A DNA stretch of 64,000 bases from NCBI GenBank assembly GCA_976551045.1, contig CDPCPM010000323.1, forward strand, positions 4,092,001-4,156,000, given 5' to 3'. Shown one piece after another: positions 1-64,000 of this stretch. Each line of letters starts with the position of its first letter. Position 1 is the first letter of the stretch. Under the pieces are notes generated by a model that saw nothing but the letters and a program-made list of their open reading frames with translations, had not been told where the DNA came from and did not search any database. A program made the translations under genes and the position numbers. The DNA is from Glaucostegus cemiculus. Taxonomy: Eukaryota.

Positions 1-170
1 ACCCCAGAGACTTGAGTACAAAAATCAAGGCTGGCATTTCCCATGCTGAGGGTAAATGATGCTTTCATCATTTACCCTTTCAGCTGAATGTAAAAGATGA
101 CGTGGTATTTAAAACTATGGTGGGCCTCCCCAATGCCTTTATCAATATTCATTCCACAGCCAAAGTCAAA
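1..170 (+). mobile_element. Deu-domain SINE fragment (SacSINE/AmnSINE-like), decayed
   Basis: ccccagagacttgagtacaaaaatcaaggctg...tgtaaaagat...caatattcattccacagccaa resembles the Deu-SINE body as I recall it; related blocks at 3645, 25480 and 54780. Confidence 0.55.
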
Positions 171-190
171 GCATGAAAGGAGTAATGTAG

Positions 191-309
191 ACTCAAGAGA
201 CTGCAGATACTGGAATCTGGAGCAAAGAAACAAACTGCTGGAGGAACTCAATGGGTCAACTCAGTGGCTGTTTGACTCACTGAGTTCCTTCAGCGGTTTG
301 CTTCTTTGC
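191..309. mobile_element. Penelope-like fold-back mini-insertion with 15-bp TSD
   Basis: Arms gcaaagaaacaaactgctggaggaactcaatgggtcaac and gtttgactcactgagttccttcagcggtttgcttctttgc are imperfect reverse complements. Exact flanking direct repeat aaaggagtaatgtag at 176-190 and 310-324. Confidence 0.75.
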
Positions 310-1639
310 AAAGGAGTAATGTAGCTCTGTGATTTAGATGAATCATTGCAAACTTTGGGCATTGGTTCAAAGGTGAGTGCTCAAGGGTGAATGCCAGTCC
401 ACTTGTTGGCATCTCTTGAAAGAAGAGCTAAGATTCGGAGACCTTGCAGTCTATGGCAAATGATCAAAACTAATTTCACACAGATTGCAGCCTGGAGCAT
501 GTTGAAGCTAAACCAGTTTCAGCTATTGAAAGATACAGCGTGCCTTTGTGCCCATGATCTCCACACTATCTGAGTTGTACTGCCATAAAAAAAAGAAGTA
601 AGCTTGTTCCTCATGAGTGATGGGGCGGGATGGAGGATTTTCGTCTGGCTTGTTCACAGATACCCCCTGGCAGCTGATGTTGATCAGGCCCAGGACCTGG
701 TTGTTTGTCTACTCACCCAGTTTCTGAGCTAAGTTGCCTGAGCTCTGTACTCTAACATTTTCCTTTCAAACATTTCTGTCTTTTTCTGCCTTTAACTTCC
801 CTTGAAAAACAAAACAATGTTTTTCCTGGCCCCGGATTTCACTGAATGAAAAATGCCTTGAGATTCTTTGTCTATTGTGGATGCTTTTTAAAGGCAAATT
901 GTTTTTATATAATGTATGAGTGGTGGAAAGGGTGGTAAATAACTTTTTTTGTGAAAAGGTAATCTTGCTCTGAAGAGGCTGATGTTAATGAATAGGCTCT
1001 TAAATTTAAATTAATTATTTGTGACAATTATGCGTACACCCAACTAAAATCTGCAATATTTCTGAGACAAAGTTAATTTATCTAAAGATAGTCATCCAGG
1101 GGACAACAGCACACCAATATAATTGAAATATAATTTCTGCAATTACAATACATTTCTGGTGATCTCATCTTTAACCTGCACATGAACAGACTCATTTCTT
1201 ATCATGTATCTGCTTTAAAGACACTAGCTGATGATTATGCCAATTAACATCACAGCTTGAAACAAAATTTTAAGTGCTGACCTACCAATGGCTCTTTGCA
1301 AAGTATCCTGTCTATGTTTAGTATTGTTAAGAGTGCCATTGAATGACTCATTAATCACACCATTTTCAGGTTGCTTAGCAGATGTTATTAAAGTGTTATT
1401 TAAACATTTTGAAGAGAGCTCTATCAAACAATCTTTTAAAAAATGTTATCAGTGCAAAAGGTTTGTTCATGACCTTCTCATCGCTACTTTGATTGAACAA
1501 GGATTCCATCTCTCTCCTCCTATAACTTCCAGCTTCAGGCCTAACACTCCTAACACTAACTGAACTAATGGCCACCTTTCCTAAGCCCTTTTTACCTAGC
1601 TCAGTGTCAAACTCTTGGCTAAGAGTCTGAGACCTTTCT

Positions 1640-1745
1640 CTCCTTTCCAGTTCTGATAAGGAGTCTTGGACCTTAACATTGTTTTTCTTTCTACAGATGC
1701 TGCCTGACTTGCTGAGTGCTTCCATAATTTATGGGTTTTTCTTCT
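1640..1745 (+). mobile_element. Penelope-like 3' end with decayed hammerhead motif
   Basis: cagttctgataaggagtcttggaccttaacatt followed by the family tail cagatgctgcctgacttgctgagtgcttcc. Confidence 0.65.
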
Positions 1746-2344
1746 TTTCTAATAATGGTCCAGTGAAATGTTTTGGAAAGTATTTATTACATTCAAAGTT
1801 CTTTAAAAATATAATTACTTGTAGCATGACTCACAAGTACCATTTTATTTGTTTGTGGAAAATCATTGGTTGGATCTCACAAGCCCCAGGTGCCCTGCAG
1901 TGAATGCCACACTAATAGGGGCCCCCATTAACTATGGAACCATGGATTGCAGCTCAAAAGCTCACTGAAAGTCCATGTGCAATTGCAAGTTTAATGAATA
2001 GTGAGTGTTACCTCTCTGCTGCTGACAGCAAAACCTGGATCAGTGCCAGTTGTAATGTAATTTGGGCAAGTATAATGTCGTGAGCATTAGAAGAAAACAA
2101 CTAATGACGTGATTGTTACAGAAATGGTTAATGGCCAAGCTGAAGCTGATTTTGGTGGTAAACTAAATGCTTATTGTGTCTAATCTCCATTGGACTACCA
2201 TGACCTGGGCAAATGACATGTTAAACTATACAGCCAAACAATATAACATAAGCTTACCCACACACCAGCTGTATTTGATTCTGAGCACCAAGAGAAACCA
2301 TCAGGCCCTGGAGAAATTACTGAATACTTTATGACTGACAGATA

Positions 2345-2560
2345 GTGAAAATCTCAGTTCTGAGGAAAGATCGGAGAAACTTGGGCTCTCTGGTGGAAGG
2401 AAATGACTGAAAATTGAGCTCATTGAGGTACATTAGATGAAAAGTTACAGTTAAATTACTACTCAGTACAATACAGGAAGTAGAAATTCAAACTTGTGAA
2501 AGGCAAACGTAGATCTGACATCACTAGGTTATTCCCTGCACAATGAGTCAATTTTCAACT
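2345..2560 (+). mobile_element. Old CR1 LINE 3' fragment
   Basis: ctcagttctgaggaaagatcggagaaacttgggctc...aaattcaaacttgtgaaaggc resembles the CR1 ORF2 C-terminus seen in better copies at 24590 and 62610. Confidence 0.45.
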
Positions 2561-3644
2561 ACCTTGACTGGTTTTCATGGCGAGGTAATGGTCTCTCAAT
2601 GAGGTCAGCAGCCTTAGCTCCCCATTAACCTCAGTGATGCGGTAGGCTCCGTGTTGAAAAATGGCTGGATATCCATATACCATACAGACATCAGTCTGTT
2701 CTGGGGCAGTACAAGGGAACCAGTCACCTTATTGGATTTATTCCCCCACTCTTTTTAACAAACCTTCTTCTCTGACCTATCGCGTGTCCACCTGAAAGAA
2801 AGGGCATTGATTTACCGATAAAATAGTGTGTTAAAGTTAAAAATTCACATTCAGATCAGACAGCGATGTGTGCTATAAAATTTAACAGTACCAGTCGACT
2901 TTCTCATTGGTGCACATGTTTATTTCCTGCTCATTTGTTCATTTTCTTTGTCAATAGGGGATACTTTTATTGTATTTTTTTCCTTAACTCAAATTCTCAG
3001 ACCATGCCAAGATTTTGTTTTGCTTGAAGTAGAATTTCTTCAGTGGCTACTTTCATCAGAGGCACAATACTGTAAAATGTGATCCATGTGCAATATTGTC
3101 CTCAGAAATTCCCAGGGGCGATTTCAGCCGGATTCCACCTGGATACACTGGACAGCAAACAATATAAAAACTGGCAAAGTAAACAACCGAGTCATCTGTT
3201 GATGAATGGCTGAAGGTTTTGCAAGCTTTTGATGGAGTAGAGTAAATACCTTTTGCAACCTACTCCTGTCTCCTCATTCCCTGGACATTTTCCCTTCCTA
3301 ACCTCTTCTCCCTGGCCCTGAGAGGAACAGTAAGCATGCATTATTTAGTGGCTTTACATCTTTTGTTCCCTGTTGAAGGTGGGAGGTCTAATTTGTTGTT
3401 TGTTGTGACTCCTGAGGACTGATGTGCACCTTCTGTGTTCGCTCGTGGGATGGCCCAGCTTCTGTTGACTCCACAGTTCATGATACATTTTGTTACACTT
3501 GGTGGCTCCATCCCAGGAGATCCTGCACAGCCCAAGGAGAGTCTGGACTGTTGGCAGAGCTGAGTTAACAACTTAATGAGAAGAACAAGTTGCTGGTTCA
3601 GGTTTTGGGCTCAGCTTTATCAGGGTAGATTTGAAAGCAAGGGA

Positions 3645-3990
3645 GACATAAGCATAAAGTTCGAGTTGACATTCCACCAGAGCACTGCGAGATACAGCTC
3701 TGCTTGAAGTAACATCTTATAGTCATTAAATGGAAGCCCTGTCTACCCTCTTGGGTGTTCACAACAGTTTACCGTATCATAGCACCACTCAGGGAAAAGC
3801 AGGGGAACATTCCCTGTCTCTTGACATCAATCAAAATCAATTTTAGAATCTAGACCTGGCAATAATTAGCTGCCATCTTTCCAAACTTATAATAGCAATT
3901 CCACTCAGGAGACTTCCATGTTATAAAGCATTCTTGGATATCCTGAGGATGTGGAAGACCCTATGTAAATGCCTGTTTTTTTTTCTTGCA
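3645..3990 (+). mobile_element. Deu-domain SINE, decayed
   Basis: gccctgtctaccctcttgggtg...aagcaggggaacattccctgt...gctgccatctttcc...ttggatatcctgaggatgtggaagaccctatgtaaatgc, ending in a T-rich tail. Confidence 0.55.
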
Positions 3991-4334
3991 TAATTATGAT
4001 GTTGGTTCAAAACAATTAGAATATTGTGATCATGACATCACTACTTTACTACATCTCCTCAAATTATCTTCCAAAGGTGATCTCAAACCATAGAATTTTC
4101 TATTGCATAGTACTAGTGAAAATTCAGGAGTACTCTGAGATGGGTGTACTATGGAACACATTGATTTAATTTTATGCTGAATAAAAAAGTCAACATTAGT
4201 TAACGAAGGTGAACAGAAATCAGCTGAGAAAAGGGTTCATAATTCAGTTTGGGAAGAATCATTTCACCTCAAACAAAAATAGCCTTTAACATCATCCTTA
4301 ACACCATCAACAATGAAGAAAGGTACTGGTAAAA

Positions 4335-4505
4335 ATCCAAAAAATTCCGGAAACACTCAGCAGGTCAGGCAGCGTCTATGCAAGGAGAAATAGAATTAAC
4401 AATTCAAGTCAAAGACGCTTTGTCAGACCCTGCAAAGATTGATCTGCTGAGTGTTTCCTGCATTTCCTGGTTTTGCTTCAGATTTCCAACATCTGCAGTT
4501 TTTTT
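4335..4505. mobile_element. Penelope-like fold-back insertion
   Basis: Left arm ggaaacactcagcaggtcaggcagcgtct; right arm gatctgctgagtgtttcctgcatttcc...cagatttccaacatctgcag; degenerate hammerhead on the minus strand at ~4394-4428. Confidence 0.7.
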
Positions 4506-4644
4506 TAAAATTATTTTCTCGTAAATAGTATTTTTCCTTTAAAAATACCGAAAGATGGGAAGCCATGGAATAGATCCTAAAACAGCAATTTTATTTTGTT
4601 TTTTTTGTCTCTGATGTTTAAAAAAAACTTGCATGGAGGAACAG

Positions 4645-4930
4645 GGTGATGTCATTGAAAACCCTCTACTTTCACTTTTGATAGTCAGAGTCTAATTCAG
4701 CTCAGACTAATGGAAACCTATGACTTCTCCATCTCTTGAGTGGTGAAGGCTTGCCCAGCTCCTGATGAACATGAACCTCCAACACAGAAGTGCTCTTATT
4801 TCAGCATTAATTGGCAATCTCAGAAGGCCTGAGACGAGAAATATAAAATGTCAAGCCAGTGTAAGAGACATGCACTCTTAGAGCTGATGCATGTGCTTTG
4901 GACCAAGCTTTATTCTGCATCAAACCCAAG
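4645..4930 (+). mobile_element. LF-SINE-related ancient SINE
   Basis: ctttcacttttg...aattcagctcagactaatgg, gcccagctcctgatgaaca and cagcattaattggcaatctcag occur in the same order as LF-SINE consensus blocks as I recall them. Confidence 0.4.
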
Positions 4931-6783
4931 ATGATCAAAGAATAAGTCTCCTTTTACTCTGCACTTGATTCCAATTGTACTTCTTTTGCAAGTACTTGAT
5001 GTTGACACTTAAGAACTACTTTAATTAATGTAGGTTTGCAGGTCGACCTTGCTCACCAAAAGAATAAATTGGGAGATCACAGATGTGCTCTCTATAACTT
5101 TTGATCTAATGAAACAAACTGGAAGAAAATCATGGAGGTTTTATGTTTCTGTGGATGTAATTCATAAAACTCTCCCTCCATTGTTTAAAATTTTAAGAAG
5201 TGCTCTATTCCCTCTTATCACTCACCTTAATGAGCACAATCTCTGGCAAAATAAAACATATTATTTTCAGAGCATCCTGCTTATTATATTCCAGGGACTT
5301 TTGCTTAAGAGAGGAGAAACTATTAGTTTTGAGCCAATCTTGGCTGAGGCTCGAGTGTATGATTCTCCCTCAGTTTGAAAAAAAGATAATAGACTTCAGT
5401 AGGATCATTGTAAAGAGATGTGTTTGAGATTTGCCTATGGAGTAATCTCTAGATACTCAAACTGAGCTTTCATTAGAATATTAACTATTAATTTATGTAT
5501 CTGGTTCAAATCATTGGACTGAATAAGAAAGTAATTTGATTTGTTTCTGCAAGATTTTAGCTTTAATTGTTGTTGGTTTGGTATTATTTCAGTGTTTTGA
5601 AGTGTCTTTCCTTTGCAGCAGATGGGACATTAAATGGATATAATTTCTGTTCATGATTCAATCAAAATGATTCATCAGGTTGCTTTTAATTATAAATCCC
5701 ATCTAGATAGATGGGGGAAATAAAACCGAATTATATATTTCCAACAAAAACAAAACTGTTGATTTGTGCACCTCAGTGTGATGACACAGTTTCTGTTCTT
5801 TTATACTTTCACATGATTTTGCCTTTGAGAATGCAAGTCATCTTGCTCCCAAGTACTCTCTGCAATGTAGTCTTTATACCTTAATACCAATGGCCTGCCA
5901 ATTAGCCCTAGAAATTATCACAGATGCGATAGAAATATTTATAATGCTAGGAATGATTCATAGCCAGTGCATTTTGCTTAGAATAAGATCATGCTATTTA
6001 AGTGTTCTAATATTAGTTGTCAGTTCAACAGCATTCATTTCTAGGAGCAGTTATGGGAATGATCAATAAAGAAGGCATTTACTGTAAGGGGTGGAGGACA
6101 TCTTGTACAGGACAACCGCAAACCTACAGAGAAGTTCTCTGACCACATCTTCTTTCATAGTCAATGAGTTAATGGTGGTTTTCATCACACTACTAACTAC
6201 AGATAAATAATAACTCCTCTCATGTCCAAAAAAGCAACAGGGATTGCTCAGTATAGTGGTGGTAATGAATAATTCACAATTATCTATTTTTGGCTGGCAA
6301 TTGTCCGTGCCCTGAACCTTTACAACAGATTCTGGTTGCCTTTACAATTGATTTACAAGTCAGAAAGGATGTGATGTATGTGTAAGTAGTGGGGTTCACT
6401 CAAATGAGATTTGGGTTTGCTTATATGTTGGATGTTGCAGTTAAATCAAAATAAAATCTTTCTCCAGCCAGCTGCAGTGTTAGCTTCTGCCTGTTTGACT
6501 GAACCATTTAAATGGTTTGAACTGAAGGAAGCTGGGCAACAGGAGAATTATAGTGAAGTGATGAGGATGAAATTGTGGATTAACAATAAAACAGGCAAAA
6601 GTGGCTACGCACATGGATGTTGGTTAAAGGTTGTAAGCAGCAAAATATTGAACATTATTAGAACTTAAATAAAAGTGGAAAATGATAGTAAGTACTAAGT
6701 GGAACCCCACCTTTGCATGCCAGTGAAAGTGCTGTGTGCATAGTCTAATTAGCATTTAAAATATTCAGCTGGTAAAATGCTGC

Positions 6784-6834
6784 AAAGTTTACGGTGATAC
6801 TGATCAATCAAATTTATAATGAATCGTAAACTTT
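6784..6834. promoter_or_regulatory. Candidate enhancer core: inverted TTTACG/CGTAAA Hox-type sites flanking a PBX-HOX site
   Basis: Perfect 10-bp inverted repeat aaagtttacg (6784-6793) / cgtaaacttt (6825-6834) with atcaatca (TGATTGAT on minus) at 6803-6810. Confidence 0.35.
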
Positions 6835-8379
6835 AATCAACACCAATTTAAATACCAATTAACTGGTTTATCATTAAAGCCAGTCAGAGAGGGCATGGTG
6901 CATACTGTGCATACATTTGATCTGGTAATTCAGTTCCTGTTCCACAGGAGAGTCATTGTGACACTATGATGATAACAAAATAAACATTATGAGCAGTGGG
7001 CTAAATATGTGACTTGAAGTGAACCTATTTAGGCTTTTCTGCATGTGTGTTATGAGCAAAATTAGCTCACTGCAAACTGCCTATGAATAAATCTTCTCTT
7101 GTGCATTTATTCCTTTGTGTCCCCATTTGTTGTGGACATCATTCTGTGGCTGGAGTGATTGCAATGAAAACTTTATTTTGAATTACTTTAACCCTTAGCA
7201 ATTTGAGAATAATACTCTGTACCCGTGTGATGAAAATATGTGGGTTAAATTCCAGAACTGACACGATAAAGTGATTGTAAGGTAGCGTTACAATGACTTG
7301 TTATTGCAGTTCATTGTGACTATTTTACATTAAAGTTGCATACAAATTAAAGACAATTTACAACTTTTGTTTAGTCTGAGGTATATAAGAAGATGCTTTG
7401 GAACATTTCATCACAGGTTTGTACATAGTGACGTATAGATCAGTACTGAGTCATACATGGCTCGTAAACAACTTAAAGGGTATGAAGTTCTCCCCCGTGC
7501 AGATATCTAAAGTTGAATTATTCTGTAGCATCAATCATCAGAGAAGCAGAAGGCATGTCATGCAGCAGCAGCTAACATTGAGACCCAAATACAGTCTGAA
7601 ATCTAAAAACAGAGAAAGTGCTGGAAATGCAGGAGATTTGGTGAAACACAAAAATAAAGAGAGATTTTCCTGGTTTTTGCAACTTGACCTAATAGATATT
7701 CTCCCTACTGAAAAAAAGTTGGAGAGCTGAGACATGTAAAGGAATCCATTTGATATTCCATAATTAACCTAAATGGAGGAAAATTGGGTTGCTGTCTGTA
7801 ATGCATCCAGTTTTCCAATATGCACTGTGCCAGAGCTCAAATGAAAGAAACTTCCCTATAGCTTTTTTCTGCACACCATCAGGCTAAGACTACATCATTA
7901 AAATAGCAAATGGAGAAGAATTCATTCACTGAGTTGATCAAAATGCTACAACAACAATGACTTCAGGTGTTGATAGCCCAAGTGTCAATTTTGAAATCTG
8001 ACCCACAGATATTCATCATACAAGTGCAGAGTATAATTCTCAGATTGCTGAAGGTTAAAATAGAACAAAATAAAGTCACCTTTAAGAATGACTTTACTAA
8101 TAGCAGAATATAGAAAACAAGTTACTTCTGTCACAAAGGAAAGAGAGCAAAGGAAAAATGGAATCCAGGAATGAGTTGGCCAGTCAGCCCCTTAAACCTT
8201 CTCCTGAATGCTATTGGATAGCAGGTGAGTTATATATTTAAGTAGATAGAGTTAAACCAATGTTTTCAATATTGTAACTATGTTGAAATGTAAACTTTTG
8301 ACCAGGAAAAGACAGGAAAGAGAGCAGAAGCCATATGGCATTTATTTTCCTTTTCAATTGAAGCTATTGGTACAATATT

Positions 8380-8990
8380 GGAGTTGGAACTGGAATTGGT
8401 TTGTTATTGTCACTTGTACCAAGGTACAGTGAAAAACTTGTCTTGCATACTGTTCATATAGATCAATTTATTACACAGTGCATTGAGGTAGCATGAGGTA
8501 AAACAATACAGAATGCAAAGTAAAGTGTCACAGCCACAGAGAAAGTGCAGTGCAGGCAGACAATAAAGTGCAAGGTCATAACAAGATAGATTGTGAGGTC
8601 AAGAGTTCATTTTATCGTACTAGGGAACTGTTCAGTAGTCTTATAACAGTGGGATAGAAGCTGTCCTTGAGCCTGGTGGTATGTGCTTTCAGGCTTTTGT
8701 ATCTTCTATCCGATGGGAGAGGGGAGAAGAGAGAGTGTCTGGGGTTGGTGGGGTCTTTGATAATGCAGTTACTTTACTGAGGCAGCGAGAAGTATAAACA
8801 GAGTCTATGGTGGGGAGGCTAGTTTCCGTGATGTGCTGAGCTGTATCCACAACTCTCAGCAGTTTCTTGCAGTCACGAGCAGAGCAGTTGCCATACCAAG
8901 TCGTGGTGCATCCAGACAGAATGTTTTCTATAGTGCATCAATAAAAGTTGATGAGTGTCAAAGAGAATATTCCAAATTTCTTTAGCCTTG
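8380..8990 (-). mobile_element. Rex1/Babar LINE, 5'-truncated 3' portion
   Basis: Minus strand reads LINFY*CTIENILSGCTTTWYGNCSARDCKKLLRVVDTAQHITETSLPTIDSVYTSRCLSK, the typical Rex1 post-RT domain. The 3' UTR ends tgacaataacaaaccaattccagttccaactcc. Confidence 0.85.
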
Positions 8991-11574
8991 AATCTGTATG
9001 TAACTGAAGTTGAATTCCCATACTTGCCCTGATAATTTACCAACTAAACACAAAATATTCCACTTTTTGATTTCAGGAGGAGGAAAATGAGACAATACCC
9101 AGGATACTCTACCAGCCAACCCTCATTAATACCCTGACTTAATGCAGTTTTGCCAAATACTTTTGATAAAACAAGGCAGGCTGGATCAAAGCATTGGCCA
9201 TGCAGATCTTGACCACAATAATTAGCAAATCACATCTGGCTGGCATGAAGTCAAAAGCAGCTGATGGTTATGATTCCCATAGTTGCTTATGCCAGCTGCA
9301 GATGTGATTTTTGTTTGTCTTGAGCATGGAAGTGGTTGTCCCAAAAGACGAAAACCACACAAGATGTTATGCAACACATTATTCAACACATTTCGGTTGT
9401 GAAAGTAAAAAAAAACATTTCTGCACTCAAAATGACCAGGAAGACAAATCTGATAAACATTATCTTTGATGTATGAAGAACCTACAGCCACTCTTGGCAC
9501 TTAAAATTTTCATATAGCTTGCTGGAACCATATCACTGTAAACTGTGGGATGAAATGTTTTCGATTCTGTTCTTTTGCACTAAGCACCTTCAGTGTCGGA
9601 CCAACATATTTTGATAATAGGAAGATGAAAACAATGTGTATTAAGAAGACCTGGATACTAGGAAAACATCTTTGTTCTTTACAAATGGTGGCATTGCAGT
9701 CTTCAACAACCAACTGGGAGGGCAAACAGTTTACATTTAATCTGACCAAATGTGTGCATTTGACAGTATAGCACTCCCATTGTGCTGCACTGCATTGTTG
9801 ACTCAGACTGTCCTCCTCCTTAAGTTAACCACGGTGGTGTATTGAGATTGCATGTAGAGTACAATATAAATTCTACTAATCTGTCAACCCATTGTTGAGA
9901 AGAAAGCTTTTATATTCCCTTGCAATCAAATGTGTATTTACTCCTATTCCCGGCCCTATATTGAACTCCTGTTATTCTAACTGCTCGAAAACATATTCAT
10001 GTTGTTCACTATATTATTCAAAGACAAATGTAATGTAAACAAATTACATTCTAATCAGCAATATAGTAAAATACAATCTGTGAGATAATGATGTACAATT
10101 AACCAGAACATTATAATGTGTATGCTTAACATACTAAGTACCGTTAATTGCTCCAATAATCAATAGAAGTTGTTGACAAGTGCTGGTGATTCCTTATTTA
10201 TAGGACATCAAAAGGTGCTGTTTGTACTGCGCAATAATATGCTGTATAGCACTACATATAATCCTTGGAGGGTAGCACTATTAAATCTAGATTTCACCTT
10301 GTTTTTAATTCCTAACACTAAGAAGTCAGTGTGACTCTGATCAATATTTCATGGATCCTTCTTTTATTGACTATGTTTTTTTACTATAGAGGCTTTAGAC
10401 GATGTTTCTATCTTCAGTGGTGCATAGCATAGATGCAGGGGTATCAAACCACTTAATTTTGACTTCCTGTGACATTCCTAACTCAAAATGGCAATTTAGT
10501 AGGTTTGCAGTACTGTATAAGACCCCTGGGATGCTAGTTATAAAATTGCAATTGCTGCACTTAAGGAAGATCATCAGCCTCTACACTCTTTATCTAGACA
10601 TTGTGGCTCCATTTCCATCTGTAAAACTAATACTAGTCTTTTTAACAGTATGGAAAATATGAACCCAACTTAAAACAGATCTATAAAAACCTAGTTCTGA
10701 AATCAAATGCAAGCTATATACAAAAAAGTTCTATTAATATTTGTTTTATATTTAACAAAGCATCATGCTAATTGCCTGAAAACGTTTTGAATGGAAATAT
10801 TTTCAGTCCAAAAATATTTTCCATTAATGCTATCCAAGTCTATCTCTCCTAACTTAAGAGCTTTCACCTGGGAATCAGGAATGTTCAGGCTGATTTTCAC
10901 TAACTCCCATGCAGAAGTGCAGACACGAGTTCTAGCATTTACACTACCAAAGTCTTTAAAGCCAGAAGCCATAGGTGAAATGTTCCTGTTCAGTATCATA
11001 CATTACTAAGAGCAATTGTGAATTTACCCACTGAGCCATTAAGAGATCAGCCTTTATCCAGCTTGAACATTTATTTCTGATCATTTCTTACCAAGGAGTT
11101 ATCTGAAATATTACCTCTTAGAAAAAAAATTCTCAAATTCCTTAAAATTATACAGAGTATTTTAATAGCTACAACTAAATTGCAGAATTTTGAGAGACGA
11201 ATAGCTTCGGTTAACCATTTCCTAAGTATTTCTAACACACTGTTTATAGATAAGAATGAGAAATCAATTCATTACTTCAATGTTTTCACTTGCACAAGAG
11301 CTGACTTTAAATTGTCTCATACATAGATTTGCACTGAAATATGAGCACAGAATATCTGCATAAAACTTCAAGGGGTTTCTCAGTAGAATAAGGAGTACAT
11401 TAATCCAATACTCATGTCATTAAGATTCTTGTTACAATTTAATTTTAAGTTTCAGCTTCAGGGCTAATCTAAGCAGACAATCAGTATAATGCTGACAGTA
11501 TTCTGGACTCTCATGGGAGCCATCTTTTGGGTGTGAACCATATCGGCTGGTTTAGGTTTGTATCTTATTCATTT

Positions 11575-11950
11575 AGGGGATGTGGGCATCAGCAGCAAAG
11601 CCAATATTTACTGAGCCAAACCTAATTACCCTTGAGAAGCTGTGGTCAGCTGCTTATTTGCAACCATTACAGTCCTTTTGGTAGAGGTACTCCACCAGTA
11701 TTGTGGGAGCTTCAGGATATAAATCCAGTGATGTTTCCAAGTCAGCATTGTGTGTAACATGGAGCGCTCCATGAATCTGCTGTCCTTGTCTTTTTTGGTA
11801 GTAGAAGTTGTGGATTAGGAGGTGCTATCTTGGTAAGTGCCTGCATATCTTGTAGATGGTGCACATTGTAGCCATGGTATGCCAGCGACAGGGTTAAGAA
11901 GTAGTTCTGGTGATTAAGTAGGCTGCTTTGTCCTGGTGTTAATGAGAAAT
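11575..11950 (-). mobile_element. CR1-clade LINE 3' end (second, older family)
   Basis: gggatgtgggcatcagcagcaaagccaatattta...ctaattacccttgagaag; the same terminus occurs at 41470 (minus) and ~63470-63540 (plus). Confidence 0.7.
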
Positions 11951-12339
11951 TCCAAGACACAATTTGAAAAAGAATATTGGAAAGTATATTGTAAAATTAG
12001 TTGTGTTTATCTGTTTTGCTTACTGTGACACTGGCTCACCAGCAGTTAATTGCAGGGGAGTGAGGAGAAGAAAAAAAAGATGGCTGCACAGAGATAAGAA
12101 GCACATGTCTCTGTTTTCCTCTCTATTATTATAACAAAGGTTATAACAAAAAGTTGTGAAGCTAATGTTTCAGCTAAAAATTCCTCAATTTAATTCAATA
12201 AAAACAGTAAACCCAGTTCTTCTTCCCATTTAGTGTTTTTCTGGGTTTGTTGTATACAAAATATATATGTTACATTTACCTACCTAAATGAGTGAGTTCA
12301 CTTATTTATTAATTCACAGAATAAGGACATTAGGGGATC

Positions 12340-12520
12340 GGTATCCGGTACAAAGGCATGGGTGATGAGTGGACATGACTTGGTGAAAGACAGAATACCG
12401 ACCCTCAGTATCTTGGATGAGCTGCTCTGTACTGTAGTAGGAGATGGTAGGATGCCTAGAACGTCATTTTACAGTCAAACCCACAAGTGACAATGACATA
12501 CAAGAGTATAGTAATTGCAG
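12340..12520 (+). mobile_element. RTE-clade LINE fragment
   Basis: ggagatggtaggatgcctagaacgtcattttacagtcaa translates to GDGRMPRTSFYSQ, like the RTE C-terminal motif D-x-R-x-P-K-x-x-x-Y. Confidence 0.35.
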
Positions 12521-12824
12521 AAGTACTTGAAGCTTTGCCAAGAGTAGAAATAAGGAGCCCTGTGTGATGTAAGTAAACTTCAGTCTAATTGTGGCCAGAG
12601 AGGGCAATCAGCTTCCAACCCAAGGTGGGAACATGACCTAATTTCCATCCAATTTCAATTTCTTAACTTATATTATACTTTTTAACAATGCAGTGAAAGA
12701 CCATTTAGCCCATCTTGTGATTTATCAGATGCCTTACCATGGTATCATCCATCATTGAATCCCTTATCCCATGCGAGTGACTCCTCCAAAAAGAAAAGTC
12801 AGTCTTGAGCCACCCTACATGAAT

Positions 12825-12975
12825 CCAAAATAAAACTAGAAAATTCTGGAAAAACTCAGCAGAGGTTAGGCAGTATCTATGGAAAGATTAACAGTTAATG
12901 TTTCAGGTCAAAGAGACTTCATCAGAACTGTTTGTTTCTATTTCAGATTTCCATCATGTACAGTTTTTGTTTGAT
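12825..12975. mobile_element. Penelope-like fold-back insertion
   Basis: Left arm aaataaaactagaaaattctggaaaaactcagcagaggttaggcagtatctatgga; short right arm tttctatttcagatttccatcatgtacagttttt. Confidence 0.7.
12890..12932 (-). ncRNA. Minimal type I hammerhead ribozyme motif (best-preserved copy)
   Basis: Minus strand AACAGUU-CUGAUGA-AGUCUCUUUGACCU-GAAAC-AUU-AACUGUU: 7-bp stem I, both core boxes intact, imperfect stem II, and the stem III palindrome ACGU changed to ACAU. Confidence 0.7.
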
Positions 12976-13340
12976 TGACATAAATACATGCTGTCTCTCT
13001 CTCTCTCTGATCACATCATATGTCCAAATTTCAGTCAATCTAACCCTGATGATACAAATTTACTCCCAACAGATGTTAAACACATCAAATAGTTTTGGCA
13101 AGTTACTTCAAGAAAATGCAATAGTATTTACGCATTTTCTTCCAATTAAGAGGTAATAGAAGTTTTAAGAGCAGTATCAGAGTTGTAAAGCTGGAACTCC
13201 CAGCATCCTAATGAATAGCTTAGCCCTCTAACGTTACGAAGGAAAAAGGATTACATGGGGTATAGCATGTGGCCAATGATAGATTCTTGATGGACTTTTT
13301 AAGATAACGATATGGAAGAGAAATCATTGTTGGATACAAA

Positions 13341-13450
13341 TAACCAAATAAAAACTTTCTTCATAATCTAAGGAATCCAGGAATAACTCAGTTAGCCATC
13401 ACTTATAACATGGTACCACAATCTATTGGTACCACAATGCTTAGGAATCT
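13341..13450 (+). repeat. 110-bp direct repeat, copy 1
   Basis: taaccaaataaaaactttcttcataatctaaggaatcc...ttaggaatct; 5 substitutions relative to 15249-15358. Confidence 0.95.
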
Positions 13451-14099
13451 AACTGTTATGCAGTAATGAAGCCATGCTAGCATGGAGTCAATGAGTAGGA
13501 CAATAAAGGACATGTGTTGATAAAAGGTCAAGTGGTCAACCATGCTGATGGCTGCATATAGACTGAAGAAAATCAACGAGGATTGCATTATGCCATTTTG
13601 AAGGCAAGAACAATGAGACTGTGCCATGATTTGAGAAAGCCACATTTACATCACATGATCAGATTCTATGTTTTATATTGTAACATCAAATTTGGCTCTA
13701 CCCATAGGACAAGATTAAAGAAAGCAACCAGGAGCTGTGGGAGAGGTGATTTTTTTTTTGTTTTGAATTTGAAGTTTGCTGTATTTAGAGTTATGGAATT
13801 GACTGGCATTTTTGCATTTCCTATCCTGTCAACATCTTTGCTTTCAAAATGTTATAGACTGCAGCTCTAATGGAAATCCCACTGTGAGACATGACTTATT
13901 TGATGATGAATCAGTGCCAATTCGTGAATATGTATGTAAGGAGAACCATCACCTGCTGTTCTTTCCTGGGCCTATCACTGCTCTGAAATCTACATTTATA
14001 GACCTTCACCAAATGTATGTGATGCAGCCAGAAGCAACAGATACTTGTCTTCTACTTCTCATGATCCAGGAGTCACAAAGTTGGATTATCTGCTGCAGG

Positions 14100-14700
14100 A
14101 TGATAAACAAACGGCATCTCGTTCAGAGAAAGCTCTTGCATGTACCTGCAATATTATTTGAGAGCATCCAAACATTCACGGAGCCATTCAGCACATTGAG
14201 CGGAGTGTAACATGCAGACATACCATTGATGTAACAATATGTTCTGTTTTTGATGGGCACCAGTGTCATCAGTTTCCCTGGGGTTAAGAAGTGTCAACTG
14301 AAGTTTCTCCCAGCATTTCCTTGAAAGCAAACAGTGACACCTGTGTGCCATAAGGCTCTTCACATCAATGCCATTTCCTAAATGAATAGGAAGGGCTTGC
14401 ACTCAATTAATTTCAAGACGGAGCTGACCACAGAAACATCATTAGACACATCAATAGCCATTATCAAAGAAGCAGTTACAGTGCTTTCTTTCTGCAGCAG
14501 TTTGTGGTGCCTGCACCTATTGAAGGAGAGGAAACAATGGTTGCATGATTTTAAGAAGACCAGGTCTATCTTCTATCTCTGGTTGCTGACCCCACTTAGA
14601 AGCCCACAAATGGCAAAGGAGTATCTTTGGTTAAAAGACTGAGCATCAATTTGTTCTTCGTCGACCAATGTATCTATCAGCAAGAAAATTGTCTTACATG
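14100..14700 (+). pseudogene. PIF/Harbinger DDE transposase relic (HARBI1-like)
   Basis: MNRKGLHSIN (14382), then ADHRNIIRHINSHYQRSSYSAFFLQQ, *F*EDQVY and WLLTPLRSPQ match NRKGFHSINVQ, PGSxHDAFIL, WLLGDxGY and WLMTPxxxP; frameshifts and stops present. Confidence 0.8.
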
Positions 14701-15248
14701 ATGGGGCTCACAAGAAATATCTGCAATGAATGAGGGCCTTCTTTATCATCTTCTTTTGATAGCTGTAAAAATTTCTCTATCTGTATCCTGCTATAATCGA
14801 TTTGAGTGACCGCACTTGTTCAGTTATTAACTCGCTCTATACAGGGCACACTTGTGGTTTGACTGGAAGGCATTCATCAGTTTTAAATCTTGCCTACTAT
14901 ACCCAGCACACTATCTGTAACACGACCTCTTACGGCCCAACATCAAAAGGAGAGTTGGTGCCCATGTGACTCAACAGAGAATAATAACTACTTTTCAGTC
15001 AGTGTCAGAATTTTTCTTATTGTGGTGAGGTGTTGTCCTTCAAAAACAGCCAGAATTTGCAATTTGTGGCCCAACTTATCACAGCTGCAGGCTGCTAGGC
15101 AAGGAATTCCCATGTCAATAAAATCCTCAAGTTAGTTGGAGGGTTCCTGTCACACACAAGTGCAATCATATCAAATATACATCTTTAGAAAATGTGCATT
15201 GGCATAGATGGAATTAAATGTCCATAATCACTGTTGTGCATGGATAAC

Positions 15249-15358
15249 TAACCAAATAAAAACTTTCTTCATAATCTAAGGAATCCAGGAATAACTCAAT
15301 TAGCCTTCACTTGTAACATGGCACCACAATCTATTGGTACCACAATCCTTAGGAATCT
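15249..15358 (+). repeat. 110-bp direct repeat, copy 2
   Basis: Matches 13341-13450 at 105/110 positions. Confidence 0.95.
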
Positions 15359-15689
15359 GTTACAGATACACTGATTCATTAGAACCTAGACCAAAATCTT
15401 AAAATAAATGTTACTTAAGGACTGAAGCATTTGTACTCAAACTGGGCAAATTTTATTTTGAGCAATAGAATAGTGAAAGCTAAGTTAGTCTCCAGATACT
15501 TATTGTTCACCTTATTCTGTAAATAATGTGTATAATTTTCAACTTCTTGGAAAATATAGTTAAAAGTCAACCATGCTTGAATAATCAATAACTTATCCAA
15601 ACAAGTTGGATCCTCTGGTCTGATCAATGTTAAAGGATTGAAAATTTGAGCCATGAAAATCTATGTGAAAGGGAAACTCAACTCAAATA

Positions 15690-15970
15690 TTAGGTGTTGC
15701 ACTTTGGGAGATCAAATAGAAAGGAACAGTACACTGTTAATGACAAGTATTGAATTATGGATGGATCTTGGTGTCTAAGTGCATAGCTCCCTGAAAGTGG
15801 CTGCACAGCTTGGGAGAGGCACATGTTTGTGCAGAGAATGCAGGGATATGGACATTGTGTAGGCAGAAGTGATTAGTTTAGTTAGGCATTTAATTACTAG
15901 TTTACTTAGTTCAGCACAACATCATGGGACGAAGGGCCTGTTTCCATGTTATACTGTTCAATGTTCCATG
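15690..15970 (+). mobile_element. CR1 LINE, internally deleted fragment with 3' end
   Basis: gtgttgcactttgggagatcaaa...atagctccctgaaagtggc joined to the tail cagcacaacatcatgggacgaagggcctgtt...tgttcaatgttccatgt. Confidence 0.8.
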
Positions 15971-16639
15971 TAATTGGAGATCTGAACCTGATCAAGTAAG
16001 TTTGCCCAGAAACAGCAACATAGAAAATAGGAACAAAAATAGATCATTTGGCTTGCTCTGCTATTCATTACAACCACGACTGTTCATACAGTTTTGGTAC
16101 CTTATTCCTACTTTCTCCCCATATCCCTTGATCTCTTTAAACAGTCAAAACTACAGCCTTCACTATTCTACCACAGGGCAAAACATATTCATGCTCGCCT
16201 GTTCACTACCAATATTTAGATAATTCCCTACAATCACAACAATAAACCTATGTCTTCTATTAATTGCAAAACATAAGCATTTGGAAAATCTTTGTGGTTT
16301 GCAACCAATGAATAAGTTGCCCAGGTGCCTTTTTCTGTTGTTAAGACCAATGAAAGAAGCAGCTGTTGGGCCTTGAAATTCTTTTGCATGTATTATTCAT
16401 AATTGAGAGACCAACGTAAGGTTTCCTTTTACATAATCACTAATTTCATTGTATCTTAATTTTTTGTAAAATATAGGAAAAATTGAGAAGCTATAGGCCA
16501 GATTTAATATTCCCACTCAAAGTCATATTTTTATTGTTGAATACATTATTATACAATAATACGTAATACATGTCCAAATTTATATATCCCACAAATATGA
16601 ATTACAGCCTTTCCTGTATTGATTGGAATTCAGCCAATA

Positions 16640-16770
16640 AAAGGTCATTGACCTGAAACATTGTCTCTCTTTCTCCACAGATTCTACCTAGCCTGTTGAG
16701 TATTTCTAGCATTTTCTGTTTTTATTTCATATTTTCATATTTTCAACACCTGCAGTTCATTGCCTACAGA
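16640..16770 (+). mobile_element. Penelope-like 3' end with 3' half of the hammerhead
   Basis: aaggtcattgacctgaaacatt then ctccacagattctacctagcctgttgagtatttctagcattttctgtttttatttca. Confidence 0.7.
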
Positions 16771-16789
16771 TCATTTATCACTTATCTCT

Positions 16790-17040
16790 GTTTGTCCCAA
16801 AGTGCATTAAGGGTTGACCATAATTTAAGACCAGTTTCCAGACCAGGCAGATTGGTAGGTTCTCTTCTCTGAAGGACATGTGAAAATTAGTTAGGTTTTT
16901 ACAACAAATGGCAGATCTCATATTTTTTCCTGCCCAAAGACGAATGATCAAACTTAAGGAATTCCATTCAACAACTGACCAGGGGAGGATATGAACTTAC
17001 AACCCTGAACTTCTAGCCTGGGAGTATATAGCACAGTGTA
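16790..17040 (-). mobile_element. SINE-like repeat of the same family as 25040-25420, decayed
   Basis: ccagaccaggcagattggtaggttctcttctctgaaggacatgtgaa...ggtttttacaacaa is reverse-complementary to the body at 25165-25240. Confidence 0.5.
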
Positions 17041-18479
17041 CCATGAATTTTTATGGATCGAAGTGTGTCTCAATTGTGTGCATGTTCCTAAAATTCCTTC
17101 TGGAGTAATCCAACTCAACATATGTTAACATACAGACCCTACTTTAGTATAAGTTTGACTTGTTAAGGCTCGTTGAACAGCAATTAATGAAGAATGTGTA
17201 AATTTTCTCATTCTTGCCTTCCAGCACATTTCACGATAATGATGTTTCAGAGAACGTGGCATTAAGACGTTGAAATTTTGGCTGCATTCCAGCATAAAGC
17301 AAAGCAAAAGACATTGAAAGAAGTAGTTCAGCATTTTCAGCCCATGGACACAAGAGAAATGCTCATTGTGAATATTAGAGGGACAGAGGTAAGCTAAAGC
17401 TTCAGAGAAGGGCCAAGGTATGTCAAGGCATGTGGAGGAGAAGCAGGATCCAATATTTCCCCTTGGAACTTCTGCATTTAGATGAACTTGTGACTCTGTA
17501 TGCCACAGTCTGCTACTGCTACACCAGCTTTTACTTGTGTAGAACCCTTAACAACTTGCAAAATAGCCCAAGATCGTCACTGTCAATAGCACAAGTGTGA
17601 ACAGAGAGAGTCATACATATTGTATATTAAAAGTCCGAAGCTAAGATTTCACACCTCTCCTCGCAAAGGTTGCTGATCTCTGCACCCACTCATGAAAAAT
17701 CCTGCTAAGTGTGAGGAGTTTTACAGTCTAAAGGTAACATGAGGGAAACGTGACTTTAGTTATCTCTGCTGAACATGTACAAAAATATCAGTCCCAGCTG
17801 TATTCATCTCCACTCAGTTGATGCCACTGATGTTAATGGACTTCTCATTTCATGTATTTTTAAATATTCTTAAAATATAAAACGTCTTATATTAAGGATA
17901 AAGTAATATTAACATAAGACTTAAGTCTTATATTAAATACAGTAATTCCTCAGTTTACCAGCTTTCATTACAATGCCATTAACTCTTTGGGGGTAAAGGT
18001 CTACGATTTACAATTTTTTTTTGCTGTAATGTTTAGTGCATCACTCTCTGTGCATAGGAATATGCTGCACCATAATATGCATTATACATTTCACCCAGTC
18101 TTTGTGTCAATGAATGATATAAAGAATTTTAAAAGATAATTATATTTCCTATAGTTATAGGTTATATATAACTAACTGATTACAAGTAAAAATTATGGAC
18201 AATTGAACAAAAACACTGAATGCTCTTGTCACATCATGCTGAGAAATGCAATTGTCTTTTAGATGTGGGTAACAACCAATAGTATTCAAGGTAAGAGCAC
18301 ATCTTTGTTAAGATCTGTACCATCAATAATATTTTTGCATGCGAATGCATAATTCCCAGATTAATACTTTAAGGCTGTTCACTTTACTGTTAGTTTGGTC
18401 TTTCCATAGGATTTAAGAATTGACTCCCAACAGTCCTTTAACAAACATCTTACAATGGAAGAGATTTGATTATACCTTT

Positions 18480-19060
18480 CGATAAAACCTCTCTCTGTGG
18501 GCAGGTTGGCACAATGGGTTGATTTGGGTAAGGTTATCAAAGGAGATGGAGAAAAACAGAATGGTGGAACAGGTTGCCTACCACTGCATCAGGGCCACAG
18601 CTGCAAAACACGATTGTGAAAAGAGGCATATCTTGGTTTGTGAGATGGGTCAGCAGTAAAGATTGGTGCAGAGGGTGGAGATGTAGGAGGACGCTTGCAG
18701 GAGTAGTGCCGCAAGCAATACGTGGTTCATTAATTGAATTGATTTCAGTCACTGTGGGAGAAGATAAAATTTATCTGCACAATCTCCCATCAGGATAGGA
18801 AATTTTGAATCAGTCATTCTCAAAAGAAGCAGGTCCTGGAGTTGATTCAGTTCATTTTATCTGGCATGGTGGGGCAGGCATGTGAGTGGACACCCCACTG
18901 CTTTGATGCTCCGTCGGGCATTTTGAAGACATTTGAGGCAAGGATTCAAGTGTTGGGGCCCCTCCCAAAGAAAGTAGAAGGCCTTACTTCTGAACTGGGG
19001 ACAAATATGTTCCCTCAAACAAGAATATTGCTTAGGCTTCCATTGCAGACTACGCAAACA
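18480..19060 (-). pseudogene. Possible Penelope-like reverse transcriptase relic
   Basis: Minus-strand fragments KAFYFLWEGPQH, FSYPDGRLCR*ILSSPT and TPASVLLHLHPL...QDMPLF are collinear with PLE RT/thumb motifs (ALxFFLxxRP, GxLxTxIYxKPT, IPxSQFLRLRRICS...MxxFF). Very decayed. Confidence 0.35.
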
Positions 19061-19639
19061 TGGCTCAATTGACGATTGTTCCTTCAAGTAATGCTTGAGC
19101 TGCCTAGAACCTTCCATAGAGACCTGCCTTCCTGGCAGAGGCCCACACTTCTTTCCAGGCATGTTGCAATGTTGCAGCAATGGTGTCAAATATGCATGGG
19201 ACACCAGCTGAGGTCACTGTTATGTTCAGTGACTTCCATTAATAGATACACCACACAGTCAGAATTGGCTGATTTATCTTTCCGTGGTGTCCCAGTTGAC
19301 AGTGCCATTCATGCTTGGTCTTTGAATTTACTCTTCAATCAGCTGTTATATAAAAGGTATCAGTTATATTTTTGAAATCCTAGGCCAGTGCGTCACTGTA
19401 TATTCCCTGTGGTGTGGGTGTTCATCCTACTCTGGATCTTTGTAGCGCCTTCCCAGTAGGTTCACTGCTGGTAATTGTTCATCTAATAAATCCAGGTGGC
19501 TTTGCTCTCTGTCAGGCCTGTCCTTCTGCTGCTGTGCTTTCTTTGCTTTTGAAGTTATTCCTTTCATTTGGCCAAGAGGCATCAATGGGACATGAGAACA
19601 GAAGGCCTGAACGTCACCTACCTGTTCTCAAGGCAATTT

Positions 19640-19700
19640 TCATGGCATTTATACCCTATGTACATATGCCCATGACAATAATGAACTTGAACTTGAATTT
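19640..19700 (+). mobile_element. Rex1/Babar-type 3' tail fragment
   Basis: gtacatatgcccatgacaataatgaacttgaacttga. Confidence 0.45.
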
Positions 19701-21579
19701 AACTATGCTTCTGGTCACAAACACAATTTGGGTGAGAGAATGACATGAGGTGAGGACGGAAATTATCTCATCAGATTGATCACTTTGCTGCTGTAACCAG
19801 TTGTTGTGGCGCTTGGAGTTCTCAACACCTCTTGCCCATGTACTTATAGATTCCTAGTGGCTACTAAGAAAACTCCTTGTTCATTAGTTCCAATGGCCTA
19901 TTTTAAATCATCTTAAGCAGGCAGATAGGTCCTGCATTTAGAATGTCATCTGGAAAGCCAGCCACTGAAACTGTACAGCACAACTTCAGTTCTGCAATGG
20001 AATGATAGCCTCGATTAAGTATCTAAAGTGGAGTTTGCATTTCTGATAGAGTTCTGAGACTGCAAATCAGCAGATCTGCAAATGTGCTGTCACAATTGAT
20101 GTACGTTCTATCTAGTTGACTACTTTTTGTAAGCCATTGAGTTTCATGGCAATTAATTGATTGTTAAGTCACTAATCCATAAAATCTGCAAAGCCTGGTG
20201 TTGCAACTAAATTACACATTTCACAATAACCACAACCTGATTTTATCATAGGTAATTTAGCCTAAAATTTGTTTGCATTTGCTATTGGTGGACACCTGTC
20301 ACACATTACAATCACAGCATTCAATACGTCAATCCTGTCAGTCTACTGAAAATATATTGAAAGGCATTTTTAAAAGACTGTATGAGCATTTGGTGGAAGC
20401 CTTTTACCAGGACCGTTTTTCAATGTTTTACTATGTTTAATTGCATCATTTGTCTCAATAAATTAGTCAAGTTAAATGTTAACAGGTTAAAACTTCACCA
20501 ATTCACATCATATATAATGGACCACTCTCAATTAATACTGATAGCCTAGGATTTATACTGTGCAATATTGCCCTATAAACACAACATATCTACATTAACT
20601 ACTATTTTAACAACAATATCTGTTAACACCTCAGTTAAAGTTGTGAACAAAATAATTTCGTATGAATGTACTAAGCATTGCACAATATCGCACAGTATAT
20701 TTTGTTGGTGTTCAAATTGAGTACCACTGAAATTAATTATAAGGAAGAAACTCATCTTTGGCACTAAACATATGCATGATTATCAGCTACCAATGTGTGA
20801 TGAACTTCTGCACATTTGGTTTCACTGAAAGCTAATTTTACTGGCTACATTGCAGAGAGTATAATCTTCATCTGATGGACACGTGTTTTGTACTGGCACG
20901 CAAGGTCAAATTTCTCCCTTATAGCCCCTGTATGGAGCAAATAATCAGGAGATGTATTTTTACTCAACTTTCAGAATTTTATGGTTGTGTGCAATGAATA
21001 ATATTTGCATGGTTACAAATACTATTGCTCTACATCACTTTTGGAAAAGTATGGCATCACAATATAAAGATTTATTAAATTGCCATGGATTTTGGACCTT
21101 TGTCAGTTGTTGATAAGCTAATTGGTACTAGAGGTACGGGGATTTTTGGCAAAATGTAGGTTCTAGAAATTATCTACAATGTTTAAAGTATAGTGTATTA
21201 AGTTATGTACCTAGCAACATAATGATATTTATGTAGAAATGCATACAGAAACGTAAGAATAAAACTGCAGCATATTCCTGAACGTATTCCTAAGAGAGTT
21301 TGAATAGCACAGCCGAGGAGAACAGCACATGATTGGAACCTTGGGTGTGGTAGTCAGCAAAAACATAAAGGTAAAGTGTTTAACCTAAGTCCTAACCAAT
21401 AGGAGATTCCACAACTGTGACTGTTTATGGCAAGATTTGTTCCCAATCAAATAACGTGGTCATCCCATTGCTAAGCTTTTTGGGTTTAAAGGAATCTGTT
21501 TTCTGATAACTTGTGATAGCACTTTATGCAGCCATGCTCCAACATGCTGAGTAACTAAAATTAATCTTTACGGAGTCAA

Positions 21580-22052
21580 AGAACCATATAGTTATAGTGC
21601 ACACAAATAAGCCGTGTGGCCCACCATGAACTTCATGATTTTGAATACCTCTATCAGGTCACCTCTCAGCCTCCTCCAGCTGCAAGGAAAACAAACTCAG
21701 CCTTTCTATTTTGTCCTCATAATTGAATCATTCCATCTCAGGCAACATTCTGACAGATCTTTTTTTAAAATTTTTAAAATTTTATTTACAACTTGGTAAC
21801 AGGCACCTTCGGCCCAACGAGTCCACGCCACCCATTTTAAACCCCCAAATTAACCTACCCGTACGTCTTTAGATTGTGGGAGGAAACTGGAGCACCCGGA
21901 GGAAACCCACGCAGACACGGGAGAACGCACAAACTCCTTACAGTCAGCGACGGGAATCGAACCCCGATTGCTGGTGCTGTAACAGCGTCACACTAACCGC
22001 TACACTATCGTGCCGCCCAATGATCTCCTCTAAATCCCCTCCAGTGCAATCT
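21580..22052 (-). mobile_element. CR1 fragment interrupted by a young SINE
   Basis: cttcatgattttgaatacctctatcaggtcacctctcagcctcctc...caggcaacattctgacagatct [SINE] gatctcctctaaatcccctccagtgcaatc. Confidence 0.75.
21761..22018 (-). mobile_element. Young tRNA-derived V-SINE (HE1-like)
   Basis: Minus strand starts gggcggcacgatagtgtagcggttag (A box), then ggttcgattcc (B box), V-domain tgggtttcctccgggtgctccagtttcctcccaca and a CR1-like end; CpG-rich; possible TSD gatct (21756-21760 / 22022-22026). Confidence 0.9.
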
Positions 22053-22249
22053 CCAGTGTCAACGAAGAATACAGCTGTGTAATTTCTTGATGATATCCCC
22101 CCTAAGTAGCAAATGTTAACATGTATACATCTGTTGTGTTGATCAGGTGTCCTGCAATTTAGAGAACCAACATTCTGAGAAGTGAATTTCTTCAGGTATG
22201 ACAGCGTAAGTTCCTTGACCAACATCAAGGGGCCTTGAAATTCATTCCA

Positions 22250-22870
22250 AAGACATGAATTTGAATCTCATTAGATCATTTGGGGGATATTTCACATAAA
22301 AAGCTAGTATGACTATAACTCTATGACTATGAAACTTAGAGATACATTTTTGGATATTAAGAGAATCGTGTGACCTGGAATTAGAACAACAAAATGCCAC
22401 TGAGGTAGAAACCCAGCCATGATCTTATTGAATGGTGGAGCAGGTGTGACGGGAAGAACTGTCTATTCCTGCTGTTATTTATTATGTTTTGAAGATGATT
22501 TCAATGGTATTGTGCTGCCATAAATATCCCTTTGGTTCACTATTGTTTTTGCATTGTCTGGTATACATGTGATTCCAGACTCAATGCAACTGGTTCTTTA
22601 CTGCTCTCTGAAATTATGTATTGAGCTATTTACTTGAAGGAGCAATTAACTCAGGGCTACACAATGGTGTGGAGTTAGTGTTGCTAATATCACACTGTCA
22701 GCAACCCCGATTCCACCCTGATCTTGGATAACAACTGTACAAAGTTTGCATGTTCTCTCCTTCAGGCCATCCAGCTTCCTTCTACATTGATTGTCTACTG
22801 TAAACTGCCCATTAGTATGGGTTAATGGCAGAAAGGACCAAGGGAGTGTTCATGATTATGTGTGAGAGAG
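22250..22870 (+). mobile_element. Cluster of decayed SINEs with an embedded CR1 3' tail
   Basis: SINE body ggttcactatt...gtctggtatacatgtgattccagactc; CR1 tail cagccatgatcttattgaatggtggagcagg (22415-22490); old V-SINE at 22653-22870 (agtttgcatgttctctcc...gtaaactgccc). Confidence 0.55.
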
Positions 22871-23445
22871 AAGTAGCAGAGCTTGTTATAAGATAAATGT
22901 TGGCTTTGAACAAATAAGAGACAAACTTAAACTTTGGCCTACCATGTTAGTCATATTCTCTGGGAGTTGCATCAATGAGTCATTACTCACTGTACTTAAG
23001 CTGATATAGCACATGCAATGATTGTATAATCACAATGGGCAAATTTGCAATGAATTGGGAGAAGGACTTTAAATGAGCATTTTCTGATTGGTTGGGAGTC
23101 ATCCAGCTCCTTGGTGGCAACTTCCAGATTGAAGTCAGACATGCTCAGCTGAGTGTAAACTACCTGTGATCATTTAGGGTGATCAATGAAGCTGGCAGCT
23201 GAGTAATGAGCCTTTTCATTTGGATTTAACTTCCTCTCAGACTTGACCAACCACCTCTAAATTTCTATACTCAGAGACTAAAAAAAAAGGAAGTGCTGCA
23301 ACTGGACGTGACAAGGATCTATTAATTTTGGATCACATAAGATAAACAGAACAGGAAGAGGCCATTTGACCTTAAATATCATGCTAGTGTTTATGCATCA
23401 TTCAAGTCTTCTCTTATCTTTTCTCATTTAAAACTATCAGAGTTG

Positions 23446-23843
23446 TGTCACAATGTTGATTGAAGAGCAAGCTCACAGAGAACCAAGTGCAGCACACTGG
23501 TACAAGACTGGAGTCAGGATACTTCCTCAGGACCAAACACAGGCAGCAACTGGAAGGAATCTTGCCTCAGAGATATGAGTAGTAACCCCAACACAAACTG
23601 AATCTTTAAGCAGGAATAGAGAATACAGGACTGCTCTAGAGTAAACCATTCTAAGTAGCAAAGAGCCAAAGGTTAACCAATACTCTGGCAACTAGTGCTA
23701 GAGAAACCCAGGTACTTATGCTAGGCCCCTGATGGGGCTTATAGGTGTGTGTCATTATGCAATCAGTCCAGCATGGAATCCATGTGCTGTACAACAAGGT
23801 ATCTAAGGAGACAAATCAAGGGCCAGTACTCAGAATCATGACA
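23446..23843. mobile_element. Probable solo LTR (Gypsy-type)
   Basis: 398-bp block bounded by inverted termini tgtcacaat...atcatgaca (TG...CA); no clean TSD (agttg vs aactg). Confidence 0.45.
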
Positions 23844-24179
23844 AACTGTGCTTTAACTGGATTGGCCAACCTCAATAAAGGCTCAGTTCTTGCATGTGAT
23901 TTGTCAGTACTCTCTGATATGTGTTCAGCTGATAGTTCCTGTCATCATACAGTTTTGGAGACTATCAATCAGAGGTATGGGAGGTACCTCAGATATTTTT
24001 GATAGTATAATTGAAGTGGAAAGTCATTGGATTCCATGGTATTTACAACATACAGCTATGGAATTAGTTGTGTAGGATAGAGTTCTAGAACCCGACAGAG
24101 GAAAGAATTCAAGGAGATGCTGTGGTAGGATACCTCCCTCATGTAACAAAATTTCAAAATGGAAGTGCAGCTTTGGGAA

Positions 24180-25020
24180 ATGTGATAGAATGGCTGATAC
24201 CCAACTTATCTAAGATTACAACAGGATCTAGGTCAATTGAAAAAATGGGCCAAGGAATGGTAGGTGGAATTTATCACGAACAAGTGCAAAATGTTGCACT
24301 TTAGGAAATTAAACCAGGGCAGAACTTACGCAGTAAATAGCAGAGCCTTGAAGAGCGGTGTACAACTGAGAAATCCCAGGGTACAAGTACATCGATCCTT
24401 GAAAGTGTTGGCACAGGTGGACAGGGTGGTGAAGAAGGCATTTGACACACTTGTCACATGGCACATCATGTTACAACTGTACAACTCATTGGAGTATTGT
24501 GTGCATTTCTGGTCATCTAGCTGTAGGAAGGATGTCATTAGGCTGGTAAGGGTGTAGAAAAGATTCACAAGGATGATACTGGGACTGAAGGGTTTGAGTT
24601 ATGAGTAGATATTGGATAGGCCGGGGCTTTATTTCTCTGGAGCATAGGAAGCTGAGGAATGGACTTATAGAGGTATATAAATTCATGAGGGCATAGATAA
24701 GGTGAGTGGTCACAGTCTTTTTCCCAGGACAGGGGAGTGCAAAACTAAAGTGCATGGGTTCAGAATGATAGGGGAAGGAGCTAAAGGGAATCTTTAGGGA
24801 CAACTATTGCGCACAAAGGGTGCTGTGTATATGGAACGAGCTGAGAGAGGATGTGGTTGAGGCAGGCACAATTACAACATTTAAAAGACATTTAGACAGG
24901 TACATAGACAGGAAAGGTTTAGAGGGATATGGGCCAAATGGGACTAACTCAGGTAGGCAGTTTGGCTGAAGTGAATAACCTGGGCCAAAGGGCCCATTCC
25001 ATGCTGGTCTCCATGACCCT
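24180..25020 (+). mobile_element. CR1 LINE, 5'-truncated (RT C-terminus and 3' UTR)
   Basis: ORF 24264-24557 MEFITNKCKMLHF...VQVHRSLKVLAQVDRVVKKAF...LQLY..LEYCVHFWS; tail tgggccaaagggcccattccatgctg. Confidence 0.92.
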
Positions 25021-25039
25021 AGTTATCCCATGTTCTGAA

Positions 25040-25420
25040 CTGATGATTTGGTCACATACATTTGAATTCCACCATGGAAAGCAGGGCATTTAAACTCAAT
25101 TAACTAAATAAACTGGAATGTTAAAAGGAATCTTGTATAATTAATGGTGAACACAAAGTTCCAGGTTGTGGTAAAAATCCATTTGTCCTGTTAATTTCCT
25201 TCAAGGAAGGAACTCTTCCACCCTTACCTGCCTGACCTACATGTGATTCCCAACACACAACAGTGCTCAATTCTTAACTGCTCTCTGCAATGACCTAGAA
25301 AGTCATTCACTGAAATTAAAGCACAATAATATACCAGCAGCACTTCAAGAAGGATTCACTGCACCACCTTCTCAAGTGCTATTAGGAATGGACACTAAAT
25401 GCTGGCCTCTGTGACATTTC
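25040..25420 (+). mobile_element. SINE-like element with CR1-clade 3' tail
   Basis: tttgaattccaccatgg...ccttcaaggaaggaactc...cctacatgtgattcc, ending caccaccttctcaagtgctattaggaatggacactaaatgctggcc, the same tail as the LINE at 63470-63540. Confidence 0.6.
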
Positions 25421-25479
25421 TATTTAGCGCTGAGGGAATACTGGGAGTCAAAATCCTTTTCAAGCTTAAGATATATCTT

Positions 25480-25920
25480 CCCTCCCAAGTAGATGTAAAA
25501 GATTCCATGTGTTATTTGAAAAAATACAGGGAACTGCTGAGGGGACCCAGTCACTGGCTGTTCCTCCACCAACAAGGCAAATGTAAATTAGCTTGTAATT
25601 TATTTGTGGATCTTGCTGTGCATCACTTGATTAGTGCTAACACAGAAAATGCTGGAGGAACTCAGCAGGTCAGGCAGCATCTATGGAGGGAAATAAGCAG
25701 TCCACGTTTCAGGTCGAGACCCTTCATCATGTTTCATTCCTGATTCATGAAACATCCCTCCATAGATGCTGCCTGACCTGCTGAGTTCCTCCAGCATTTT
25801 CTGTGTGTTGCTTCTGATTCCAGCATCTGCAGAATCTCTTCTATCTCCGACTTGATTGGTGATTTTTGCCCTGTTGTTGCAGTGCCTACAATCCTAAAAT
25901 ACTTCATCCTAAAGTTCTGG
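25480..25920 (+). mobile_element. Deu-domain SINE split by a Penelope-like insertion
   Basis: gtagatgtaaaagattccatg...tgtggatcttgctgtgca [insert] gcagtgcctacaatcctaaaatacttcat. Confidence 0.55.
25637..25849. mobile_element. Young Penelope-like fold-back insertion: perfect 52-bp inverted repeat, hammerhead core in the loop, 12-bp TSD
   Basis: 25640-25691 is the exact reverse complement of 25755-25806. Minus 25698-25729 reads UGAUGA-AGGGUCUCGACCU-GAAACGUG-GACUG. Flanks acttgattagtg (25625-25636) / acttgattggtg (25850-25861). Confidence 0.85.
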
Positions 25921-27739
25921 AAGATATTACAAAAAAACACCTAATTCTTCAGGATAAGACCAGATGTGTTGGACATGGTGAACAAAGGGACTGAAACAAA
26001 CTGATTATTTTCTATCAGAATCGTAGATATAAACATAAACTAACAAGTAAATGAATTTCTAACACATAAGAAATCCATCACATCTGTGCCAGTTCTTCAT
26101 TAGAACAGTCCAGCACTATTGCAATTACCTTGCTGTCTTAAAATATTTATCAGTTTGAAATAGCTGATGGCAAACATCTCAGTATATATGCCCACAAATA
26201 TGCTACTTATAGTCTACATGTACATAGTGTCAAAGCTTCTAGGCTCCACACTTTTTAGTCAAAAGAGCTGCTTTATTTAGCTTATTAATATGAATGAATT
26301 GTTATTAACATTTGTGAGGATATTTAAATTAAGTGAAAATATATTTGTGGCACTTGCAGGTTTGGTTGTGGCATGGCAGTACTAGTAACGGTAGTGCAAC
26401 TAATCTTGACTACTGACCCATTTTGCAAACAGATTTCATGCCAAGAAAGCAAACAGAAAGAATTACGATACATCTGAGATTCAAAGTAGCTGAAACATTC
26501 ATAGCTACCAATGATAATTCTATCCTTTTAGAGAAAAAAAGTACAAAATCCAAAACTTTTAACTGTCAAAGTGAAAAAAAGTACTTTGCAGATTGTCTTT
26601 AGATGCAGTTTTAAAAAAAGCAAGCAGTATTAAATTACATTAAAACAATATTATGTAATGTCAACGATGCTAAGGTGTAGTTATATCTCATCTGGATCTG
26701 GTTCGAACATAATATCACAGATCTGAAATACAGCACATTTCCAGATGGTGCCTGCATCTTCATAGATTCTGGCAAGTTCAGCATTCATACTGGTGCCAAT
26801 GAAACTTGGCATCTAGAAGACACTTGACCATCCTGAAACTGCCAATTGTGTTTAGTGCATCCTTGCCTGAAGTATAAGTGCAGTGACTCCTTCCCACAAT
26901 TTACTGCTGTTAGATAGAAGAATATCACTCGTGTCATGGACTGCATTGATGGGGTACAATGACCCATCTTATAGATAAATGTAAAATACAAGAAGTGCAA
27001 AAAATAGTTAAAAGTTGACTTCTGTACATTATACCTAAGGATGGGCAAAGATTATTGCACAATTAGAGATAAACAGATCTCTGTTAGTCCCATATCCCAC
27101 TGAAGGATTACATTTACCAAAGGCAGATTTGCCAAACTTCTGCTGTGGATTTGAAATCCACATAGTTTTACAGTAACATATCCCATATCCCAGTTGAGTC
27201 AGACTGCGATCAAGCTCATTTCAATTTCAAACATTGCTAGTGAGTAATTGGGCTTGAGAAGCTGTCACAAGAAGCCTGAGAACTCCAAAATGGCAACCTT
27301 GGCACATGTGCATATTCATGTGGTAATCCACAGCTGACACAACCCAGAGACAGCAAATGTATGTACATTAAAATTCTGCCAAAGGTATGCAGGACAGATG
27401 GATCATAATACACAACTCTGATTGACGCCAGAGTTGTAATTTTGGAGCTGCTCATTTCAGCAATGCTTTCTCAGCATTAAACAACTGATCAACGAACAAC
27501 CGCAGAAAGCTTCACCCCAGCATTTTAACAATGCTGTTTAGATATGATACTGGCTAGATGTTGATTTATTTCCACTGGTTGTTCCATAAGTGTAGGAGTA
27601 TTTTCGGGTCACAGGAGGGTTAGATCCAATGATTTTTGCTGACTATGAGGCATCTGCATTAGTCTCAAACACAGTTGCATTATTCAGCACTCTCTTTGGA
27701 GTATAGTAGATGAGATGAATGACGATGAGCTGGAAGTGG

Positions 27740-28330
27740 GAGGAAGAGGAAGGTCATATCATTTTAACAGTGTTCAGGAAGCATTTCTTTTTCCTGAACT
27801 TTAGCAAGGAACAGTGTTTATAATGTCTCAACTCCATGAGGTCATCAACCCTGAGGTTTTCCATTTGCTGCAGCCACAACTGCACCCTCAGAGCAGGGCA
27901 AGAACTGCATTGCCAATGGCTATCATGGTGACTATGGCAACCTTTTTTACATAGCTTTCAATCTTCTTTCAATCTGCGTCTATAGATATTTGCAATATAT
28001 CACAGCTTATTATTCATTGTTAAGTCACTAAAGCTCTCTATTCAAAGACAAATAACGTCATCTAATTCTTACTTGCCTGAAACTATCCAATAAAGGTAAG
28101 TACATGGCCTTGCAATGCAGGCAGATTTTTCCATGGAAGAGAGCACCACTGGCTGCTATCAAGTCTATGCTACACTGGAATTTAAAAAAAACGTACTTCC
28201 TCAGCACTCAGCTAACTAGTGTCCATGGGCAATGAATCAAAAAGGTCACCATCTAATGTTCTAGCAGTAATCATGATGATTGCATTCAACAGTAGGCTAT
28301 TGTACACCTTCATTTGAGGTAGTGATGACT
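27740..28330 (+). pseudogene. PIF/Harbinger transposase relic
   Basis: FRKHFFFLNFSKEQCL, HLLQPQLHPQSRARTALPMAIMVTMA, FFQSASIDICNISQLIIHC*VTKALY and LSTQLTSVHGQ*IKKVTI*CSSSNHDDCI are collinear with the HARBI1-type HTH and DDE regions. Confidence 0.8.
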
Positions 28331-28414
28331 ATTAATGATGATGTAGTTGCTCTGAAAGATCTGTTATGGCATTACAACTTCAGTACACCCTTGGATCACA
28401 TGCTACAAGATAAG

Positions 28415-28666
28415 TTTTTTTAAAATTTTATTTACAGCATGGTAACAGGCCCTTTCGGCCCTCCGAGTCCACGCCGCCCATTTTAAACCCCCCAAATTAA
28501 CCTACCCGTACGTCTTTCAGGATGTGGGAGGAAACCGGAGCACCCGGAGGAAACCCACGCAGACTCGGGAGAACGTACAAACTCCTTACAGACAGCGACG
28601 GGAATCGAACCCCGATCGCTGGCGCTGTAACAGTGTCGCGCTAACTGCTACGCTATCGTGCCGCCC
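28415..28666 (-). mobile_element. Young tRNA-derived V-SINE (HE1-like)
   Basis: About 90% identical by eye to 21761-22018; A/B boxes and V-domain intact; CpG-rich. Confidence 0.9.
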
Positions 28667-29339
28667 TTATTTGTAGACTAACTGATAAGCCGATCCAGTC
28701 CAAGTTATTGAAGGCATTAAGATAAGATAAGATCTTTATTAGCAGATCTAATATTCAAATGACTGTGACTATGCAAATGGCCATTAAAAATGAAAGGAAT
28801 TTCAGCGAGAACAAAGTATTAGCAGAAGCATGGTAAATGAATAGCAAGAAAAATGGGAGCGATCTCCAGCTTTAAGACTGGGTCATGTGAATGTGAATGA
28901 GGGTAAAAAGTGAGTCTGCTGGAAACATTGCTGCAGGAATCACACAGCAGAAGCACATCACTTCAGAAGCAAGATGTTCCAACTGATGAAAGTAAGGGCA
29001 TGTTGCCTGTGGCAACAGATCACACATGATCCATGTCTCATCACAGGCAGATTCCACCTCTAATTTTTCCCCTGCAATTACATGAACTGGTGGCTGAAGC
29101 CTGAAAAGTGTTTATGTGACTTTGTCATCATTGTCTATAATTCCCAAACCAACTGCCTGGACAGCTTGCAGATCTTGGACACCTAACTAGAGAATGGCAA
29201 ATTACAAAAAGGGGTGGGGGGGGGGGGGATAGGTGGAGGTGGAAATTAAGAAGTGGATGTTTATGTCATTTCCATTCAGTCAATTAGAGGAAGGTGTTAG
29301 TTAAGGAGGAACTGGGATGTTAGAAGGAGGGTTAGCTGC

Positions 29340-29830
29340 AAGGATGGTCACCTCTGCTGGCTTCTGTCCCATCTCTATTCTGCAGTGATGACAGTCTTCT
29401 GCATGGAAGCTATAGCATGCATGTCCTTGTTCAATTAGCACCTGTTGTGTTCTGTTGAACATCATCTTGTCCTGCATCATTTGGGAGATGCGGCTGCCTT
29501 GGTTGAATAACCAGCAGTGTTTGTGAGAAAGAGGTGGAGAGGTGTGGGGCTTGCCGCTGTGGTAAGGGTGTCAGATTGTGCTGGAGAATGTGAGTGTCCA
29601 GTACCTGACAGATGGAGATTGTTGGTAGATATGTGTTGGGACAATATTGCATTGAGAAGCATCTGAGGTTGGTAGTACAAGAGTGGCATTTGAAGGCACT
29701 TTCACAATCCTTTGCTGACTTGTATGAGATAATGGAACATCTCACAGGAATGCATTCAAGTACCTTCTTCACTATACCTCCATTGAAGAGTCTAAGGACG
29801 TTGGACCTAATTTTTTCTGGTGTTGTGTCA
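29340..29830 (-). pseudogene. Harbinger Myb/SANT DNA-binding gene relic (two exons)
   Basis: Minus 29762-29710 reads T*MHSCEMFHYLIQVSK (cf. RTWxQCRKKFNDL..K). After cag| at 29472 it reads DKMMFNRTQQVLIEQGHA (cf. KxAHNRRxxxxTGGG). Confidence 0.55.
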
Positions 29831-30794
29831 TTATTCACCATTTCGCAGCTAAAATTCAGATGTGGAATGATGGTTAGCACCCACTCCAATCACAATATAT
29901 GCACCCTTTAAGAAATGCAGGGTTATTATTGGCACTGCAAGCTAGCTTTAACAGATGCTAGTCATACTCAGTATTGGACTCCTAATAAGGTGTCCAGCCA
30001 ATCAAAGCGTAGTTAACACTGGCTGGGTAGTGCAACCACTACACAAAGCAATCCTTGCCCCTCGTTTTAGGGGCAATTAAGTTACCTTTATTCTTCCAGG
30101 TGAAGAGAATTATTTGAATGCAACTACTTGACTAAGAGTAGAAAATTGAACTGACAATTTGTGCATTTCAAATTCTCTCAGTAACAATATTCCATTTAAC
30201 TGAAACTAACTCTGTATAATGTTATTTGCAATATTGCATTAGACACAGGGTATTTCAAATCAAACTTGTACATCTTTCTGTAGTACCATATGTATTAGTA
30301 AAGATTATTGCAGCTTCTACAGGTTTGTCATAATAGATACTGTCTCCATGTGAGCACACTTGCTTTTGCACCTGTTTTAAACATTGCACTCAAACTTTTA
30401 TGTTACATATTGAAAGAAACTCTTGGAGCTGAGGGGGCACACTGTATGAAACGGCTGACAATAGTACAGGAATTTATTGCTAAAGATCCTCACCGTGCCT
30501 GGGAATCTGATTACTGGTATTCCATCCATGAAAACAAATGGTTCTGACAATGTCAATGATAATTGCAGACAGTTAACTTAAAATGGAAAACATATTGAGC
30601 ACATTTTTCTTTGTATGAAACAATGAAATCATTGTGTTGCTCTAAACGATCAGATATTTTAACCACTAAAACCAGTCCCTGTAATATCTAACCACTTTAG
30701 ATATTGGAGAGATAATAAGCATGAATTCCTTTGAGCCTCCCTTGCCATTCATTGAGATCATGGCTGATCTGATCTTTGGATTTAACTCCATATT

Positions 30795-31040
30795 TTTGAA
30801 ATAAAAACAGTAAATGCTGGAAACACTCACAAGGTCAGGCAGCATCTGTGGGAAGAGAAGCAGTTAAAGTTTCAAGTCTGGGACCCTTCATCAGAACAGG
30901 GAAGGACAGAAAACAAGTTTCTTTTTTTTTGCAGAGAATCTGAGGAAGATATGGCTAGAACAAAGGAAGTATCTCTGACAGAATGAGACCAAATGACTTA
31001 AATTGGCAATTGGAAACTCATTGTGTTTCTTTGTCTCTGT
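30795..31040 (-). mobile_element. Penelope-like 3' end
   Basis: aaataaaaacagtaaatgctggaaacactcacaaggtcaggcagcatctgtggg followed by the hammerhead and the purine-rich reverse complement of the family spacer. Confidence 0.8.
30861..30898 (-). ncRNA. Minimal type I hammerhead ribozyme motif
   Basis: Minus strand UGUU-CUGAUGA-AGGGUCCCAGACUU-GAAAC-UUU-AACUG; core boxes intact, stem III mutated. Confidence 0.6.
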
Positions 31041-32482
31041 TCATATTCTGCCCATATACCTTTATCCTTAGAGACCCCTTTCAGTATATAGACCAGAGGA
31101 GAACTATTCAATTAACCAATCAAATAAAATTTAAAAAATAAAATACAGTGTTATAACAGCCAAATAGTTTTGTAAATTTTCTGTAACTAGTTGGAAATTA
31201 ATTATATCTTTACCATAATAAGATGTTTTTAGCTTTGTTTGGAGTTTACTAAATCATATTTCAATGATATTCCAAACATTTAAATATAACCTTCATCTTC
31301 ATATTAGGTCTTTCACTCACTACAATTGTTTTAAAATGTTTAATGAACTTCAAACATAAAAATATAAATTCATAACATGGGTAAAATAAGGTAATTTTAT
31401 TTCTGTTATTTTTCATTGTCTTTGCTGCAATAATTTGACTGGAGCACAAATGGTTAACATAAGACATCATTTGATTATCTGATGTTTACTGACATCAAAA
31501 TACAATTAAATTAATATGGCATTCTAATTACATCCGAGTGTAGGTTCAGTTTGGTCCTACAGGATTAAGTTTTTCTCTGGGAAAAAAAAATAGTAGGTGT
31601 TTTGCAATAAAACAGAAGTGTAGTATTTATCCACACTGGCCCACACAGCTTTAGTGGCAATACCCCCTCACTTTATTTAAACATTCAGTGAGCAATAATT
31701 CATGTGAAAGGCTGCAGTACAATCCATACATAAGAAGTTGCATGATTTATCATTTATGCAGGATGAACAGCAAGAGTAACATATAATACACTGAAAATAA
31801 GACTTTTAAGACAACTACTTTGCTATATTGACTCTGATAATATTACAGAACACATTGCTGTGGAACCATTATTGTGAAATTTCTAATAAATCCATTCTGT
31901 CTGCAACACTTTTAAAATTTTGTCTTTTTTAATTTTATACAAATTACCATATTTATGGACATACATTTGTGTGTTTCACATGCTTTGGAAACAATTTCTT
32001 TGCAAACATTGGTTTTGCTTTAAAGGGTTGTAAAGCTTTCATGAAGACTTTCATGGTAATCATTTTTGTGCTTAACCATAATTCTCCAAAGCACAATTTG
32101 ACCAGAATTTTTGACATTGGTGACTATTTCTTACTTCATGTAAGAAGTAGTCACCAATGTCAAAAATAATTTCATAATCACACATCCTAAACAAATATTT
32201 TACTCATTTATATGATGTGCAGTTATAAAGTACCTGATGAATCCATTGTCCCTGTTTTAAAAATACATCCAGCACTTGCTTAAATCAACATCAAATCTGG
32301 GTAAAGTTCAATTAAGTAGATGGAAAAATAAAACCAAGATGAGCACTGATACTTTTTCCGAGTAGATCCAGTTTTTATGACATTCTGACTTCCTTGTTAT
32401 TGCTGCCGTGGCTCTTAAGAAATTGTGATGATACAACAACTGCAGTGCCACCTGGGTAGTCTGATGATTGGGGCTGGGTGAG

Positions 32483-32484
<2 letters not shown>

Positions 32485-32554
<70 letters not shown>
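32485..32554 (+). repeat. (CA)35 microsatellite
   Basis: Uninterrupted CA run of 70 bp. Confidence 0.98.
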
Positions 32555-32555
<1 letters not shown>

Positions 32556-32779
32556 CAGAGCCTGGAAATTCTACGTTACGTAGGTTAACCACCATGCAGT
32601 GTTTTAAGCCATACATCAGAATTTCAACACTGCCTTAGCAACCTGAAAAGAATGTTAGCAACCTTTCTTTTAAATTAAATGATGGTTAAATCCGCCCAAG
32701 GTCGCTGCAGGTAAAGGGATGGAGCACGGCCCTTGGCCATGCTCACCTCCACACATTCAATAAAACCAAATGTGCAGGA

Positions 32780-33420
32780 GGTGATGACAATTAGTGACCA
32801 ATACTCTTCCACCTGTTAATACCAGTTAGCAAAAGCCAGTTATCTCCTGGACTCCATTTGCTCATGAACCAGCCGTGCCTCTTGTTTAATTACTTTTTCA
32901 AAAAAAAAGTTGCAACTTCTTTTATTTTAATCGAATTTTGCCACATGTAATTTAAGCACTTGGGTTTGACACACTACAGGAAGGCAGCTGCCTAACCTGC
33001 TCCCAACAGAAACTATATTACGTGATGTTTGCTTTTGAGCACCCTTCTTTAATCATCCCTCCCGTATCAAAGGTGTCCCTGCACGCTGATTCAGAGCTGA
33101 GTGGAGTGATCCCACTGACCCATCCCATTCCATTAGCATGCTCATATTCAGTGTCTGCCACAGATTTTTTTTTATTTCACTCCCAATGACAGCAGAACAG
33201 AATTAGTTTGGTACATTTATGGTTACAAACACAGGAGCAGATTGGTCTCTTTTGTACAGAGATTTGAAGCATAGCACGGGTTTTGTGCAGAGAGGAAAAT
33301 CAGGAGGTAAGGGTCGCAGTTCAGTAATGTTGCCTGCCTGATTTTCTGTCCATTTAATGAATAGATAAAAATCAGGCCAGCTGCATCATCAGCCCAATTT
33401 GCCTCTGTTCCATTCATACA
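32780..33420. promoter_or_regulatory. Candidate conserved non-coding element
   Basis: Unique, complex sequence in a TE-poor island; atcaaag (TCF/LEF), attagcat (POU-like), tgacag (MEIS) and tttatgg (Hox) motifs; retained CpGs. Conservation untested. Confidence 0.3.
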
Positions 33421-34399
33421 GTACCTTATGTCTAAGTCTTAAAGAGAAAATTCTCCCCCACAACTATCTGGTTAAAAAAAATCTTTCAATTGTGCCAATT
33501 TAAACGTCACTCCCCTTTGTACGACTGAATAATGAGCTATGTGTGAATTCTGCAGGGGGTTTTACAACGCAGGACCAAACACCCATGGTGCAAATGTTTG
33601 CAGCAAAATTGCATTTTCTAATACAGTTGATGAAATTATCAGAAAACCAGTCACTGTGGCTGGAACTGTCCAGCATTACATTGTTGGATTAACACATTTG
33701 TAAACCACAGTGAAAAAATGCTCACAAACTCTAATTTGATTTGGTGATTATTTTTTTCCAATACCATATAAGTACTTTGCTTTATACTGACAGCGAGAAG
33801 AGGGACGAGTAGCTCTACCTACTCAGAATAAGATTTACTTTAATGCAGAATATAATTAAACAATAAACTTCAGCTGTAGATCACCGAAGCTGATACCATT
33901 AAGAAGGACATGCACTATATTTTAATAGCTCATTCACTGAATGTCCAGGAATTCATCAGCAGAACGGTGATGCAGTGAAAGTTGGCAATATTATGAGAAG
34001 AAAGATGAAACAGGTCCCCAAATAACCTCTTTTTTGGTCCAGTTCATTAATGGAAAAATTATCAATTCTGTCTTATAGGATAACAAAGATATGGATATCT
34101 AGATCAATACAGCATTGATTTTTCATGGGCAACCTGTTTTAACATAAGCTGACGACTCTATATTAGGTGACTGTAGCTCGCTGACCCTCAGATCTCCTTT
34201 GATGCAGCAGATAGCAGTGTGAACCAGGCAGAAGGGATCAGAGTGAAGGGTGAAGTGCTTAGGCTCAGACTCACCATCACCCAACCCCCCTCCACACACC
34301 CCCATCCTGAACACCACCCCTTTCCCCTGATGAAGGTGTCATGTGACAGAAGTCCATGTATTATTCCACCAAAGAAGAAAGAAGGGCCACAGTGGTGGT

Positions 34400-35260
34400 G
34401 CAGCTGATAGAGATGTCAGAGCTGCTTGAGTAATCTCATGACGCCTTGGCCCAGTGAGGGGGCAGAGTGGGATTGCAGTTGGCGTGGTGTGACGGGCAAG
34501 ACCACCCCGATCAAACCTGCGAGGGGCAGCCATTTGGACAAATCAAAGCAGAAGAAAGTAATTTTCAATAAATTAAAGAAATCTCCATGGAAATTAGCAT
34601 GAAACACTTTATAATCTTCAGCTTTTCATTGCCGATAAGGGTCACTGGTTTAGGTTCTTTTTTTTCTTCTTCTTAATTATTCCCTAGAAGTGCACGGGTG
34701 TTCTTTCTCTCCAGCACTGCTTTCTATCTCATGCTATCTTCTCACATTTTATTCTGCATTGAATGTCAGTAGCATAAAACACAAAAAATCCTCAGCCTTC
34801 TGTTTAACAAGCTGCTACCCGTTTACCAGGCACAGCTTCTGCAGCAAGAAGCAAGTTAGGGTGAAGGGGACACCATTTTTTCTACTCAAACTTCTTTCAA
34901 ACAGCCAACTCATTTTTTTTTAACAATGCCAATTGAATTTCCATGAAGGCAGAGAGACTCAACGAATGCCGACAATATTGTGCAGATGTAAATGTTGAAC
35001 ATAATAACAATCACAAATCTTTCAGAATGTGCTGCCACTTTAACATTCAAAGCTCTTTCTATTACTGACTGTGCTCTCAGTGGAACACTTTCACAGGAGA
35101 GTTGGTTTGACAGCCCAGCCTCCCTTCTCCATCGAAGGGATCTAAAGCACTCACTCGTCTGCAGTGTGATCGCACACAGCAGGCCCACTGGTGCCACATT
35201 CTTAATGATACGAAATTACAACTTAGCAGTCCTTCCCATGTGGGCGGACTTTATTTTGTA
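34400..35260. promoter_or_regulatory. Candidate conserved non-coding element(s)
   Basis: Locally higher GC and CpG in unique sequence, no recognisable coding homology; aaattagcat, gataag and aacaat motifs. Confidence 0.3.
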
Positions 35261-38189
35261 GAGGCCACAAAGGGACAGGAGGAGGAAGGTGATTTGAACT
35301 CTTTGTTAACTGAACCACTTGGCAGTTTAGAGCACAATATATTTCTCTAGGAAGTGCGGGGAGGTGGGGATATTTAATTGTGGTCTTTAAATTAAATTGT
35401 TTAAATGAATATTGAGTATTCTAATCCTTACTGCCTGGCTAAATTCACTTCTCTACATTAACCAAGAGTGAGCAGTTAAGAATCTCTAAAGGAAGGATCC
35501 ATGCCTTGGAGAGGGCTTTCAATTATTTGCAATGGTCCATTTCAAATACAACAAGAAGTGATATTTAACCCAATGAGAGAACTAAAAGAAATAATTATTC
35601 TAAATAACATTTGCATGAAAATCTTTAGAAAAATAGCCGGTGATGTAGAATGTCTGTTTTATTTCTATATTTGAACTTCTCACAAAATCCTTATTTTTAT
35701 CCATTGTGTTTAATTTTTCCTGAAGGTGAGATTGTGAAGACATTTTAGTTCTCCTTTATACGTCAGGTTATCAAATTAGCTTGCTAAAATGAAACTGACA
35801 GCTGAAAACAACTGTAGTAAGTCACAGGTAAGTGTTACCTAGTTAAACCTAATGAAATATCACAAGTACTTATGCTTAATCACGTCTGAGTATACATTTC
35901 TGAAAAGTTTGTTAAACGTTACTGTGAATAGGTTACACATTAGCACTAATTAAGTCTGCCACAGACCCTCAGGTGTTTAATAAACTTATGCAGTTGGACT
36001 AAGTTTATGTGAATATCCTTCTGCTCTCACTTTACGCTTTAGTGCCTTTGAATTCCACTGTAGGACTATTGCAGAAAGAAAAAGAAATTAATGTGGTTAA
36101 AACTGAATGATGGTAGAATGGTCTATCCCACAGATACTCAGAGCTGGGGTTGTAACGATATCATGAAAACAGTGTGCTTGATGCAGAATTTTTACTATTC
36201 GGATAATACTACTAATATTAAGAAGAAATAGAATTACTTAATCAATAGAATTCATAATAAATTTGAAAAAAACTCCAGTCTGTTAAACATATAATATAAA
36301 TACTCATAAACAAAATATGTAATAACCAGAACTGTAAGTTGGTATTTTCATGCAGAGTGAATATTTGTTCTGGCATAAATTCTTTCCCATTATAATTTAT
36401 AGATGGTAAACATACTCTTCAGTACAAAGCTGCTCCTCACAAAAGGCATTACCTTATCTGAAAAACTATAGAAGCGGCTGATAAAATCTGCTACAATGCA
36501 TAGAAAGGTAAAATAAATTTAAAAAAATGAGATGTGAGTTTGCTTCACTTTTTTTTCTGTATCTCTCAGAAAAAGGAAATTTGGAAAGGTTATGTTAACA
36601 ATTCTTTTCTTAAACCTGATCCACCAACACCCACTATTCTGTGTCTGCGTACAGCCAAACATATGAGGAAAAAAAACTTTGACCTCCCGTCAACATCTAT
36701 CTGTTTTATGGTTTTTGGCAGAACTGAACAATAGCTCCTTAATTCTATTGGCAATCTTAGATTTCTGAAGTCTGAAGAGGTAAAACTGATTTGATTGCCT
36801 TGTACCAGGCAGGTATAGCTAACAGGATCTCCTTAAAATAATTTCTCCCTTCTTTTAGTTATACCTCATCTACCTTTAACAATACAATGTAGTCGATCAA
36901 AAGTAGATGTTTGATACAGCTTTAATGTTCCCACAGCATTAACAAAAATGGCATTAGCACGTGGAAACCTGTCTCGGAAATTCAGGAAGAAGTCTGCCAT
37001 GCAAAAATTGTACAATGTTAATAAAAACAAAATTAATCTTAAGTTTCTCCAGAGCATGAAAATAATATTTAACAATAAAAGATGTATTAAGATGGCTCTT
37101 TATTATACCACAACCTTTTATTGTGGGTTACTACCTTCAGAACAAATATATATTAAACAATCCCCATAATATTTTTAATCCATGGAATCCAAGCACAATG
37201 TTCTAAATAGGGTCCACTATTTCTATGTTTGAAAATATAGTAAGAACTTTTACCTCTGATCATGCCATTAGGAGGCATGGATTTTCAGTTATTGTATATT
37301 TATGGACAGAGAAAAGGCTTCAAATATGTTTCAAAATAATGCACTGTCATTACTAAGCTTTTGAAGAGGATTAATTCAAAATACTGCAGTTTGAGATAAA
37401 ACTGTATTATGTAATTTCAGTACAAAATCCTTTCAGTGGAGAACATAAAATCAGGCATGGATAAAAACATACACTTAAGTAATCAATTGCTCACAATCAA
37501 TTCATAAACTGTTACTGCTTTAGGATTTTTATTTCATTGTCCTTTACAAAAAAGTATGAAAATAAAGCCAGCAGAGACTTTTATTCTATGAATATCTCCA
37601 ACAAAAAGTTTGGTTAGCAGTGATCCATAATAATACTGCAATGCCTGATGAACAGCAGTCAATTCCTTCAGGCCCTAATCACTGCCTGCATCATTACCCT
37701 TTCACCTATTTCACGCTACTTCTTATCTTGCACGTGTCTTCAGCAAAAGCGAAGTAGATTTCTTTAAAAAGAACAGTTCAGTGGACAGTCAGTTCAAAGG
37801 TTATAATTCAAACTGGAGTGTTTTGAATGTCCAGGAACAGCAGAACTTTTCCTCTCATGGTTTATGATGTCACAACTACTGGATTGAATTACAACCTTGT
37901 TAGTCACTGCCAGCTATCTATTATCCCACATGTACAGCACTGAACTGATTGTTGTGCAACTTAAAACTTTGTTTCCATTGTCATTGGAATATGTGGTTAA
38001 AAATGTGATAGCACCAGCTGCCAGTATTATACCAAAATGACCTAAATTGGTAACCGACCCCACATTTTTTTTATATATATCCTTCAAATGTGAAAGCTTC
38101 AGAGTTGGCTGCAGAGAGCCGACGCTGCAGTTTTCTAGGTGCTGGGTAGATGGCACTGTAGCCATAGTGGAGATCAGGCTGTCATCCCT

Positions 38190-38470
38190 CTGGGTCTTAT
38201 TCCCATTATATGCTTGTAAATTAACCTGTCAATTTATCAATCAACACCATCTTGATTTTTTTCATCCACGGTAGCAGTCGAAGTGAATTTGCCTCGTAAA
38301 TAACTGGGAGCCTGTGTTTGTTAGTATTGTGAATGAGTTTATTATCACTTTGATGACTGCTATGAATCACAAATGCTGCCGGGAGGCTGATAAGGAAGCA
38401 TGAGTTAACAGGGTTTAAGCCATTTTAGATGAAGGGGATAACCATGCATGCAAATAACATAAATTAAAAG
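38190..38470. promoter_or_regulatory. Candidate PBX-HOX/MEIS enhancer
   Basis: ctgtca (MEIS, 38226-38231) next to atcaatca (PBX-HOX, 38236-38243); ctcgtaaa (Hox13-type, 38293-38300); tgtttgtt (FOX-like); gataag. Confidence 0.4.
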
Positions 38471-41400
38471 AAGGGCAAGCATGTCCCTGTGTTAGGGAAT
38501 ATTTTTTAGAGCCATGCAGAAGTAGTGAAAAGAATGTATTTAAGGACGAGCAGTTCATTTTAAATACATTTCTTCATGATTTTTAGCATAACACTGTTTA
38601 GGAATTTGATGAATCTATGAAGAGGAGAGGCTAAAGCCCTACCTGTTCCACAGAGCATTCAGAACTTTTCAAAAATCGTGCATCCAGATTCAATGGTCTG
38701 CGGGCACAACGTTAAAAGCTAAAGGATTTATTCATTATTTCATCTAAACCCAGCCACTAAGTGATAATCTGGAGCTCCCCATGGCAAAATGAGAAGGAGG
38801 GGACCTCAATTGCCCTGATTCATTCTGCCTTTCATTTTTAAGTCTGTCATTTTCTCCCAGTTCACATTATTAGCCTACACATGAGTGCATAATAAAAAAA
38901 AGTGGTGCGAGATAGGCTTCTCTCAATGGCTGAAAAGCATTTCAGTCCACTTGTTGTTATTTGCGAATGGTGTATTGTGAAAACGGTCGGCCCTTTGCAG
39001 TGAGCTTGGTGGTTGGTCTTTTACGTGAGGGTACAACAGCTGGTAATTAGTGTCAGCAAGCTTAGCCTTGCCTAACTATGTAAGCAGATTATTTCTAACT
39101 GGAAAAAAATACTACAGCTGAGCTACTCAATGGACTATTTATGGTTATTAGTCCTGTTTTTAGCACTGGAACATAATTAACTGATTCATTTTCTTTTAGG
39201 GGCTTCTTAAGAATTTTTTTGAGATGAGAAACGTGGGAGTTCTCAGTCCTGTCGACTTTTCTGGTGGTCTATAGTTGTGCGCTCCACATGCTGGGCCCCA
39301 TATTTTCATCCTTGCAAGGATGATTACCTTTTCTGATTAGATTTTTTTTCTTCCCAAGGAACATCTGGGGAGCCCCAAAGCTTCCAATGGGTCAGGATTA
39401 TGGGTATGTTGGCTGCAGCTGACTGAAGATAAAAAAAAATATTGAAGGGTGGTGGCTGTTAAAGATAATTTATGGTTAACCTGTCAAGGAATTCAGAGCT
39501 TTGCTGTTTGCCTCAGGAAAGTAAACTAATGAGCAGAGGAGATATTTAAGATGTAATTAACAGCTGAAAGTCTTGTTTCTCTATACAATTACTTAAACAA
39601 AGCTGAATTGAAAAGTGGCTTCGGCTAGGTAAATTAGGCACTTAAAACACTGCAAATGTCAATACTTTCTTGACATAAATACACATGATGCGAGCAAAAC
39701 AAAGAAATTATTTATAAAATAAAGAAATGGTACATCTTTAATGAAAGAGAGGTCTGCTGACTGATAATTATTCATTTCCTTTTCAGAGTGTTACCTCATA
39801 ATTTGGAATGGTCTCTAGCTCAGGAAATGTAAAATCTGCAGTATCCAAAATGAAAGTGGATTTGGTTTATCCTGCTTTTATTAAATGCCAATGTTTTACG
39901 CTTAAATCTTTTGGAGAAATAGCTGCATTATTATTAGAATCCTGATGCAACAGATAAAGCTGCAAAATTAAATATTATTATATATGATTTATCTTAAAAA
40001 TGTCATAATGTGCATTAGCTTTTTTGTATTTTTTATAAATAGACAAGCTATGGTAATTTGAAACAAAATAGTCAGGATGAAATTGCACCTTTAGGTATTA
40101 ATATTCAAATGCATTAAATTATTTGTGTAAATTTCCTTTTGCCTCAATTTTAACTGACAAAGGAATGTTATACAGGCTTGTAATATAACATTAACAAGTT
40201 AAATCTCTTGTTAAAATATTCTTGAGTGAATTAGTTAAATATGTTAATGAAAGTTGCCTCAAAGTAGTTTACTAAGGGGAAAGGAAAGTCGATGCTGCCT
40301 ATAAATTGGTTTCACTGTTCAATGTCTGCTGGTTATACTTTAAAAATTCCTGTCGATGGAATTGCTATAGTTTTAATAGAATCATTATAGGATATACAGT
40401 CTTGTAAAATAACATCATGAAATATGATAACTGCATTTATCTCATAACTCTTTTCATGTGTACTATTGGTAACTTTAATTAATAATGAAAGAATAGACCT
40501 TTCAAACTACATATTTTTTAAGTTTTGTATTTAACAGTGTTGGTTATAAAAAAATGCCATGTTTAATTTGTACACTCATTATTAGTGTTGCACGCATACT
40601 TTTTCCCTTGCAAAATTTGAGTTCCTCACAATTGTTGGGAAAAAGATGAAAACAGATAACAAAAAAAAAACTTAGAAAGCACATAAAATACTTACAACCC
40701 TCTGTTCATGTAATTATATGTGACAAGAATATAAACAGAGGTCAAAGGAGAAGCAATGTATAGATGTGATTTTTGATAATTTTGATTCCATCTCTGTCTG
40801 CCAACAAAAAAGTGATACTGCAGTCTTAATACTATACACACAATTGGAAGAAACCATTTCATTTCATGCATTTAGGCATTTGTCTTGCAGTCGGCCATAT
40901 AATACACTTGTTCAACGTGCTTGGAAGCAATAGGCAATTAAGGGGTTTGAAGGGTTGCTTTTCTGCCTGTGTGAAAGGTTTCAGGTGTGAAGGGCTTATT
41001 TTCAAGAGCACTGCAAATTTATAAAGCTTTCAGGGCCCCCTTGTTAAAGGGGGAGGGGGAGGTAAGGGCGCTCAAGTGCAATTTTCTATTCAGTGTCTGA
41101 ACACTGTGCAGTGTTTCGTGTGTGGTTGGTAACAAGGGCTACGGTAATGGCACAGACAGCATCCTTTGGCACAAAGACAGAGAGGAGAAAGCGATTACTT
41201 AAAAAAAGTGTAGACAAATCTGAAGCAAGTTAAAGAACTACTCGACAATTACAACAGCAAGCCAGTGCTCAGTGCACACAGATACCCACCTACTCTGCCT
41301 CCAGGTTTTGCTGCAGAATTTACCAAATCAATATTTTAGCTGTGGCTTTGAGAAAATTAGTCCATAATCACTCTTAATAAACTATTTATTTGAGCTGCAA

Positions 41401-41984
41401 ATAACCTTGCTGAATAAGAACACCTGAACTCAACAAAATAATATCAAATGACATTTTTAATTTATTTTTGCAGGATGTGGTTATCATTAGCAAGGCCAGC
41501 ATTTATTGCTCATCAGTAATTTCTCTTGGGCATTTAGGGCAAATCATTGCCTTGAACCACTGCAGTCCTTCTGTTGATGGAAATCCAGCAATGTTGTTGG
41601 GTAGGGTACTCCAGGGTGTAGATATAGTGATGATGAAGGAACATAGATCTATTTACAAGTCAGGATGATGTGTAGACTGGAGGGGACCCTGGGACCCTGC
41701 AGGTGGTGGTGTTTCCATATACCTGCTGCGCTTAGTGCTGGAGGTTGTGCGCCAGGATGGTGAAGCTTGAATAGTCTTGGTCCATATTCGCAGTGTGTAA
41801 AGCAGAGAACACATGCAGCAGTCTTAGTGCATCAGTGATGGAGGGAATAGTTTGTTAGAAGAGTTGCCAGTGCTTTATCGAGATGGTGTTGAGCTTCTTG
41901 TGAGTAGCTGGAGTTGCACACTGATCCAGGCAAATATGAAAAATATTCCATCACACTCCTGTTTTGTACCTTGTAACTTATTAA

Positions 41985-43008
41985 TTTAACTTGAACAAAT
42001 GTGAAGTATTGCATTTTGGGGAGCTAAACCAGGTCAGGACTTACACTGTAAATGGTAGGGCCCTGGAAAGTGTCACAGAACAGAAAGACCAAGGGATACA
42101 AGTATATAGTTCCCTAGAAGTGGTGATACAGATCGACAGGATGGTGAGGAAGGTATTTGGCATGTTTTCCTTCATCAGTCAAGGCATTGAGTACAAAAGA
42201 TGGCACAACATGTCACAACCATACAAGACGTTAGTGAGACCACACATGGAGTATTGTATGACTCTGCAGATGCTGGAATCTGGATCAAAATACACAAAAT
42301 GCTAGAAGAACTCAGCAAGTCAAGCAGCATCTATGGAGGGAAATAAACAGTCATCGTTTATTATTCCATGGTCTACTCTCCTATCGGATTCCTTCTTCTC
42401 TAGCCCTTTATTGTTTCTACCTATCTCCTGTTAATTTCCCTCCATAGATGCTGTCTAACCTGCTGAGTTCTTCTAGCACTTTGTGTGTATTGATAGATCA
42501 TTGTGTGCAGTTCTGGTCACCTAGCTGTAGGAAGGACTGTAAGCTGGAAAGGGTGCAGAAAGATTCACAAGGATGTTACAGAGACTGTAGGGCTTGGGTT
42601 ATAAGCAGACACTGGATAGGCTGGAGCTTCTACCCCAAAAGTGTAGGAGGCTGAGGCGTGACATCATATAACATTATGTATGATCTTATAATAGATAAGG
42701 TGAATGGTCAGGGTAGAGAAGTGAAAAACTAGAAGGCATAGGTTTAAGATGAGAGGGGTTAAGTTTAATGCAGACCTGAGGGGCACCTTTTTCACACTGA
42801 TGGTGGTGGGTATGTGGAGAGGGCTGCCAAAGGAAGTGGTAGAGCTGGGTACAATTACAATGTTTAAAAGACATTTAGGCCACCACATGGATAGGAAAGG
42901 TTTAGCAGTTTAGCAGCCAATAGGACTAGCTCAGGTAGGCAACTTGGTCAGCATGGACAAGTTGGGCTGAAGGGCCAGCTTTCGTGCTGTATAACTCTAT
43001 GACTCTAG
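41985..43008 (+). mobile_element. CR1 LINE, 5'-truncated
   Basis: ORF 41991 NKCEVLHFG...YKTLVRPHMEYC resumes as CVQFWSP at ~42502; tail gttgggctgaagggcc...tataactctatgactcta. Confidence 0.92.
42261..42499. mobile_element. Penelope-like fold-back insertion nested in CR1
   Basis: Arms acacaaaatgctagaagaactcagc...catctatggagggaaat / atttccctccatagatg...gctgagttcttctagcactttgtgt interrupt the CR1 EYC|VQFW motif; likely TSD attgtatg / attgtgtg. Confidence 0.85.
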
Positions 43009-44519
43009 CTTAAGAAACAGGTCACTCTTCTTAGGGTACCAACTTCTTATAGCCACACTATTTGCAAGTCAGTTATGTTCCTGCTGACAAGTGACACCCA
43101 GGATTTTTAAGGTGCAAGTCATGGTGAATGTAAAGGATTAAATGGTTAAATTATTGTTTGTCGGGCATAGTAATTTGCTGGCATTGTAGGACACAATTTT
43201 CACATCAGCCTGAAGGTTGTCCAGACCCTGCTGCATGCAAGCATTGATTGCTTCATTTTCTGTGGAATTGTGAATGGGATTGAACAATGTCCCCATTTTT
43301 GACCTTATGATGGACAAAGAATCATTGATGAAACAACTGAAAGTTGGATGCCAATCAACCCAGCCCCAGGACATTGTCCTGAGAAACTTCCACAGTGAGG
43401 TACTGGGGCTGAGTTGGGTAGACATCCAACATCCACAGCCATCTTGTGGCAGGTATGATCCCAGGCACAGGAGTGGTTTCCAATTGGTGCTCATTGACTT
43501 CAATTTCATAGAGCTCTTTGACACTCCACTGCAGTGTTTCCTCGCTGTTAAGGGCAATAGTTCCAACCCAGCCTTTAAAATCTGTGTTTGCATCAAGACT
43601 GTGATGAGATCTGGAGTGAAGTGGTCCTGGTGAAAACCAGACTGAGAATCTGTGAGTACATTATTATGGAGTAAGTACTGTTTGATAGCAATGTCAATAA
43701 ACACCTTCCACCATTTTGCTGATGATCAAGAGTAGAGTGATTGAATGGTATCAAGCCACATTGGATCTTTTCTGCTTTTTGAGGACCAAATATGCCTGGG
43801 CAGTTTTTCATATAGCTGGGCAAATGCTAGTGTTGTAGATGTACTGGGACAGCTTGTTCAGAGACATACCTGGCTTCAGAGTGTAAGTCTTGAGTACTAC
43901 CACAGGGATGTGGCTTCTTAGCCATTTCTTGAAATTCACATTTTGAATCAAACTGGATGAAGCCCACCTTCTGTAAGGGCAGGGTCTTCAGGAGGGAGCA
44001 GAGATGAATCATCCACTTGGCAATCTTAGCTGAAGGTAGTTGCAAATGCTTCACCTTTGTCCTTGGCACTCAGTCACTGGGGTCCACTGCTGTGAAGGAT
44101 GGAGTTGCTCTTGGATCATTCCCTTCTAGTTAACTATTTAATTGTCCACTACCATTTCATAACAGGTAGCAGACCTGCAAATACTTGGTCTTATCTGTAT
44201 TTTTTTTGTGTAGAATTGCTGAGCACTAACTCCTCAACTTTATAGAACCTAAAGATTAGCTAAACCAGACCATAATTGTCTCAGTATCTCTTACTAAAAT
44301 ACTTGAAAATAATTCAAGTAAGCAACAAAGGTGATCTACCAAATAAAAGGAAAATGTAATGTCAAGACACCATTCCTCTTCTTGTAGCTTTCTCCTCTTT
44401 CTCCTTGGAAACAGACAGGCTCTGCAACAATAATTAATTACAACTCTTGAAGTAGCACAAACCAATATTGTACGTTACATTTGTCCTTTAATATATCAAA
44501 AAACCCAAAAAGAAACACA

Positions 44520-46891
44520 TTCAAAATAACTGTGCTGCCTCTGTGAACTTTTTACTTTGAGGCATAATTGTCCACATGGACTGTGCTTCCAGATCTGCTC
44601 TTAATTGCCTCCACTTCTCCTGGACCATTTTGTTGAGGGTGGTGTTATTCTGCAAGGTTAGAAGTTCATCCTATGGAATCTCCCCGCCTGTTTCTATCAA
44701 GTATGTTCTTTGATGATAATCCCAAGAAAATGTCTGTTCTTCTGAAATAGAATGCCCTCCCCTGCTATGATGCTGTCTGCTTTGAGGCATAATGTGTGCT
44801 AGTTACCACTACAATCCATTACATCTGGCATTAGCCCGATGTCAACTTCATCCTCACTTCTACCGGTAACAAGTTCAGTTACCTTTGTCAGAATAGTGTG
44901 CCTGTCTTGTTTTGACTATGTCCTGCTTCTTTTTGCATTTCTAGTTTCCATGTTTGATGATAAACATCTGCATATTCATCAATGGGTTGAACGGCTGTAG
45001 TGATTGCTGATGTTGAGTTGATTTTCACAATCCTAACATGGTGTACCTTTATCAATCCCAGTTATTCCATTGCACTACTTGTAGGTGTGAAATTTCATTA
45101 TTCTCTTGGTTCTTTGGGCTCCCCACCAAAGAGCATCATTGTATGTTGACAGCACATGACTTTTTAGTTTTGTCTGCACTACCAAATTGATGCTTGATTT
45201 CCAGAGGACATCTCACATTGCTCCTGAATCAAATTGAAATGTTGCTGGCTACTGTCATATTGTCATCTTAGTGTAAATACATTGAGTGGGTGTTCCTTTC
45301 ATAGAGTTGAGTCTCCCCTTTGTCACCTGTACATTGTGTTTAACCGGTAAATAGCAAAAACAGAAGTTACAGGTGGTATAAATCTAAAATAAAAACAGAA
45401 AAAGCAGGAAAAATTAGCAGATCGGTGGAGAGAGAAATGGAATCTACATTTCAGGTCAGTGATCTTCCTTGATTTCTGTTTTGTTTTTATTTATTTTTCC
45501 TTTTTTCTCTCCTCTATCCTTTTCTTTTCATTCATCCTTTCTATTTACATCTCCATACGGACCACCTGCATTTAGCAAACCTTCACCACCCTCTTTCAGC
45601 AGGCACCACCACCACTTGTATCACACACACTCCCTTTGTTCCCTTAAACTCCTCTCTGCTACTTAAAATATATTTAGCTTCTGAATTTTCTCAGTTCTGA
45701 TGGATCTGCTTCTCTCTCTGTGGATGCTGCCTAAATCTCTTAGGATTTCCACCACTTTGTTTTTAATTCTGAATTTGACCTGGTCTCTAAATCTGCATGA
45801 TTCATCTCATCAGCTTCATGAACAATTGATGTTCTCTTTTTTGCAATAATTCCAGTCCATATTGTGCAGTTTTATTATGTATAGGAAATTACTTTCTCAG
45901 CCAATCATGTTTCCATCCATATGTGTAACAGCTCAGCAACCTTGGCTTTACTTTTCCGTGTATTCCTTTGTTTCGCCTATTGCCATGTGCACTTCTGACT
46001 GCTGGCCATCCAATAATTCCAACATAGCTGTTGGCACTTCTCTAGACTTAACTTCTCACTTGATAACCATCCTTTAGGGTAGACTCCGTGGTTCTGTAAA
46101 CAACCTGATCTATGACAAGTGATTCCTTCAAATATGAAAACTGCAGTTATTTCTGAACAATCTTAGCTCTGCTAAGGAAGTAGCAAACAATTATCTCTAC
46201 TCCTAGTTGTACGTATGTATCTAAAGAATCAGCAAACGGTCAACAATTTCATTTCTAGGTGGGTTACAATGTATTTGTAACTCATCTAATGCAGTGTGTC
46301 ATTTTAGGGCTCTATGCTATTGTACAATTCTCTTCTCTTGTGACATATAACAACATTTTTATTTTAGTCTGCTCTAATTTATCTGCCATACTTAATTCAA
46401 TATATGGTATGAACTCTTCCTTCCACTTTCTCCACTCATGGGCAGCTACCTGACTGAAAATCCAGCAGCTGAGGTATTTTTATTTACTCCACCGTGTACT
46501 ACGTCAGTGGAAACACACAGCCCCACTGCCTCTTGACACACGTTCACATGTTATATCAGTTGGGAGGGATCATGCCTGGATATTGTAAGACTGAACCAGC
46601 CCTGTGTCTATATTCCATAGCTCCATCAACTAGCACTTCTGACGCCATGCCTCAGTACCTCTCCCCCTAAGTAACTGGAAAACAGTTGGTAATTCAAACT
46701 CAAGAATACTTTAGTGAATAAAACACAGCTTACAGTGTTTGAACAACATTTTCACATTGTAGCTTTCTCCACGGATAGCAACAAGTTCTCTCACAAGCTC
46801 CACACTAAACAAAGCTGCAACAGCAGAGAGAGGCATTTGGCCACATAATACAATCCTTAAAGCGACATCAACCAATATTACATATGCTACA
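44520..46891 (-). mobile_element. Decayed Gypsy LTR retrotransposon (LTR, PBS, gag-pol remnants)
   Basis: LTR 46648-46891 (minus TGTAG...CA), PBS-like tggcgtcagaagtg (46634-46647), protease FQFDSGA (45219-45239), LGLIKVHH, ILTKVTE and integrase-like HPQQNG (~44630). Confidence 0.7.
45375..45775. mobile_element. Penelope-like fold-back insertion nested in the Gypsy relic
   Basis: Left arm aaataaaaacagaaaaagcagg...catttcaggtcagtgatcttcc; pyrimidine-rich spacer; right cagttctgatg...tggatgctgcct...tttccaccactttgtttttaattctga. Confidence 0.65.
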
Positions 46892-48227
46892 TAAGTTACA
46901 AATACTGTATTAAGAATGCATGTAGTTATTATATAATGTAGGTAACATGGGCAATCCAGCTTCTATTGCCCATCCCTATTTACCAATAAGGAGGTGATAA
47001 TAAACTATCTTCTTGTATTCTCAAAAAAAAAGTCAGGTTTGCTATATTGCAAAGCTTAGGAATAAACTTTGTGACATTTAAAGCTTACAAGAAAGTAATC
47101 AACGCTTTACAGAGTTCTGATATTTATTGTCTTTAGCTAAAGAGACTCCGTAAAGCATCGTCCATAGTTTCAGATGTTCATCTGTGTTTTTAATCTTGCA
47201 AAATGTTCTCTTATTAACACAGAGGCACCAATTCACAAAGCAAGATGGCTCTTGCTGTTGGCAATGTCTATTTCCTGACTGGATATAGAAGAGAAAGTGA
47301 TAGATGTCACTATTACAAGCAATTAAGCACACTTGAATGTGAACATATTTTTTTTACAAAACATCAAACACCAAGAACCTTAAAAAACATTTGTTGAGGT
47401 AAAACTGAAAGTAAAATATTGTATTTTTCTCATTACCTGGCCTGCAACTTTTGTGGGAATTGGAAGTGAGCAAGTCAAGTGGAGATACAGGCAAAAATGA
47501 GGATGAGGAGTGAGGTAAAATTCAGGTGGGAACAATTCAAAGTAGACCTTTTGTTTTTGCAAGGTATTTTAATTAGTTACACCAGATGATTTTCTTTCTT
47601 TATTTTTATTTTGAGAACTCAGATCATTCAATCTCATGTGTAGGTACAAGTGTTAGGAACATGACATTCTTCTTGTGTTCCATGATGACCTGTATACTGA
47701 AGAAATGGAAACATTTTCTATTCCTGAAAGTTTTGGAGTTTTTAAGGGGAACGCTGAAGGTCATATGATGGAAGTCAATGGCTGCCTATACTTGTGGAAA
47801 GCCAGCAATGCTGACAAATAACACTGTCCATGATATCACCTGTTGCTCACTGAACACAAGATAGAAGAAACAATGTCTCCATGAATACAGTTCCTGAGTG
47901 ACTTCTCCAGTAACACTCCAATAAGGAGATATGGCAGTGATCTGCTGCTGCTCCTAAGACAGATCCTGTGACAAGGAAGTTGAGAGTCAATGGCGGGCAA
48001 AGGTCTTCCAGAAACGTTTCAAATGCTCAGTGAAAGCCTTGGAAAACCTGAGTCACCTGACACATTGCTCATCAGAGAGCTCCAGACTGGGATGGTGTGC
48101 CTCAGAACATCCTGTGGAAGTGGACTTTTGTTGATGGGCAGGTCTATGGATACTGCCTCAAAGTCCCTGACTCACCCCAAGTGGCCATCTGTAGTTCTCC
48201 TGAAGCTTCTAACAATGAAGTGGTACA

Positions 48228-48775
48228 TACAAACATACAAATTTGGCACAGGACTAGTCCACTTAGCCCCTCATGTCTATTCCACCATTTAATAAGATCA
48301 TATTTGATCTGACTGTAACCTCACCTCTGCATTCTTGTCTAGTCAAGGTAACATTTCACTCCCTTGCTTATCAGGTACTTATCCATATTTGCCTCCACCA
48401 TCCTTCAAAGAAGAGAACTCCAAAGATCCACAACACGTTGAAAAAAAAAGCCTCATCTCTCGCTTAAAGAATGATCCCTTTATTTTTAAATGGTGACCCC
48501 TTTGTTTTAGATTCATCTACAAGAGGAAACACATTATCTCCACTTCCACCCTGTCAAGACCCCTCAGGATCTTACATGTTTAAATCAGGTCATTTCTCAC
48601 TCTTCCGAACTCTAGCACATTACAAACCTAATCTGTCACTCATAAGGAAACCCAGACATTCTAGGTATTAAATAGATAAGGCTTTTCTGAACTGCTTCCA
48701 ATGCATTAGCATCCTTCCTTAAACAAGGAAAACAACACTGTACATGTGACTCCAAATGCAGTATACCAGAAGCAG
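48228..48775 (-). mobile_element. CR1 LINE 3' portion
   Basis: ccaccatttaataagatcatatttgatctga...gtcaagaccccctcaggatctta...tgaactgcttccaatgcattagcatccttccttaaa. Confidence 0.8.
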
Positions 48776-50581
48776 TGACAATACTGAAGAATCAAACAAA
48801 TGAGCATCTCAGCAGTTAGGTACTAGAAGGCATTCCCTGTTAGTAGAAGTACACCCTAGGAAGGTGTATGACCTGCTTGCAGCCACTTCTGAAGGTGCCC
48901 ATTTAGGTCTTCCTTTGTCAGCAGATTGTCCCTTTAAATAATGTAAAAAGCAACAACCTACCACAACTCTACTGAGAGTGTTCCCCCACAGTTGTAGTAT
49001 GAAGCTTTCTGCTCCAATTTATGTCAATATGGGCAGAAATATGCAGTATATAAATAATGATATTTGTTCATGTCTGACACCAGGAAAACATTAGGTGCAT
49101 TAATGTGAACAGTGAGCTGAAGTGGCCAGTCCAATTTTGGCTCTGGTGCAAGTACACCTGGAAATGATATCCACTGTGATCTACTCCTTGTAAAATCGAA
49201 ATTGGATCAGAAAGTACCAAAGTACTGATGATTTACAACCTAATTATTAGGCTTAGAAGTCAGGGGAAACTGCTGAACTAAATAAATTGTCTTCTTTTAA
49301 CTGAATCTATCCTTTCAAATTAAGACTTCAACTCAGCTCAATATATTAAAATGGTAAATATTATGTTAGCCCGACAGCAATTCCATAACTTAATTAACAG
49401 GAAACTATATGCACATCTGTTAAAGTCCAAACCCATTAAAAGGTTTTGAGACAAACAAGGTAAGGTGTAACCAGTCATGGACAATGGACAAGCCATTAAC
49501 ATTCAAGATTACAGGAAACACCTGTTAGTTACATTGATGTGCTCATTACCAATTTAGCAAGCCAAACTGATCTAGTTCCAGAAGAATGTTCATACTTTCA
49601 GAAAAAGGTCAATATTGCTTTAATTAAAATAAAATGGCTTTATTGTACCCCTCCCCCAACCATTCCAAAAACTGAAATCTCTGAAGAGTCCTAATCATAT
49701 CTTGCTTATATTAATTAATGCTGCAAATGTATTCTGCCACAATATTTCATCTGTGTTACTTTTTGCTATTCTTGTTCAATTAATATTGAAAATCTGGAAG
49801 ACAAATCAACATTTTGTCTAATTTAGCTCAACTGGAGGCCTGTACATATGTCAAAATGTAAATGAATACTCTCCATTGTCTTAACCAATGTTTCAATCAC
49901 TGACCATGGCATTTCTGGAAGATAATTTACACTGATTTCATCATGTGATTTGGGATTGTTTCTCTGGTTATTCTAACATAAAATAAATGTTTTTATTAGC
50001 CAACAACACAAGCTCAACTCATAATGTGAGAGTTTTGGAAAAATTACACTAATGTTCACCTCCTCAAGTTTGTGTTCCTCCACTATCAATACTATGACCA
50101 AGGAATAGGTTCTTGGGTACTTCACAAGGGCAATTTTTTTGCCTTTACCTTAAGCCTTTCTTCAATATTCATCATTCATCTGTGACAAGGGCTAAGTAAT
50201 TATCCACTTCTTGATAGAAGTGTTAGTTTTTCTGTGCAGAATGATATCATTCCTGACTGTCTTCTGGTCAAAATTCATGCTGGGGCTCATGCAATTTTCA
50301 TCATGACTTTTGAGCCAATACAATCATGATGGTACAGAAAATGCAGAAAGCAGCTGAGCTGTACAATCAACAGAGTATTCAAAGGTCACAGTGGTAAGGT
50401 CCGTGCATGACAAAGATTGGATTTCACTGAAGGTTTTAAGGTCTTATAAACTGCACTTATGAGAGGCTTATCATCTCAGCATTGATCACCACAGTAAATA
50501 GTCAGTGAGACATTAAGGATCTTCTATTCCAGATGTAGAACATTCCATACTTTTCCTTCATATAAGGTATTAGGTACATGA

Positions 50582-50820
50582 AAGCGTAGCGGTTAGCGCG
50601 ATGCTGTTACAGTGCCAGCGATCGGAGTTCGATTCCTGTCGCTGACTGTAAGGAGTTTGTACGTTCTCCTGTGTCTGCGTGGGTTTCCTCTGGGTGCTCC
50701 GGTTTCCTCCCACATTCTGAAAGACGTACGGGTAGGTTAATTTGGGGGTTTAAAATGGGCGGCACAGACTCGTTGGGCCGAAAGGGCCTGTTACCACGCT
50801 GTAAAAAAATTTTTAAAAAA
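50582..50820 (+). mobile_element. Young tRNA-derived V-SINE (HE1-like), slightly 5'-clipped
   Basis: agcgtagcggttagcg (A box), gagttcgattcc (B box), V-domain, ttgggccgaaagggcctgtt and an A/T tail. Confidence 0.9.
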
Positions 50821-52759
50821 TATTCACTTGGCTAATGGTGCTGAATATCCAATGTACAGAGAGAAATCATTAAATTAAGCTTAGTTGATTAAATCAGAAA
50901 CTAGGACATGCAGAATGGTACTATGATCTTCCATAGTGTTAAGTTGATATCCTCTGAATTTTGGAAAACCTGCTCTACGCTGTGCTGCATTCACATTATT
51001 CCCTGTATCTCACATGATGTAAGGATATTATTAATTACTATATTCCCTCATTCATGTTATTTGTTGTATTTGTCCATTACTGCCCATCCTGAAATTCTGG
51101 CACCACCATACAATCTGGATTTCCCTGAGCCTGATCCATTATGTGATCAAGTCATCTTTCTTAAGTGTAAATTCTACCACCTTCTCACAGTGATTTTTCT
51201 GATCAAGCTTCTTCGGTCATGGCCCATCTACTAGACATCCAAAAAGACCACCAAGAATTAATACATTGCTCTTAATGCATCAGAAAGTCATTTAATAAGT
51301 TGTGGATTATTTTCTATCACATATCTCTTCATGTACAATAAGACGTTGGCTGATTTTTGTGGTGCCTTGTCTTCTGTGTGCCACCTCAATTAGCCACTAG
51401 TTAATGTAAAGAGTGGCAAGTGTTGATGCTGGATTGTTTGACTGGCCATTGATACCTTCGTCTGACAGGGAAATAAAGTTTGGTCAAAGTGAAATTTGTT
51501 GTGAACATCCAACTTATGAAAACATTCCAGGAATTGGTAATTCTGGGTAAAAATCCCCTTCTGTTACTTGTTGGTGCAATGTGGGAGCAAACATCTGGGC
51601 AAAGCACACACACTCCATGTTTTCACTATCTTAACTTTGATCCACGTAAAACTGTAGGTTGGGAGTGTATATTTGAACAGTCTGGGCTCCTATTGTGAGT
51701 CAATAATAGAATTCTCCCCCTCTGCCTTCAACTGATTAACTATCCTGTTCCTGTATATGGATAGACAATGCTTTGATGTTAAAGTATCTTCTTTCTTCTT
51801 TACATCTACTTACTCCACTATGATAATGCACACATTTCCAAAAGAAACCTTTAAAAGAGAATAAAGTTTTCAGGATTACTTTCATTTAAATCCTAATACT
51901 GAGCTACATCCTTAAAAATAACCATCCATTAAAACCAGGAATTCATATGTCCTTTCTTGTCCTGATTTTTCTTATAATTCTTCACTTTATACCTTGGCTG
52001 CCACAGATGTAAAGAACACCTTTGGCTCCATGCCAGTGCCTATTCTGTAACTCTTGTGTGGAGAATCCACTCTGCAGCTTCGTTGGTCTAAACCCCTTGT
52101 TCCCATTCAGACAGAGACTTCTGCTTCTGGGCAACATTATCTGCACCCATTGCAGAAATTTAGTATTTACCACGTTAGAACTGTTAGGTCCCTTTGGACT
52201 AAGTTTTGGGATCAGCATGACAAATAGTACTGAGTTTGGACCTTATCATAGTAAAGACAACACTGTAGAATGAAAGCATGCAGGTAAGTAGACAAGGACA
52301 ATTGTGAGGAATGGGGGTAACTGGTTGTCAACAGAAGCTTCAGTCAGGACTTAGGAGAAGTCAAAGGATAAAGTTCAAGGGGTTGGGGGACTGGAGTTCA
52401 GGACTTGTGTATCAAAGAGGGAACAGGAAACCCAGTTTAGGTGGGTGGAAGAAACTCAGTTTCAACAGGATGTCAGATGTTCATTGGAAGAGGACCCAGC
52501 TATGTTTAGAGTGGTGAGCAGCTTTTTTTTGAAGTAATGCATTGGTTAGGATTGTTTATCATTGTGGCAAATCAATATTGCAACATGAAACAGATCTGGG
52601 TCCCTTATTCACTTAGATCTTGTGGAAATAAACTCACTCATTATATCTATGGAGTAGCTCCGTGGAGGTCATAATAAAACGTATAATTTCCTTCCATTGC
52701 AAGGTTATTTTCTTTGTTAGGGGTAACATTTTATTACTCTTGGTGGTTTCTTATGGCCA

Positions 52760-53700
52760 AGTTCCAAAGAGATTTGTGATGTCCTTAGGCTCCTGTTGTT
52801 ATGGGTTATAATATATTCAATAAGTGTAACGTCATTTGCAAGAGATTTGATCATGTTGTACATCATGTGTGCATGTATGCAGCCTAAGAAGAACCTGAAA
52901 TAGACCATTTTGTTTCCTTCATGATACTCCATACATTATTCACCTTACTGTAATAAGACTCAATAAAGTTTACGGGCATCAAGCAGACAGCGAGGATCAG
53001 AAAGGAAGTTTCCTGAAGTTGTAAAGTCATTGAAAGCATCGAGGGGCTGTACACTCACATTTGTTGGGTGAGTCTAAGTAATTTCAAGGTGAAATTCAGA
53101 AGCTATAGACTCAAGTGCATACTCAAGCATGGAAGAAGTAAAGGCTTGTAGCTGGGATTGTCAAGTCAGGATGCTCAGTTGTTAAAGCAGAGCTGCCGAA
53201 GAAGTTAGCAGACTGTAAAAATAACTCTTCCAGTAAACTTGCACTCTGTGATAAAGTGTGAGAGCCCTTTATCAGGATAAGCAATATAATCAAAATTGAG
53301 GTCAAAAGAGAAATGGTACCTACCTGATAGAGACAAGCATCTGGAAGAGCTAGCCAGCAAGTCCACACTATTCCAAAACTGTTGATCACAGTCACTAACA
53401 GCATGACTCCCAGTGTGGAAAGGAATATGGAAGCAAAGCAGTTGAAACGGAACAATTATCATGACGAATGTTCCAACCTTAGAAAGTTCAGATTACATAA
53501 TAAGATTCACATGCGGAGAACTCCAGGCAGTTTAGGGATGAAAAGTTAGCATGTTGGAGAGGTTGTGGAGATATACATTTCCAAGTGTTAGTTCATGAAG
53601 TTGGTGAGAGATTTAAAAAAGTTCACATGATCACTCCATCTCATTGCAAGATAATCAAGAAAGTACTGAGGAAGATATTGTTTAAGAGTCTTCCAGAAGA
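52760..53700 (+). pseudogene. Gypsy integrase relic
   Basis: SFARD...CACMQ (zinc-finger end), VIESIEGLYTH, and VERNMEAKQLKRNNYHDECSNLRKFRLHNKIHMR...KS*HVGEVVE (cf. QKxYHD...RxFxxGDxVxVR...KWxxGxV). Confidence 0.55.
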
Positions 53701-54779
53701 GATTCTTACTTTGGTTGAGGAAGATTTGACATAAATAGAATAAAGAAGTCTCCTTTAACAAGTCCTGAAGTGGATGCAACACCAACAAGGTCAACACAAG
53801 CAGCAATGACACAGCAACAGAAGTCAAAAAGAATCTCAAATAACCTTACAGAATGCTCTGTGTTTCCTGTGTATTGCGTCCCACTGTCTGCATGGTACTG
53901 ACTGGGAACCCACAAAGGGTATAGACGGTGGGGGCCATTTGCTATGTCTGATGAATTGCTAAGCAGCCCACATTGTGATAAATATATCTCCAATGATCCT
54001 TCATTTGAAATGATGATACCTTATAATGCTTAGCTGACTCAGAATCCTGATTGAGGTGGCTTCAGGAAAATTAGCTTTAAATATGAATTTACATGAAGTT
54101 TGACAAGCTGCCACATTGTGTTCCTTTAATCCTAATTCTAACCACTGTGTCTATGTACCCTTTCAAACTTTCAAGAATGTGTATAAGGAATGATGCTAAA
54201 ACAAGTAGTGATTGTTAACTTGACTGCATTATACTTCATTTACTTTTTCTTTCCATTTTTCTTTATTTCTCTTCCTTTCTTCTTCCCTTCCACTCTTTCT
54301 CTTTCTTTCTTTTTCTTTGCAACTTAATCACTGATAACGCCTTTCAAATTATCCATGCCCGTTCTCTTTCTCAATTCCATATGATTGTCTCTACACTTAT
54401 TTCTATTAATTGGAGGTTCCACCAATTCGTACATTCTGGAATCACTATGTACTTTGCCAAATCAAGCCATGTTGGACAGTGTGATTTATACCTGCAACCA
54501 TATAACATTAGTTTGGATTGATCATCTTGAAGCTTATTTGTTGTCCTCTCCTAGGAGAGTGATTGAAAAGTGTTTGGGTGCATTCAGTCCATCCATGCTG
54601 CCTTCAATACCACATGTATAAAAGACTCTCTGTTACCCTATTAGGATAAATTATATCACAAACTTTTTAAAGTCTCCCATTTTTCCACATTATGTAATTT
54701 AAAAGCTTTAATGACAGGGGGATTGGCAGCCAAAAAGCCAGCAGGAGTGAGAAATCAAAAAAGCAACAGACAGTATATA

Positions 54780-55070
54780 TGTTACTGAGAGAGTGCTGTA
54801 CTCTCCGGGGGGGGGGAGGGCGGACTTTAGGAGCAGACATTTCACCAGGGACCTGTCATCTCTCTCCGGTAGATGTTAAAGATCCCATGTCATTGTTCGA
54901 AGAACAGCAGCATTCTCCACTTTGATATTTCCCTCAACCAACATTGCTTAAAAAGCAGATTACCAAATCATCATTACATTGCTGTTCATAGGGCCTTGCT
55001 CTGTACAAATTGACTATTATTTTTCCTACATTACTATACTTCAGAAGTACTTATTGCTACTGAAGTATTT
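54780..55070 (+). mobile_element. Deu-domain SINE
   Basis: tactgagagagtgctgtact...gtagatgttaaagatcccatgtcattgttcgaagaacagcag...ccctcaaccaacatt...ttacattgctgtt...ttcctacattac...cttcagaagtactt. Confidence 0.7.
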
Positions 55071-56039
55071 TCTTTGTATCCTTTTAAAAAAATTTATAAG
55101 AAATAAAGACATAGATATATTGTGCCCTTGCTATAATATGTAAAATGATTACATATGTTTACAGTTTAATATGGAAGGGATGAGATGTTTCATTCTTTTT
55201 TTCCTTATTCTAATAACAAATGTTAAATACTGAAGGAAATGTTTCAAAATGGAAGACAAGACAATCAAGGGAGAATGAGGGATACCCAAGGAAAAATGTC
55301 ATGGAGTGAAATAGAGTAGGTAAGTGCACATGATCAATTTAAGGATGGTTATGGAAATGATTGCACACATTTAGAATAATATGTTTTGCAAGTCAGCTAT
55401 ACTCAAACTCAGCTGCTATTAAGCTAATCTAATTGACATGTTTATAATACAAGGCTGATTTTTTTTTTCTTTTGTGCAAATGAAAAGCTACCATTACTTA
55501 ACAATGCAGCTGTGCTGAGACTTTAGCAGTCAACTATCTAACTTTTCACTTTCAGTGAGCCTAAAGCTGTAACTGACTTCTGAAGTGAGGTCCTCAGTTG
55601 GTTTTGTAGAGAAGATGGATGTGACCTCTGGGTGGAGATGATCTCATTCTATATTCTATGAATGCCAAATCTGCTTTCAAAAGTGGCTGGGGGTGGTGTG
55701 GTGACGGTAGTGTGTGGGCATCTGCAAAGCATTTATAACTTCTCTTTATCTTCTGTCTTAAGTTGTTAAATCATTTCTAGGTGAAAAACAAGAAGACTGT
55801 GATAATAATTCACAAAAAGTAAAATAAGTTAGTATTAGTCATGATTGAGCTCTTCTGTATCACAAGAGAAACAGGAGTAAAACAAGAATTTAAACTGGTA
55901 GAGACATACAACTGTCGAGTTCATTGATGTAATTGAAGTGATGGTCCAATGGTTAGGAATTTGAATGTAATGGTCAGAAAGCAGAATGAAAAGGTGAGAG
56001 AAGCATAAAATAGATGACAGAAACATGATTATCAAAAGC

Positions 56040-56570
56040 AAAAAAAACCCTGCAAATGTTGTATATCTGAAATAAAAACAGGAAATGAGTTGCAACCTTT
56101 GAGATTCAATAGTGCATTCAACAATTTTAGATGTCCATCTTTTCCTGATTCTGTCAGAGCTGGTCACCAACCTGTCACATGATCTCAGTTTATCTCTTTC
56201 TGTAAATGCTACCTGACCTGTTGACTATTTCCAACATTCCCTTTCATTTCAGATTCCCATTACCTGTTATGATCTGCATTGTTTGTCTATTTTTTTCCTC
56301 CTGCCGCCTCACTCATGACCCTTTATTTCTATCCCTACCAGACAGATTAGCTATGATTAACTAGTTTTCACCACCCTCTTTCAGACAAAACCAACACCTT
56401 TTGTGCATCTAGATTTTGATCTCCATCTCTCCTCCTTCTTTGCAACTCAAAACTTGTTTCCTTCCTCATTCTTCCAGTTCATTTGAAGGGTCATTGACCT
56501 GAAACATTAACTCTGTTTCTATCTCCATAATGCTACCTGAACTGAGGAATACCTCCAGCATTTTCTGTTG
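56040..56570 (+). mobile_element. Penelope-like locus: inverted arm plus tandem pair of hammerhead-tail units
   Basis: Inverted arm 56040-56090. Unit 1: degenerate core at 56151, tail aatgctacctga at 56205. Unit 2: cagttcatttgaagggtcattgacctgaaacattaact (56475-56512), tail aatgctacctga at 56529. Confidence 0.7.
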
Positions 56571-57494
56571 AAGCAACCCATGGAGTGTGTACTTCTTCAC
56601 TGTGGAAATGGACATACAAGATCATACATTGGTTCTAAAATGTTCTGCCTAATTGTTCAGATATGAAAATATCAACAGAGCTAAACAATAATTTTGTTAT
56701 TATTATTATTAAATATTAATAATAGACTCGCTCTCTTTTCCGAACATATTGCAGTATGTGAATTAATATAGAATATTTCTGATCTCTTTCATTGGGAATG
56801 CGACAATGAGCCATGGATGAAGCCAATACTGAATATGTCAGAACTCTGGTCTCATGCCAGAATTATTACGGTTTTGTAAGGGTCAAAGTTCTTCTCATCC
56901 CAATTAGTCCTTTGTTTCTGTTTATTCAATGTCAGTTTGTGGATGTTACCAGGAAAGTTGGCATTTAACACCCAGCTTCAATTGCACTGAAAAAGGAGAT
57001 AACACTCCTTGGTGATATGGATATAAGCCACTGGCATTTAAATTAAAGGGTCATCCTCTGTCCCTGGAACCCTTGAAGGGGTTCTGCCTGATGTTTTGAT
57101 AAGCCATTTTTACCAGTATTCGACTAGTCCTGTACTTCTTTTTAAATACTATAAAACACAAAATAATTCCAATGAATAATTTTCATACTGAGAACAACTT
57201 TGAGGAATTTATGAACAATTTTTTCAAAAAAATCAAAGAAAAAGAAACTGATGAATCTACAGGCTTTATCTAATTCTTGCCTAATTTTATCTTTGCTGGT
57301 TAAAGACTACAGTTAATAGGGAAATAATTAAGTTCTCATAAACTTGCAATGCAAATGTTTTCAAAAAAATTTTTGCTCAACGCCCCAGGATAAATACTGT
57401 TTCACTTTACTAATGATAACATAAGAACTTTCCCAAGATCCATCTCATTGACTATGAACATAAATCTCTTTGCAAATGGTGGAAGATCAAAAGG

Positions 57495-57853
57495 GATATG
57501 ACAGTGTTGCAGCTGGCAGTGTCATTGCCTCACAGCACCAAAGACTGGGGTTCAATCCTGACATTGGGTGCTGCTGTGTGGAGTTTATGCATTCTTGCTG
57601 TGATCACATGGGTTTCCTCCAGGTGCTCAGATTTCTTCCCACGTTCAGAAGATATGTGAGTTGGTAGGTTAATTGGTCGCTGTAAATTGTCTCTGGTATA
57701 TAGGTGAATGGTAAAACTTGAGTTCATGGCTATGTGTACAGAATAAAACAAAAGGATTAACATAGGAGTAGTGTGAATAGGCAGTTGATGTGGGTGTGGA
57801 CTCAATGGGTCAAAAGCCATTTTCCATGCTCTATATCTGTATGATTCTATGAT
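57495..57853 (+). mobile_element. Older long V-SINE (HE1-like) with CR1-type microsatellite tail
   Basis: gggttcaatcctgac (B box), tgggtttcctccaggtgctcagatttcttcccac (V-domain), tail ctatatctgtatgattctatgat. Confidence 0.85.
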
Positions 57854-60627
57854 CAAATGTTAGATCAATATAGTTTGCCTTTTATGATCCTGGTGTTTAA
57901 ATGCTACAGCAAAAATAAAGTTATTATTTAATTATTTCCATCAATTGATACACAACAGACCTAAATTTGGAAGCAAAATTGGGGAATCAACCCATCTCCA
58001 CCCACAACGAGTAAGAAAGGCTTGGGAAGGGTAGGGTTGGATTGGGAAAGATGTGAAATTTGACCTCAATTCACAGCACAAACCAATTATATCTATAGTT
58101 CTATCTCTCTTACCCACTTCTGTGATCTCCATCCTCTGAACTGCTCTGTCCCCAGTAGTCATTATCTTCCTTTTCCTACAACCTTGCTCGGCCTTTTCTC
58201 CACCTTGGGTCAAGCACCACCTCTCACTTCCTCTCCATTGAGCACAATACTTGAACCCTTCCTCAGCTTTGGGTTCCCACCCGCTATTTTGGCCCACAGG
58301 TTTTCCCACCTAACAGTCAGTTTTGATTTGAATTTTGACCAGCTGCTTGACAGTAAGGTCATGAAATCTATTTAGATTCTGTCATTAAATTCAGAAGCCA
58401 GGCCTTCCTGGTGTTTGAGGTATCCCTGACTATGATATTCTGCTCCACAACCATCTCCTAATAAATATCATGGGCAGAGGCTCCATAATTACTTGCTGTT
58501 CCCACATATGCCCCCTGTTCTACCATCCCCAGTAAGATGTGCCACAGGGTATTTTATATGCAAATTGTTGCAAATTTTAGTCAATTGTTATTCTAAAATT
58601 CAAAAATTCAACATGATTTGAGATATTAGCTTGCTTATTTTCTTACTTTGAGAAGGGGTATTTTAGTACAAATTTAGAGCAGTGGTAGATGAAGTCGACA
58701 TTGATACTTGCTATTGATAGTAATAACTGTGCCCCAGGGACTATCATCTTGCTTGGGGCTGAAGCACAGCAAATAGAAATTCATTCTCAGTCGCATGTGG
58801 ACCTGAATTTCAGGAGCAGACTTCAATTCAGATCCATCACCCTACTGCACATTTAGAAAAAGCAGTCAAGAACCAATATCTACACTGTAGTTTTACCACT
58901 TCCTCACAGAATCATTGCTCAGCAAGATATGTGTGTGTAGACAATTTGTACTTACATAGTGCCATACACAATCTGAGGATATCACACATCACTTTGCAAC
59001 CAATGTCCCCAAGCAGCAATACGTGACCAGATAAACTGTTTTAGATAGTGGGGCGCACTAAACTTCTTCTTTATGAGCAGTATCACTGATTCTAGTGGCA
59101 AGTTGTAAAATTAACCCTTGTAAATTCACCATTTAACCTTTTCCACGACAGAAGGCATTACAGGATTGATTAGCTTAAATCAGTGATGGATTACACAGTG
59201 AACATAATATTAAAACACTGATACTTTTTTACATTAGGAATACAAAAACATTCTATGCATGTCCATATTTTTAAATATAATGTACATATAGTTGTGAAAA
59301 CCAAATTAAAGTCACTCAAGGTGTTAATGGAGCTGATACATTATAAATGTTATCACCCTGCTGGGTAGATCTTAACAAATGCATCCTCTGAACAATTTTA
59401 TTGAGATTAGCATTGCACTGATTAAACAAGTATAATCGATTTAAAAATTGTACTCAGCAGGAAATTAATCACCTAATTGTCTTGTCAACACGCCACCTGG
59501 TATGGGCACCGTACAGGAGTGTACACAGGCTGGATACAGTTGTTCAAATCCTATTCTGCGTATGACTTCTGGCAATCTTTCAATCATGAATCAAGCCAGT
59601 GAAGTACATGTTAGGGTAATAGTTCAGTAGCTGGGCAACTGACAGGAAATAGGATTGAGCAAACTGAACCAATCATCATACATTACTCAGCAATACTCCA
59701 AATGCGCATTTAACTAGGAAACTATCATTTATTTCTTGTGCTGTTAATGTATTACTTTGTCTAAGGCTAACCAAATTCAGTTGCTTAATATTCCCTAATA
59801 TTTAATATTTATATTTCCTCCATATGGTGTTCATCATGAATTTATTTTATAATCCTGTGATTTATCCCTGTCTGAAGAAGGCACTCTTATAACATTCTCC
59901 CACAATTTCTACTGACCCTCTGGGCTGAACTAAACACCTTAATTCTTCTCCATCAAATGCAATTTTACGGTCCTACTTTTTTGGACCTATGTCTCTTTGG
60001 CCTGAAAACTCCCTCTATTCTTGAATCCCATATTCTCACTTAATTAATCATGCTTCTTCATTAGTGAGTTAGGTTGGAACATTGTTCGTACATGGTTAGT
60101 AATATCAGCATGTTACCTCGACTTACTTTAAACCAGGATGCAAGTGGATGTGTATCATTGTTTAATTAGTGCCTCTGGCTTACATTTAATCAGATAAAAA
60201 AATTAACACATAATTCCCTTGATGTGTTAATTCCAAATTTTGGCCTAATTCATGCAGAATCCAAAATGAGGAAATGCTTAATTCCCTTTAGTTAATATGG
60301 CTTGAAAATTAGCATCCCTTCTTATCTAACATATCTGGCCAATCTTGAAGGTGAGAATGGAATAATTGTCTTCATTAAAGCCTCCTCAATCAAAGTAGAC
60401 AAGGCCTACACTAGGAAGGTTCTTATAACCTTTAAAAATTGCTGATGTTTGATTTACCTGAATAAATGGCAGTTCAATATTTACACATATTCATAAGTTA
60501 ACACTGAAGCATATGCATATTTTTATCAGAAGGAATAAAACCTTATGCCATTCTTTTCCCACTCCACCCCTATGCAATCATCCTGCCTCAGTTGACTCAG
60601 TACTCCCACATAATAAAATCAGGAAGT

Positions 60628-60781
60628 GCAGGTCAGGCAGCATCTGTGGAAACAGAAACAGAGTTAATGTTTCAGGTTGATGACCCTCCTTCATCAGAAC
60701 TTGCAATGGGTCTTCAGATTAATACATTAACTCTTTCTTTTTCCAAGGATGATGCTGTGACCTGCTAAGTGTTTCCTGCAG
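60628..60781. mobile_element. Penelope-like fold-back insertion with hammerhead core
   Basis: Minus 60662-60701 reads AGUU-CUGAUGA-AGGAGGGUCAUCAACCU-GAAAC-AUU-AACU; right arm cattaactctttc...gatgctgtgacctgctaagtgtttcctgca. Confidence 0.75.
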
Positions 60782-60789
60782 AGAAAGAA

Positions 60790-61335
60790 GTCTTTCTTAA
60801 AATCGTATGAGGTTTTGTGACCATATTGAGAATACCGTGGCAGTTTTGCTCTTCATATTGAAGAAGGGATATATGTAACTTGGAGGTGGTGCCACCCGGA
60901 TTCACAGAAATTTCTGGGATGAAGGATTTTCCAGTGAAAAGAGTTTATCCAGAACAGGACTGTACTGACTGGTGAAATGAGATGTGAACTCACTGAAGCA
61001 TAAACAATGCTGAAAGCGAATGACCCAATGGTCCTGAGAAACTGCTTCCTCTGTCAGGAGAGTATAGAACTAGGGGCCATTCAGATCTGAGATGAGAAAA
61101 ACACTTCTTTTTCTGAGGGGTTTGAGTATCTTTGTACTTCTGCATCCATGACAGCAATGAAATCTCACCAGAGAAGTATACAGATAGCTAAGATTAATCG
61201 GGTTTTGCATGCCAAAGTAGTCAGCCAATATGATCATCAGGGAGGAAAGTGGACAAGATGAAGGATCACCCACGCTGTCGAAATGCAGAGCAGACTTTAG
61301 GTCTGGTGCCTGCTACCTTTTGTATATTTTTGTTC
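60790..61335 (+). mobile_element. Old CR1 LINE 3' portion
   Basis: gtgaccatattgagaataccgtggcagttttgctcttcatattgaagaagggatata...ggagagtatagaactaggggcc...gagatgagaaaaacacttcttt. Confidence 0.75.
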
Positions 61336-61949
61336 ATCTACATGGTGATCACAATTAAATAGAGGAAGATAATGCTCAATGGACATCCACAATTTCAATT
61401 CTAGTGAAAACCAAAATTTGATGCTAAACTATATGGCAGAACCATTTGTAACCATCTTCAGCTGGAAATGCCAAATGTTTTCTTTTTATTTCTCTCTTTC
61501 AAGTTCCTATTTACACGGTAACCAGTTACCACCAAATTCATTTCACTGCGAGTGATCAAGAAATACCTAACAAGCCAGACAGGGCAAAGGCAATGAGCCC
61601 AACAGCCTTCTTTCTATGTTGTTGACTACCTGAATTCCAGAACAAAGTGCATCTCAAATCAAAGACTTCAAGTGCAATTACAACTACACAATGAATTAGA
61701 AAATTGAACAGGTATAGTAAAGATCCTCCAGTCTAATAATCTGTTATCCTAAAAGATTCAAATGATAAACAATGTCATCAGAAGTTGCAAAGTAATGAGT
61801 TTTGTGATGGATGTGGTTAGAGTTTGCAGAAACTTAAGTCCCTCCATGATATCAATTGCATAGAAGTGGATGGTGAGAGACAAATATATTAAAGTACTTG
61901 CAACTTTCTCCTGAGTGTTGGATTCAACAGTTTTAATTAGTTTTTGACA

Positions 61950-62350
61950 TGTATAGTGTTTTAATACACCTCCAGTGGCAGCACAAGGAATGGCCACTTA
62001 CTAGCTTATTGGTTCGTCCATCAGGTGAGTATGTGGTTTTTCTATTGGTTGGTTTGGCCACAAGTGTCTAATAGGTTTCCTGATTGGACTATTGTTAGCT
62101 AACGAGCATCTCTTATCTCAGGTATAAAAGGTATTGTTTTTTGTTAATCTCTCTTGCTCTTGCTCTTCTCCCCTGGCCTGAGCTTCATCTTTTGTTCCCT
62201 TTGCCTCGGCTCATCAAAGCTAGTGTCATGTGCTCTGTGACTGTTCCTTTGTTTTAAACTTTTCCAGTAAAACTTTGAAGCACCAAGTTGTTTTCAACTC
62301 ATTCCTGGACTCCTGAAAGAACCTGTGGATTCGAAAATAACCAGATCCGA
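61950..62350 (+). mobile_element. Probable solo LTR with promoter signals
   Basis: Three attgg (CCAAT) boxes, tataaaa at ~62123, a CT-rich tract, an agtaaa polyA-like signal, and an end at ...gatccgaca abutting CR1. 5' boundary uncertain. Confidence 0.45.
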
Positions 62351-63006
62351 CAGGGCCCACGTCCATCGATCCCTCAAAGTTGCTACTCAAGTTAATAGGG
62401 TTGTTAAGAAGGCATATGACATATTGGCCTTCATTAGTTGGGGAAATGAGTTCAAGAGCCACGATGTAATATTGCAGCTCTATAAAACCCTGGTTCAACC
62501 ATACTTAGAATATTGTATTCAGTTCTGGTCACCATATAATAGGAAAGATGCAAAAGCTTTAGAAAGAGTGCATAGGATATTGGCGAGGATGCTGCCTGGA
62601 TTGGAGAGCATGACTTCTGACAATAGGTTGAACAAGCTAGGGCTTTTCTTTTTGGAGCAAAGGAGGATGGGAAGTGACCTGATGAAGGTGTACAAGATGA
62701 TAAGAGGAATAGATCAAGTGGACAGTCAGACATGAGGGGGCATAATTTTAAGGTGATTGGAGGAACGGACAAAAGGACATCAGAGGTAAATTTTTTACTC
62801 ATAGAGTGGTGGGTGTGTGGAACGTGCTGCCAGGGGTACTGGTAGAGGCAGATGTATTAGGGACATTTAAGAGACTCATGGATAGGCACATGGATGATAG
62901 AAAAATGGAGGGGTATGTGGGAGGAAATGGTTAGATTGATCTTAGAGTCAGCTGAAAGGTCAACACAACATCATGGGCCCACTGTACTGTACTGTTCTGT
63001 GTTCTA
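62351..63006 (+). mobile_element. CR1 LINE, 5'-truncated
   Basis: ORF 62325-62735 HVHRSLKVATQVNRVVKKAY...LQLYKTLVQPYLEYCIQFWSP...LERV..RMLPGL; tail ctgtactgttctgtgttctat. Confidence 0.93.
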
Positions 63007-63039
63007 TCTGCACCCATGTTATCATTCTATCAGTAATCC

Positions 63040-63547
63040 AAATGCTGCGTTGCCATGAGGACTTTTTCACTATATGTCCTATCTAAAAAAAGCAGAACAG
63101 ATTCCAATTACTGTCCCGTCAGTCTCCCCAATAATCAACAAAGTTATGAAAGAGGTGGTTGAAAATACTATCGAGTGTCAATTGCCCATCTTGCCTTGTC
63201 TTCCACCATGAACACTCAGCTCTAGATCTTATTAAAGTCTTGCTCCAAACATAGACAAAAGTGATGAATTCCAAAAGCAAGGTGACAATGTTAATGTCAA
63301 GGTATTGCACCTGGAACCAATTACTATTCAGGCACACGGGAACACCATTAGCTTCAAGTTCTCTCCAGTTCAGACACAGTCCTAACCTAGAAATGTATTG
63401 TCATTCCTTCATAATGCCTGAATTTAAATCCTTCCTCATATCAGCTGAAGAAGATCAATAAGATGGTTTACCTTCTCAAGAAAAAATTGGGATAGACATT
63501 AAATGCTGGTCTTACCAGTAATACCCATATTCCATCGATGAAAAAAA
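63040..63547 (+). mobile_element. CR1-clade LINE (older family), internally deleted
   Basis: ccaattactgtcccgtcagtctc (NYxPxSL), gctctagatcttatt and the 3' end accttctcaag...taaatgctggtcttaccagtaatacccatattccatcgatgaaaaaaa. Confidence 0.7.
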
Positions 63548-64000
63548 TGCTAGGGTTCCCCAGTATATAAACAGTGTGAACTCTAAAGATACAATCATCT
63601 CACACTGGTCAGTTTTAATCTGCTTTATCAAATAAACCTTTGTCAGTTGGAGTCAAACGCTAATTTTACAGAAATCCACAATCCAACTTTCACGTCCAAT
63701 TCAAACCTGCCTTTTGCTATCATACAATATTTAAAAGCGTCCATGTAGATGGCAGATTTCAGTCCTAATGGTTTCAAAATACTACTGAAAATTTCTGTAA
63801 AGTTCAAAGCATCCAACCTGTCTTCAGATACGTGAATACTGTTGGCTTCAGATGGTTAATTCTTTCAGACTTCTACTTTTGGCTGGTTAATTGGGAACCT
63901 TAGTTGATGAAGACATACACAAACAAGAAATAAATATGCATCTATATAATGTGTAAAATAACCTTGGGACACACTAAAACACTTTACACCAGCTTATTTT

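Follow-up and report, generated by a model that had tools for sequence, protein, structure and literature searches.

Minimal hammerhead ribozymes (min-HHRs) are found in the pseudo-LTRs (pLTRs) of metazoan Penelope-like elements (PLEs). They were reported as dispersed, heterogeneous single copies and as opposite-strand pairs 100-700 bp apart, both ascribed to truncated PLEs, and intact min-HHRs failed to cleave as monomers in vitro (Cervera and De la Pena 2014, PMC4209133). The accessible parts of two further sources count two traits among the hallmarks of PLEs, 5'-truncated partner arms in inverted orientation and a tail of 30-40 nt at one end (PMC8557442; PMC8969392). Two initiation sites were described in PLE priming for PAc (Poseidon, Anolis carolinensis), an intact ORF-bearing element (Frangieh et al. 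2024, PMC11167929). Non-autonomous PLE derivatives are also known, one chondrichthyan example included (bioRxiv 10.64898/2026.07.22.740005). Among ORF-less systems, animal non-LTR retrozymes carry type I hammerheads and are kin of PLE pLTRs (bioRxiv 10.64898/2026.07.22.740005; accessible part of PMC7229834); what defines them is a head-to-tail tandem arrangement of units with complete ribozymes (at least two). For cartilaginous fish, the accessible part of one report mentions Penelope in the whale-shark genome (PMC8455134), and the accessible supplement of PMC4209133 (file 1 excepted) has no shark, Callorhinchus or Leucoraja entry.

Here, we describe the hammerhead-bearing repeats in a 64,000-nucleotide stretch of Glaucostegus cemiculus DNA, referred to as the window. 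The loci resemble the dispersed copies and opposite-strand pairs of PMC4209133, and like the non-LTR retrozymes they show a type I hammerhead and no detected ORF; unlike retrozymes, they are solo arms or inverted pairs with variable ends.

Identification of repeat loci

A sequence-only reading of the window had proposed a dispersed family with loci at positions 191, 1640, 4335, 12825, 16640, 25637, 30795, 42261, 45375, 56040 and 60628. All 11 loci were verified as members of a real repeat family, which comprises 20 arms and occupies approximately 3.9% of the window. A profile built from seven arms recovered 16 arms at E<1e-3 (the seven seeds among them), covering 10 of the 11 loci, and had no match in the reversed window; its best E value in 10 shuffles was 0.014. 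At locus 191 the same profile gave a weak match (228-258, E 0.066), which was backed by blastn (E 8e-4) and by an exact 15-bp flanking duplication. One additional arm, at 56302-56569, had not been named and is part of the 56040 locus. A second model, from 11 arms, regained its own training arms, two known arms weakly and one further match at 37296 at chance level (E 0.69).

Eight of the 11 loci consist of paired arms in inverted orientation, a point absent from the sequence-only reading, and the other three are solo arms. All units are short (121-423 nt), and most arms are approximately 80% identical to the consensus. The features are as follows (a dot marks units with arms on both strands).

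191-309, dot: two-arm inverted unit lacking a hammerhead; the minus arm (approximately 193-258) is tailed, the plus arm (267-309) is not
176-190 and 310-324: exact 15-bp duplication flanking the 191 unit
1635-1743, plus: solo arm with decayed hammerhead (8/11 core), no tail
4330-4505, dot: two-arm inverted unit; minus arm with hammerhead remnant (9/11 core), plus arm 4440-4505 with tail
12822-12978, dot: two-arm inverted unit; the minus arm spans 12822-12930 and the short plus arm consists mostly of tail
12892-12930, minus: hammerhead with 11/11 core, 5-bp stem I (seen directly in the sequence), broken stem II and C-A at 15.2-16.2
16625-16765, plus: solo arm with tail; 5' half of hammerhead decayed (8/11 core)
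25637-25849, dot: two-arm inverted unit of a better-preserved subfamily; tail on plus arm only, minus arm truncated at hammerhead C3, arms 100% complementary across 52 nt
25625 and 25850: 12-bp duplication with one mismatch, flanking the 25637 unit
30797-30960, minus: solo arm without tail, with at least approximately 50 nt of upstream pyrimidine-rich repeat sequence
30863-30897, minus: best hammerhead copy, 11/11 core; stems I and II of 3 and 5 bp, cleavage predicted 3' of 30866, C-U at 15.2-16.2
42261-42499, dot: two-arm inverted unit inside an older LINE-like repeat; only the minus arm is tailed, and the hammerhead is truncated
45353-45780, dot: two-arm inverted unit; tailed minus arm and a long plus arm, which carries approximately 170-220 nt of upstream sequence and whose hammerhead has an internal deletion
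56036-56569, dot: compound unit of three arms; 56036-56087 (minus) is inverted and tail-bearing, 56088-56277 (plus) has a tail, and 56302-56569 (plus) follows in tandem without one
60615-60780, dot: two-arm inverted unit, both arms reaching the hammerhead, neither tailed
60662-60701, minus: hammerhead with 11/11 core; 3 nt inserted ahead of stem II, which has a mismatch, and C-A at 15.2-16.2

Decay of the hammerhead motif

The majority consensus of 11 arms reproduced the motif proposed from the sequence: stem I AGUU/AACU, CUGAUGA, an extra A, stem II GGGUC/GACCU and GAAAC-(A)UU, with 11/11 core positions at correct spacing. The intact motif resides mainly in this consensus and rarely in the copies; all 11 core positions were kept in three of 13 arms, and no arm had both an intact core and the palindrome. 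Its assignment to the minimal type I hammerhead of PLE pLTRs holds, as it agrees with the published consensus (PMC4209133) feature by feature: type I topology, CUGANGA followed by one extra nucleotide before stem II, GAAA, no loop III, a short stem I and a U-rich 5' flank. The G10.1-U11.1 wobble and the C-G-U-U ending both have precedents in the published alignment, and the 5-bp stem II is at the short end of the min-HHR range. Most copies here are without the palindrome, unlike the min-HHRs.

A strict hammerhead descriptor had a single pass in the window (C3 at 30894, minus strand) and no matches in 100 shuffled windows. An Rfam scan of the window at E<=1 detected no hammerhead; its output was limited to a hairpin and a CA-repeat chance match. 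At positions 15.2-16.2, the 11 aligned arms had CA (six), TG (two), CG (one), CT (one) and a gap (one), that is, the palindrome (CG) survived in one of them. Window CpG o/e was 0.20, and the CA, TG and CG states may reflect CpG decay from a CG ancestor. The same explanation was ruled out for U11.1 (TG 9 vs CA 0, p 0.004), suggesting that the G10.1-U11.1 wobble was probably present in the master.

According to the sequence-only reading, a consensus lacking stem I/II complementarity or covariation would speak against a hammerhead. Complementarity was found: 73% of 112 cells were paired, compared with 19-43% when the stems were slid, in a test whose structure was taken from the consensus itself and which thus favours a paired result. 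Covariation among the copies did not rise above the shuffled background; 483 of 500 shuffles paired as well, and the covariation score of 11 arms was equalled by 415 of 500 shuffles, with three rows misaligned in stem I. Such a result is expected for dead copies of few masters.

We found no support for the copies as working ribozymes. That one or more of them were co-opted by the host as active ribozymes cutting host transcripts is very improbable, even though three arms have a whole core and the copy at 30863-30897 passes the descriptor. This copy, with C-U at 15.2-16.2, has lost the dimer palindrome, and in none of the three whole-core arms is the hammerhead the minimum-energy fold. In addition, with most arms at approximately 80% identity to the consensus, a few intact cores among 13 are to be expected, and the lack of monomer cleavage applies to intact min-HHRs too (PMC4209133). 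Folding z-scores for eight arms or tails were never below -1.5.

Ends and junctions of the arms

Relative to C3, 10 arms have their 3' ends at +81 to +103 and the other 10 have theirs at +109 to +133, two classes approximately 30 nt apart, as expected from the two initiation sites in PLE priming (PMC11167929). The optional tail approximately 100 nt past the hammerhead, lying between two 3'-end classes, is shared with PAc, as are AT-rich targets; ATT, the preferred nick motif of PAc, is present in the 42261 site. PAc differs in its intact ORF, whereas the arms here are without any linked ORF. A tail of approximately 30 nt was present at one outer end only in seven of the eight inverted pairs and at neither end in the eighth; since the tail profile was made from the nine tails that it recovers, only tail absences are informative.

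The 5' ends of the 20 arms range from -182 to +80 relative to C3, a spread of approximately 260 nt, with no significant clustering (p 0.14-0.66). Clustering at the hammerhead or its cut site was likewise not significant, the nearest ends being +22 and +33 for a cut at approximately +29. All eight inverted junctions are different, and no two units are alike in ends or junction. The 56309-56480 segment matches 45528-45700 (63% over 177 nt, E 7e-7), so that two arms have a further 170 nt or so of upstream sequence in common. The far upstream extent of three arms is in part a match to themselves, since they seeded the reference, and the 45528/56309 pair is the only independent upstream match. We found one partial tandem (56088-56569), in the 56036 locus, which combines tandem and inverted arms, and no head-to-tail array with complete hammerheads in the window.

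Target-site duplications were significant in two of 13 windows tested, and at most loci none reached significance. The 15-bp and 12-bp duplications exceed or fall in the top 0.3% of 1000 random pairs. The flanks of the 42261 unit are colinear with uninterrupted copies of the LINE-like repeat at 24496 and 62365-62612, and its 8-bp duplication with one mismatch is alone not significant.

Inverted arms at both ends of some units, together with flanking duplications, could bring to mind a family of DNA transposons, MITE-like or other, with terminal inverted repeats that resemble a hammerhead by chance. We regard this as extremely improbable: the arms are unequal and the outermost 30 nt or so is on one arm only, and hence they are not terminal inverted repeats. 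Furthermore, three loci are solo arms, the two clear duplications are unequal in length, and the consensus has the whole hammerhead core at the right spacing.

The sequence-only reading had taken the loci for an ORF-less non-autonomous family. Such a family, whether SINE-like or a dispersed retrozyme, would have its own short masters and be moved in trans by PLE proteins; PLE derivatives of this kind exist, one of them chondrichthyan (bioRxiv 10.64898/2026.07.22.740005), every unit here is short with no ORF detected, and the three best-preserved two-arm units resemble discrete insertions. Nevertheless, 5' ends and junctions are never common to two units, two arms reach approximately 170 nt further upstream, the tandem array that defines non-LTR retrozymes is missing, and no arm has a Pol III or tRNA head in the arm alignments. 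A dedicated family is therefore unlikely, and the variable ends and upstream extension point to ordinary 5' truncation of PLE copies rather than to one short master.

Coding potential

In searches of low sensitivity, no arm in the window could be tied by a database match to sequence coding for a reverse transcriptase or GIY-YIG domain. Pfam comparison of stop-free frames (300 of 316 segments of at least 32 aa near the loci; 150 of 182 others of at least 58 aa) gave four weak matches, all below cut-offs, in a scan that missed obvious LINE-like reading frames and is thus insensitive in this window. Nine segments at E<=10, one of them from those left out earlier, revealed nothing relevant.

At the inner end of a plus arm, we read one candidate remnant of a PLE endonuclease C-terminus from the sequence.

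56090-56131, plus: fourteen codons (LQPLRFNSAFNNFR)

Its likeness to the endonuclease C-terminus serves as a lead only, and the pattern for it was drawn up after this stretch had been seen. A homolog search, Atlas (best 0.83) and solved structures gave it no support. A frame starting MLPDLLS was likewise unsupported as the start of the element's ORF; profile searches gave three and 21 matches, none with reverse transcriptase or GIY-YIG. These matches mostly look like spurious frames across the same repeat, and two (P0005 and P0015) look unrelated.

Discussion

Our analysis indicates that the 11 loci are, with high probability, decayed and often inverted-paired 5'-truncated 3' ends (pLTR pieces) of autonomous Penelope-like retrotransposons, now likely inert. 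Variable 5' truncation, inverted partners, a partial tandem, a tail at one end and a hammerhead in the pLTR are all PLE features, and decay across the copies looks neutral. The family is likely of a known kind, the truncated PLE end-pieces with a minimal hammerhead described in 2014; no paper on this shark family was found in the literature searched.

Published PLE biochemistry suggests how such pieces could form. The element protein would nick AT-rich DNA, and reverse transcription would start downstream of the hammerhead at one of two neighbouring sites, the choice of site giving ends with or without the tail. In most events synthesis would stop prematurely, and the inverted arm would come from a second cDNA, made from the opposite strand. 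The hammerhead of the parent element may have been a weak cleaver that worked with protein help or as a dimer formed through its ACGU palindrome. Once a copy had inserted, the palindrome would have been lost, likely by CpG deamination, and the core by drift.

Outside the window, the same two-arm repeat lies within a whale-shark gene model, where it is read through. The hammerhead pattern had no matches in metagenome contigs, and a 21-nt motif had none in viral contigs; six matches of this motif in metagenome contigs, all GC-rich loci with the short motif only, were attributed to chance.

These data reveal no new ribozyme class and no new kind of element. The window unites two 3'-end classes with inverted arms, both of which the 2024 in vitro study of PLE priming predicts. 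If our reading is right, gene predictors run through such end fragments and turn them into false proteins, as in the 21 profile matches devoid of reverse transcriptase or GIY-YIG. A bolder and rather unlikely idea is that cartilaginous fish harbour hyper-abundant double-inverted PLE units of 120-240 bp, either made from short cDNAs primed at an upstream pLTR tail or self-propagating. If this idea were true, host transcripts would pick up perfect RNA hairpins (up to 52 bp here) and strong splice-acceptor-like runs from units occurring at approximately one per 6-8 kb, which would be the shark equivalent of inverted Alu pairs. If the loci are truncated Penelope ends, as we favour, a few percent of the genome would consist of Penelope end fragments, possibly labelled unknown by generic annotation.

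A dispersed family of often inverted repeats with a hammerhead consensus

The dispersed family that the sequence-only reading had proposed at 11 loci was borne out. A nucleotide profile built from seven arms (an arm being one oriented repeat copy) matched 16 arms in the window at E<1e-3, including its own seven seeds, and covered 10 of the 11 loci. The reversed window gave no matches to this profile, and the best E-value among 10 shuffled windows was 0.014. The eleventh locus, at 191, contained a weak profile match (228-258, E 0.066), and was supported by a blastn match (E 8e-4) and by an exact 15-bp flanking duplication at its borders. Counting mostly-tail arms, the 11 loci comprised 20 arms, or approximately 2,470 nt (3.9%) of this one window, and any genome-wide abundance is an extrapolation from it. 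One arm, 56302-56569, was absent from the original list and is part of the locus at 56040. Identity of arms to a consensus built from those same arms was 0.67-0.91, and the copies look old and unselected.

Eight of the 11 loci consisted of two inverted arms with their 3' ends outward, and three were solo arms. Relative to C3 (hammerhead numbering), 3' ends fell into two classes, +81 to +103 and +109 to +133, with 10 arms in each. The extra ~30 nt, or tail, occurred at a single outer end in seven of the eight pairs and at neither end in one; for the compound unit at 56036 the outer ends were the ones scored, and the call was least clear for the 45704 arm. The nine tails recovered by the tail profile were also its training set, so it is the absences that are informative. 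The 5' ends were spread from -182 to +80 with no significant clustering (p 0.14-0.66), and every inverted junction was different. The longest 5' reaches were partly self-matches of arms to their own seeds; an independent upstream match was observed between 45528-45700 and 56309-56480 (63% over 177 nt, E 7e-7).

SINEs and MITEs require fixed ends, which this family lacks. The dedicated non-autonomous family of the earlier interpretation is not supported and is an unlikely explanation, and a MITE look-alike is a most improbable one. A minimal hammerhead of the type found in Penelope-like elements (PLEs) is retained in the consensus. Retrozymes, in turn, require a tandem array, which was not found for this family.

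Duplications of flanking sequence exceeded chance in two of 13 flank windows tested:

Flanking duplications
176/310, 15 bp, exact
25625/25850, 12 bp, one mismatch

The arms at 25640-25691 and 25755-25806 were 100% complementary over 52 nt, which fits an origin in the same event or later homogenisation. They are separated by a small palindromic filler, and this unit has drifted from other copies. In addition, the two-arm unit at 42261-42499 interrupts an older LINE-like repeat, which we take to be CR1-like and the two parts of which align in order with unbroken copies elsewhere in the window.

3' pieces of the LINE-like repeat (degenerate open frames, no Pfam match)
24264-24994
41985-42976, split by the 42261 unit
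62271-62735

Hammerhead motif and state of individual copies

The majority sequence of 11 arms reproduced the motif of the sequence-only reading: stem I AGUU/AACU, a core of CUGAUGA, one extra A, GAAA and U at position 17, and stem II GGGUC/GACCU enclosing a 3-nt loop. It agrees with the minimal hammerhead consensus in the PMC4209133 supplement. An Rfam scan of the window did not detect the motif. Standard pairs occupied 73% of 112 cells versus 19-43% when partners were slid, a contrast favoured by design as the structure was derived from the consensus itself. Covariation did not rise above shuffles among arms: 483 of 500 shuffles paired equally well and 415 of 500 reached the covariation score, with three rows misaligned in stem I.

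All 11 core positions were intact in three of 13 arms.

Full-core hammerheads
C3 at 12925, minus strand, stem II broken
C3 at 30894, minus strand, C-U at 15.2-16.2
C3 at 60697, minus strand, 3-nt insertion

Within the window, only the 30894 copy passed a strict descriptor that had no matches across 100 shuffled windows; its C-U renders it unable to form the palindromic dimer helix. Dimer cleavage was reportedly studied by Lunse et al., possibly including cartilaginous fish. The hammerhead was the minimum-energy fold in none of the three full-core copies, and a co-opted active ribozyme appears very improbable.

Positions 15.2-16.2 across 11 aligned arms (CA 6, TG 2, CG 1, CT 1, gap 1) were as expected if CG had decayed on either strand; CpG observed/expected in the window was 0.20. 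Positions 11.1-12 were TG in nine arms and CA in none (p 0.004), so the G10.1-U11.1 wobble was probably already present in the master copy. Such closing pairs occur in cichlids, Latimeria 1 and Xenopus 1 in the PMC4209133 alignment, which also contains C-G-U-U endings.

Pyrimidine runs ending in CAG (element sense) were observed just before stem I and before the ATG-containing body, and look like splice acceptors. The intron of Drosophila virilis Penelope ends at helix I, according to PMC4209133.

Pyrimidine-CAG runs
1633-1650
1682-1696
16664-16680
30846-30860, minus strand
56469-56477

Coding sequence and other repeats

No arm could be tied to coding sequence for a PLE protein. Across 300 of the 316 segments near the loci and 150 of the 182 others, no Pfam match exceeded its cut-off, a weak blank since the scan also overlooked the LINE-like frames. 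The plus arm of the 56036 unit has at its inner end a stretch (56090-56131) whose translation, LQPLRFNSAFNNFR, in our view resembles a PLE endonuclease C-terminus. The endonuclease-type pattern was devised only after this sequence was known and follow-up searches for the resemblance gave no confirmation; we treat this putative remnant as no more than a lead.

Profile searches with the frame starting MLPDLLS returned 3 and 21 proteins, mostly spurious frames across the family repeat, several spanning two inverted arms; none contained an RT or GIY-YIG domain. One match was a Rhincodon typus gene model, so the family also occurs in a shark, and a cartilaginous fish is the likely host. In a PIP5K-domain protein (P0007), peptide derived from the repeat was present at each end, suggestive of an exonised or mis-predicted repeat within a host gene model. 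The window showed no recognisable host exon.

Other features of the window
21771-22018, 28406-28666, 50577-50830 and 57598-57665, second dispersed family, ~250 nt with a tRNA-like end, 88-92% alike in three copies; resembles HE1/V-SINEs of cartilaginous fish
16259-16309 and 32107-32167, short palindromes, almost perfect and 50-60 nt long, with no relation to the hammerhead family; the latter has a below-threshold microRNA-precursor match
7170-7264 and 7982-8076, inverted 95-nt arms, 80% complementary, with 717 nt between them; may be what is left of an old DNA transposon
13338-13450 and 15246-15358, 113-nt direct duplication, 95% identical, 1.9 kb apart
18857-19743, 29431-29911 and 43138-43725, clusters of 100-195-codon open frames resembling the degraded coding regions of retroelements, none passing a Pfam cut-off

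Relation to Penelope-like elements

By structural tests, the family would be placed among remnants of PLE pseudo-LTRs that carry a minimal hammerhead. Its inverted pairs and one-end tail correspond to described hallmarks of PLE insertion, namely partner copies that are inverted and 5'-truncated, partial tandem copies, and a tail of 30-40 nt on one side (PMC8557442, PMC8969392), and the tail to two adjacent reverse-transcription start sites of the Poseidon PLE of Anolis carolinensis (PMC11167929). As early as 2014, PMC4209133 reported dispersed minimal hammerheads by the thousand in individual vertebrate genomes, together with opposite-strand pairs linked to truncated PLEs. A search confined to open-access literature turned up no description of this shark family; the supplements of bioRxiv 10.64898/2026.07.22.740005 name a chondrichthyan and its families and could bear on novelty. 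The dimer cleavage work of Lunse et al. is covered by a review (PMC6765202).

With 5' ends that vary and 3' ends in two classes, inverted pairing, flanking duplications, decay and a hammerhead consensus in the sequence they share, the loci are very probably remnants of PLE insertions, mostly short and often inverted cDNAs primed by an autonomous PLE. The proposed mechanism is drawn from PMC11167929 and PMC4209133. The protein of the autonomous PLE would make a nick in AT-rich DNA, and from there cDNA would be primed at either of two positions downstream of the hammerhead; synthesis would mostly end within 20-300 nt, and a second, inverted cDNA would often be added. No 5' end was found at the predicted cut site (about +29), the nearest being +22 and +33, in agreement with insertion of the Anolis element in vitro, which did not require cleavage (PMC11167929). 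The parent hammerhead would cut weakly, as a dimer or helped by protein.
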